From Vermamoeba vermiformis (lineage: Eukaryota), in the NCBI GenBank assembly GCA_045837725.1, contig JBEWZL010000102.1:124001-188000 (forward strand): a stretch of 64,000 nucleotides of DNA, written 5' to 3'. The notes below the pieces were generated by a model. The model searched no databases, had not been told where the DNA came from, and saw only the letters and a list, made by a program, of their open reading frames with translations. Below, in pieces: positions 1 through 64,000 of this stretch (position 1 is its first letter; the number at the start of each line of letters is the position of its first letter). The position numbers were made by a program, and so were the translations under genes.

Positions 1-1349
1 CTATAATCGTTCTGATTAATCGCACCGACTGTCAAAGCTTCGGTAATGGAGCTTGGCGAGTAGTTGCACGCGTCCTATCAATGCATTAGCTTAATGAAGA
101 TCTCTATATTAGTGATATATATTCATACACTGTTATCATTGCCCGCTGCAACAACGACAGTAATTCCTTCCAACACGAGTGCGCGTACAAAATCACCGAG
201 GAAATCGCTGGCATCTCCCTCTGCGATTAAATTAATATCATTGGGCGTATTTAATAGTAATATTGGTATTTACCGAATGACATGGACACGACGGCAGGTT
301 TGATGTAATTTTGACGAATCCAGCTGACGCCCGCCAAGATAGTTGAAGTAGTGCCAATGCCTTGACAATCAAGCACTTTGACTGACCACAGCGTGACATT
401 TTTTGCAACTCCATAAGTCTTGCCTCCTATAGTACGGTGTTATTGAAACGAGTTCACGAACAGATTCAGGGAGATGTGGATCGAGACGATTTAGAGGTAA
501 AGTATGAAAGTATCTTGTGTACTAACCGATAATGCCTGATACGTGCGTTCCATGCCCTAAATTAACCGCAAATCAGACACCTTTTGAAATTACATCTAGT
601 TTTCAAACAATTTTCCGACACTCAAATGACCTCCGTACCATTGCAATCATCCGCGTTATCAAGGGCTGTATATGCATAATTGGCTCTTCCTTCAAACTCT
701 GAATGCGTTATTCTAATGCCTGAGTCCAAAACATAAACATTGACATTAGATCCGTCGCTGTCATCGATGTATTTTAGGTCTAACGGCTTCAATCGCTGAT
801 CCACTCGATCTATAACACGTCAATAAATATTTATACATACGACAATAATTTTTGGGACCATACCTAAGCCCCAAGGAGGATTATTTTGGATGCCAGCTAA
901 AGTGTACTCTTGATCTTGCTCGAATGACTCTACTAGGCCACTATTTAACGAGTCCAACGTAGTGTTCGCTACAACTTGAATATTTGCAAACTGGTTCTTG
1001 TCTTTCCAGCTTTTCAAAACCCGACCCGAGGCGCCATCCGTCAGATTGGCCAATGTTGACTCGACATCGCTCTGTTGGACGCCTACAATAATAAATATTA
1101 GCGACTTAGATTCATATTTCCTATTTAGAAAATAATTTACTAATTCAAGAAGCGGTTTGTCAAGATCGTTAGAATTTGTTCAATTTTAATGAATTCTCTC
1201 TTACCCTCTTTGAAGCGAATCAGATATTGATTAGGAATCTTCTTGCTCTTGCCCTTTGAATTTCCCTTCTTACTAACAGCCCCGATAATAAGCAGTGCCA
1301 AGATCAGTAGCACAAACAGTCGCCGAGATGCGCTACTTAGTCGAGTCAT
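1..1349 (-). CDS. Secreted subtilisin-like serine protease (S8, proteinase K-type) with I9-like prodomain; multi-exon, 3' end runs off the window
   Basis: Signal peptide MTRLSSASRRLFVLLILALLIIGAVS; prodomain IPNQYLIRFK; Asp motif VYVLDSGI; spliced His motif DCNGHGTHVSGII; KTYGVAKNV; VVVAAGN; SPSSITEALTVGA. Confidence 0.92.
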
Positions 1350-1640
1350 TGGTGGTGTTCTGTGTTAATTTGAATAGAAGCTATGAATAAATTAAATTTC
1401 CAGGCGGTAATCGCCACCACAGAAAACGAAACGAATCACGTGTCTAAATAACGATTGGTGATTCAAAACAAAAAGGTTGCACGATTCGGATACGTTATTG
1501 AAGCATATTAACCGAACTGTATTTAAAGCCTAGATCGCCATCAGCTTTCGACTTTCATCGATAATGACTAATTTGGTAAGATCTCCGCAGATTATTAAAA
1601 TAAATTTGAAACGACTCCGGATAATTCGAAAAGAAATTTA

Positions 1641-1650
1641 AAAATAAAAA
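1641..1650 (-). terminator. RNA polymerase III terminator of the RNase P RNA gene
   Basis: TTTTTATTTT directly 3' of the P1 helix. Confidence 0.7.
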
Positions 1651-1998
1651 GACTGAGCCAGGAGTAGTCTGAATTGAGTTACGGCCACAGGACTTGTGGT
1701 CCTGCACACCGCCTTGCGTATTGAACTTAACTTAGTAAGCCACTGTAGCGTGTTCCAGCAGAAGTTGCGCGACTAACCATCACTCGCAGACCCGTCGCTG
1801 CTGGGAAGGTTCCCAACACGAGAAGCCCCCGAGGTCTCGCGGATCGAACGCCGCGCAACCATGACCATTTCTGGTTCTACTAGTGTCCCCTCTAGGAGAC
1901 TCCCTCCAAGGGAATACGGCTCCTCAGACCTTCCCAAACACGTGTGTAATGCGCGAGTATTCGTATGTGAGTGTCTAAACACAAGCTCCGGCCCAGTC
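1651..1998 (-). ncRNA. RPPH1: Nuclear RNase P RNA (~348 nt)
   Basis: Minus strand: 5' GACUGGGCCGGAG pairs with 3' CUCC-U-GGCUCAGUC (P1). CR-I GGGAAGGUCUGAG (1923-1935) pairs with CR-V AACUCAAUUCAGACUACU (P4). Also CAGAAA, GGAACA and AGUUCAAU motifs. Followed immediately by a TTTTT tract. CR-I is P-type, not the MRP-type GAAAGUCCCC. Confidence 0.93.
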
Positions 1999-2272
1999 CA
2001 GATCTGCTATTTTTAGCTGAATATTTTTATCGCTCGTTCAGTTTGCGTAGCATAATTATTTTGGGATTGAGATGGTGCTACGTCTATGATAATATATATC
2101 GTAGTAAAATGTTTTTTAGTGCGTACCTGTTCGATCTAAGCCATTTTCTTCGTTTTCGCGCGTTTTTCTTGCGTCGATCCAGCTGAAGTTTTCTTTATTA
2201 GTTGTCGGCTACTGTACAATTTGAAAGGCTCGCCACCATTCCTTTCGTTTAAGACTATAGTATATTAGTGTA

Positions 2273-3065
2273 TTACGCGAAGAAAGATTGCGCTAAGGCT
2301 TCTTCAACGATTTCTGATTGCTCATCTGCATCTTGATCGCGTGTTAGCTTAACTACCGTTGCAGCGCTTGGTTCTTGCATTTCTCCTGCTAATATGTATT
2401 CATCTAACAGTAGATGGACCTATAAGGGCGTTAATCTTTCGCTAGATAAGAAGTCGTAGGTGCCCAACGTACGCGATCAACATTAAAGACAAGATCTAGC
2501 TCGCAGACTGAGCCAAAATATTTGTCTAAGCAGACACATAGATTATGAATCGTCTCTAGTGCAATTAGCTCGTTGTCTGACTTGTCTACGCCAATAACGA
2601 AAAAAATGCTTGCGTATCTGCATAAAAGTCCGGTAAGTCTAAAAGTTAATTGGAAAATTACAATTCCACGTTATAATTAAAATAATGGACATCATAATAA
2701 TGCCTATTAAAAGCTTTTCGGATATTTAGCGAAGGAACAACTCGTCAAGGCGTTATCAATGCAAGAATAGAATTTTTCGTGTCAATTATATATCAAAATT
2801 AATATTATTTAACTTACCGCCTATATACTATCGTATAATCCTTATACTCGAAAAAATTGCAGTTTTTTTGCTCTCGTTTTGTTACTGTATTTGTCACTTC
2901 TCTTAATATTCGTGATTTATCTTTGCTTTCAAGTGCTTGATACCATTTAGTCAATCTTATTTTTGCTTGTCTATTTACAATCAGCAAGAAGTGGATCTGA
3001 AATGAAAATAAATCAATAAATTTTGATTATTGCGTATTTGCGCTCGACATAATTTGCCTTACCAT
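2273..3065 (-). CDS. AP1S: Adaptor protein complex small (sigma) subunit, AP-1 sigma-like; 4 exons, exon 1 is ATG only; apparent +1 frameshift at the A8 run 2600-2607
   Basis: Spliced: M-IHFLLIVNRQAKIRLTKWY...YKDYTIVYRR-YASIFFVIGVDKSDNELIALETIH...LDKYFGSVCELDLVFN...LDEYILAGEMQE. Absent from the ORF track. Confidence 0.9.
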
Positions 3066-3320
3066 GGTGATGTGATCAAATAATATTTACAGGTATAGTG
3101 GTTATCATTGCCAATATTATTAGGTTAATTAACTGAAATTTGACCATTACACTTTTGTCAAGTGCATTTATTCCGCACTATTAATAAGGAAGGCGTGCCC
3201 GATACTGCAATACACCGACAGAACTCAATTCTGATAGAGAAGCCCTATCTATTAGCGTGTTTAGATAAGCTTGTTAGTGTTATTTTTCGATCGCATCTGG
3301 AGCACAAATCGAAATTAAAC

Positions 3321-4903
3321 ATGGCACAATTTACACCTTTGTCGGAGGCCGAGGATGTAGATCTCGGTTCTGAAGAGCCATTTTGGGGTGGACCGCTGCT
3401 TAATGAGGTAAGGCTTAGTACGGATTAAGCTCGAGGCGATCTGGATCCTGCCTAGGAATTTTTTAATACCATATTTATGTGCTCTCAGAGATACGTTATT
3501 ATTAAGGATGATTGATTACACGAACAGTCAATTTCTAAATTTTTTAATGAAATATTTTCGCCAGACGTACAATGAGCGCGCGGAACGCCTGCTTGCAATT
3601 CCTAATCACACTATAAGGTACGCTTGGTCACATTATAAGTTCATAAATAATCGTGCATAATCACAGCTCGTCCGAAAAAATGCTTAAAGCCCGCGAGCTC
3701 TGCAGATTAGGTCTGAACTTGTACTTTCACCAAAACTGGAATTGGGCCGTAATGTTATTTAGTTATGGTATTATGACGAGTTCTCGGGGCATCCCTTGGA
3801 ACACTGCCATGGTACGACCAAGTTAGATCTCACTAAGCAACTTCGGCGACATTTAATTTGCATCTAGATTGATTATTACGTTGAAATGGTAGAAAAATGT
3901 AGCGCCAAAGGCGCGGAGCAAATATACGTCGATTTCTTAAAGTACTACTTCTCTGGCTTGCTTAAAATGTTTGCGTTCCAGATGTGGCAACTTCAGTACG
4001 TACCCGACAACAATTATAAATCGTTTTATTAATAATACTATTAGGCCTACTTCGAGTGAATATCAAAAGTACCAAAAATACTCAAAAGAACGCGAGAATA
4101 ATGGAAACGAGTTTTACGCAAATATTTCAAAACACGCGGACTGGCGCCAAACAAACAAAGAGTACGTCAAACAATTATTAAACTATATAATAACGCGTAT
4201 ATTATCGTAGATTATTGGCTGTGTTTTTGACGTACTACGCACAAGAGCTAGGCGAAATTGCCAAGCCGAAGTTAGCTGAAAGTTGTCTAAAATTAGCAAT
4301 CGAACTCTGGCCTGAATATTCCGACAGTTACTGGCAAATGGGCGATTGCTTAATTAAGAAAGAAGATTTTAACGGCGCTTGGCAGTATTGTTCAAAAGCG
4401 GTCGAGTACGTACTTTGGCAACACTGCCACGCGGTCTAATATTATGATCAGAGTCGTTCCTGCCGACGATAAGTTCTACGGCATCATCTGCTACAAAGCG
4501 CTATATGTGCGACTGATGTTAATGAACGAGATTAATAATCAAGAAGTCATCAAGGACTGCACGAAGATTTATGAAAAAGTTCGAGCATGGGAGAACAAAT
4601 ATGAAAAGAAGTATCCATTTGATGCAAATGATAATACGTGGAGGAACACTGTCAAGGCTCGATTAGGAATGTTCATCCCGTTAGCTAGCATTGGCAAAAA
4701 AGAACGTAATTTGACAGATCCGACAAAATGCACCGTTTGTCATACCAGTGGCGTCAAGATATCGCGATGCGGTCGATGTAGAAAGACTTGGTACGCAATT
4801 GATATTAGATTTATTCGTAGCTAATAGTTGTGGTCGGATCAGGTACTGCGGAGTTGATTGTCAAAGAGCAGATTGGCCGACGCACAAGCCAGATTGCAAA
4901 TAA
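3321..4903 (+). CDS. Helical/TPR-like protein with C-terminal MYND zinc finger
   Basis: Spliced C-terminus CTVCHTSGVKISRCGRCRKTWYCGVDCQRADWPTHKPDCK*; TPR-like AIELWPEYSDSYWQMGDCLIKKEDFNGAWQYCSKAVE. Confidence 0.85.
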
Positions 4904-5078
4904 CATTATAAATGTATAGTGATATTCTTGATCGTATAGATGTTCAGCGTTGAGTTCGTGCTAGCTGAGATCCATAAAAGGAAAATAATTGCAGTGTAAT
5001 TTTACCAAGGCACCTTTTTGTCCCGTTTTTAAGTTACTTGCCGGTACCGTAGACCACACATCAAATTATAGTAATAGA

Positions 5079-7722
5079 ATGGGTCGATCTTGGTACTTGG
5101 TCTTCATTCTAGGGTGCATCCTGCTTGGCGCCAGAGCTGCAGGTAAAGAGGGACTTTAAGCTTCATAATTACACCAAACATTAATGTCCATAAATATTGA
5201 TCATGTTATTATTAAAATATTTTTACTCATAGATTTTATAAATAGCTAATGATTCGATTTTATTCAAATCCAAAATAAATATTTCGATTCCGCTGTAATA
5301 CTATTATAAATAAGTTACTCGCGTGTACTTAATTATTATTTTCCATAGATGTTTATGTCTCCTCAAACGGTGTGGATTCAGACACTTGCGGAACGGGCGT
5401 TGCGCCTTGTGCTTCGTTAGCAGTTGCTGTACCAAAATTAAGCAGTGCCGGGGATAAGATCATAATATCAGGAGCTATTACAGGTATATTTACTCGGTCA
5501 GCTTGGCCTTATTCGAGTTACACATCCATGAAATTTAGCGAGCGAAACAAAATCTTTCATAAAATGCCCTCGTATATGAGTAATTATTAATCCCATTATA
5601 AGGTCAAAATACCGTCAATGTCACAATTACACGAGATTTGACTATTAAGTCCCAGTCCGGAAATCCTGCAGTGGATTTACTGGATGGTGCTGGTCTCGGT
5701 CCTATTTTCCGCGTGTGGAACGTTAGCAATACTACGAGCTATTCGATTGCATTCGATGGCATTGGCATTCAAAACTTCAACGCTTCAATGAACCCTTTCA
5801 GTACGTTAGATGCAGTACTTTTCATACAGACCTCATACTAACGGTCTAATTATGCAGACAATACCGACGGTGGTGTCATAGCTATCTATGAGTGCATTTT
5901 ATGCAAAGTATCGTTGTCTAACGTCGTTCTGAGCAATAATAAGGCTGCAAGAGGAGCCGTTGTGTGGATGTACGTTGAGCGTCATTCAGCTTCTGATCCC
6001 TCGGGCCTAATCATATTAAATAACGTCACTGCAATTGGAAATACTGCATCAGACTCAGGAGCGGTCATTTATTCTTATGGAGTGGATATTCAAGTGCAAT
6101 CACTGTACGTACTTTCCACGACATTATTCAGCCATACTAATTTTATTTTGATATAGTAATGCTAGTGGTAACTATGCTGGTGCCAGTGGCAGTGTATTGG
6201 ACATTGAACATCAAGCTCTAGTGACCATCACGAGCTCGTCTTTCTCTAACAACAACGCGGGTGACTTTGGTGGTGCCATTGCTTTCAACGAATGTACGTG
6301 CATTATAAGGCCGCGTTAATATCAACAATTTTGTTCTGACACTTTTAACAGTTGTCAAGGTCTACGCGAACGACAGTGTCTTCGTCAACAATCGCGCAGC
6401 TGATGAAGGTGGTGCCGTGTTCGTGTACACGAGTAAGTTCAACAAGCACTCGTTGTACCTCTTTCGGTGTCGTTAATTTTTGTGTTCGCCTTCAGCCGAC
6501 TCTTATTTCACCAACTGCAACTTCACCAACAACAGAGGAGGTGACGGCGGTGCTATTTTAGTCCGCCGATACAGCTACACTCAAGTCGACAACTGCCAGT
6601 TTACCGGCAACAATGGAGGTTATGGCGGTGCTATTTTTGCTCAAGAGGTAAACAAAGATGAATTTCGCGATGTTGTAAGTGTCAACGAGTTAATGGTATT
6701 GTTTTTAGCGCTCGGGCATTCGTAGCAACAACAGCGTGTTCAAGCGCAACAAGGCTGCGTTTGGCGGTGCTTTGGCGTGGTTGACAACGAGCAAGGGCAC
6801 TCTTGTTGGCACAACTTTTGAAGACAACATTGCCCAGCGTGGTGGTGCGTTGTTCTTGATGTACAACAACTTGGTAGCCAGTACGTGCACTTCTATAGCT
6901 ATGCATCACAATAATACTAATACCCATATTGTAGTCATGGCTAGCGATCTCGACACGAGCAACAATGCCACTGAATTTGGCTCGCAGATCTACTGCAGCT
7001 CCTCGTCAATTGACATCAACTCCACGACTGTCGCTGACAATCAAACACCTGGAAATGTCGATCAAGCCTTTTATTGCGCTGGTCAGCCCGCTGGAACTGT
7101 TTGCACTAGTACGTAGTCAATATTAAGCCTAAGTATGTTGCTAATAATAACTTATTTGTTTTGCAGTTCGCGGGGACGCGCCGTTCGATGGTTCGTGCGA
7201 CGTGTCAGTGCTTGGCAGCATCACAGACTCGATCACGGATTCACAAACAACCGCTCTGATTGTTGGTTTGTGCGTCGCTTTGGGCTGTGCAGCAATCATT
7301 ATCGTTGTGTCTATCGTCATGGCAAAGAAATTGCGCAGAGTAAGTCTCGAGAAATTTTAATCAACAAAATCTTGTCCCGTGAAACTTACGCGTTGTGCAG
7401 GTGAGACAAGCTGCTCCTGAAGACAAACAACAACATATGTGGGCTGCACTTGACGACCCCAGCATGGAGTCACCACGTCCGAGTGCTCCTTCACAGCCTG
7501 CTGAGCCCACGACCGCTGCGTAAGTCACGTGTCACAGCACTGTCCCAATCTAATGACACCTGCTAACTAATGTTTGTTAGTGCTAGCAGACCTGCTTCAG
7601 TTCGTGCGTCTTCACCGCTTGACTGGTACGACAATCCTGAGGCTCAACAAGAGTCCGATACTGGAGCGTGTAAAAGGACCGGGTGGAAGATCAGATCTGA
7701 TCGACTCGTTAGTTGTAGATAA
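5079..7722 (+). CDS. Type I membrane protein with right-handed beta-helix (pectin-lyase fold, Pmp-like GGA[I/L/V]-FxxN repeats)
   Basis: Signal peptide; VYVSSNGVDSDTCG...PCASL cap; repeated FxxNxA..GGAI/L/V; one TM segment (ALIVGLCVALGCAAIIIVVSIVMA) and a cytoplasmic tail; 3' end approximate. Confidence 0.8.
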
Positions 7723-7935
7723 TATTTGATAAATTGTACTAATAGTTTAGTTTATGCTACGCGAGGAAGTATATTACCGGGTTTGTTCGAATAATAATGC
7801 AGGCATTGCGAGAAATTTGAAATTTCCTTGCGAGCTTGATCCAAAAATCTTGCCAAAAAATCAAATCTTTTGTTCGAACATTAGATTTATTATTTATTTT
7901 AGTGCCGGTAACAACATTTCTCAGTTGCCTTAACG

Positions 7936-10900
7936 ATGTCTGATAAGAAAAAAGACAAAGAAAGTCCAAAGCGACTATTCGCGGCACGGTGTCTTCGCCT
8001 ACTAAAGAGCCGCAGGCCGAATTTCCACCAATGCCACCAGAGTCTCAACTAAATGAACGATTTGAAAAGCTAATGGTGCGTATTTTTAATTATTAGGCTC
8101 CAGATTTCAATCGGAAAATCTTTTTCTGTCCAAAATTGAAAATTGGAGAAAAGAGGACGTTTATTATATGTTGAGCATAACGTTGTATAAATACTCCAAG
8201 TGAATATAAAATTATAAAGATTTTTAAATTGACATTTTTTTGTAATTAACGCCAATTCAATAGGGAGAAATGGGTTATCCTGAGGAGATGCGCACGAAGA
8301 TGCGTGCATTTGCACCTGATAAAAAATGGACGTTAGTTTGTCAAGAGCAACATCGAGATAAAATGAAGGTAAGAAATTTATGATCTAGATCCAAATCCAC
8401 TTGATAAGCAAAGGAAACACTTCACTCATTATTTGATCGTGTAAAAATAATTAATTAACGTCATTTTTTCCATTGCCATTTCAACAAATTTAATTTCAGT
8501 CGATCGGTTAGCATCTAGTCTTAATTTGGAATTCTGTAGGTCTCTACACCAGAGTCAGTTATTAACAAGCTCAAAGAGAATGCTACGCGCAGTGATATGG
8601 AGCAGTTAGTCATCTTCTTGACCAAGGAATCAGTTAGCTGGGTTCTTGAATTTATTGAACGAAAAGGAGTCGAGTTATTGGGCGACATTCTCGAGAAAAC
8701 GCTGAACAAATCAATGTAAGTAGTATAATATATCATCAAGCAATTATAATACTGCGTAACAACCGATTGTACCGCGAGCTTGTACTGGGATCCGGTTGCT
8801 TAAATTTCCTTTCAATACTTCAAAACAACAAACAGTACTAATTCTTTTATAGTAAAGGAGATGCCGAGAAGGATATTATTACACAATGCATCTTGTCATT
8901 TAAGGGTGTATTCAGACAAAAAGTAAGGTTCCAGATGCGCTGTTGAATTCTCGACCTTCATTTACTAATCCATCAACGCTTGTAGGAAGGCTTTGAAGTC
9001 GTTAAACAATTTAAATCATTCGTTGATTTGATCCTTAAGAGCTACGAATACGTTAGCAGCAGAACAAAGATTATGATTTTGAACTTCATTGCCGTATTGT
9101 CCCTCGTCGACATTGAAATTCATCAGTAAGCCTTAATAATCCTATTTATTGACTATTATAATAGCCCTATTTTTATATTTCCTTATTAACATATTTTTAG
9201 CGCTACTCTTACCAAGATTCTGCCTTACGTGCAAGAGCTACTTTCGACACTTCAATCTGAGTCAGTTGATATGAAGGTACGTACTAGACCAATAAATAAT
9301 CATATAGATGCTGACTAAAATGCATTTAGATTGCCGGTTTGACGTGCATCAATGCCCTTGTGATTGCTGAAGGTCACGAAAGTCCCGAAAAAGATGTGTT
9401 GTACCAAACCATGATGGAGAAGGGTCTCAAACGATTTGTTCGAGTAAGTACAACTCATTATGATACACCATATTGTGGAATAAGTAACTAACGGCAAGCA
9501 CAATAGAGCATGAAAAAGCCGAATATTCCTGATGCTTTAGAAACTCAAATTGATGTCTTCGAAGACGGCATTGAACACGATGCAGACAGCGAAGAACAAT
9601 CAAAATTCACCGTCTCTTCTGGCAACCCCGAAGAAGCTTTCAGCAAGGTGCGCGAGCAACTGAAAGGCACACCGCTCTACAACGTGTTTGGCAACATTTT
9701 GAGTCACTTGTTGATGGTCAGACGTACTGGCAAGCCCGGTGCGACCACTTGGGACGTGTTGGCAGACTTTGTGGAAGTGATGGCTAGCACGGACAAGGAC
9801 TTGACTAGTCGCATTGAGTTGGCTAAAACTGTCACCGACCGCTTGCTACAGAAGCTTGGTGGCCGTGGTGATGACGCGTAAGTGACACTTGACACGTGTC
9901 AACAACAGAACCTCAATCTAACTCTCTCGCGTAGTGACATGGGCAGTGCTCCACCTCCTCCTCCTCCTCCTGGCGTGGGTGCCCCGCCTCCACCTCCTCC
10001 TCCTGGCGGTGCTGCTGACGACAGTGGCGCTCCTCCCCCACCTCCTCCTCCAGGCGGTGACGGTGGTCCACCACCCCCTCCCCCTCCACCAGGTGGCGCA
10101 GGCGGTCCTCCTCCTCCACCCCCTCCTCCAGGCGGTGCAGGTGGCCCTCCTCCCCCACCTCCTCCCGGTGGACGTAAGTCGCAAAACTCACTCGAACAAC
10201 GATGACTAACCTTTCGAAACCTACAGCAAAAGCACCAGGTGCACCACCAGCCCCAGCTCAGCCCAAGAAAAAGACCATTGTCCCTGGCACCAAGATGAGA
10301 CAGTTCAACTGGAACAAATTGGCACCGAACAAAGTCGCTAATACTATTTGGTCTAAGGTACGTTCAACAAGACACATGTCACAGATTATTTTTCGCGGTG
10401 TCAAAGTGTCTTCTTTTCGCTAACACTCACACCACCAGCTCGATGACGAGAAGGTGAAAATCAATCCGAAAGTGCTCGAAGACTTGTTCTGCGCTGCCAA
10501 GCCCAAGCCTGCCTCAGAAAATCCTGGCGGTGAAGAAGGAGGTGCTGCTAAACAGGCCAAAGCACAAGTCATCAACTTGTTGGACATGAAACGATCTCAG
10601 AATATTTGTAAGTAATTTGACCTAATTTCCTAATTTGGAAACTAATCACGTGCCTTTTCCTTTACAGCGATTATGTTGTCGCGACTTTCAGGCATGTCAA
10701 ACGAAGACATTAAGAAGGCTATTGTGAATATGGACGCTGAGAAGATTAGTCTCGAAACACTTCAAATTATGGTCCTGTATATTCCTCAGCCTGAAGAAGT
10801 AAGCCTGAATCTTCCTATTGATAACGAGCGGATCTAGCTTTACTAACGAACATCACTTTTAGATGGAAATGCTTAAAGAATACAAAGGTGATGTTACTGC

Positions 10901-12871
10901 TAATTTAGGCAAGGCTGAACGATATTTCTTGACCGTAAGTTACCGCGCTTAAGGTGTATCAGATCCTCTTCTAACAGTGAACTAGATTATGGATATTCAA
11001 CAACTCGAAGCTAAATTGACTGCTTGGGAGTTCCAACGTAGTTTTGAGTCTAAGATGGCCGTAATTAAAGAGGTATTTATCATTAATACGAATATCCAAT
11101 GCAGATCTAACCAACAAATTTCTAGTCCTTGAGCACGATCGGCCGAACACTCAAAGACATCAAGACCAACCAAAACCTACCTAAGGTCCTCGAGGTACGA
11201 TATAGTATTATTATTATCACTTACTATACTTTACTAACCAAAACCTTGTCCAGTACATTCTCGCCGTTGGTAATTACATCAACGGATCTACCAATCGTGG
11301 AGGCGCTTTTGGCTTTAAATTGAACTCTTTGTTAAGAGTATGTACATTTAACAGGATGTATTGTCGATTGATATTAATTGAGTCCTTGTAGATGTTGGAT
11401 GTCAAATCCGCAGTCGATGACAAATTAAGTTTGCTGCACTTTGTCGTGCAAGAATTCGAACAGACCAATCCTTCTGTAGCCAATCTCGCCGATGATTTCC
11501 CGACATTGGAAGCTGCTTCAAGAGGTACGTAACAAACATTTAGATATCAAAAGGACTCCGAACTTCGAATCCGTTTCGTTACTTGGACGTTTCCAATCGT
11601 TGATATTTTCTTAGAAAACATGACTATGTTGGCTGGTGATTTGAACAAATTGAAAGGAGGATTCTCGAAGTGCGACGGAATCGTCAAGAATCCCAATTCA
11701 GATCCCAAGTTCAAAGAGGCCGTTTCCGTATCCTTTTTTAACCATCATAGATCATAGCACTTTAATTTACATATGCGGTTTATTGTTATCCTTAACTAAT
11801 TTACCAGCGTTTCTTGACGGATGCCCAAGCTGCTTTCGACGCTGCTCAGAAACAACTCGAACAATATCAAAAAGAGCTGAAAGAGACTTTGACGTACTTT
11901 GCTGAAGACAATATGGAGTCCGATGAGTTCTTCGGCCTCCTCTATCAATTCGTATTCAACTTTGAGGTACGTCTGTTCTGCTCTCTTGCCGCCTTGAAAC
12001 CTCATTATCTAACAATTTCCTTATTTAGAAATGCAAAAAAGATCTTGCGAGAAAGAAGGCCCTCGAAGAAAAAGCAAAGCAGGCAGAAGAGCGAAAGAAG
12101 GTAAGAGACATTTTGCGTGTCCGACACGTGTCCTCGAGTTGTTCTAACAACTACGTGCTAGAACATGGTGGCTAACAAGAAAGCTCCTGGCATGGGAACA
12201 CAATCACCTAACGCTCTCGAAGACATGCTCAGTGAATTGGCTAGCGGCAATGCATTTTCAAAACGTAAGTTTGGATCGAAGGATCCGGTCAAGTTCTAAG
12301 ACCTAACACCAATTTTCTTGCACTAGAATCGGCGAGTGCTCGTCGCCAATCGATCATGGTCGGCAAGGCCCCTCAGCCAGTGATGCAGCCCGAGTTCTTG
12401 TTGAGAAAGTTGAAGCCCACAGGACAAGACAACCAGGCACCCAAGGACACCAACACAACGAGCCCTGGCACGCTCAACTTGCCCAAACTGAACCCCGTGG
12501 GTCCTAAGACTGGTGCAGGTGATGCTAATGGCAAGACTTCTCCTCGTGACCAACCGCAGCTGAGTCCCGTCAAGCCGAGCGCATTGAAGCAATCTACTTC
12601 ACCGACCCCTGCGCCAGTTAAGCAAGCAGCAGCTACCGAGACTAAGACTGCTACTACTAGCACGACGACTCCCACAACAACAACAACAGCAACTCCGACT
12701 CCCACATCCACATCCACACTGGCACCAACGGCAACGGCTACTCAACCATTGACGAATAGTCAATCCGCGACAAGCAAGCACGCTGAAGTGAAATCGCCTT
12801 CTACGGATAAGAAGAAAGATAAAAAAGAGAAGGAGAAGAAATCCAAAGAGAAAGAGAAGAAAAAAAAGTAA
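7936..12871 (+). CDS. Diaphanous-related formin (GBD/FH3-FH1-FH2-DAD-like, Thr/Pro and Lys-rich tail); contains a U12-type intron; apparent -1 frameshift near 7948-7953
   Basis: MPPESQLNERFEKLM GBD start; poly-Pro FH1; MRQFNWNKL, LLDMKRSQNISIML, ILAVGNYINGSTNRGGAFGFKL FH2 motifs; LEDMLSELASGNAF DAD-like. Confidence 0.95.
9889..9902. promoter_or_regulatory. Intronic palindrome TTGACACGTGTCAA (representative copy; exact 12-mer also at 34468, 38498, 46012, 57696)
   Basis: Exact recurrence in introns of five unrelated genes; function inferred only. Confidence 0.6.
9951..10167 (+). repeat. Coding poly-proline (CCT/CCA/CCC) tracts of the formin FH1 domain
   Basis: Six PPPPPPP(P) tracts separated by short G/A/D linkers. 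Confidence 0.9.
11728..11807 (+). other. U12-type (minor spliceosome) GT-AG intron in formin FH2
   Basis: 5'ss GTATCCTTT; branch site TATCCTTAAC (11787-11796), ~12 nt before CAG; removal joins KEAVS|RFLTDAQ in frame. Confidence 0.9.
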
Positions 12872-13153
12872 ATTATTAACGTCTGTTTCATAGTAGTTTT
12901 GGTAGTAATAAATAGAGAATGCTCTCTAGTTGTTATAAAGCAATTTACAAGATTGGACTTTATAACCGTTACGTAACGTTAGGAAATTTTAAATTGGCGG
13001 GCCAGATCCCAAATAACTGGCGGGAACGAATTTAGACTTGCTGCCTTGATTAATATCGAAGAACAGCTTCCTTAACTCTCAGCCGAATTATTCAACTCAA
13101 TATTTTGAATTACGTGGGCGAGATCATAATAAAAAAAATAAATAATTTATTAT

Positions 13154-13696
13154 TTAAAAAGGAGCGTTAGGTACATTGTTAAAAAGAGGATAGCCGTTGC
13201 CATCGCATCGGGAGTAATCCAAGGTACGAGCGCCGTAAATGATCGTAGTAGCCAAACTCCAGACCCAGAAAGCACCAGCCACCGAGTTCAAAGCTCCTGC
13301 AACAGGACCGCCAGCACCCTTAGGACCGCATCTGGCAATGATGCAACCGACGACACCAGGGAGGATGGTCAAGAGAAGTTGTGGAATTCCCCAAGATAAG
13401 TTGCCGATCGAAAGAGCAGTAGTGCCGCCGACGCCGATGAGCAAGAACAAACCGAACAAGCCAGCGTTGTACGAGTCCATACCCTTGTAGTTGCAGTTGG
13501 CGTTCCAGAAGAGGTTAGTGCAGTTGCAAAATCCGCCGAGGCATGATCCTTGAGCGCTTCCACCGCAGTCGTTGTCAGAAGAGCATGATCCGCCGCCCTT
13601 GACGGTATTAGGGCACACGCCACCAGCAAAGGTTTGAGCGTTGGCAATAGTTAAGAAGGCCGCAATAACGGCAACAATTACTAACTTGTGGTTCAT
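13154..13696 (-). CDS. Signal peptide + EGF-like + TM2-like membrane protein, intronless
   Basis: CSSDNDCGG..GSCLGGFCNCTNLFWNANC EGF-like; LFLLIGVGGTTALSIGNLSWGIPQLLL TM2-like; DGNGYPL tail. Confidence 0.7.
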   Translation of the reverse strand: MNHKLVIVAVIAAFLTIANAQTFAGGVCPNTVKGGGSCSSDNDCGGSAQGSCLGGFCNCTNLFWNANCNYKGMDSYNAGLFGLFLLIGVGGTTALSIGNLSWGIPQLLLTILPGVVGCIIARCGPKGAGGPVAGALNSVAGAFWVWSLATTIIYGARTLDYSRCDGNGYPLFNNVPNAPF

Positions 13697-14050
13697 TGTA
13701 AGTAGATGTAAAAACAATAAACAGATTTTGTCGGTTGTTGGATAGAACAACTGGTCAAAAAATCCAATTTAAAGGCGTAAGCACGTGGTAGATTTACTTT
13801 TTAGCCGTTGGAATTCCAAACTTGGTTCTTTCCTATCGCCTGGTCTTTGGGTTTCGATTTTCCTAAATTGTATTGCTTTATATCACAGGTAGCACAATAC
13901 TGGAATTCTATAATTTCGTATTGCATCGAGTACGAAAGATGAATCAAATTTAATTTTGCAGCAAGCCAGAGGACCAACCGCCGATGGGATGCAACCCGAT
14001 CGGAATTGGCCTTGAAATATGAATCAACGAGGAGCCAGTACGGTCGATCC

Positions 14051-15204
14051 TTACAATTTACTCTTAACATTATTAACAGCCGATTCTAAAAATTCTTTGA
14101 CCTGCTTAACAAACTCATCTTCCTGCTCGAGATCTGGAAAATGACCGATGCTGTTGTACTCTTTGAAATCGACCTTCTTCTTGTCCAAATACTGTAATAT
14201 GGCCTTTCTATCGGTAGGTTTATGCGATCGGTCTTTGCAACCCCAGAGGATAAGCGCGGGCTGTTCCAAAGCAACGTTTTGTAGGGGATCTAATTTGACG
14301 TTGTAGAATAGCTCTTGTAAGGCCGATGCCAAACAAAAAGTAGCACCATGGTTATTACAATGAATAGCCTGATCGGTGAAGCTCTTCGCGGCGGGTTGAG
14401 ATCCACTAGCCAGATTGAACCACTTCTTTGTCATAAAATTTTTGCCGAACATCATGAGCATTTGACCAATGAACTTCGTGGATAGTAATCCTCTAATGTC
14501 CATGCGCCAAGCCCACTTCTTTTCTTCGCTGTACGACGAACACTGCGAGAGAACCAGGCCTCTAATCAGATCGGGTCGCGTTTGTGCCAATTTCAATGCG
14601 ATGAGGCCCGACACGCATGAAAACAACAGCACATATGGTCCTAGGCCTAGTTTGTCCAAGAATGATGTCATTACGTCGAGGCTTTGCTCAAATGCGAAGG
14701 TGAAGCCGTGTTTTGGAAAACTGAAACCAAATCCGGGCAATTCAAAGCAAACTACGCGACTGCCCGTTGCCTAAATATAATATTAATACTATGAATAATT
14801 AATGACGATAATTACGTACATCGGCAAGCTTTTGCAAGAAGGACTTGTCGTAATGTTCGATATTGACAGGCGGATCTGTTGCGATGACAAGAGCAGGGAG
14901 AGTTACCGCTTGTTTTTGACTTGGAGATACTACATGGTAATGTATCTATTTATATTAGACATTTTTTGACGATATACAAATTATTTTAGAGGTACCTTAG
15001 TCAGATCTAGGTCCATTATTTGATACCTAAAATTTCAAGGGCAAAATTAGAGAAAATGAACAATTAAAATATTAAATATACGTACCTAGGCTTCGCATTC
15101 TTATTTTTAAGGCTCCAAACATCAAGGCTGTAGCCCGGCCGATTTAACAAATACAAAGCTGAAGATCCCAAAGCACCAGCAAGCATATAATACCGAATAT
15201 CCAT
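14051..15204 (-). CDS. Alpha/beta-hydrolase fold protein with Cys at the nucleophile elbow
   Basis: VIATDPPVNIEHYD; FELPGFGFS; VLLFSCVSGLIAL elbow; LILWGCKDRSH (acid); IGHFPDLE (His). Confidence 0.85.
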
Positions 15205-15449
15205 GTCTCATATGCTACTAATGTTATGGTGGCAATATAAAGGTAAGTCTAAGACGATTTTCTTTCGAAAACCTGAGGTTCCGCTCCGAACTAAGTAAAT
15301 TTCATTTAAGTGCTCTATTGCTGTAAGCCTTGAAGAATAGACTCGATTATCGTGTCATTGTAATATAGGTGGTCAATGTGATGCTTTTCGCAAGTGCACA
15401 TTGAATTTGACTTTCCGATCGAACCATTTTTATTTTGTACTGCGCTAAA

Positions 15450-15968
15450 ATGACCACAACACGAGGATACGGTGTACTATATTTATCAATCGCTATATTA
15501 ATTAGTATAGCCTCGGCGCAACCGATTCCATGCTTTACTTCAGTGGACTGCCCACCTTTTGCTACGGTGTGCATGCAAGATTTGACTTGCGGGCCTTGTC
15601 AATCAGCAATGGACTGCGTTACTATGTGGTCAGAGTTGCCAGTATGCAACGCAGGAGCATGCCAACCATGCCTATCGGACGCAGACTGCAATTTTATGGC
15701 GCCCAGATCGGCAAGCTGCAACGCAACCGCTGGTAGATGCGACGTAATTAATATTAAGCCTTCAAATACTGTTTTGCCTGGCGCTATTGCTGTTGGAGTC
15801 GTTTACACATTTTTGGCTGTAGCTGTAGTGGTACTATTATTGTTAACTATTTTTGTACCGGAAGTCCAAGAGCTCAGATCTTCTTACACTGGTACCAACT
15901 CAACTGCTATGACTAGTCGTGGTTCAGTACCTTCTGGTGCTTCTTCGGATCGGACCTCTAGAAATTAA
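15450..15968 (+). CDS. Small Cys-rich single-pass membrane protein, intronless
   Basis: Signal peptide; three repeats of PC...DC type; TM AIAVGVVYTFLAVAVVVLLLLTIFV; Ser/Thr tail. Confidence 0.75.
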   Translation: MTTTRGYGVLYLSIAILISIASAQPIPCFTSVDCPPFATVCMQDLTCGPCQSAMDCVTMWSELPVCNAGACQPCLSDADCNFMAPRSASCNATAGRCDVINIKPSNTVLPGAIAVGVVYTFLAVAVVVLLLLTIFVPEVQELRSSYTGTNSTAMTSRGSVPSGASSDRTSRN

Positions 15969-16300
15969 TGTAATTATAAATTGTAAAAAACTATTGATCA
16001 CATCCGCGCATGTTTGTTTACCGGTTTACCCAAATTTGGGCGATGGATAATATCGACCAATATTAGTATAAGCGAGGTCTTGGTAGGCAGAGAATCTTTT
16101 CTAGCAGAATCTTTCCAGACCAGCGTGGTAAGTCGGATGGAGAAGCTTCTTTTGCCAGCGAACCTCGTAGTGTCAAATTAAGACTTTATTTTACTCTATT
16201 AAGTTACATTGAGAATCCATTGAAGCGGATTCCCTTACTTGTTTATCGGGCAGATCTGAAGTACAAAATTGATCTGCAGCCAACGAAGCTGTTAATTACC

Positions 16301-18183
16301 TTACTCGGTAGTAGAAACTGAGCCGCGAGTGCTGCTGCGCGTGGTGTTTCGAGTACCGGCTGAGCGGAAAGTGACTTGGAAGGTCATCACTTGAATGAAG
16401 TTCGAGACGATCCACAAAGCCGACAAGAAGTAGTAATAAGCAAAGCCAAACTCGATCGTGATCGCGACCTCAGCAGTGCGGGAGAACACGAACAAGAAAA
16501 TGATCAAAAAGTAACAGGTCGCAGTGCCAGCCACACGATTGGAGAGCTGTCTGATCGTTTTGCTGATGTCTTTGGCGCTCTTGTTTTGACTCTTCGCACG
16601 CTGCTTGACACGATTAATCACAAACGAGCCAATGGCGATGTTGAATATGGCAATGATCGCCAACACTGCTACGTAAATGTAGGTGGTAGCAAAGAAGAAG
16701 TCGAGCGTTTCCAGGGCTCCAAAACCCAAGTTGGCTGGGAATGCAAATACCCACGCCATGATTGTTTGCATGACCAACAATATAACGCATATGATAATAA
16801 AGGGAATTCTGAAGCGATAAAAGAACGTTGTAACCACGATCTGATTTGAGGTCAAAACTTCGAACCTGTTACAAGATTAGAACTCAAAGTGCCCTATAGT
16901 AACACTACTCTACCAATATAAGATGACCATGAATGACGCGATAAATTCAAAAGGCCAAAAACCGTAGAAAAGGAAGCGCCAGACGTGGAATTGAAGGAAT
17001 CCGTTAAGTTGTCGAATGTCGATTAAAAAGAACTCACGCACTAATCATATAACATTAATTATTTAGCCTTACGTGTACGTTAATAATAGCGTCACTTACA
17101 TATACTAGAAACGGCCAAGAAACCGAGACAGATCGAGACCAAGTTAAAACCAAGCAATTCAGCCTTGTAGAACTGAATCATCTTGTAAATATTGAACGCT
17201 AATCCTGCCGCATTAATGACGCAGAAGAATATTGTCAAGAAGATGTTCCAGCCTGCCGATTGATACTCGATCCAAAAGTCGTGGTCTAAAGAAAAAACCA
17301 TTTAGTGCTTAGTTATATTGCTGTTAAACGATGGTATAAATACGCATTCAATTATGGTATATTAAAAAGTTCATAAATCCAACAGCAATGTATGCCAGTA
17401 CAAATTTGAGATCTGATCGGTCCGCAAAAGTTTACATTTGTTGCTTACCCCCAGAAATAGTAGCACTAATAAGGTATGTTCCATCGGGTTGCGTTACTTC
17501 AAACGTTGAGTTGAAAAAGTACCCTGCATCCCAAGAAAACTCAACCGAATCAATAGAACAAATAGGGAAATTCGGATCTCGTGGATTTTCTGTGAAGAGC
17601 CACAACAGTCCCAAGTTATATCCCGTAATCACTATAAGCCCTACAAGCAAGAATTGCCGTTAGTTAGACTGCGGGATCCCGCTACAAAATTTGAAAGCTC
17701 GATAAATTTATACTGCCGATATCGGAGCTTAAATATGTAGCAACTCTACTTTAATAGATTGTCGCTTTTTTCGTTTTTGAGTCTCAAAAAAACGTCCACA
17801 TCCGTTTTTTCATTGAGGGCAAATTTAAGTAAAACAATTATCGAAATTAAAATATAATTAATTGATTAATTACCAACTGCGCCCTTTTGAGACTCTTCTG
17901 CGGCTAATTCAGCCAAATGTTTCGTCGGGATTGGCGAGGCAACAAAATCTTCAATGTACGTGTAATCAATGAATACTACTCGTCCATAATGTGATGGTGC
18001 TCTATATCCAGTGATTGTGTACGTTGTTGAATCATTTGGAAAGCTCTTGAAGCCTTTCACATCCATGCATCGGACATCCGTAATGTTGTGCGAGATTGGG
18101 TGAACGAACGTGATTCCGCCATCCACATACGGCAATACACCGAGCATAAATGTTACGCAAGCGAATAAAATAACGACCTTCAT
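16301..18183 (-). CDS. Putative 7-TM receptor-like protein with N-terminal extracellular (PA-like) domain
   Basis: Signal peptide MKVVILFACVTFMLGVLPYVDG; SQKGAVGLIVI PA-like motif; seven hydrophobic segments after splicing (ISG|DHDFW junction); basic loop between TM5 and TM6; Ser/Thr-rich tail. Confidence 0.65.
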
Positions 18184-19028
18184 GGTGCTGATCGAAATTA
18201 ACTGTGTAAAATGAGCAACCAATTTGAAAACTGCGTAAACTGAAATGAGCTCTTTTTTACAGGATCGTTGTTATAGATATATTCATAGACTTAGAGTAGG
18301 AACCTATTTATTTTTAGATTTTTTTGTGTTTCAATTCTAAAAATGTTGAAAGACAGCCGGCCACGGCTAACAAGACCATGGAACTCGATAATGGGCTACC
18401 TCAATAGTGAGAGAGAAATAGGGAAGTTGGTGAAGAATTTGTAGATCCGTATATAGAAGTCTTCGGCAGTAGTTTTTAAATTCGACCCACAACCCAAAGA
18501 TGTATCACCGGAATTGGAGGTCGAGCCCCCGGAGTAATCTTGTCCGTTTATATTGTAGTTGGGGGGGAGTATGGGGATTACGGCAAAGGCGCTAATCACT
18601 GGAAAGTATTATTGTCTTTTGTTTGAGGTTTTGGTTTGGTTGATATGTGTGATAACATGTTTTAAGCGGAGACGCTGCAATTTTATGTTTTTTGGCACGT
18701 GATGTCCGTAATCCTTCTAATTTTCAATTTGCAGCCATACGATTCGTCAAGACTGAGATCTATATGAAATTGCATGTGCCAGTCAAACTTCCGTCATTAG
18801 TAAAACGTTGGGAAGGAATTGGCTAACAAACGAGCACTTTTTCAGACTGTATTCTTTTGACAAGCTATTCTTTAAGACGAGGAGGGCACCTGTATCTCAT
18901 TTTAATCAGTATACCTAATGTGACATTTCCTGATTGTATTCAAATAAGCCGGAACATTGTTTTAAAGAATCATAGTTTTAAATAGAAGTATTTACAAATA
19001 GTACAATAAGAACTCGGTCAATCCATGT

Positions 19029-22000
19029 TTAAGCTTGATTAACTTCGTATCGGCTCTTGCGCACAGAGTCCAATTCAGCACGAGCCAATTCGAGTTCTTT
19101 TTCGAGGCGAGTGATCTTAGCCACGCATTCTAACTCTTTGATCTGGTACGTAACGCGCTCATCTTCACGACCGCTGCTGCGTCGTTGATGAGATCTGTCT
19201 CTGTTAGCAGCGTCAGGAGCACTCGTAGAGGACTGTTGAGCTTGCTTCACCAATCGAGCAGTAGCTTCAGCCACGAGCTTAGCAGCACGAGTCAAGTCGT
19301 CGTGAGCACCGCGTTGCGAGGTCTTGACACAGCTGGCAATCACGAGCTGTGAAGTCGAGGCACTGACGGCACGAGCAGCAGCGGTCAAATGCTCATCGCC
19401 CTTCTCACCCTTGAAGAGGCCGTCGGCTTGATCAACGAGCATTTGAACAGTGCTGCTGACCATGCGTGCGGCAGAGATGAGACCTTGAGCCCAAGTAGGG
19501 TCTCGCGAGTATCTCTTGTCACCACCGGGCTTGTTCTTGTTCTCTTCGTTCAGTTGTTTTTGAACGGTAGCTGACACTTGCACGAGATTGGCGGCGGCAC
19601 GAGTGAGAGCTTGAACTGCGTCGAAGATTGCTTCGTGTACTTTTCTTGTGGCCTCGTCAGGTGCTGCAATGGCTTCTTGTTCGAGCTTGCGCTGCACCAA
19701 CTCTTCAGCGGCAGTGTTGATGGCCTTCAAGACCTCTTCGAGCTCCTTTTCAATGTCGTTGACAGTGTTCATTGGAAGAATAGCTTGACACTTGTCCTTC
19801 AAAGCATTGATGGCTTGTGTCAAGTCTTCAGCGGCACGTGTCAAAGATTGAATCTTGACGGCGCTGTTGACAGGACTGTCCCAAGTGTCTTGCAACATGA
19901 CGAGCATTGCTTGGCAAGCCTTGAATACATCACGCGCGGACTCCAAGGCACCAATCTTGTCGGCTGCACCGGCGGGGACCTTGTCGATCAAAGCACCGAG
20001 TTGGCAGCATTGTGACGTGATGGACTCGAGACGAGTAGCCACACGACCGGGGCCGCTTGGAGCAACTTCAACGAGTTCTTCTAAAGCCTTGCAGACTGAC
20101 TTGATTGCCGAGTCGAGTTGGTTACCAAGTGCAGGATCAGCACTGGCAGATGATCTTCGTCGAGCCTCGAATTGAACAGGACTGCTGACTTGGATTAACT
20201 TGGACTCGAGACGAGACAATTCCACCGAGATGGCTTGTTGACACTTGACACTTTCTTCGTTCAAAGATAAAGTAGCCACGTGTTGCAAGCTGTTCCAAGC
20301 GAGCTCAGCTGCCTTTTGTGCCCAGTTGCAAGCTGATTGCAGTCTGTTGCGAGACTTGTCGTCAACACGAGGCAAGTGATCACGAGTCAAAGAGCTCAAC
20401 TCGAATGTGTCGGGGATGACAGCCTTCAATTGAGGTTTGAAGTCAGGCTTGTTGTTCATGGCGTTGATCAACTTGCCCAAGTGATCTTTGGCCGTCTTCA
20501 TCACGCGCTTCATTTCCTTATCTTTCAAACCAGCATTGCGGGCAGCATTGATCAATCTGAAATCAGATTAGTCACCATACTCGACGTAAATAATCGATAT
20601 AACTCACCTTGTCAAAGCAGCAGCTAATAGCATGGCAGCATCGTTCAAGCTCATATCAGCAGCACCTTTTCCAAGCGTTGTCATGAACTTGCGAAGTGCC
20701 TTACGGAACTTGGCAGAAGAATCCATAGTTGTTTTGACTTGGTCAGCGTTGGTCGGATCACCAGCCAACATCACTGCCATAGGGTCGAGGTTCCTGCCAG
20801 CATTAACCAGATCCGTTGATTTTTCGACAACACCTTCCTTTTGATCTTGAGGCAATTGTTCAATCAATCGTTCGAGCGATTTGACAGTTTGGTTGAGGTC
20901 TTGGCAGTGTTCAGCGAGCTTCTGGCCGTCGTTCTTGAACTGAAATTTGACGGTCAAATTCTGACAAGTTTTTGACGAGCAAAATTCAACCAGTACATAC
21001 CTTATCAGTATTTGCTGATCTGAGTTCAATATCGATGGTAGAAAGAACAACGTCAGCGGGCTCAATCTTGGCACGCAATCTGGGCTTAATGGCACTAAGT
21101 GCCTCGCTCAAGTTTTGGATGTTGGTCTTGACCGTCTCCAAACGTGACTTCAACTTGGGCTCTTCGTCCAAGGGCTTCATGATCTCGGACATTTCTTTAG
21201 CCTGAGCCAGCCAGTCATCCAAGGACTTCTTGTCCATCTTTGAAGGACCAGTCTTAATCGCGCCCAACATCTGGTTCAACTTCTCTCGGGCTCGTTGAGC
21301 GGCAGTCAACGCTTCAGAACCGCGAGGAGTAGATGAACCTCTCTTCATTCGCGACTCCAAGTTCGTGTAGCTAGTGAGCAATTCATCGCTCATGTTGTTG
21401 AGCAATCTCCAGGCGTGCTCGTTGATTAACGGACCTTCAAGCATGTTGATCATATGCGCTAATGACTTGTTCAAATTGTTGCCTTCTTCCGCGGATTGAG
21501 CTAAATAAGGTAACGCGTTAATATTGCTATCAAATATCGAATATTACCGCGGTACTTGCCTCCATTTGTCTCGACCAATTTGGACAAGCTTTCAGCGACC
21601 TTTTTGACGGCCTCATCGAAGTCACTAGGAAGAGGCAGATCTGCAACGAACATTAACTTTGGGTCGATTGAGATTAGAGACTTACCATCGCCACGCAAGT
21701 TAATAGCAGAGATCATTCGTGTAACGTCCATTGTAATGGCACGAGAGACGTCGCCGAGATTGCGCACTGTAGGATCAGCCATCGCCTTTTGCAAGTCAAG
21801 CATGTGATATTTGAGCGAGTCAATGTTGGTCAACGTTTGCAATTGCCAGTTAAATTCGAATGATTCAAAGCCACGTTCAGTATCACTTCCCAACCTTACC
21901 AATGCTCTCATGGCTTGTTGCATATCATGTATGTCATAAGTAGACCTAACCCAATGCATTAGAATCATAAATTCTACGTTCAAGTGAACAGATGAGACTT

Positions 22001-23700
22001 ACAAAGCGGGATCCACGCCTGCTTGAAGTCTGACTTGCTCGCCACCGAGAGGAGAATCGTAATCAGCGGGCTTTTGAGCGTTGATGGAAGGTGTAGTGGT
22101 CATTGTAGCTACGCTTTGAACTCTTGGTGTAATCACGTCGACTTCTTGTGCCACCAAAGCATCGTCAATTTCGACTTCAGTACGAGGAACATCGCGTTGT
22201 TTGGCCAAAATAATGTCGATGTATCCACTGATCAGCTCGGAGATTTCTTCAGCTTTGTCAGATTCGAAGATCAGGTAGTTGGAAGCATAATCACCGAAAT
22301 CAAATGTGATTTGGTTGCCATTGACTGCCCATCGTCTCAAATGACTGTATTCGAAGCTCTTGAAGTCGATTAACTTCGGCAGCTCTGAAATAGCAATACC
22401 CTTCTTATTTACGCCCAACAAATATTCGGCGTGTTTCTTGTTCGGGATCTGAATTCAATTATTTAGATTTCGGTTCTAGGACTATGGCTATAATCTATAA
22501 ATAGGTACCTTGACTTCGTATAACGAATTGCCGAAGTATTTGTTAGCGCGGCAAAGTTGAACGTATCTGTATTCAGCAGTCAAAGGCGACAAATCAATGA
22601 GCACCTTATGCGCGGTAGTAATTGATTTTTCGAATTTTTCCATCTTCTTTTCCTTCTTTGAAACCATGCTTGTCGGCAAGAATTTGGCAGGACTGAATTT
22701 ACGCATATTAGAAATAATTACTATATTTGGAAGAAGTTTCGCTTACTTGAAGTATCCCTTGACGTGTTGTTGATAGTCGAATGTGCCGTGGATCATTTGG
22801 ACTTGAAGAGCTGCTAATTGAATAGCTTCTTCTTCCGTCACACGCATCTCGCCCGAGATCACAGCTTCCACGCACTAAATATATTCATTAGTACCGCTCT
22901 CTTTAACAAAAATATCTAGTACGATCGCTAAATACTTACTTGGGCATAAAGCAAGTGTAACTGGATCGGATCGTGCGTGTCTACGTGTGCATCTGTAAAG
23001 AAGAATCGCTTTTTCAACAACAAGACTTCATCGGCGTCAAAGATACTTTGGTCTGCCAAAGATGCACCCTTTTTGAGCCATTTGCCATTATCTCGCTATA
23101 AAGTCGAGATTTCAGTTAATTAAAATGCCAAAATTAGTTTGGGATCCGACTTACTTGTAAACCAAACTCATCGGGATTGTTCAAGTGAATCTTTTTGCAA
23201 ATGGTACTCATGAGCATACTGACGGGCTCAGTTTCATCAATAATTATTTTCTTGATCGCCTGATCTGGTAATCGGATGCGGAGCGGACGATGTTTTTTCT
23301 TAAACACCAGCTCTTCCTGCAATCTATCGTTAATATTCGCATAATTGTAGATATTATGTTACTACGTACTCCCGGTGCCATATCATAAAAGGCAAGGGTT
23401 TTCGTGGGCTTAAGCCAGCACCCGTTATGTCGCTTTGTTGCATCTGGAACCTGTTTGAAGTATTATTAGAAAAACTGTATTTTTATATTATGAAGTTCCG
23501 CACTTACTTGAAACAAACCATGGTCTCTGCCTGCATTTTCAACCTCGCTAAAAAATGATCGATCAGATCCGCGTACTGGCAATAATTACAACGGCTACGT
23601 ACCAAAGATGGTCTAATACGTCGCTAACAGGAGTATCCAAAGGATATCGAAGAGTAGTAGTATGGTGGTTTGTGTCGCAGAGGACTTTGAAGGTCAACAT
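19029..23700 (-). CDS. TLN: Talin-family protein (F0-F1-FERM head, short rod, C-terminal I/LWEQ)
   Basis: HRPLRIRLPD; LLKKRFFFTDAHVDTHDPIQLHLLYAQ; AEYRYVQLCR; ITFDFGDY; ISELISGYIDIIL; WAQGLISAARMV; AVSASTSQLVIASCVK; LEKELELARAELDSVRKSRY. Confidence 0.93.
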
Positions 23701-24288
23701 TGGACTTGATTTTTTGCGACTTGCTTGCCTTGTAATTTATTCTAAAATAAACTGAACCGAAACGATAAACTATTTATCGTAACACTACAGAGAATTTCGA
23801 TTATGAGAAACAAAAAAAAGGTACAAATTTATTACCCTGACCAGTTTTTGCGTAAATACCCAACAGAATTCTCGAGCCAGCACGTGCGATGAAATTTGCG
23901 AGAAAATAGGTGCGGATATCTTAACCGCATACTGGCAGTATTGCGGAACGTCTCAGTAAGCAGGGCGCATCATATCTGTATGATTTTAGATACGAACCAG
24001 CGGATGTATGTTAAAATTGAAATTGAATCTGATCTCGTAGAATTTTAAAAGACTCGGTGTATCAATGATAGTACACCGATGCCAAGTATCAATGTCTTGA
24101 CGGTCATACCTATATATTTGGAGAATGTACTGGTGCTTTTGTGAGTGTGACACGCGAAGTGTCAAAACGGAGTTATTGTTTCGAAACAATCAATATTGAA
24201 TTAAAATAGCTACAAAACAGTCAACAGCGACGCTGTTATATTTAAAGAGTCGTAAGGTTACTTGTCATATTGATTTAGAAGCCAAAAA

Positions 24289-24760
24289 ATGAGATCGATC
24301 GGTTACTTTGTTGTGGCAGTTTTGTTACTGTGCTTTATGGTAAGTTAATTACCCACCGAATTTTTGAAATAATTTGCTCGAGTATTAGATATTAAACTGG
24401 CGTATTGAGGGATTTTGCTAACAAATTCTAAAAATATTTTATATTTAATAATTGTTATTTGATATTTAAACAACAATCATCTTACCAATATTTATTTAGA
24501 GCGTTTGCTATGCTGCGCCCTGCGTCTGCGAGTGCTGTACTGACAGTAGCTCATGCAATCCCAACAACCTTGGACAAGTCGAAGTCTCAATGTGCACTGA
24601 CTGTTCAGTTGATGCCTGCATCGCTCAATATCCTGGCAATTGCACTCTATCAGCTGGAATCATCAAGGCAACCTGCAACGATGCGAGTTCGGGATTGCAT
24701 CCGTCCTCTCTTTCATTAGCATTGTTGTCTGCACTTTCCTTAATTGCTATGGTGATGTAA
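24289..24760 (+). CDS. Small secreted Cys-rich, probably GPI-anchored protein (103 aa, 2 exons)
   Basis: Exons 24289-24339 and 24500-24760: MRSIGYFVVAVLLLCFM-SVCYAAPCVCECCTDSSSCNP...CNDASSGLHPSSLSLALLSALSLIAMVM*. Not in the ORF track. Confidence 0.75.
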
Positions 24761-24894
24761 TAACAATGTATTGTATTTATAAAGAACCCAGTTGGTCCAT
24801 AAAACAACTTTTCGGTTTGCCGCGCTTTTTGTTTGAAAAATTTAACGTTGAACGCGCCAAATAAACATTCAAAAGTAACGCGAGTATTAACACA

Positions 24895-26452
24895 ATGGAG
24901 GCTATTCCAAGACGATTGAGCTTCGGCGCAAGTCGAACAACTTTCCCAACTGAAAAATACATTGGGTATGATGAGCAAAATCAAACGAAGCTCAAATCTC
25001 TAACGTTTCATTAGTATTTTGGAACAAATCGATACAGCCTTATCAAAACTCCATTTTTTGCATGCTTCACAAAGCACAAACGCTGTCGAGGCCGCTCAAA
25101 TTGAACGGGACGTCGCTCAAACAAAGGTAAATAAAATAATTATTCTTTAAATAAATATTAATTGATTACAGGACGAGTTCACCAACTTGAGATATCAATT
25201 TATCAACATCAGAACCAAACACAACTTCCTTGATCAGCTCAAAAAGCAGATCTTCCCTTCCGACGAAGAAATTCTTGCGCTGAGTATGAACAGCTTATTC
25301 TAGCCATAAACTTGCATTATCTAACAATAATACCGACAGAGGAGGAAGTAAATCAAGCAAAATTGAAGCACAAGGACATGACCGAAATTAGCGAGCGCTA
25401 TTTGGATAATGAAATTTCTTTGCTTCAAGATTTATTCCAAAGTATGTATTATGATTTGAAAGAATATCAACTAAACTTAACGGATATTATTAGAGTACGA
25501 TGAGATTCAAATTTTGAGAGCTAAACTTCGCCAAGAGCTCGAAGATGTCAAGGCACAGGTACGTATTGCACGACTTAACTCAAAGTTAGTATAACACCAA
25601 ATGTATTAATATATCACCCGCAGATCTCCAAGGACTCGCCCACCGATCGCATTACCTTGCCCGCCAATATCCTGAACAACGACGTGCACGAGGACATGTT
25701 CAAGTGGTACTCTGACATCACTTCTCAACTCTCATTTTTGAGCGGCATTGAAGTCAAAGCTGTGCACGAAGGCGAAATTGTACTTAAACTCGTCAACAGC
25801 GTCTTGCAATGCGAGCACGAGATGATTATTCGCATCGACTCTGTGCACAAAAAGTTGATGGATGTGCAAGTACGCTAACGAAATTTATCTGGCTTGAATG
25901 CCGATAGTTTTATGAGTTCTAACCGTGCTTCTTATTCAGATCCACCCTGCTGTACATATTAAGGATCTCGTTGAGTACGTTCGCGAGACAAACCCGAATG
26001 TCGGCACCCAAATCCGTCGCTTGATTTCCGAAACTCAACACCGCATCCGCAACACCTACAAGAAGAAGAAAGAAATCGAAGAGATTTCTAAGAAGTAAGT
26101 TCGCATGGTATTGAACAGTGGATTCAGATCCAGTAATACTAACCGTTACACGCAGGTATCAGATCAGCTGGACTACCGAGTCAAATATCGTTACAGTAAC
26201 CGTACCTACTGGTGTGCACGCTACTATTGATCTCCCGTTCGAGTATCCTAGCGCCTATCCTAAGATCAGAATTCTCAAGCTCGATGGTGTCAAATCTGAA
26301 GCCGCTCTGCAAAACTTTGTGGTAAGATCTTGACAACAGCGCTGAAGAATTCCGTACCGTACTAACCATATTTATCGCAGACTGTCTTCGATAGCACGCC
26401 ATCTATGATGTTGACACAGCTCATGGAAGAGTTGAATCGTATCAACGCTTAA
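24895..26452 (+). CDS. Coiled-coil + tandem-RWD-like protein, candidate kinetochore Sos7/Zwint-1/Kre28 homolog
   Basis: Spliced KDEFTNLRYQFINIRTKHNFLDQL resembles the Sos7 F..LRF.Y....TK..F motif; coiled coil; WY...LSFLSGIEV and IDLPFEYP RWD-like segments. Confidence 0.55.
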
Positions 26453-26609
26453 TTGTGTATTTAGATCCGGATATTTCTGTAAAATAGGCAAATAAAACAA
26501 TTAAGTTTGTTTTAACATATAATTAAATAGGGAATTTATTGAACAAAATTATTAGGGTGAACTCCGTAGTAAGAGTACGCGTTATTTAACAAGAATGAGA
26601 ACAAAAGAT

Positions 26610-27184
26610 CTAATAGTCAGCCTTGACCTTAGCAACAAGCTCGAGCAAGAAATCGGAGACCTTATCGACGTTAACTGCGCTAGATTTTTGAATCTTTTCA
26701 ATTGTCTCTTCAGTCTCACGTTGCAAACGCTTTTGGTGCTCATCAGTACCGGCAAGATGCTGTCGAGAAAACCGTCAATAAAATCATCGTCGGATGAATT
26801 ATGCTAGCATAATAGTTCGCGCGTATCGTCATATTAATAATTCTAGCAAAATAGCCGGTTAAATATCGAGTGAAAAATAATAACCGGCAAATATTTCAGA
26901 TCATCTTCAGTAAATGCTTGTATAACCTACCACTTGACGGTATTCCTTGAATTGTTCAGTGCTCAATTTTTTGTAATCTTCAATTTCCTTGGCAGCCTCA
27001 TCCTTGGCCTTCTTCAAGAGATTCAAACGCTCTGGATTAAAAATAATAATCGTTGGTAAGCAATAATTCGCAGTAAAATTGTTATATCGTTGTATGTACT
27101 TTGTCTAGCGTTTTCAATAATTTCTTGAGCTTCAGCTTCGGCTTGGAACAAGCGTTTAATGCCTTCGGGTTGTGAATCAGTCAT
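26610..27184 (-). CDS. ATP6V1G: V-type proton ATPase subunit G (3 coding exons)
   Basis: MTDSQPEGIKRLFQAEAEAQEIIENARQ-KRLNLLKKAKDEAAKEIEDYK...LQRETEETIEKI...KVSDFLLELVAKVK. Not in the ORF track. Confidence 0.92.
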
Positions 27185-27425
27185 GGCTGCAGAAAATAAT
27201 AATTAAAACCAGTCGTTGGTGCAGTATTTATATGTATACGGGAATATATTGAAACTGTATGCGAACCTTCTTGTTGGCTCTTACTTTCGGAAGATAAAAC
27301 AACAGCAACTTTCAAGCGATAATTCAGTCTCACCAAAATTGATTGGCGAGATTCTCACTTTTGAATGGCGAGACTTCGTAAAACGGATTTCTTGATAGTT
27401 GCATAGTCAATACGCAAACACAACA

Positions 27426-28324
27426 ATGGCCAGTGAAATTTTTGCTAAAATCTCTTCTGCTTTGAAGACCGATCCCTCCATTGCTCAAAAGGTTAACGGT
27501 GTATATCAATTTACCGTTGCTGAGAACAACAAGGCTTGGGTTGTCGACTTGAAGGGCAACGGCGGTGTTAAGGAAGGTGCTGGCCAAAACAACTGCAACC
27601 TTACCTTCAAAACCGAGCAAGATCTCGTGGATGTAATGACTGGCAAAGCTAACGCTCAACAAGTACGTGCAAATGATTTTAATTATTTACATTGGAATTA
27701 ATTTGCATTTTTTAAAGGCTTTTGGCAGTGGAAAACTCAAGATCGGTGGTGACATGGTAAGTCTCGCGCCTGTGCTGCTAAATGTGCGCTCATATTAATA
27801 ACTTCAATAGATGCTCGCTATGAAGCTTGAAGCTTTGAAGAAGGCACTCGCTTCTGCTCCCGCTGGTGCTGCTCCTGCTCCTGCAGCGGCCGCCGCTCCC
27901 GCTGGTGGATCTCGTCTTGCTACCGTTTTTGGCGAGGTGCGTCTTTAAATAGGCGAAAATAATTTTGCGTACCTTTGCTGTATTTTCTTACTAACTCACG
28001 ACTTCGTACGATTAGTTGGCCAAGAATGTTCAAGGCAACCCTGGCCTCGTTAAGCAAATCAACGGCATCTACAAGTTCAACATTGACGGCAAGATCTGGA
28101 TTGTCGATTTGAAGAACGCTCCTGGATCCGTCAAGGAAGGTACTGCTGCCGATGCTGCTGACTGCACTATTATGATGAAGGAGAACGACTTTGTTGATAT
28201 GATGAGCGGAACTCTGGACGGACAATCGGCGTTCATGCAAGGAAAGCTTAAGCTGACTGGTAACATGGCTTTGGCTATGAAGCTCTCGCAATTGAGATCT
28301 AATGCTCCCAAGGCCAAGTTGTAA
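27426..28324 (+). CDS. Tandem SCP2 sterol-carrier domain protein, peroxisomal
   Basis: Two SCP2 repeats (WVVDLK / WIVDLK; AFMQGKLKLTGNMALAMKL) joined by an Ala/Pro linker; C-terminal PTS1 AKL. Confidence 0.92.
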
Positions 28325-28824
28325 ATATCAAGAATGTTTCGGACTACGATTTGTTGTTCTGTGTACCGACATATAAAATCTTACGACGGTGTATTAATAA
28401 CGAAGAATCACTCAATCATAGGCATTGCATTTTGTGCGAGTTCTTGCTAGTAATAGAAGAGCTACAATAGGAATCGCAAAGAGTTACTTCTGAGAAACAC
28501 CGTCCAGACATTTCAACCAACAGGACCCGTCAAATTGATGCAGCCAGTATTGTAATTGGAATTCAAATTTGATGACTGGAATTATCAGCTCGTACTAGTC
28601 CTTTGTTTATTGCGCGGCCAAAAGCACGTGGGCACCCATTTTTTTCTGTCATTTCGCTGGTGGAGTATTTCGACGCACGGAACAAAGCGAACACAATCAA
28701 ACAACATATTTTCGAGGATCATTCGTTAGTGGATTATAAAGACTCCTAGGTGTATTTTGGATAAATTTCCTCATCCTCGATCAAGCTTTTCAGGAATTAT
28801 AATCAAATATTGATCATAACTCCA

Positions 28825-31800
28825 ATGGAAATAACGCCTGCCACCATAGAAAAATCAGAAAATCAAAATGAAATACCTTCTACAGAGAAGCAAATCGTTG
28901 AAGCGGATATAACTTCAACTCGAGATGTGGCAGCTGGGGATGCGTCCAATAACAACAAAAATGGCCATTATCAAAAGAAGAGGCCATACAATGCAGCTTA
29001 TAAACGATATGCCATTCCTTGGGTCACTAAATTCCCAATGGCATTACACGAGGAGATTTGGAGTTTTTCTCAATGGCTTACTCCAACGACCGAGGAACAG
29101 ACCATGCGACAAGACGTTGTAAATAGATTAAGAAAAATAGTCGAGAAGCTATGGCCTGCTGCAACGGTAATCGAATATACTGATAAAATATGGAGTTAAT
29201 TTACGCTAAAAATTCTATATTTAATATAGGTCGTTCCATATGGCTCATTTGAGACAAATCTATGTGTCCCTACAAGGTAAAAAATATTTTTAATAGAACA
29301 GATGCATATTTAAATTTTATGGTTCCTATTTTCTTGATTATTAACAGTTTTTTCCGGATTCAGTGATATAGACGTTGTTATATTCGGTGCACAGCCGATT
29401 GATGACAAAAGTCCCTTAACAATCCTCGCTGAGGCATTAGAACAAGAGGAATTGCCGTCTAAACCGCCAAAAGTGATTGCATCTGCCAAGGTAATTCAAC
29501 CTTAATTTTATGTTAAATGTCCCGCAAGAGATTATTATATTTGCGAAGAGTATATGCAGGATTATTCCATTTAAATGACATTAGACCTGATCTGCGGCTT
29601 ATCACGGCTTATTTTCGCGTGATTTTCGTTCGCCTCTTCATCGAAATCTTTTATATAATTTGCTTACGGGACATAATAGCGTATAATATGATTATACTAC
29701 GATAATGATATTAATTCATGGCTATTCTAATTTATTAGGTCCCTATTGTCAAGTTCCATGATCGGAAATCTGGTTGTCTGGTTGATATCTCCTTCGATAT
29801 TACTACGGGCATTGCAAATACGAAGATCATAAAGGTAAATATCGATAACTAATAGTATAAAATATGATTAGATATGATTACCAATGAATTTCGATTCGCG
29901 CGAAAGTGTCAAGTTGGATGTACTAACAAACTCTTCATTCATAAAGGAATTCCTTAATCAATATCCATTGCTACGACCACTGGCACTTGTTATCAAATTT
30001 TATCTGAAACAGCGATATTTGAATGACACATGGAGCGGTGGGATTGGATCTTACACGCTGATCATGATGATCATCAGTTACTTGCAGGTACGCACATAAT
30101 TCCAAAACAATATTATAACTGCAAATTTAATACTAATTAACATCGTTGAATACCATTTATCTATTTTTATGTTTGTAATTATCGGTTGCAATGTTGATTA
30201 TTTGTGTCTAATATTTTCACTGCAGTTACACACAAAATCAAAGGGTCAATTCCCACAATCAGCTGCTGCACCAAATAGTGGCGAAGTAGAGAATAACAAC
30301 AATAATAACAATAACAATAATGACGTGCCTGTCCCACATGATGAGACGAAAGAAGATCTAGCGAGCATGCTGACTGGTTTCTTCGAACTGTACGGCTCAA
30401 AATTCGATTATTTGACGAATGTTATTTCAATACTGGATGGCGGCAAATATCTGTCGAAAGAAGAGAAGAAATGGGTGCACGCTGATGCTTTGGATGCACT
30501 CGCTGTTGAAGGTAAATATCATTCCCTTAGCATAACATAATATCATTTGCAAATTATTTAGGTGTCAGTGTTATTATTTTTGCAAATATTCTATGCTCTA
30601 ACGAGTTTTTTTTTAGATCCACAAAACCCTGACAATGACGTTGGTCTCGCGTGCTTCAAAATCAAAGAGGCCAAGAAAGCTTTTGCCGATGCCTTCACGA
30701 TGCTGACGGGACCGAAGAAGTACCTTTCTGAAAGTCTGTTGGGCAAGCTGGTGCGCGTGCCATTGAGTCTAGTGCAACAACGCCAACGCATCAAATCGAG
30801 TGGTGGCCGTGAACTGACTGACGAGAGCTCATCCGAGGCAGGCATTGAGACGCAAGGTGACTTAGACACTGAAGAGAAGAGGCTGACCTACAATTATCAA
30901 AATCGTTACAAGAGTTATTCGCGTAACAATGATGGCTGGTACCACAACAAGCCTCCAACGACCTCGAACAACACCAATCAGCAGTCAAACACCAATCATC
31001 GTGCTGAGGCCGGGGCTGACTCGTCAACAACAGCACAGCGAGCACCGTCAAATAACAACAATAATAGCAATGCCAGCACGACGTACTTGCCCCCGCACCG
31101 TCGGCAACAACAAGCACGTGCTCCAGCCCCTGCGAACACGAATAGCGGGACATCGAGCACAGTGTCGAGTGCCAGCACCTCACCGACCAATTCAACGTTG
31201 TTGGCTGAGATCTCAGTGCCACTTGTCGTGCCTGCTTTGAGCGACAAAACAGCGACACCGAGCAGTCATAACAATAATAACAGCAGGAACAATGTGCAAC
31301 AGCAGCGCAAAGGGTCTCATCAAAACAACAGCAACAATGCCACGCACCACGCTCCTCGCAACAACAACACCTCGCATCATTTGAACACGCACAAGACGAG
31401 CACCAACAACACGCAGAACAACAGTTCACACTCACCTGCGAGCACGTCACCGCGCGTCACATCGTCAAATAATCCGTCAAATACGCCTGTGCACAGTGGG
31501 CATAATAATAGTAACAGTAATAATAGTCGGCAGAACAATTCGGGTCAAAACAGATCTAGTTCGAACAACAACAATCGTTCGAATAATAATAGGAACAATA
31601 ACAACAATAATAGAGGACGGGCTAATCATAACAATCACCATAACACTGCGAATATGCACGATGATGATGAGATTAAGAATGATGAATTCAACTTCCCGAC
31701 GCTGTCAAAAGATCCAACCGTTCATGAAAACAAAATTGCGCAGAAGGCCAGCGACGCGTCAAATCGGTCCCAACAACATGTAAATAACAATACCATAAAT

Positions 31801-31902
31801 GGAAATACTGGCGCGGGACAGCAACAGCAGAACGGCAATAACAAAACCGATGGCAAGAAAGGTGGCAAACGGCGGCAGAACACGGTGCTGATCTCGGCTT
31901 AG
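28825..31902 (+). CDS. TRF4: Non-canonical poly(A) polymerase TRF4/TENT4 family with a long Asn-rich tail
   Basis: LHEEI; PYGSFETNLCVPT-SDIDVV nucleotidyltransferase motif; AKVPIVKF; LRPLALVIKFYLKQRYLNDTWSGGIGSY; GFFELYG; LAVEDPQNPDNDVG. Confidence 0.93.
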
Positions 31903-32350
31903 AACGATCACGTGACTGACGAGGAGATGTATTTCCTAATATGGTATAACGATGTTAATTAATAGACGATATTCTATAACGAAAATAGATCGCATCTAGA
32001 TGTCGTGCTCTTAGTCGAGAGCGATATTTGGGTGTAATCAAGCCTAGTATATAATGTTAATAATGAAAACGAAACAAAAATTTGTAAAAATCTGTAATCA
32101 ATTCGCTAAGGAAGGAACTACCTTCAAATAAACATTTGGATTGGATCCTACGATAGTTTCAGCGTGTCCTGTTAGAATACAAAACAACCTCTATATCGGT
32201 ACCTATAAATGTGATATAAAATTGAAACTACAAAGGTTCTAGAAGCAAGTGAATTGTTTCTGGGTGTTCGATCCAAAAAATCTTGCCAGCCAATTTCATT
32301 GTTTGTTTATCTAACAGTTACTGTGAGCCACAGCTGCATAAATTAGCATT

Positions 32351-34646
32351 ATGCAACATCGTATCGCAGTCTTCGTTGCAGTGGCTATGATAGTCAGGTA
32401 AATCCGGGATTGAATCTGGCGAACATTTCAAAAGTATTTATTGAAGCGGCACTATACTAATTTTAATTATGATAGTGTTGCCACTGCATTCAGCCCTATT
32501 ACCGTCGTACAAACAGCGAAGGATAACGGCGATCGCTTGACTGCTAAGCCATCTGTCAACTTTTCACCTGCTCCTGTCGCTGCCTCTATTAATATTACTG
32601 TTGACGTCTCCAAAAAATACCAAGAAATTATTGGTAAGGATATTTTAATAACTTAAAGCACCCGATCCCCAGATCAAAAAAATGATATTTTGACAGTTTA
32701 CTCTTCTTAGTTAAAACATAATATACCCTAATAATATTCTCGTATTAATAGGCTTCGGCGGTGCTTTGACCGAGTCCTCTGCCTATGTTTATTCTCAATT
32801 GAGCTCTGACTTGCAACAAGAGATTATCAACGCCTATTTTGGCCCTAGTACGTACCTAGAGACATCTATATGATATCCTTATATTTAGATGTAAAATCGC
32901 TGTTCACTTCGAAGTTACTTGTGCTCCATCTGGTTACAAGTCTGTTTCTAATGATTGCATTTAAATAGACGGCAATCAATACACTGTCTGCCGCACTCAC
33001 ATCAACAGCTGCGACTTCTCATTGAACAGCTGGTCGTTTGATGACTCGCCTAATGACATGAGCTTGGTCAACTTCACTATCGATCACCAAAAGAAGTGGA
33101 TGTTCCCGCTCATCAATGCTGCTCTTCAAGCCACGTAAGGATCTCAAATGTGGCATTAATATTAAATTATGGAAATTGCAGCCATTAATCATTTCAAACG
33201 ACAGTTCTGGTCGCTTAAAGATCTTCGCTACTCCTTGGTCTCCTCCAGCTTGGATGAAGACGTAAGCAACTCATCATATTATTCTTTCTATCTACACGTA
33301 AATCTAATCATTGACTACCATACAGTAACAATCAAATGGACGGTAGTGGCTCGCCTTGCCTTAAGAAGGGCATGGAACCAGTCTGGGCTCAGTTCATTTC
33401 TGACTCGATCACTGCTTATCACAACAACGGTATCCCGATGTGGGGCTTGACTATTCAAAACGAGCCTGAATTCGCTGCTCCTTGGGGTAAGCAGATCCGT
33501 ATTCTATAGCCCGAGTCCAGGACTACTTTACGAACTCATTTTCTTCATATGGTAACGTTAGATATGGTTCTAATTATGCGAATTTATAGAGGCCTGCACC
33601 TTCACTCCCGCTGAAGAAAAAGTATTCTTGCGCGATCACTTGGGTCCTATTTTGGCTCGCGACCATCCTGGTCTTCAAGTGATGATTTACGACCACAACA
33701 AAGATCACGTGGTTGATTGGGTCAAAGAGATCTTCTCCGATCCTGTTGCTGCCAAGTACGCTCAAGGTGTTGCCTTCCATTGGGTAAGTTAATCATCTAG
33801 CTTTATTTTACACGTGCTTATGGTCCTCTTTAGTACTCCGGCAATCAGTTTGAAAACTTGGCTCAAGCTCACGCTATTGCCCCGAACAAGTTCTTCTTGG
33901 CCACTGAAGCTACTGAAGGTTAGTGTCCTCACAGAGGTTACTTTTGAGTCGGGTTCTAAGTCATCAATTTTAGGTCCCGGCGTTGTTATTGGTGACTGGG
34001 GCCGTGGTGAGCACTACGGTGAAGATATGATTGGTGACTTGCAGAACTGGGCTGCTGGTTGGGTCGACGTAAGATTTGCACGATACCTTATGTATGACCT
34101 GTGTACTTGATGATCTTTTAGTGGAACATCGTTCTTGACATGCAAGGTGGTCCCAATCACTTGAACAACTGGTGCGATGCTCCCATCATTGCTGGTAAGT
34201 AGTCACGTGATTAGTGAGAAATGGATTCTGTGTTAATAACGTTGCAATAGATGCCAAGGCTGGCAAGCTCTACTATCAGATCCCTTACTATTACATGGGT
34301 CAAATCACTCGCTTTGTGCTGCCTGACTCGTATCACATTGACACTAAGGTACGTCCCTTCATTGCTATTGTAATGCCATATCTAACATGTTCATCTAAGG
34401 TTGATGGCAACGTTGACACTAATGACTTTATGGTTGTTGGTAAGTGTCATTCGAAGTCAATAGTACTTGACACGTGTCACTAACTGTCACTCTTAATCTG
34501 CAGGCTTCTACACTCCGCTCAACCAACGTGTGCTCGTTGTGTTGAACAAGAGCAATAACAGCTACAAATTCCAGGTCGCAGACAACGGTCAATACGCCCT
34601 CTTGGACAGCCCCGCTCACTCCATCAAGACCCTCATCTATCAATAA
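32351..34646 (+). CDS. GBA: Lysosomal glucosylceramidase (GH30)
   Basis: Signal peptide; YQEIIGFGGALTES; HINSCDFS; FATPWSPPAWMK; WGLTIQNEP (acid/base); GVAFHWY; LATEA (nucleophile); GWVDWNIVLD..GGPNH. Confidence 0.95.
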
Positions 34647-34751
34647 ATCAGTCGCTGGTTGAAGCTACATTAGTTAATTAAACGCGATTAATTTAATTAG
34701 ACCTCGAATATTGTCTTAGATGTACATTATTTGAATCAAAATTGAAGGATT

Positions 34752-36542
34752 TTAAGCCCAGTGGTGAGTCGTTGTCAATCTGCCGCCAAACACGTTGAAG
34801 ACGGGCATGAAGAATGGTGCTGCAGTCCACAACAGTTTGAACAGTCTGCCGCGGTAGAGACCCGACAGTCCTTCGCGTCTGTATGTCGATTCGAACATGG
34901 CAAGTGTGGTCTCGGGGTACGGCGAGAAATATTGTTCTTGGATAACACCAGATCCTGTTCCAAATTTTTAGAGCCCAGCTTAGTGCGTATATAATGTGAT
35001 ACGTACCTTGTAATCTTCGACGAGCGCTGAGAACAGTGAAAGGATAAGCAAGTTCAGATCCCAACAACATGGCTACAGCGCCAAGAGAAATATTGACGAT
35101 AGTTCTGCGCCATGAAATTCTAGTAAATAATGAATTAATTAATGCTACTCCTAATTTGGTAATATCACGTGACTCGAGCTCGTACCTTCGTAACATCATA
35201 TTCATAGCTTGCGTGAATGGAATGTTAGGTTCGCGTACTGGTTCATCGGGACCGCGATGGCTCTCAGCAATGTCGCTGAACTCTTCGACCTTCGACTTGA
35301 AGTAGTTCCAAGCCTTGCGCAGTTCAATGGAAAGTGGTGCGATGAACAAGCCGAAGGCAGCGGCGGAGAATCCGGCTTGGATCAGCACTGACAAGGCACG
35401 AGGTTCAAAGCCACGATAAAGTCCTTGAACACCCTCGTTGTTCCAAATCAATTTCAGACCTTGAATGGGACCTATTGTGCAGCGCATGAGAACATGTTTT
35501 GAAATTCTTCGTACAAAAAAGGAAATTAAAGGTTAACCCGAAGTTTTTCAAGCCCAAAAAAGGAGATGACGTACCAGTGTAAGTCTTATCATTGCCGAAT
35601 GCATTTTGAGCGACCATGCGAGTAGATACGACGAGCAGAGGATAAGTTAGCGCATCCGCTGCCAATCGGATCAATTGGTGGCCGACTAAAGGAACGACCA
35701 AACTGTTCTATAGACTTAAATATGAATAACGCACTTATAGTAACATTACGATATATATTATGATGTACCTTAATATCGTCAATGAGATTGTCTACGAGTG
35801 TGTACAAGGTGTTTCGGCCTCCAGGAATAGCTTCGACTAGCTCGGGGAAGTTGGTGATCTGTTTGTTTCGAAGGTGGTTGAGAGTGTCCCTATGTTAATA
35901 TCGTAGCATTAGTAAACGGTCGTGTTCATGAGCAGTCGCGATCTGCCGCGATCGAGGATGCGATCTACTTACAAGTAATTATCGTTGCGCCTCTTATTCT
36001 TCAAAACCATGACCTTGCCCAACAAGGCAGCCAATCCGTCATTAATGACCTTGAAAGCTGACAACCAAAGCAAGCCACTGCCGTATTTCTGATCGGATCG
36101 GAATGAATTCATTAGCTTCATCGGTGGATAGTATTATATGGAGCATAAAATATACCTGTACAGTGAGTGCTGGCAAAGCCATCTTATGCCAAAAGTCCGT
36201 CCACGTCATTCTGGTCGGGGTCAGCTGAATAAAAAATTAATTATTAATTTCATCGACTGCTTATTCCATATTTACAATAGGTGCTAATATAAAATTTATT
36301 GTTATAACAAAATAATAAAATTGTAGGTGATTTTATTTCGATTGGGTAGATCGTTTACCTTCATCCCGATATTAATAATGTGCAAAGGCCAGTCAATCAA
36401 AAATGACACTACAAGCATACTATTAATATTCACTACTATAATATTAAATATTCGTACAATATTCGAACAGCTTGGCCTTGGTTTTCTGAGACAGCGTCTC
36501 GTGACGCACTTGGATTTGATTAGCAGCCCGTTGATCAGCCAT
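34752..36542 (-). CDS. Divergent mitochondrial carrier (SLC25) family protein
   Basis: Degenerate signature repeats WPLHIINIGM, YPLLVVSTRMVAQ, YPFTVLSARRRLQG; IWNNEGVQGLYRGF; YRREGLSGLYRG. Confidence 0.8.
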
Positions 36543-36771
36543 GATATGCTCAAATATGTACTATAGATACTTCGAACAAAACATTGGATATTGACAGATT
36601 TGCTTGTCTCAAACAGGAGGCACGTGATCCCAAAAATATTTTTGATAAATTGGTTGAACCGCAGAAATTCAAAAAAGAGTTAGTTTTTAAACCATATTTA
36701 ATTGTATATATATCCTCATATTCCTTCGTAGCATTGTATATTCGTCAAACACATATTAATATTGAGCGGGA

Positions 36772-39581
36772 ATGGCAGAAGGAAGATCTAAAAGCGACTC
36801 AGTTGGTAATTACGTTTATTTATTGATTATTATAGATGCGCTAAATATACTATCAGATTAATATTGAATTGAATTAATCCTTTAACTTTGGTTTAAATAA
36901 AACATAATTACTGGTCAAGAATAACGGATGTCATAAAAATCTTTATTTTTTTCTTAGACAAAAATTTCAATAGACTTCTCTAACGTAAATTTAATATGCT
37001 GATTGCTATTCGATGCATATTACAGCAATTTAATTTAATTCAATCGAAATTGAAACGAATAAAATTCGCATTGAATTGAATTTCAATCGGCAGTTAAATC
37101 TTACTATTAATTATAATCAAAGATTGTATATATTTCTTCAGTTATGCTGTTTTAATGGTGGATTATAAAATATTTCCTTGCATCATAATTAAATTTTAAA
37201 TCCGTGCAGAAAATCTTAACTGACAGCGAATTAAATTTCTTAAATTACGACATCATCCTTATTAATCTTATTTAATATAGCTGATATGAAGAAATATTGC
37301 AAATTTATGTACGATCCAGCGTGCAAAGAGCCCATCCCAGATTTGAAAGTTTCAACGACCACAAATACCAAAGCAGTTGCTTTTCAACAGTACTTGAAGC
37401 AATATTATATGGAATTATTCAACTATAGACGCGCTAGAACCGTCAGGTACTAAAATGACTTCGATCTGCCAAATTCCAATTCAAATTAATCGCCAAATTA
37501 ATTGATTTTATTAATAAATAGCCTTATTAATACTATTATATTACTAGACAAGACAGAATCGAGCGAGAGTCAGCGAAAATGAGCGGTGATGACAAACAAA
37601 AATTCTTGCGCGAAAATGCGTTGAAAGAGACGCAATATTTGAGACTACGCAGAACTCGCACTTCGATCGATGACTTCACTCTACTTGCCTTATTAGGCAA
37701 AGGAGGATACGGTGAAGTGTATTTGAGTCGCATGAATGACACTGGCGAAATTGTGGCCTTGAAACGAATGAAAAAATCAAGATTTACCAACTTCAATCAG
37801 GTACGCGCTATTTTTAGCTTCACTGAACCACACGGTTCTCATAACAATTCGTTCATGAAAATTTAATCTAACGAATCAGTATGGGACTTAACATCTAATC
37901 TTTGCAATAATTTATTTCGTGTGGCTGCGATTCCAGCCGTTCATGAACCAAGCTTTGCATTCATTTATTGACACTTCTATTTGACAGGTGTCACGTATTC
38001 GCAATGAACGCGATGTCATGTCCAAACACAACAGTGAATGGCTCGCACAGCTCAAATATTCATTCACGACACCAAAATACATTTATTTAGCTATGGTACG
38101 TGCAAATACAACACTTTTAATATCATAGGCCATGTTTTATTATCAATTGAAATCACAATTGGATTGCACTTGTAATTTAGTTTTCAATCTTAGCTGAAAT
38201 TTCCTATTTAGGAATACATCCCAGGCGGTGACATGAAGGCGCTGCTCGATCAAGTCGGTTGCTTTGCAGAAGAGTACGCCAAATTCTTCTTTGCAGAAAT
38301 GTTGCTGGCCGTGGACACGCTGCACAAAATGGGTTATGTCCATCGCGACCTCAAACCAGACAATTTTCTGATCGATCGATCGGGACACATGAAACTGATC
38401 GATTTTGGTCTCTCCAAAGACGGTCTCAATCAAAAATACAGCTCGACGTTCAATTTGAAGGTAAAAAAATCAAATTTTTCACGGTGTCATTTTTGTTTGA
38501 CACGTGTCACTTTGATTGACATTTGTGACTAATGCACGCACTATATAGAGAGCTAGTATCCACTCAGGCTCGAGCATTGATACCTCGCACAGCGGCAACA
38601 GCATGAAAGTGACACGTGCCTCGCGCATGCGCAGTCGTCGCATGGCCTATTCAGTGGTCGGCAGTCCCGAGTACATGGCCGTGGAAGTGCTCGACGAGAA
38701 GGGTTACACGCACTTGTGTGACTACTGGAGCTTGGGCATCATCTTCTACGAGCTCTTGTACGGTACGTCCTCACAGTCCATTCACGGAAACAATTGCAGT
38801 GACTCATTTCCTTATTTAGGCATCACACCTTTCTGGTCCGAATCCATCATCGAAGTGTTCGGCAACATTATGTAAGATCGAATATCTGGCATTAATAGAA
38901 GCAAGACTAATATCAATCTGTGACTAGGAACTGGCAGAAGTTGTTAGGCCCGCCAGAGCTCGATGAAGGCGAAGAGATTGAAGTGTCTGCCGACGCATGG
39001 GACCTCATCAGAAAGTACGTGTTACTTGCTCTTTATATTCCGCTGTTCACATCTAACCATTCCCGTTCAGATTGTTGTGCGCTCCTGAAGATCGTCTCGG
39101 CAGGAACGGAGTTGAAGAGATCAAAGAACACAAATTCTTCAAGTAGGCATTCGTATTAAACATCATGAACAAGTTTCTAATATCTACCTCTAGGGGCTTC
39201 AATTGGAACAACATTCGCACGATGGAGCCACCATTCATCCCCGAGCTTGAAGGTGACTTGGACACGTCGTACTTCTCGTCGCAAGAACTGCCCGAAGAGA
39301 ACATTCAAGAGATTCTCAACGAAGAGCTCGAGAAGGGTGAAGCAGCCTCGCACTTGCACATGGCACGCAAGTCATTCGCGAAGGACCAAGAGACGCCCAA
39401 CAACGAGCAGCGCGTGTTCCATCAACTGGCCTTCAAGGGCTTCACGTGGAAGCATTATGACCCGAAGAACTTCAGCGTGGACGGACTCGAGGAGAGCGAT
39501 GACAAGAAAGACAAGAAGAAGAGTGACAAGGACAAGGTCAAGAAGAAAGATGACGGCAAGAAGCAAGACAAGAAGAAATAA
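36772..39581 (+). CDS. NDR/LATS-family AGC kinase (Dbf2/Sid2-like)
   Basis: KETQYLRLRR MOB-binding region; LGKGGYGEV; VALKRM; HRDLKPDN; DFG; SVVGSPEYMAVE; hydrophobic motif FKGFTW; exon 1 MAEGRSKSDSV joined in frame across a 475-nt intron. Confidence 0.95.
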
Positions 39582-39731
39582 TAGGGACCCTTTTGTAATG
39601 TCACACGTGTTCTATTTTAATTAATTTGAAATACAAATAAAAACAAAGCAAAAAAAAATCTGACGGATCTATCTACAATTTATTAACACTTTCAATGACA
39701 CTTAAGTCATTCATAAGATATGACCTTATGA

Positions 39732-42506
39732 CTACTTGTTATCATAGGTCTTGACGACATGACGATGAGCCACAGCGACATCATCAGGCATGGCCACAAC
39801 GATGGATTGGTCCTCGTTGTAGCGGAACTCATCGGCAATAATCGGCTGGCTGTACTTTTTGATCTGGTACACATCTAAGATATTCTGTTTGACTTTTCTG
39901 AAGTTCCACGTGATGATGTACGGGCCAGTCGTGGTGGCAATCCATTTCTCACCGTTCTCGTTGATGTTGAATCGTGCTGGCGTGAATGACACTTTGCCAC
40001 CAATGCGTTGCAAGTGTTCAGGCTTCAGTTGCAGACGACGCGGCAAAGGTTTGTTCTTGCCCATACGTTTCTGACCATTGACATTAGCTTGAGCTCTATA
40101 ACTACTATCCAGCGTTTAGGACTTACCTCAAAGCCCAGGGCACGTTCTCCGTTGTTGTCGAATGTCGTTGGTGCCACTAACAAGTACGTCTTGCACGTGG
40201 CCAAGATCCACTTGCCATCAGCACTAGCGTCAATACCGATGATGGGGTCTAATGACAGAAGTCAGTTAACAACACTACTTTAATCTTTTTATCGACGTAC
40301 CTCCGAAACCAGGCAAAAGTGTCTTGGCGATGGGCTTGGCAGGCTCGGTAACTTTAGGCTTGCCTTCGAGTGTTTGCGCGCTGAAGAGTGAAATCGTGCC
40401 CTTTTTGCTACCCACAACCATATGACCATTTTCAGTCGTGGCTGCACAACTGAATCGACTTTGTGCGCCTGCGTTGTATTGGAAGCTGAAGAGGTAACAT
40501 TAGGGACTGTGAAACATTTGAACAAGCTGTGCACGTACTTGCGTGACTTGATCACCTTGGAGCCAGGCAGACGTGGGTCAATGGCCAAGAATCCCGTGTT
40601 GTTCACAGCGAGCAAAGTCTTCTGAGGCGTAACTTGTGCGAACTTGTGCTCAGGGACCAGTTGTTGAATAGCTTGGCCGTCTGTTTTCTGCGTGCCATGG
40701 CTGTTAGTATGCACTATAAACAGCTCAAAGAAGCCAGTACTTACCCACTCTTCGATGACTTGACCGCGCTCCAAGTCCATGTTGAACACGGAGCTCGAGT
40801 TGTCAGGGTGCAACAGCAACAACGAGCGATCAGCCTCGTGCAACATGATCTTCTTGGGCGAGAAGATCTCTTTTGTGCTCGGGTCTTTGATGTCTTTAAT
40901 TGACGTGACAAAGTTCAACTTGCTGTCTTTTTGTTTGAACACTCCAACACGCGAGCCTCGCACGACAAAAGATCGATCGGTTTTGAAACTACATTGCCAT
41001 TAGCTATCGATACGAGGCATGAGGTGTTTTGTCACTTACCCTACAGCCAGTGAACTGTTCTTGGCCCCTCGCGAGTCCTCGTCACGTGCCATGTCATCGT
41101 CTTCATCGTCAAAGCCCTCGTCCTCTTCTTCATCAAACTCCATCTGGTCCTCGTCTCTAATACCATCGTCCTCTTCCATCTTCACATTGTCGTCGTAACC
41201 GCCCATAATCCAGTCAATGTCCTCGTCCTTGTTCTTGCCGAAGGACGACTGTGCATTGACCTCCCACAGACCTCGTGAAAATGTCTCGCGGAACTTGGCG
41301 TCATCAATGTCGTTCTCAAACAAGACACACCACGTGAAGATGTGCTCTTCGTCTTGAATCGCCAGCCACACGAGACCACGACGATTGAGTGCTTTGTCTT
41401 GATAGAACTGCGCGTGCATCTCACTATCAATCTCTTGTGCGATGAGGGCCTTGTTCTCTTTAAACACATACAACATATCTGCAGCATATTAGTACAATGA
41501 CAATCAATCGTAGCTGACTAGTGACTTACACTTGAAGTTCTTGCCCTCGGTCAAGTTGTTAATTTGCACAGTGACTTGACGCTCCACTGGCTTGAACTGA
41601 TTTGCTTCATCGTTGAAAAGATAGAAGTCTGCAGCTAAATACAACTCACACGTGCCTTCAACATCCATATTCACCGCATTCACGACAGCTTTGACAGGTG
41701 TCGAAGGGACAACATTGGTGTTGTTATTACTATTGGCACTCGTCTGTTTAGCTGGGGTTGTGGGTGCTGATGTAGCAGTGTTCGTCGTTAACTTAATGCT
41801 CGACAACGGTCTTCGTGGAGATTAGTGTAAGAAATGTGCACGGGAGCAAAGTATTGCGCTGTACTTACACAAAACATTGAGCTAATTGGGCATCAGAGGC
41901 TTCTTCGTAGCTCTTCTTAGTCTCACTTTCATATACGCATTGCTTGATGGTGAGTTCAAATAAATTGATCATTTGTTCTTGCAGCTAACGAAAGAAAAGT
42001 CCGTGATCAAGTCTAACGCTAAAGAATTTGTAATAAACTACGTACCTCCTCGTCATATTCAAACAAATATCGTGTAGAATTGTTTCCCCACCAAGATATA
42101 CCATCATTTGAAGGTCCGTGGTCGCGTGCAAATTGAAGAGAATAAGAAATTGTGTATATTTCTCCAGGATCTTCGGTGACGTGTTAAATAATGCCTATGT
42201 ACGTATAACTTATTACCTTTCTCGTCTTCTTCATTAAAAACATTTAATTGATATTCGAAAGGCCGATCCGTTCGCGCAATGACGCAACCTGATCGCAGAT
42301 GTCTGTCAAGATGATTAATAATTAATTGTATTCGAGAAATATCAATCACTGTGTTCTTACATGCATTGCCAATCAGGTCTGGATGCATTGGTATTGAAAC
42401 GAAACAATGACCCGCTGATTTGGACTAGATTTGCCGAAGCTTCCTCTTCCTCGCTGTTATTCCCTTTTTTCCAAACCAAATTTGATATCGACTTCAATAA
42501 GAACAT
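39732..42506 (-). CDS. VID27: Vacuolar import/degradation protein VID27 family
   Basis: N-terminal PH-like domains; acidic linker; KNSSLAVG; FSPKKIMLH; MDLERGQVIEEW; IDPRL; WILATCKTYL; FTPARFN; TGPYIITWNF. Confidence 0.92.
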
Positions 42507-42693
42507 TGTGGTAACGCAGCAAGGTGTTATTAAAAAGAGCGGCAATTTCGCGAAGCAATTAAGTCATGATTCGTTTTTTTATCAATTTTATTTTTCAAGT
42601 CGTGACTTAACTGGACATTTTTTTGTGTCGTCGTTATTCCACTTCTCCTTTCTTTTCGTCCCTCTTGTAACCTCCAAAGCATAATAGACCATA

Positions 42694-43365
42694 ATGGTAA
42701 GAACAATTACGATGCCTAATGATATTGTTATCGTGGACGCAGCGAACTAGCATTTCGAATGAGGAGCGAAGCTACTTGGAGATTTGATCGAGCACATCGT
42801 GTTTCCAAATTAATTGTTGCTCAATTATTGACCAAATTATCGTGGAGTATATTGAACATTAATTATTGTGTTAAACGCCCTCATTACTCCAAAATTATAA
42901 TTTTGTAATTATTATTATTTAATATCTGCTTTGGCTTCAAAGGAAACAGTTATTAATATCGAATATTAGGGTGCCAACAAGACTTTGTACTTAAAAAAGA
43001 AGCTCGCCAAGAAGGCTAGACAAAACAGACCTCTCCCTCACTGGATTCGTCTCAGAACTGATAACACTATCAGGTGCGTTATAATTATTTGAAGCATCAC
43101 AACCCACCTTCACAGTTCAAATTTATGCATGCGGCTATTATTTACAGCAAATACCAGATGCTATCTTTTATCATTTGATCCACCAACAATTTCCGAAGCC
43201 ACTTGGATTACTAATAATTTTCCTTAATATTATTTAAATATTTGATAAATTACTCATCGATATCGTTGGTGTTACACGCCCATTAAAACAAAGATACTAA
43301 CTCGGTTTAATTACAGATACAACAGCAAGAGAAGACACTGGAGAAGAACTAAGTTGAACTTGTAA
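42694..43365 (+). CDS. RPL39: 60S ribosomal protein eL39 (exons 42694-42696, 42970-43073, 43317-43365)
   Basis: [51 protein letters not shown]; pyrimidine tract at ~42642-42666 upstream. Confidence 0.97.
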
Positions 43366-43656
43366 AGTTGGCCAATAAAAAAAAATACGGCTATGCTTTG
43401 TTATTAAAATAATCAAGTAGCAAATCTTATCGGGTTCTGATTCAGACGCTGTGGTGGATTCGTTTCCTGTACGATGCTGTTATTGTGGTGTGCAAACACC
43501 AGTTTGAAGATTAATGCGCTGCTGCCAATAATACTGATGACATTATTAAGTTAGTATTACTAAGGCACTGCTCTTACGAGAGGCAAGCTTGCCGCGTGTC
43601 TCGTTTTTAAACGACAAATTTCGTTCTCTGCTTCATTTCAATTTACAACTGCTAAC

Positions 43657-44664
43657 ATGTTTCAACGACTACTAGCAAAGCAGTTGACAAAGGTAAGTAT
43701 AGAGCGGCAAATGAGTTATTTGAACAAGCTAGCGACAGCTTCATCTTGATTTGACATCCACTTGCTCGGAGAGTGTTACAAATATTCACCAATAATAATT
43801 AATGATTAATTATACGTGGTGTTGATAAATATTACGTGCAAATAAGCCTTCAAATAATTTAAATATTTATGCATCCAATAAAATAATAATTGTTTTTTTA
43901 TTAGCACACATGCAGTGCGACTGCAAAAAGCACTGTTCAACGAGGATATCAATCGATTGCATCCAGCTTAATTAACAAACCAGTAATTGCAAGCGTAGCA
44001 GCTCATCGAAGTGAAGTCAGCCAAAATACTATTTCAAATGAATGGAAAAATCAAAATATGCAGTCCAGATTTTTAGTATCGAATTCTAGGTGAGGAGAAT
44101 ATTATATAGCATTATTTAAACTCTTGTGCGGAGAGTTACAGATCTAGATCCATTGTTTTGGTCCTTTTCTTACACGAGGCTAATTCGTTCTCAATAGTTT
44201 GTATAATATCGCTGAAGAGTGCAAGAAACAAGAGAAATCAGAGACTACTCTCCCTAGAATCAACCTTTTTTCAAACAACCCCATCCGTAAGTTTCGTGCC
44301 CTGCCTTGTCGAGTTAAAGCTGTAATATTAACTCATTTCTTAGAATATATGATGAACTTCGAAGGCGAGATGGAACAAGGCATTGCTGATGCTCCTTCTG
44401 CTCTTAATACAGGTACACAGTTGTTACAACACGGATCAGATCCGCGACTTCAAACACACGATACATTGTTTAATAAGCACTCGTGCCATAACACTAACAT
44501 ATACTATGACAGACATCCCTATGTTGGCTACATGGCGGCCATACCAACCCACAGTATTGCACCGCAAGAGAACACACGGCTTCCGAAGACGTTTAAAGTC
44601 AAAGAACGGACGACGTGTCCTCGCTCATCGCTTGCGCAAGGGTCGCTTCAGATTGGGCGTTTAA
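43657..44664 (+). CDS. MRPL34: Mitochondrial ribosomal protein bL34m with long N-terminal extension
   Basis: Presequence-like [12 protein letters not shown]; last exon [38 protein letters not shown]. Confidence 0.9.
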
Positions 44665-44788
44665 GTTGATACGAGCGAACAAAGACAATATGAAATCAAA
44701 ATGTGTATTCACCCTCCTGTTACATAGCCAATAAACGGCATTAGCGAAGAATTGTCCCCAAACTTAAATGTACAGCCAATTTGAAATT

Positions 44789-47700
44789 TTATTCTTCCAT
44801 CGCATCTTTATCTCTTCGCGACTTTTTCTTCTCTTTGTCGTCGTGTTTCTTGGTCTTGGCGTGTTTCTTATCTTCCACTTTTTCTTCGTGTTCTTCTTCG
44901 GCACTCAGATCCGCTTCATCTTCGAGTTTATCAGCGAGTGTTGAACCGAACAGATTCGATTGCAATTGCCCGACAATAACGGAGCGAATGTAGTTGACGT
45001 CTTGAGGGTTTGTTGACTTGATCTTCGTGTGACCGCGCAGCACATCCGTTGAGGTCTGCTTGATCGTGCCTTGTTCGCGTTCCAAGTCGAATTTGAGTTG
45101 TTTTAATGCTTCCTATAAGTTCATAAGGTTAGTATAGTGCTACAATAGTGTTATTAATGACATACATCGTATTGAGGCATGAGCTGGTTGACTTGTTCCC
45201 ATTCAATGTCGAATTCTTTTTGACGCGAGTTCTCAGCCTTGCGCAGAATGGTCTTGAAGAAGCGCACTTCCTCTTTGCGCAGAATAGTGAAACATTGGCC
45301 TGACCGACCTGCACGTGCTGTACGACCGACTCTGAAAGATAAAGTGGTTCATATAAGGACTCCTTTTGAGTGTTCAAATAGTACCTGTGAATGTAAGTTT
45401 TGATGTGTTTGGGGATGTCGTAGTTGATCACTGTTGTCACGTCGTCCAAATCGAGACCACGACTCATAATGTCCGAGCAGATGATTCTACATGTAGCAGC
45501 CATCGTTAGTACTAATCAAACAAGCAAGTGCATCACGTACAAGTTGATGGTGCCGTCTTTGAACTGCTTCAACATGCGTTCACGTTCGTGTTGTGCGAGG
45601 TTTGAAGAGTACTCCGCGAAGTGGAACTGCACAGCGTGTTCAGTGATCAGTGCGCGCAACAAGAGCGTCAAACGATGCGTGGCCTCGAGACTGGACGTGA
45701 AGCAGAGTGTTTGTGACAGTTTGAGCTTGTTGATCAGATAGGCCAACACGACTGGCTTGACTTCATTGCGACACACCACCATTTGTTGCTGATCACCCAA
45801 CAGTCAGTAATATTACTAAATAAGGCAATAGCACTACGTACCGTGAGAGTGGACGGTATCTTGTAAATGTACTCTGTAGTCGCGGTGAAGTACTTGGGAT
45901 TGACCAGTTTAAGACTGGCAATCTTGCGCGGGTTCTGCGTCAGTGTGGCCGAGAAAAGTAGCTTCTGGAGCTATAAATAGAGCGTTGTTAACTACTGCGC
46001 GAGTGTAGGATTGACACGTGTCACATGTCACTTACCTGTGGGAATTGAAGTGTCTCTTGACGCACTGCATTGATCGATCGTGTCGTGCACGGGTCAGAAA
46101 CGAATTCTTTGTTGCTAAATAAGGCAGTCAGAAATCACTGCAAAGAATGTAGGACTCGTGTACGTACTCTCCTTCCTTATTTGGCAATGCTAAAAACTGT
46201 CCGCGTTCAGTGTTGTGAATAGCTTTGAACATGTTTGACAGCCAGTCTTGATAGGATTGCATCAATAGACGATCAGCTTCGTCAATTACCTAATTAGGAA
46301 ATCAGTAACGGCAGTTGTGCATGCACCGAAAAGGGTAAAAAAAAATTCAAAAAGCATGATCAGTTCGAGTAGGAGGTAAGTTATAATCACGAGGTCATAA
46401 CAGTTTATCATCATGTGCTTTTTGAGAATTAAATTTCACTGAAAGTAGTGTCAATCAGTGACTTTCATTCGCGCCACTAGATCCCGAGTGCAAATAATTT
46501 GGGACGAAAAAAGAAGTTCAGAATGTGTCTATTAGTGTCGTATATACCGATTGAATAAGTTTTGCATTACTTACGAGGTAATTTACATGCTGGAGAGTGA
46601 ATCCAGGAGTGCCGTTAACATGATCCATCAAACGACCAGGTGTTGCGACTATAATATCGACATTGCTCACTCCTCCGCGTAAATTGGGCCTATTATTCAA
46701 TATTTAACGGCACTGCCATTATTTTGATCCAGTGGCACTACTCACGGTATTTTATCTGCGTCACCAACGAGACTGAATTGTTCTTCTTTGAATGATTTCT
46801 CACCATATATGGCTTGGAGCTATACAAGCATGGTATTAGAGTCTATTTATGCTACGATCATGATGATTAGCGTACCTTAAGTCCAGTTCCCTTGATCAGT
46901 TGTCGAAACACTTCTTTGACTTGCACGACGAGGTCTCTAGTGGGCACTAATACTACACAACGAACGCGTACAATGGAGCGCGTCATAAGGGCCTTATAAA
47001 TAATATTAAATACACGTACATGAACGGTTCTAAACTGGATCAGATGCCAGTACACGACGTTCAAAAAATCATCCGAGCATTCATTTGGGCACCAATTTAG
47101 CATTAAAATATGTAATATAATTATAAGGAAGACTTACGTTGACAATGGGAATGGCATAAGCTAAGGTCTTGCCAGATCCAGTCGGTGCACTCACGCAAAT
47201 ATCGCCACCAACGACATTAGCAGTCATAATATGCGGAATAACGCACATTTGTACGGGGAATAACTCGTCAATACCCATCTCGCGGAGATTGGTGATGATC
47301 TGACAGACAAATTAATACGAGTAGAACGCAAATAAGTAAGCTCGTTTGGTATATCAAGCAGAGTGCCAATACCATGTGGCAAATGAATAAAAATGAATAG
47401 AAAATAATAATAATAATAATAATACAATGTATCAATCATTTTCCCACTTACTTGTTCTTTGAGCAAATTCGTTTTCTGCAGATCGTCGAGTGATATTTTC
47501 TGATCTGAGCTAAAAAGAAGCGTTAGTGTATTGTATAACGATCGTATGCAATTTAAATAATCAAAAGCAGTTCAATAAACACGGATCTGGATCGCGCGTG
47601 TCAAAAATATTATTTAAATATTACAATAAATTGTAAAATAAATACCTTATTAAAACAGGATTCTTCATCCACTTAGGAACGACTTTATCTTGAATTGAGG

Positions 47701-47935
47701 TAACGATTGGTTCTTCAAATCTCCTTTTTTTCGGTCTAGATCTTCTGCCGTTCTCTTCTGGTACTGTCTCCACGTTGTCATTATTTACACCATTATTTTC
47801 ATTATTTACATCGTCTTCTTTTGGTTCTTGAATTCGAATCTCTTCTTCGCGATCGAGATCCAGATCCGCATCCTCTCGTTTGCGCTTCTTTGATTTATCC
47901 TTTGAATCTCTTTTCGGTTTAGTCTTATCTGCCAT
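44789..47935 (-). CDS. DDX51: DEAD-box RNA helicase DDX51/Dbp6
   Basis: [78 protein letters not shown]. Confidence 0.93.
46347..46425 (-). ncRNA. Intronic box C/D snoRNA in DDX51 intron 46290-46574
   Basis: Box C AUGAUGA (46408-46414), box D CUGA (46360-46363), perfect 10-bp flanking inverted repeat (46347-46356 / 46416-46425), internal D'/C'-like AUGA..GUGAUUA; guide CCUCCUACUCG complementary to the conserved LSU rRNA segment CGAGUAGGAGG. Confidence 0.85.
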
Positions 47936-48234
47936 ATTTGTGTGATGATGGAAAAGAAAGGCAACAAAAAATTACAGAACCAATGTTCATTGGTTTTTAA
48001 CTGACGAGAAGGACCAGAACCAGGATCAACTGAAGATTCTTAACCGCTACAAATGATAATATTATTATACGTTAGGCCAGAAGTAAAGCAGAGGGGTGGC
48101 ATCGAACACGTGCTTTCTTGAAATTGTAGATTTTCCCGGATTTTTTTTACGTTTTCTTTTTCGCGTGTTCTTGTCAATTAATTACCTCGTAATATCAATC
48201 AGATACCACAAAGCGATACGTTTTGAATTTATTA

Positions 48235-49420
48235 ATGGAGTCCAACACAAACTCAAGCGGATCTGTCAATAGAGTGGTAAGATCTGTCTCGTTTGACACC
48301 TTATTATTGACGTTACTGAAATATAAACTAACTGTTTTAAATCAGAAAAAACATCGAGTGCTCTTACCTATGACATTAAACCAAAAGAGATATTATAAGA
48401 TTGTGCTAGAAAAGAACTTTCAAAGCTTAACCGCTGCTGGCTTGCAAAAATACATTCCAAACACATCAAATATCGCTCCTTTATTGCAAAAAATCTGCAT
48501 TCATCCATTTTTGGTGCCTGGATTCGAGGAGCATTTGAGCATGAATCAAACTCCCGAGAAAATCAACGAGCTCCTCTTCAACAGCACACCAAGATACAAT
48601 TATATCGTACAAGTCATAGATAAGTGTAAGAAAGACAAAGAACGGATCGCAATTATCTGCTCTCGTAACGAAGCGTTGGATCTTGTGGCCAGTGCGCTTG
48701 AATCCAAGTAAGCCGTCTTCTTTAAACCGTGAAATCATATTAACGTATTGTCAGAGGACTTGATATCATAATTGTCAATTCAAAAGTGAAAGCAGCTCAA
48801 CGACAAGACGAGATCAACAAATTCAATGCGAGCACCGATCATTGTCTGCTTATCTCCTCAAAATTAGCACCCTCCTTCAGAATAGTAAGTTAACACAATA
48901 TTTTCTGTAGTATGACACTAACGATCGCTTAGAATGCTAATAAGGTGATTATTCATGACTTTACTGCATCTGACAAAGAGCTTCTGATTGGTGACTACAA
49001 TTTCATCACTGCACCTACAGTTGATGTGCAATGTTTACTAGTCGAACATTCGTACGAGCAGCTGGCATTTGAAAAGATGTTAGGCGAAGCTAATGTGACT
49101 TGGCCCGAAGAAGGATCTGCTCCAAACCAGATCGAGCCTCAAGCTCAAGATATCAACCGGTTGCTAAGGTTTGGTGCATATGAAACATTTAACGATAAAA
49201 GTCTATCGATGAAATACTTGCATCGCGCTCATCGTTTACGGATCAAACATCACCATTTCAAAAAGCAAGTTTTACTGCCAATACAGAAGAGCCTCAAATT
49301 GATATCAACGATCCGAATTTCTGGGAAAAGGTATTGCCTGAGGGCACTAGTGCTTATAATGTGGATCAGACCGAAAAACAATCTGACACACGCAGATACA
49401 ATACTAGAAATAGGAAATAA
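48235..49420 (+). CDS. Truncated CHD-type SNF2 protein: RecA lobe 2 and post-helicase region only; apparent -1 frameshift at 49197-49200
   Basis: LPMTLNQKRYYKIVLEKNF, LQKICIHPFL, LLRFGAYE, SIDEIL..R, FQKASF, DINDPNFWEKVL match CHD6-9/CHD-type motifs; no Walker A/B upstream (DDX51 start is 300 nt away). Confidence 0.75.
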
Positions 49421-49582
49421 TAAAGTAGCTAACAGCAGTTCTATCATATTGTTGTGAATGGGTGAATATATTGTACAAACTTTAAGTAATTCCGCAATAA
49501 TACAAGGTTGATCTCAGTAGATCGACAAAAACAAGGTCTAACTCGACCAAGTACAACAATAATAACAAGTGCTTCGTTAGGT

Positions 49583-51611
49583 TCATCCCGTGCCCTGTTC
49601 AGTCCGCACTGACGCACGAAATTCTTGCAGCTGCCGCAGAATTTCATCGCGGGCAGTTGATTCAAACACGTCCATTTGACCGTCCTATTATTAGAGAATA
49701 GTTTGTTAATATTATAAAAGTTATGCTTAACGTGTTATAGACGGGACCTACTTTATAAGTAATCGAGAATCGGGTCTCAGACTTGGGATAGATCGTGACT
49801 GATTGAATGGAATCTAACGAGTGCGACACTTTTTTGCCGTTCACTAAAATATCTAACGACACGACCTGGGTCGATGGATTTCGTGTCATTGATAGCTACA
49901 TGAAGCATTATTAGCATCGAGATAGTCGATATTAATATCAGACGTACCTGTGCGTCATCACTGGGGAAAACTTTGTACAATTTTTTGACGAAATATTTAC
50001 ATAGCACAGACTCGACTGAATCGATCTTCTGTTTCAGTGAAATCAACTTCATTGCCATCTTCGACAAGGTGATTTCTTTTTCTTGCAAGTCTTTGGTCAT
50101 TTTAGCGACTTCATATTCACTGAAACAAATGTAAGTTAATAACTTTGCCACGCCATGCATCAGTCTGAAATATCAGTATTATGATCACGATGAATATCGT
50201 ACCGTTGTTGCAAGTCCATTTCTAGTCGTTGATGGTCAGTATTTAACCTGTTGTATTTTCGTTTCCACGTTTCTAACTCTACTTCAAGTGCTCTAAAAAC
50301 GACGTCAGAAATACATCATACGGCCTCACATATAACAAATCACGTACACTTTCTCCTCGCAGACTAGAGTGTATTTCCGATCCAATTTCTTGGCTTCAGT
50401 TTTGTCTTGCTGAAGCTGTGCAATCTTGCTCGAATTGTCAGTCAGCCGTTGTTGCTGTTTGATGAGTGTCTCTTCGTATTGGTGCAACTTCCGTTCTAAC
50501 GAGAGAATTCTGTTCTTCAGCGAGGTGTTGTCGTGTTCTAGCCGCTGATTGGCCGTTGACAATTGTCTGTTGTGTTCACGAAAATGTTCGTTTTCACGCG
50601 TCAATTTCATCTTGAGACTCTGCAGCTCTCGTCGTTGTTTCAAATCAAATGCCAGTTCTACGCCCTCAGTGCCGGTACTAGTTGGAACGTCATTCTGTCC
50701 GCTCATAATATTCTTTTGCACGCTGTTCATAGTGCTGATAACAGGACTGTTCAGCATGCTGTCGGCACGAGAGTTTGAGCCCCCGCTGTCAGTTCTCGCA
50801 GTGTTGGGCATGTGCGTGCTGTTGGACGTGCCGTTGTTGCTCGGCGTCGCACTGTAACTGCGCGGCCTTTGACCCGAGGACAGGCCCAGATAAGGCATTG
50901 AGTCAATGAACAGTCCTGATTCTGTGTCCCGTTCGTCACGTGATCGAGGACTCTGCGCGATCGAGTGTGGCGTGGCAAGTAACGTGTAGTCAGTGCGCGG
51001 GGACGGTGAGCGCGTCAAGTCGCTGCTTTGGTTAGAATTTTCCAAAGAATTTGAATGAGATTCACGGCGCTGTTTGATGGGTGAATACAATGCTGCTAAA
51101 TGATCGCCTTCATCGACAGACATGCGAGGTGGTTCTGCATTTGATCGCGTTGTGTCGTCATTCTGATCTTTAATTGAATAATTGATTGAATTTTTCACGT
51201 TCGGCGGAGATCCTGAGCAAAATTAAATTAATAAATAACGGTCATGACCATATTAGACGTGATAATTATTGTGGTTTAATTGCCCGATAACGATTAAAGA
51301 ATTAAAAGAAAATTGAAAAATATTCGAGTCCTTATCAGCCCGTAAGAATAGAATTATTAACATATTGCATGAAAATATTATTTTTATCGTAATAATGCGC
51401 AATTATCATTATTACGAATTTATTTGATTTTAGATCAAAATTTTCGTTTTTATTCATTTCGGGTTTCGCAAGATGTATCACATAACTTCGAGAATGATCA
51501 TATCTTACCTTCGTTTAATTGGTGTATTAAATTTTTTAATTGTTGTTCGAGTTCAATTCGTTTCTGTCTTTCAGATTCCAATTGCTGTTTCAGATCAGCC
51601 GAATCTGACAT
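49583..51611 (-). CDS. Coiled-coil protein with Ser-rich linker and possible C-terminal PH-like domain
   Basis: MSDSADLKQQLESERQKRIELEQQL; heptad-rich exon; beta-rich C-terminus ending in a helix (VFESTARDEILRQL). Confidence 0.7.
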
Positions 51612-51700
51612 AGTTGCAATATAATATTACAATATGACAATCATCTATTGTTTGTGCATGGTTTGGAATCGCCAATGAACTGCGTAGAGCGGAAAAGTTT

Positions 51701-53418
51701 TTATTTGACAAACGCACCACGTGACGCCACTTCGATAGCGATCAGTTCCCTCCACAGTACTTTGAGAGACATATGACGTAGTTGTCGTTTGTCGAGGAGA
51801 GTGATCAGCCACTCTGCTTGTGTGTGCGTCAACAACTCACCAATCACAAAGCACATTGTGTGCAGTACCAGTTCTGAGGGCAGTTGTGCGAACAGGCCTC
51901 GCTCCATTGGTGTCAGTATTGTGAGCATTTTAGTGACAACGGCACCTAGACGAGGTGCGTATGTGCTGCATTCATAATTAGAGCGGTAATGCTTTGTGAG
52001 GGTACGTACATATTGCCGAAATGCAATGTCTGTAACGTCTCATTTATAGCCGAGTGATGCGGTGAACAGGTGAGGATGAGAGTGGTCTTAATGTGGCCGC
52101 TGAGTGAGGCCTATAGCAGTGTTATTAGTCCCTAAAGTGTCAAATTTATTGCAGAAGTTACCGTGAGCAATCGCGTCAATTTGCTGTCTCTGTATGGCAC
52201 GTGCTGTCGATTAGATGCCAGTGCAGTCAGACACTGCTTCAGCGAGGCTAATGACTTGTTGATATTGCCAGCCTACAGAGTAATTCAGCTCAGTACGTGC
52301 ACTGCTCTGATGAATGATTCTTACCTCACGCAATCCTAGAGCGCTAGTGAACATCGCTCGTTCAGACCCTGCAAGATCAACAAAAGTGAGAGTGCTTGAC
52401 GGACTGTTGGCTCTGTGCAGTGTGAGCAACACAATGGTGTGTGAGCGCGAGCTCAGTGTACTCATGCGCGTGCACTGAATGGCTCTGCTAGCGCGTTAGA
52501 ATTGCAACAGGGACACCAATCTACGCACGTACTTGTTGCTAGTACCTTGCTGTACAAGCTGATCAAACTCCGCTGTAGTGGTGATGGTCTGCTTACTTTG
52601 TTAGTACGAGCTCGGGCTCAGTATGGTTGCATCTGTCGTGTTGTTACCTCTTCACTCAAGTGCTCGATATATATTCGACGATCAACGCCTTCTCGGATGC
52701 GTAACTGATTATTATCGGACGGGTTCAGCAAGTCAAGCAGGTGTTCGTTGTAAATCTCTAATCAAAGGCATCAGTCTCGATGAGTGAGTCACGAGCTAAC
52801 TGACCGTAAAATGAGCACGTGACTTTGATGGTCTCGGCTGGTCTCTCATTGGCCAGGGCAAACAACAACTGGCCACTCAGCGGAATCAGTCCTTTGACCG
52901 CACCTGTGCCAAATATCGAATACGTCTTGCCCGTGCCTGTCTGTCCATAGGCCATTATCGTGTTGCTGACCCCGTGCCACAAGTCACTAGTGATATTAGT
53001 CAATCATGATTATAGACGATGCGAATGACATTTCTTACTGCACGGCCGGTTGAGCAACATTCTTGAAAAAATCTTCTGCGGTCGTCTCGGGAGGGAAGAT
53101 CTAAATATTATAAGGCACAGGCTTTGTGCGACTCAATTACATTCAAATACCTTGTCAAATTGAAATAGGGACGCTGATTTGTCCTCTGATAGTGTCACTG
53201 ATATAGCCCGGTCAATTAATATTGCTACTTTAGCACCTTTTTCATTCTCTTGCAAGGCTAGTTCGCGAGGTAGTGCTGGTCTCACTCTGCATACTACTCG
53301 GACTAGTTTAAATAAATTAAATTATTTTTTGTTTTTGTGAATTATAAATTGGAATCTTCTCACACTTATACGGCTTCTTTGTATTATCTTTTGTGTTATC
53401 TTTGGTATTTTTCTCCAT
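51701..53418 (-). CDS. Kinesin motor protein without an obvious stalk; short F-box-like C-terminal tail
   Basis: [74 protein letters not shown]; tail [17 protein letters not shown]. Confidence 0.9.
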
Positions 53419-53809
53419 TTTGATGGTAATTATGACAAGCCGAAAATCGAATTGATTACAACTGCTGAGTTTATAGTGCCCATCAATGGGGTTCGTGGAT
53501 ATTAATACTCTACGTAAGGCATGCCTTTGTGGTATTGTGTCACTATGATTAAGCGACGCGTGGTATGTGGTCAAACAAATGCAAACCACTTTTAACTCTG
53601 TGAATTTTGATTTCCACAAAAACCGGCCCTGACATCATCGCTGGCACTATTGTTACGAAGTGCGAGTGGACTAGATAGTCACTCGAGATATTTCTTTGAA
53701 CTTCGTGGCGCTTTTCGGCACATTTTTTCATTCGCGACGAGTATGTATCGGTGTCCAACAAAAAAGCCAAAAAATTGAGAGGGCCGAACAATCAGGCAAA
53801 TTCCATGCG

Positions 53810-55597
53810 ATGACCACAAAGCAAGCAGCTGCTAGAGTAGATCTAGCATACAAGAAGATCACTGACTTCTCACCTGAGCAGATCGAGCTCATTAAAGGCT
53901 GTCGCGAGGTGGATCTGACTGGCAATTCCATTAGGTACGTGGGAGAAATCTTTTTAAATCATGTGCAATGTACTGACGTAAAATTTAGCGATTTATCTTT
54001 GCTGCGAGACTGCACACAGATCGAAATCTTGGTCCTGGACGAAAATACAATTACATCCAATTCTCGAATACCGAAATTGCCAAAATTAGATACACTATGG
54101 GTCAATAAGAATAAAATAGCAAATTTGTCAGTATTTATTGACAAGGTAAGTGCAGATCTGGATTGCAAAACAGTAATTAATTAATTTCCCGCATTCCTAT
54201 CAATTTAATATTGTCATAATATTAAATTATAATTTTCTTATTTGCGCGCAGTATTGTATTAAGATTTTTCGTTAGATTTTTCGCTGTTAAATTTGTGATT
54301 GGATCCAGCAGTGCGCTGCTGGTCCGTTGTATAGTTATACGAAGCTCTTTCTTCGGTACAATATTAATATATCTTTTAGCTTGTAGAACGAGCCCCGCAA
54401 TTGAAATACTTGTCAATGCTGAATAATGATGCCTGTCCTAATTATTTCAACGGCGGCACTCCAAAACAATACAACGACTACAGGTAATCTTTATAGCTAT
54501 TATTCTATTCATATCAAATTCAACAGGAGACATTTAAAGGTGTCAGGATCCAATATTAATAATCAATTCGACTGTAGATTGTACGTGATCAATCGACTGC
54601 GCAATTTGAAGAATTTAGACAACGTAGATGTCACCGAACAAGAGCGACAAGAGGCCTATAAATTATACGGACAACTGGCCCTCAGTAAGACCGGCGACGA
54701 GTCAAAACGAAAAGGTAACTATATTATGTATAAGTTATATTGCCTATGATACAGCATATGTAGCGCTTATGTATTGATATATTTTCAGCCAATTTGCTCA
54801 TCGTCGATTACTTTGCGAGTGAGTTGAAATTTTATTACAATCATATTATTAAATAAGGTGTAGTAAATTAATACCTTATTGTATTAGAAAAAGAAGAAGA
54901 AGAAAAGCAACGTAAATTAGAAATGTCAAAAAAGAGAAAAGAACGCGAGGAGCGCAAGAAAAGGTCGTTGCAGAAAAAAGAAGAGGCACATCGCAAGGTA
55001 CGCGGAGAATAGACAAGGCTAAATATAGTGCTAATGTGACGTACAGAAATTAGAAGAAAAGAAGAAAGCGAGCCTATTACGATCACGTGGCACACTTGAC
55101 ACGAAGTCAGTGACACCTGTCACCATTGAGACCTCACAACCGGCCACTACCAACACTGCACCTGTGCTGGACTTGCCTGATTTGGAGTTCTTGGCAGTCA
55201 CTGGCAAGTCAGAGTCGAAGGCTGAACTGCTCGTGCCTCCATTCCCGTCACGGACCTCGTCATCGACCTCGATCTCATCGAGTGAAGTGTTCGTCGATGT
55301 GCCGCTCAACCAATCAATTCAAGCGCCTAACAACGACGGCTCATTCAGTTCACTGTTCTCGCGGCTGAAAGACGAGACGAGTGATTCAGACGACGATGAC
55401 TTGTTGTTCAGCAGTGAGAGCGATAGTGCGTGGAGCACGAGCGATGACTTTGAGCGCAGCAGTGAAATTCCACGTGATTTACCTGCTGTTGATAACACAC
55501 CTCCTCCTGTACATGATGAAGACGATTGGTAAGTCCTCGCTATCATTATGAACAAGCTCTAACGTGACATTTTGACAGGTCAAGTGATGACGACTAG
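53810..55597 (+). CDS. LRMDA: Leucine-rich repeat protein, LRMDA/C10orf11-like, with coiled coil and acidic tail
   Basis: [63 protein letters not shown] (LRRcap); tail SDDDDLLF...DEDDWSSDDD*. Confidence 0.75.
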
Positions 55598-55647
55598 TCT
55601 CAGGCCCATTATTTATTGCTGTAAATAAACTCTTGTGTCATATTGCA

Positions 55648-57099
55648 CTAATCATCGTACGATTGGTTCTTCTGTCGGCGTGCTTTGTTCCGTTGCTGTT
55701 GATTGTGCAATTTTTTCTGTCTGCGGTCCTGTGTGCCACCCATTTGTTCAAAGCCTTTTTTCTGTCGCTTGGTCCAGTTAGCAAATTTAGGTTTATCATT
55801 GTCTTCGTCGCTCTCTTCACTCTCCTCGCTGTCTTTTTCTTCAGTTGACTCGTCATTCTCGTCACTCTCCTCTGCTTCTTTGTTGGCTAGTTTGGCTTGT
55901 TGTTTCTGCCACACCGCATCGAGTGGTGTCACTTCAGCGATTTCAATGTTCAGTGCGAATGAGGGCTCTAACTGCACCGACAAATATGTTTTGTAGAATC
56001 CGTCTGGATCCTCCTCTGTAATAAGGTTAAGCACGATATCATATCTCCATGACACTTACCTTCTTTTCCAGTCTTCACATTGATAATTATCTTGTCAATC
56101 GATTGCTCGCCAAAATCAACATCAGCGTATTTGGTGCAGAAGTTTGCAAGCTTCTTTGGGGTCAGAGGTGACTTGCCTTTGACTTCCTTGGCCGATTTTT
56201 CGATTTTGTTCTTGTACAGCGTTACGTGCGGGTGAAATCTGCTGCTGGCACCTTCAATCAGGAAACTTGAATTGGATTTTTTTGACGTGCTTGAACAATT
56301 CATCTGTAGAGCTTAGTCAAAGAAAATAATATAATAAAATGAGGTTAATAAGTGATTAAAGTGTCGATAGGATACGCGCCAAGTGTTCTAACATGACTTT
56401 GTGCTTGTCGTCTTTAAGACCAATCCACACAATGCACTTGCCACTGCCGTAGAAGTGTCCGACATTTTGAAATCTGAGCACGGGCTTTTCAGTGACTTTG
56501 AGCTCTGTTTTGACCTTTTCGAGGTCCTCTCCTTGTTCGCCGCTCTCACTTTCATCTTCTTCACTCTCCTCATCATCATCGTCACTCTCGTTATCCTCGT
56601 CATCACTATTTGCATCCTCTTCGTCGCCATTATTTCGGTTGGCGTTAATAATAATATTATCAGAAGAAGAATTAATGTCGTTAGTGTTGGGTTGTTAGTG
56701 TCTTGTTGTGTCTCGCTGACTTGTTTTAATTGTAACTCGATCGTTTGATCATCAAAGTATTTTCGGAATATAGATTCGGCTTGTTGTAATATGCCTATTA
56801 GTTCTTTGTACTCGCTGGTGTTTTGTATCCTCAAGACCAATAATGTAACGTGAAATTTTGAAGCTGGGGTCAACTTATTTTTATTAATTTTCATTGCCTT
56901 GCTATTAAATGAATGGTTATTTAGGAAAGGTTACGGCGCGTAGCTGCGATTTTTAAAAATAAATGGGATTTTTTTCTTACTTGAGCTCATTTTGAATTTG
57001 TTCAAATTTGGACACAGTCTCCGTATCGTGGATTTTAACGCATAATATGAAGTTGCTTCGCTTAGGTCCTTTGTGACCTTTCTTTATTTTTTCTGCCAT
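55648..57099 (-). CDS. 2H phosphoesterase, AKAP7/LigT-like; apparent frameshifts at 56689-56691 and 56277-56283
   Basis: SNFILCVKI..; first HxT FHVTLLVL; VGHF; second HxT FHPHVTLYK; DFGEQSIDKI; DGFY; acidic insert and basic tail. Confidence 0.82.
56304..56375 (-). other. Probable U12-type intron in the 2H phosphoesterase gene
   Basis: 5'ss GTATCCTA; branch-like TTTCTTTGAC ~13 nt before CAG; gives LEHLA|HELFKHVKK, but needs A7->A6 just downstream to stay in frame. Confidence 0.65.
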
Positions 57100-57178
57100 A
57101 GTTGTGTGGTGCTCACTTTCGGTTTTTGATAAAAAAGGTAAAATATGTTCGCAACGATTTCGCAGTTCGGCTTTATTT

Positions 57179-58744
57179 TTAGAACGTGTCATAGAATTTA
57201 ACATTTCCTACCAAGTGCCGCACAGAATCAACGGTTTTGTTACTATGTGAATGACTTTTTAGCACACTCAACACGGCTTCAATCGGATCTGTTCCGCTCA
57301 ATATTTCACCAATCACTGCGCGTTCTTTGGCATCTAATTGCGACATGATGTCGAAGGCCTTGGACTTGCTCTCATCGAGTGCTGGTTTGTTGTCTTCAGT
57401 CCACTTCTTCAGTCGCTGTGCCGTGGTCTCAATGTTCTGATACAAGAGCGTCATGAACTTGTCCATGCGTGCTTTGAGACCGGTTTTGATTTCTGCTGCT
57501 TTAACATCGTCCATCTTCTGATCGAGCGCCAACTTCCACACGTGCCTAGTGCATGGTTAACACGACGTTGTGATGATTGCTCAACTTACCATTCTTGACA
57601 GAACAGATCAGCATTGCCCTTGCCATGGTCGGTGTACCAATTAGACTTGATTTTGTACATTCTGATGTGGAGTATTGTCAGTACAAGTGGCTTATTGACA
57701 CGTGTCACTAAGTGTCACTCACCGTCCATCGTCAAATCGAAGTACATAGCCTTCAATGTCTTGTTCCTTGCCAATGTTGTGAATCAGCTCTTGAATGGAC
57801 TTGGCGTCACCTCGGCGTGCGGACACTACGGGCACGCTTTTGAACTTGTTGCAGTACTGCACCATCTCCTCGTAGCGCATGTACTCGCCTGTCTTCATGT
57901 CTCTGCGCGAGTATTAACAACGATAACACTAAGATCATTATAGTACCTGATGGCAGTTACGATGAGCTGTGACTCGTGATATTTGACGACAAGTGTGCCC
58001 GTGTGATTGATCCACTCGAAGATTGGTGTTTGACCGTGTTCGAGGCACTCGTTGGCCAGTGAATAGTATTCGCGGTCTGGCACAGTCTTCAACCACTTTT
58101 CAACGGAATTTGATATCTTGTTGTCGCAGCCTGTTTTAGTGCCGAATCGAACGACCCCTTGCGACTTGAATGGAAACACAAAGGCACCTGTGATATGGAT
58201 TGTTAAGTTGATCGGATCCACAACGTTATCGGACTTACCGTCGAGTTTCTCCAATAATATATAAGGCGCATTAATATCGAGTGATGTAGCATCGGTCTCG
58301 TCGAGTTCATTCACGTTAAAGAATTTATGATAAGGTCTTGCGAGAATTTCGCCGGTTGACGCACTAGTTAATTCAAATATGAGCTCACATCCCACCTAGA
58401 GGGACATAATTACCTAAATGTGATGCCTCTGCATTCTCTGCGAATTTGAGCGTTTATGAAGCTCTGGTCGTCTTCGGCTTTATTTGGATCTGAAATTTGA
58501 AAATTTAGAAAATTAACTATAAATACGTGGCAGATAAATTTGGAAATATTAGATCGGTATATAATTATTTTTACTATAGCTCACCTGGAAAAGTTCCAAC
58601 GTGTCCAAAATGATAATTAAAATTAATGTAGTCGTCTTTCTGCTTTTCTGTAAAAGTGGCGCAGTCTTTAACAGCCTCTCGTACTTGAGATATATCAGTG
58701 ATAACTGCAAAGAGTGGCCTTGCTGCAGATCCGTTGTGCTCCAT
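57179..58744 (-). CDS. T4 Rnl1-type ATP-dependent RNA ligase, intron-containing
   Basis: Spliced RECRGITFS..ILARPYHKFFNVNE; motif I EKLDG; FGTKTG; TPIFEW; LIVTAIRDMKTGEY; motif IV IEGYV; motif V YKIKSNWY; helical C-terminal domain; six GT-AG introns. Confidence 0.92.
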
Positions 58745-58958
58745 GGTTAAGTAATTATTCTTGCTCTACCTATGGTTCCAGGAATAATACCGTTTATGCG
58801 TTTTTTGACGGTTTCTTGTATAGCACGTGAATGATTATAGAACTGAATTAAAATCGATCTCTCGATTTTGACAGCGATTCCGATATTTTTCGCTTCGGAA
58901 CGAACTGCCCCAGATCTTCAAACTAATGGGGTTTATTTACAACTAATATTACATTAAT

Positions 58959-60668
58959 TCACTTTTTGAATCGCGGGTGGCTTGTCAACAACTCTGCAAT
59001 CTCGGTGTGACCTCGTTGCGTCGCAAATTTGAGTGCGTAATTGTTGTTGGCTGACGGATTGACACGTGGATCAGCGAGCAGTGCTTTGACAATCTCAACG
59101 TGCCCTGAGAGTGCGGCGACTTGAATGGCGTGATTGGAGAAATCTGCTGGATTGACGCGTGGATCCGCGAGCAACACTTTGACGACTTCAACATTGCCCG
59201 TCAGACACGCAGCACGCACGGCAGAATTCTGTGCGACGGCGGGATTGACAGCTTTGTTCTGCAGCAGCACTTTGACCACTTCTGTCAGGCCTTTCTCCGA
59301 GGCGTATCGAACGTAATAATTGTTGTCGTAAGTAGCATCGACCACACTGTGCGAGAGCAGATAAATGGCAGCTTTTTCAGCTTTGTTGTTCAGCGCCACT
59401 TTGACTGCATTGTGATACGTGGCTGTGTTCGCAGCATGTTTGAGCAACATCTCCAAGGCCACGACGTTGTTGTTCTTTGCAGCTGTTTCGACGGCAGTGT
59501 TGATGTCGCCGGGTGACACCTCGCTCTCTTTGAGGACCAGCTCGAGCAGTTTGTTGCCCACTTCGAGATCAGTCGTGTCGACACAGTTGGAACAGCGCTT
59601 GCTCCAGTAATTGACCTTCTTGAATTCAGGTACCTCGAGCAACATCCGAGTCATGTCGTAGTCCAGTGCTGATGTAGCGGCGTTGATAACTTCATCACTC
59701 GGTCGCACGGTTGGATGAATGAGTGTCAATACTTTGCGCACCACTTCAACATCTCTGTTGCTAGCCAAATTTACCAAAACACTGCTTTGTTCGTGCGGTG
59801 GAAGTGCTAACAAGTTGATTCTCGGATCATCGAGCAATCGTCTCGCTAGCGCAATGCGTTCTTTTTGTTTGGTGCAGTCGTAGAAAGCACGGCCAAGTTG
59901 GATGTTTGGAATCTGGAGCAGTGCCTCGAAGATCGCAGGATACTGCAGTGACAAGGCCAAATAATCGTAAGTGCGCATGTTGATGGGGTACTTCTGCAAG
60001 CTGTTGAGCAGATCATTGACAATGGCTTCTTTGCCTAATTCGACTGCACGCCTCAGAGCTTGATCTGATATGGCAGGGAATGCGTCGAGCATCAAATGCA
60101 CGATCTCTAAGCGATCTTCTTTGATTGCACAATCAATGGCCGGGCCAGAGAATGTCTTTTTCCACGCTGGTGGGTGTCTGGCGAGCTTATAATAGCCTGT
60201 GGAGCCTGGATCTACTCCGGGTACGCGCAACAACAGCTTTACGGCTTCCACGTGCCCCGCAGAGGCAGCGGCACGTAGAGCGTATTGACCACCACCATGA
60301 ATTTTGATGCGAGGGTTGGTTAAGATGATCTTCAACAGTCGAATGTGGCCAATCTGAGACGCATGTTTTAACGCTCTATTCACCTTCTTTCTGGTCATGC
60401 GAGGATCGGTATTCAACAATGAAAAGGCCTTCTCGCGCCATTGCTTGCAAACATACAAAAACTCGATCGGGCACTGGGGAATGATGTGATAAACCCACAA
60501 GTCTGAATATTGCGAAATCTATTTTTAATAATTAATGTTAATCAAATTGAAACTCCAAATTCAATATTAACAGGCTAAAGAAGCAAGGCAACGATAATTA
60601 AATTTCGGATAGTTTGTTAAAAAGACCACATAAGTTTCTTTGTAATTAGATGTCGTACGTACCTCCAT
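58959..60668 (-). CDS. F-box-like + ankyrin-repeat protein
   Basis: Exon 1 ME, then SDLWVYHII...LYVCKQWRE; repeats such as ALRAAASAGHVEAVKLLL and DPRVNPSANNNYALKFA. Confidence 0.88.
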
Positions 60669-60860
60669 TGTGGACTGTAGTTAACTAGTATACGAAATTA
60701 AACCATTAAAAAACAGTCGCGTCAACTGTACATGTATGTTTTTGTTCGTTGAAATTTGAGGAAATAATCGAAATAATTAGATTGCTTGAACTCGATAAAT
60801 CTTGAACCTTCTTGGAAGTAAGAATATCATGAGTAAAACAGTGTGGCACAATAAAGCGAT

Positions 60861-61937
60861 TTATTTTGCTTTCTTTTTGCCTTTGTCAGCACTCGGCGCC
60901 TTTGAGCGTTGCGATCTGTACATGTTGTACTCAAATTGCAAAATATCGTCGACGTGTGATGTATCTTTGAAGTAAAACCATGAGAACGGCGCTACAGTTT
61001 CCAATGACGCGAACAAAGGTGTCACAAGTGTCAGAAGGTAGTACCACAGCGAGCCAACGACAGATCCGACCAAACAACCGTTAATGATTTGCTTGACGGT
61101 GTGATAGCTCAAATAATATCTGTATTGATACAAATTAGACTTAATAAGACTGATATGTTGAACTGACCTTGAGACAGCAACGGTGAGCGCCAAGCCAACA
61201 ACCATCGCAGCGTACAACCACTTCCAGAACCAGCGATCGAATTTGATTCTAATAAATCATTACAATTAGAGCATGGAAGAACAAGATCCGGGCACGTACC
61301 TGTGGAAGAGCAACCAGCAAGAGAATGAAGCAAAGTAGAACATGAACTGTCATAATAGCATTAATAATGCATTTACGTGGCTAATAGTAAGTGCGTACTT
61401 GCGAGTGGTCGGAGGGATTGCCGTACGTAATGATTTTGTGATCTGCGTGTCGACACTTAGTACGCCATTTACAAACTACGTAATATTTTCTGCCAGATTG
61501 TGTCGTCAATTTGAGCACGGTGCTTACCAAAATCAACCATTGGGCGCGGTTCTTTGATTGTCTTTTTCAAAAAATGATTTATTACTTCATTGAAAAGATA
61601 ACCGATCCTTAAAAGTATTACATTAACTACAGCGCTAATTAAAAATAAAGATATTATTAAAACAATTTTCTGACAGCAAGAAGGCCAGATCTGCTGAAAA
61701 ACGCTTCGAAGTCTCCTTGCTACTTACCACAAAAACAATCCTGAAAAATCTCGTCTTATCAACACAACTGAAGCGTGACCGAAAAATACGAAGTAAGGGA
61801 AGAGTGATAGGACAGCGAGCACTTGTGAGATCCAGTCACCTTCGTCATACCTATTATTAATTTTGTTATTTCGCTGCTCATTGAATATTGTATAATTACA
61901 AAACGTATGTCCAGCGCAGTGGTGTTTTCGTGGTCAT
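60861..61937 (-). CDS. DOLPP1: Dolichyl-diphosphatase (PAP2 family)
   Basis: TYVLYDEGDW; NEVINHFLKKTIKEPRP; YGNPSDHSQFM; SRYYLSYHTVKQ; KDTSHVDDILQFEY. Confidence 0.92.
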
Positions 61938-61990
61938 GATGACTTGTGAATAAAAAGAGGGTTTGTACAGAAATTTCTTTACTTCTAATT

Positions 61991-64000
61991 CTACATCAAC
62001 AATTGCGTCGGTGCACTCTCGTCGATATCCATGTTGTTAGGCTTGGGAATGTTCCAGTCATCGTCGTCCAACTTCAATGTAGGTTCAATCTCGTTGTCGT
62101 CCTGACCAACATTTCGCGGTGGCGGGATCGGGAATGCATCGTCGTCATCGAGCCGCAGGGTGGGCTCCATACCTCCTTCATCGTCCCAACCCTTCTCGTG
62201 ACTGCTGTTGTGCGTGTCAACTGACTTGTCCATGCTTGAGTCCACTGTGCTGTTGAGATTGTTCTTCTGCTTCTTCGGACTGTCATCGGCGTCCATCAGC
62301 CAGTACGTGTCATCGTCGGACTTCTCTTCGTCTGATTTGTCTTTCTTTTTGCTTGCACTTGCAGCTACTTTCGGAGGAGGCATCAACTTGGCATCTTCTT
62401 GAGCTTTAGCATTTGTTGGCTTGTTTGTATTCGCCGCTGCGGCAGGGACAATCTTTGACTTCTTGGCCACAGGCTCTTCTTGTTTATCGACCTCCATCTC
62501 ATCTAACTTGCGCTTCTTTTGTGCCGCTGCCACTGGCTCAGGTGATTGTGGCTTTGACTCGGGCTTGTTCTTTGGCGGTTCTTTGGCCACTAATGAGAAG
62601 AGACGATTAGTATTCGCACTACAAGGCATTTCAGCCCCATTCATACCAAAAGAGAACGGACTGTTTTTGACATCTGCGCTATTGATTCTGATGTAAGCTT
62701 TGTACGAGCCAGTGCGTGTTGGGAAGAAAGAGATCTTGTAAGTGCCGTCATTGTTGTCTTCAACATAACCCTCGAAGTGTGCTGGACCTTTGAAATCTGC
62801 TTCCACAAAATCACCACCTTCCTGCTCGCATGCGTCAAAACTGTGATTATCGTTCATTAGTTAATTGCACTTACCTTGAAGTTCGTGTTGAATTGATCTT
62901 TCACTTGCACGCTCAGAACGCACACGCGCCCCGCAAACGCGTCTGACTCCAACTTGAGAACTGAGTTGAGAGCGTCGGGTCCTAGAAATGATTGTCAGAT
63001 CTATCCATCGAATTATCGTGTCGTGTACTCACTTGATGTGTAGGACGCAGACTCATCGCGCTCCAATTTAACAGGCTTTGCTGGCTCCTTTTCTTTCTTC
63101 TCCGCACTGTTGGTCAACTTCTTGAGATTGGGATTGAGCAGACTTGATTTCTTGGCTGAGATCGGTGATGACATGGGCGAGGCATCATCTGACTCGTCAT
63201 CTTCGCCGATCTTGTTGCCTTTGCCTGCACTGAGACCCGATGCCGTCTTCTTCAGCAATTCAGGCTTAGCTGCAGCTTTAGGCTCAACTGTAGGTGAGCT
63301 CTTGCTGTCTTTTTCGTTGCTGTCGCTGAGTTTGCTACCCTTGGAGCTTGCTGAGCCTGTACTTGATTTGAGATCTGTTTTTTTATCTGTCGTGGCCTTC
63401 GCAGCAGGTTTCACTTCCTCTTCTTTCTTGGACTTGTTGCTCAAGTTAGAAGTTGATTTCTTGACCTCTTTTGGTTCTTCTTTCTCGTCATCGCTGTCCT
63501 CTTTGACGAGCTTGTTGCTCTTAGTGCTCACATTCGATGAAGATTTCTTCACTTCTACAGGCTTAACGGGCTCAGGTTCTTCATCACTCTCGTCTTTGAC
63601 AATCTTATTGCTCTTAGTGCTTTTGTTGCTTGTGCTGCTCAAATTGGAGCTCGTCTTTTTGACATCTTTCTTCGGTGGTGGCGAGTCTTGTTTCTCTTCT
63701 TTTTCACTGGCCTCGTCTTCGCTGTCAGCCTTTGCAGTAGTACCGCTCTTTGCGCTCTTGTTGCTGGTACTGCTCAAGTTCGAGCTTGACTTCTTGACGT
63801 TCTTCTTTGGTGGCGTAGACTCTTCTTTTTCTTCCTCGCTTTCTTCAGCAGCTTTAGCGCTCTTGTTGCTTTTTGTACTCTTGTTGCTGACATTGGACCC
63901 CGCCTTTTTCAGATCTTTGCTGCTCTTCAAATCAGATTTCTTTTTCTTCGGTTTCTCTTCCTCTTCGCTCTTTGGCATTTCTTCAGTGTGTTCTTCAGAC
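61991..64000 (-). CDS. Large K/S/E-rich low-complexity protein with one filamin/ABP280-type Ig repeat; 5' end outside the window
   Basis: VQVKDQFN..EGGD..GP..VEDNNDGTYKISFFPTRTGSYKAYIRINSADVKNSPFSF; flanked by disordered regions. Confidence 0.8.
63440..63915 (-). repeat. Degenerate coding repeats (V)KK(S/T)SSN(L/V)S..SNKS.K separated by acidic spacers
   Basis: About five copies visible in ORF 63013-63978. Confidence 0.75.

What the first reader, a model, noticed from the sequence alone, without database searches (positions are those of the whole stretch)
7520..57722. Palindrome TGACACGTGTCA recurs in distal introns of unrelated genes
Seen: exact 12-mer at 9890 (formin), 34468 (GBA), 38498 (NDR kinase), 46012 (DDX51) and 57696 (RNA ligase), all intronic. 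Near copies at 12123 (GACACGTGTC), 7524 (GTCACGTGTCAC) and 10371 (GACACATGTC) are also intronic. Three introns start almost identically: GTAAGTGACAC-TTGACACGTGTCAA (9878+), GTAAGTGACAT-GTGACACGTGTCAA (46035-), GTGAGTGACACTTA-GTGACACGTGTCAA (57722-). Extra TGTCA/TGACA half-sites flank most copies, and all lie roughly 1 kb or more from the start codon. A given 12-mer is expected far less than once in 64 kb. Established: the core is a G/E-box (bZIP/bHLH), and TGACA-NN-TGTCA is a TALE-homeodomain dimer layout. Inference: a genome-wide gene-body DNA-binding, chromatin or splicing element, possibly undescribed.
Basis: partly seen in the sequence, partly recalled or inferred. Interest (0 to 1): 0.72.

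Follow-up and report, generated by a model that had tools for sequence, protein, structure and literature searches.

The report
Gene-body palindrome graded around candidate centromeres
A 12-letter DNA palindrome sits thousands of times inside the genes of this protist, is kept in the same introns by a related species, looks like a homeodomain-dimer binding site, and is densest around a single repeated element per chromosome that may be the centromere.

Summary
Confirmed, and larger than reported. TGACACGTGTCA occurs 2,793 times in the 43-Mb genome against 4 for the reversed control. In 825 kb read, 49 of 64 copies are intronic, 11 coding and 4 intergenic. None of the 49 lies within 500 nt of the ATG. 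A relative about 75% identical keeps sites in orthologous introns (5 of 8 unselected cases; other 12-mers 0.8%), so the site is under selection. It is not a transposon scar and is unlikely to be a splicing signal. Centre variants (CG 64, GG/CC 26, GC 5) and extra TGACA half-sites fit a head-to-head TALE-homeodomain dimer site better than an E-box; PKNOX/MEIS-like genes are present. A second motif, RTCACGTGAY, saturates gene bodies in one GC-rich block of about 60 kb per contig. That block is centred on a ~630-bp inverted-repeat element found at exactly one locus on each of 67 contigs: a candidate centromere. The 12-mer is about 3-fold denser there, and the window lies 44-108 kb away. Binding, function and centromere identity are inferred, not shown. 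Introns are predicted, without RNA support. No prior description was found in nine literature searches.

The parts
9890..9901 (.). Exact TGACACGTGTCA in predicted intron 9878-9934 (+) of the formin gene; extra TGACAC half-site at 9883 overlapping the donor
34468..34479 (.). Exact site in predicted last intron 34440-34503 (+) of a GH30 glucosylceramidase-like gene; half-site GTGTCA at 34444
37982..37993 (.).
38498..38509 (.). Exact site in predicted intron 38461-38548 (+) of the protein kinase gene; half-site GTGTCA at 38484
46012..46023 (.). Exact site in predicted intron 45971-46035 (-) of the DEAD-box helicase gene; TGACAT half-site at the donor
55111..55122 (.).
57696..57707 (.). Exact site in predicted intron 57662-57722 (-) of the T4-Rnl1-like RNA ligase gene; half-site at 57712
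7523..7534 (.). Hybrid site AGTCACGTGTCA (E-box-type left flank, TGTCA right half) in predicted intron 7520-7580 (+)
10370..10381 (.). Two-mismatch near copy in predicted formin intron 10358-10438 (+); weak member
12122..12133 (.). Core GACACGTGTC with both outer bases changed, in predicted formin intron 12101-12161 (+); weak member

Best explanation
The 12-mer is a double-stranded DNA binding site: two TGACA(C/G) half-sites set head to head, read by two TALE-class homeodomains of the PKNOX/MEIS/TGIF type. Selection places it in the transcribed body of genes beyond the first ~500 nt, in introns where there is room and in coding sequence where the protein tolerates V/L-T-R/G/P-V or D-T-C. It is one of two motifs of a chromosome-scale code. 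The other, the E-box RTCACGTGAY (probably read by a MITF/USF/Cbf1-like bHLH-ZIP), saturates gene bodies within about 30 kb either side of a one-per-chromosome inverted-repeat element, most likely the centromere. I infer that the bound factors organise gene-body chromatin (recruiting a co-repressor, remodeller or SMC loader): sparsely on chromosome arms, as in this window, and densely in a pericentric domain. Shown: enrichment, position, conservation, the two grammars, the domain and the element. Inferred: the proteins, their effect, and the centromere. Rough odds per step: selected DNA-level binding site 0.9; TALE reader 0.65; element is the centromere 0.6; chromatin-organising rather than gene-specific role 0.55.
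For: 2,793 vs 4 genome-wide. In introns 98 strand-counts vs 0.12-0.97 from order-3/4 Markov models. 0 of 49 intronic copies within 500 nt of the ATG, where 59,651 of 168,078 intron bases lie, p=8e-10. 0 sites in 41.9 kb of divergent (promoter) gaps. Orthologous introns of a relative, leaving out the 7 introns chosen by the search pattern: 5 both, 3 own only, 2 relative only, 64 neither, p=7e-5; other intronic 12-mers shared 31 of 3,688; one intron shows a compensatory swap of CG and CC sites. Centres 64:26:5 fit independent half-sites (expected 62.4:29.2:3.4, p=0.29). Extra TGACA half-sites in site-bearing introns, 34 vs 11.0. 10 TALE homeodomain matches, with helix 3 WFINARRR read directly in L079 and L086; L079 is closest to PKNOX1, MEIS and TGIF. 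Two TGIF1 homeodomains sit on ATTGACAGCTGTCAAT in a crystal structure (PMC6158717, passages). Element at one locus on each of 67 contigs. E-box doublets within 35 kb of it: 42 of 44 vs 9.6 expected. Plateau of GC and of both motifs within 30 kb of it.
Against: No binding or functional data. The two motifs share a CACGTG core, hybrids exist (11 TGACACGTGACA-type) and their densities correlate per gene (rho 0.37 in domains, 0.23 on arms), which a single bHLH could also give. Most exact copies (44 of 64) and 9 of 15 placed doublets lie outside the domains, so a pericentric role cannot be the whole story. The domain is GC-rich and the core is not AT-rich (GC 0.41-0.44), unlike the AT-rich yeast cores (PMC13017519, passages). 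Conservation was measured on 7 of 13 relative loci, mostly in or near domains, and for none of the window's own sites. Gene models are ab initio.
Confidence: 0.48

Rival explanations
1. The 12-mer is a flank variant of the CACGTG E-box, read by a bHLH-ZIP protein (or a G-box bZIP), perhaps the same factor that reads RTCACGTGAY.
For: Shared core. 5 bHLH matches, L089 MITF/USF/SREBP-like with an H-E-R basic region. Core positions 4-5 vary least among one-mismatch copies (3 and 0). Hybrid sites exist, and the two motifs co-vary per gene.
Against: With TGACA/TGTCA flanks the centres GG/CC (26) and GC (5) are common and CATGTG is rare (2). With GTCA/ATCA/AGCA...TGAC flanks only CG is enriched. Lone TGACA half-sites without an E-box are enriched 3-fold beside the sites. 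GG/CC centres destroy the ACGT core that G-box bZIPs need (recalled). bZIP genes were not searched for.
Confidence: 0.17
2. Ordinary gene-by-gene regulation: intragenic enhancer or silencer sites of a TALE factor controlling a programme such as encystation, in a compact genome with little intergenic room.
For: A TALE factor regulates cytoskeletal and encystation genes in Entamoeba (PMC11586516, abstract start and passages). Sites cluster with half-sites and turn over within introns like enhancer sites. Median intergenic gap is about 260 nt.
Against: Site-bearing genes share no evident function (cullin, P450, P-type ATPases, PPR, beta-COP, myotubularin, Sin3). On arms the spread over genes is Poisson-like (33 of 314 genes with a site vs 34.7 expected). 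Promoter gaps and first introns are avoided, and density follows distance to the element.
Confidence: 0.13
3. The motif spreads by molecular drive, not function: biased gene conversion or repair favours motif-bearing alleles (as recalled for cyanobacterial HIP1), most strongly in a recombination-rich, GC-rich block per chromosome.
For: It invades coding sequence and shifts amino-acid use in the domains (His 3.3% vs 2.1%, Arg 5.9% vs 4.6%). Domains have high GC3, high intron GC and fewer introns. C5-methyltransferase domains exist (7 matches). Drive can mimic conservation.
Against: No local GC peak beside arm sites (residual +0.009 +/- 0.008 at 100-300 nt). Exclusion from promoters and 5' ends, independent half-site grammar and homotypic clustering fit a protein under selection better. 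No CpG decay at the centre.
Confidence: 0.1
4. The element and the motifs mark replication: one early origin zone per chromosome, with the 12-mer as a dispersed licensing or timing signal.
For: One locus per contig. About one exact site per 15.5 kb. Early replication can raise GC (recalled).
Against: No consistent change of replication-associated GC or AT skew across either domain. The sites lie inside transcribed genes.
Confidence: 0.07
5. An RNA-level splicing element.
For: Half-sites often overlap donors (GTAAGTGACA), CTGAC branch points and TGACAG acceptors. Intronic density is 13.5 times the exonic density (2.85 vs 0.21 per 10 kb).
Against: 32 of 95 TGACA-SS-TGTCA sites are in coding exons. 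Both orientations of the asymmetric form occur (15 and 7). Intron length 59 vs 57 nt, p=0.26. CTRAY present in 20 of 38 vs 660 of 1,225 arm introns. Pairing probability of the palindrome stem is at most 0.09 in all 5 window introns.
Confidence: 0.04
6. Remnants of a transposon or introner family.
For: Three window introns begin alike.
Against: Flanks are unrelated beyond one or two bases. All 81 compared introns, with or without a site, are also present in the relative.
Confidence: 0.01

Closest known systems
TALE homeodomain palindrome TGACAGCTGTCA of TGIF1, MEIS1 and Homothorax (PMC6158717 and bioRxiv 10.1101/706473, passages read)
   Same: Head-to-head TGACA half-sites with a 2-bp centre; two homeodomains per palindrome; the genome encodes homeodomains with the same WFINARRR helix.
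   Different: Preferred centre is CG, not GC. Thousands of exact copies, kept out of promoters and 5' ends, present in coding exons and graded along chromosomes. Binding is untested.
Cbf1/USF/MITF-type E-box; CDEI of budding-yeast point centromeres (CDEI as a Cbf1 site from PMC13017519, passages; the RTCACRTG consensus is recalled)
   Same: The second motif here, RTCACGTGAY, has this consensus, surrounds a one-per-contig element, and a matching bHLH-ZIP exists (L089; Cbf1 among its hits at E 9e-5).
   Different: Yeast has one site beside an AT-rich core. Here dozens are spread through gene bodies over about 60 kb of GC-rich DNA, and none lies in the ~630-bp element itself. The 12-mer of the finding follows another grammar.
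Entamoeba invadens EiHbox1 (PMC11586516, passages)
   Same: A TALE factor in an amoeba, with cytoskeletal genes among proposed targets.
   Different: Its sites were predicted in promoters from animal matrices. No gene-body palindrome or chromosomal gradient appears in the passages seen.
Chromosome-domain motif systems: Drosophila MSL recognition elements, C. elegans MEX/rex and pairing-centre motifs, E. coli matS (all recalled, not from a call); repABC parS GTTGACAGCTGTCAAC (PMC9040568, passages)
   Same: Short motifs whose number and position define a chromosomal domain. The parS example happens to share the TGACA-SS-TGTCA layout.
   Different: No sequence or protein link was shown. A 1-bp spacer as in matS occurs once in 825 kb. 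ParB-like proteins were not searched for.

Membership tests
TALE (PKNOX/MEIS/TGIF) dimer site | Two TGACA half-sites head to head with a 2-bp centre | tested here: met
   In introns 56 at spacer 2 against 0-5 at each other spacer from 0 to 20
TALE (PKNOX/MEIS/TGIF) dimer site | Half-sites vary independently and also occur alone | tested here: met
   64:26:5 vs 62.4:29.2:3.4; lone half-sites 34 vs 11.0
TALE (PKNOX/MEIS/TGIF) dimer site | A TALE homeodomain with the TGACA-reading helix is encoded | tested here: met
   L079 and L086 WFINARRR read directly; L083-L085 by predicted splicing
TALE (PKNOX/MEIS/TGIF) dimer site | TGACAG is the preferred half-site, as in the animal structures | tested here: not met
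   TGACAC makes up 81% of half-sites
TALE (PKNOX/MEIS/TGIF) dimer site | Bound by the protein | not testable with these tools
   needs EMSA, DAP-seq or ChIP
Class-B bHLH E-box | CACGTG core and an H-E-R bHLH in the genome | tested here: met
Class-B bHLH E-box | Core intolerant of CAGGTG/CAGCTG, with CATGTG as second choice (recalled) | tested here: not met
   GG/CC 26, GC 5, CA/TG 2 for the 12-mer; the RTCACGTGAY motif does meet the intolerance part
bZIP G-box | Invariant ACGT core (recalled) | tested here: not met
   31 of 95 sites lack it; bZIP genes were not searched for
Introner or MITE remnant | Shared flanks and recent intron gain | tested here: not met
HIP1-type highly iterated palindrome | Spread through all sequence classes (recalled) | tested here: not met
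   absent from 5' ends and divergent gaps
HIP1-type highly iterated palindrome | Cognate methyltransferase | tested here: inconclusive
   7 PF00145 matches of unknown specificity; no C>T excess at the centre
Centromere (for the one-per-contig element) | One locus per chromosome | tested here: met
   67 of 67 contigs with a hit have a single locus (span at most 5.8 kb), 9 of them within 5 kb of a contig start; contigs are not all complete chromosomes and contigs without a hit were not resolved
Centromere (for the one-per-contig element) | Position kept while sequence turns over | tested here: inconclusive
   one case: a ~950-nt CpG-poor gap between the same genes in the relative, without similarity
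Centromere (for the one-per-contig element) | AT-rich core as in yeasts | tested here: not met
   GC 0.41-0.44 for the gap, 0.36 inside the element
Centromere (for the one-per-contig element) | CENP-A and kinetochore occupancy, Hi-C clustering | not testable with these tools
   no such data were available

The most novel reading that the evidence does not exclude
This protist writes chromosome architecture into its genes. A transposon-like inverted-repeat element serves as a short centromere core on each of its many small chromosomes, and a two-factor sequence code (a Cbf1-like E-box plus a TALE palindrome), embedded in introns and even in codons, specifies the ~60-kb pericentric domain and a sparser scaffold along the arms. 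A homeodomain dimer, possibly the TALE-PHD protein, would then act as a structural chromosome protein rather than a promoter factor.
Probability: 0.3. Interest if true: 0.9.

Novelty: new variant of a known kind. Interest (0 to 1): 0.76.

Why it matters
It gives exact, testable coordinates for centromere candidates in a protist genome where none were known to me; the Acanthamoeba Hi-C paper says centromere positions are still needed there (PMC9528979, passages). It shows a DNA-binding code strong enough to constrain synonymous sites and shift amino-acid composition over whole chromosomal blocks. It points to a possible structural role for TALE homeodomains, known mainly as developmental regulators, in a unicellular lineage. 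If only the plain reading holds, it is still an unusually sharp, conserved gene-body binding site with named candidate readers.

Tried and rejected
No RNA reads were laid on the window, so splicing, expression and transcript starts are untested; the run list holds only small, unlaid shares and is no evidence. Transposon or introner origin: rejected. RNA hairpin: rejected. CpG-methylation decay at the centre: not seen. Local GC peak at arm sites: not seen. Replication skew switch at the domains: not seen. Helical or nucleosomal periodicity among domain E-boxes: not seen. Common gene function: not seen in 85 domain exons and 68 arm exons, many without a Pfam hit. tRNA or Rfam identity of the element: none (6 and 2 loci). 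Viral contigs: 1 unrelated hit for a doublet pattern. Of the 50 metagenome loci, 21 belong to the relative, 1 to the same species (97-98%), 1 (L129) was not resolved, and the other 27 show no further motif enrichment, many being copies of one unrelated locus. The talin homology search gave one uninformative hit, so the lineage is not established. Earlier scan notes: none. Literature: nine searches found no description; the exact 12-mer returned two Ebola papers seen only as listings; two searches used a genus name that was my recalled guess. Subscription papers and all supplements were not seen.
Full report
Observation. The five exact copies and three near copies are at the stated places. Allowing one mismatch gives 7 matches against 0.19 expected. 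The two extra ones are TGACAGGTGTCA across a 3' splice site (37982) and TGACACCTGTCA in a coding exon (55111). The genome (43.3 Mb, 309 contigs; the window is C102:124001-188000) has 2,793 exact copies against 4 for the reversed pattern. Pfam supports the five gene families. The lineage is not established; talin, TALE genes, TTAGGG telomeres and short GT-AG introns fit an amoeba-type protist (inference).

Where it sits. I read all of contig C3 and C102:24001-288000, 824,681 bases or 1.9% of the genome, and trained a gene finder with the motif masked. It has no RNA support, and its formin start (8270) is probably downstream of the true one. Of 64 exact copies, 49 are intronic, 11 coding and 4 intergenic, with bases split 21%, 63% and 16%. 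Markov models expect under one intronic strand-count where 98 are seen. None of the 49 lies within 500 nt of the ATG, although 59,651 of 168,078 intron bases do (p=8e-10). The five intergenic TGACA-SS-TGTCA sites are in convergent (3) or tandem (2) gaps, and none is in 41.9 kb of divergent gaps. Within introns, sites lie anywhere except the branch-point zone (4 vs 11.6), intron length and CTRAY frequency are ordinary, and the palindrome does not pair in folded window introns. Coding copies use the two open frames and give peptides such as VTRV, VTPV, VTGV and DTC. This points to a DNA-level element that fits itself around splice signals.

It is under selection. A metagenome scan for donor-plus-motif returned 50 loci, 21 of them from one related organism. 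I paired 7 of its 13 distinct loci with G000 (71-87% identity in matched pieces). All 81 comparable introns are present in both species. Leaving out the 7 introns picked by the pattern, 5 have a site in both, 3 only here, 2 only in the relative and 64 in neither (p=7e-5); 5 of the 7 picked introns also have a site here. Only 31 of 3,688 other intronic 12-mers are shared. One intron keeps the 12-mer intact amid unalignable bases, and another has swapped its CG and CC sites. Third codon positions inside exonic CACGTG are identical in 83 of 93 cases against 397 of 620 for the same codons elsewhere (neighbouring positions are not independent). Limits: these loci lie mostly in or near the domains described below, and none covers the window.

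What reads it. TGACA-NN-TGTCA is enriched only at spacer 2. Its centres, CG 64, GG/CC 26 and GC 5, match independent TGACAC/TGACAG half-sites (62.4, 29.2, 3.4); CATGTG occurs twice. Lone TGACA half-sites are three times denser in site-bearing introns (34 vs 11.0). E-boxes with GTCA, ATCA or AGCA...TGAC flanks take only CG, so the genome has two grammars. The first is the layout on which two TGIF1 homeodomains were crystallised (PMC6158717) and the seed used for Homothorax dimers (10.1101/706473); I read passages of both. The genome has 10 TALE matches. L079 and L086 carry WFINARRR directly, L079 is closest to PKNOX1, MEIS and TGIF, and L084 is predicted to join a TALE domain to PHD fingers. 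The second grammar suits the H-E-R bHLH-ZIPs, of which L089 is MITF/USF-like. Against the TALE reading: the animal optimum (GC centre) is the rarest form here, hybrids of the two motifs exist (11), and the two co-vary per gene.

The chromosome-scale pattern. C3 and the C102 stretch each have one GC-rich block in which exonic CACGTG reaches 3.0 per kb against 0.45 outside, again sparing 5' ends and gaps; histidine and arginine use rises and intron density falls. CACGTGAC doublets number 230 against 1 for the control; only the first 100 rows (32 contigs) were listed. On 20 of those contigs with known length, 18 had two or more events, and 16 of 18 fit within 70 kb against 4.1 expected; C36 and C121 did not. 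Twenty 3-kb samples along the telomere-ended contig C44 show a single block. A comparison of the two blocks found a shared non-coding element at the middle of each: about 630 bp, 19-27-nt terminal inverted repeats, CpG-poor, with no tRNA or Rfam match. Three short probes find it on 67 contigs, always at one locus of at most 5.8 kb; random placement on 90-150 contigs would do that with probability 1e-8 or less. E-box doublets lie within 35 kb of it in 42 of 44 collapsed events against 9.6 expected, or 77 of 85 rows on 25 contigs; 7 doublet contigs have no hit yet. GC and both motifs form a plateau within 30 kb and drop beyond it. In the relative, the same two flanking genes enclose a ~950-nt CpG-poor gap with no similarity to the element (one case). 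One locus per chromosome at variable position, frequent location at contig breaks (9 of 67) and kept position with changed sequence suggest a centromere; a centromere-targeted MITE or a single early origin remain possible. No skew switch was seen.

How the finding relates. The exact 12-mer is about three times denser in the blocks (20 in 109 kb vs 44 in 716 kb). Sites per kb of distal intron are 2.0 within 32 kb of the block centre, 0.7 at 32-80 kb and 0.15-0.47 further out. Most copies are still on the arms, spread over functionally unrelated genes as chance would spread them. The window lies 44-108 kb from the C102 element, on this flank.

Mechanism and verdict. Most likely a TALE homeodomain pair binds these sites in gene bodies past the promoter-proximal zone and, with a bHLH-ZIP in the central block, sets chromatin or SMC loading along the chromosome (inference; 0.48). 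Rivals: bHLH reader (0.17), ordinary intragenic regulation (0.13), conversion or repair drive (0.10), replication code (0.07), splicing (0.04), transposon scar (0.01). The site works like a TALE dimer site and meets three of four testable features of that class; binding is untested, so membership stays provisional. Nine literature searches found no description of the motif or the domain; I saw listings for most papers and passages of six, and no supplements. Novelty: new variant of a known kind, with a 0.3 chance of a new kind of centromere-domain code. Interest 0.76.

Noticed in passing
L052:4356-4992 (G000 C102:232.36-232.99 kb); also L025:5820-7220 and L160:3960-4586: A ~630-bp CpG-poor element with terminal inverted repeats and 19-bp GGACR-NNN-YGTCC subrepeats, at one locus on each of 67 contigs, in the middle of the GC-rich E-box block; candidate centromere core.
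   Followed up: partly
G000 C3:418-482 kb (L022-L029), C102:209-254 kb (L050-L054), C44:335-383 kb (L195-L198): One GC-rich block per contig in which RTCACGTGAY saturates gene bodies, including codons (HVT peptides); some genes carry 10-26 sites and neighbours none.
   Followed up: partly
L080:430-1731 (G000 C263:147.3-148.6 kb): Two small TALE homeodomain genes arranged head to head with about 120 nt between predicted starts, 15-19 kb from the contig's element; the layout recalls fungal HD1/HD2 mating-type pairs (recalled).
   Followed up: no
L084:396-2088 (-): Predicted protein joining a TALE homeodomain to PHD fingers (one over the Pfam cut-off, one below); a candidate reader that could be kept off 5' nucleosomes.
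   Followed up: partly
L090:913-1650 (-): A bHLH gene whose own coding sequence is packed with both motifs (2 palindromes, 5 E-box hits in the locus), 17-20 kb from the C276 element.
   Followed up: no
genes across C3 and C102, including the window: Intron GC rises from 0.305 near the ATG to 0.35-0.38 beyond 1.5 kb, and GC3 from 0.455 to about 0.55; other intronic words (RGATCY, TTCATGAA, CCTAATT/CCAAATTAGG, AAGTGTCA) are also over-represented.
   Followed up: no
G000 C3 near 6.5, 91.5-93, 188 and 552-554 kb (L001, L010, L019, L036): Islands almost free of CpG in a genome with CpG o/e about 1.1; possibly methylated repeats; C5-methyltransferase domains exist.
   Followed up: no
window 57179-58744 (-): An intron-containing gene for a T4-Rnl1-like RNA ligase (exon hits below the Pfam cut-off); an RtcB-like gene on C3 also carries a site.
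   Followed up: no
L140:2010-2085: The relative appears to use a GC donor in the intron that has a GT donor in G000.
   Followed up: no
G000 C3:556.5-558.4 kb (L036); C102 near 45.7, 46.5, 196.8 and 211.7 kb: A degenerate tandem array near the right end of C3, and a ~118-bp near-identical dispersed repeat in four places on C102.
   Followed up: no
L088:2960-3040: A 64% GC viral contig with two GACACGTGTC palindromes close to TTGACA, like an operator pair; unrelated to this genome.
   Followed up: no
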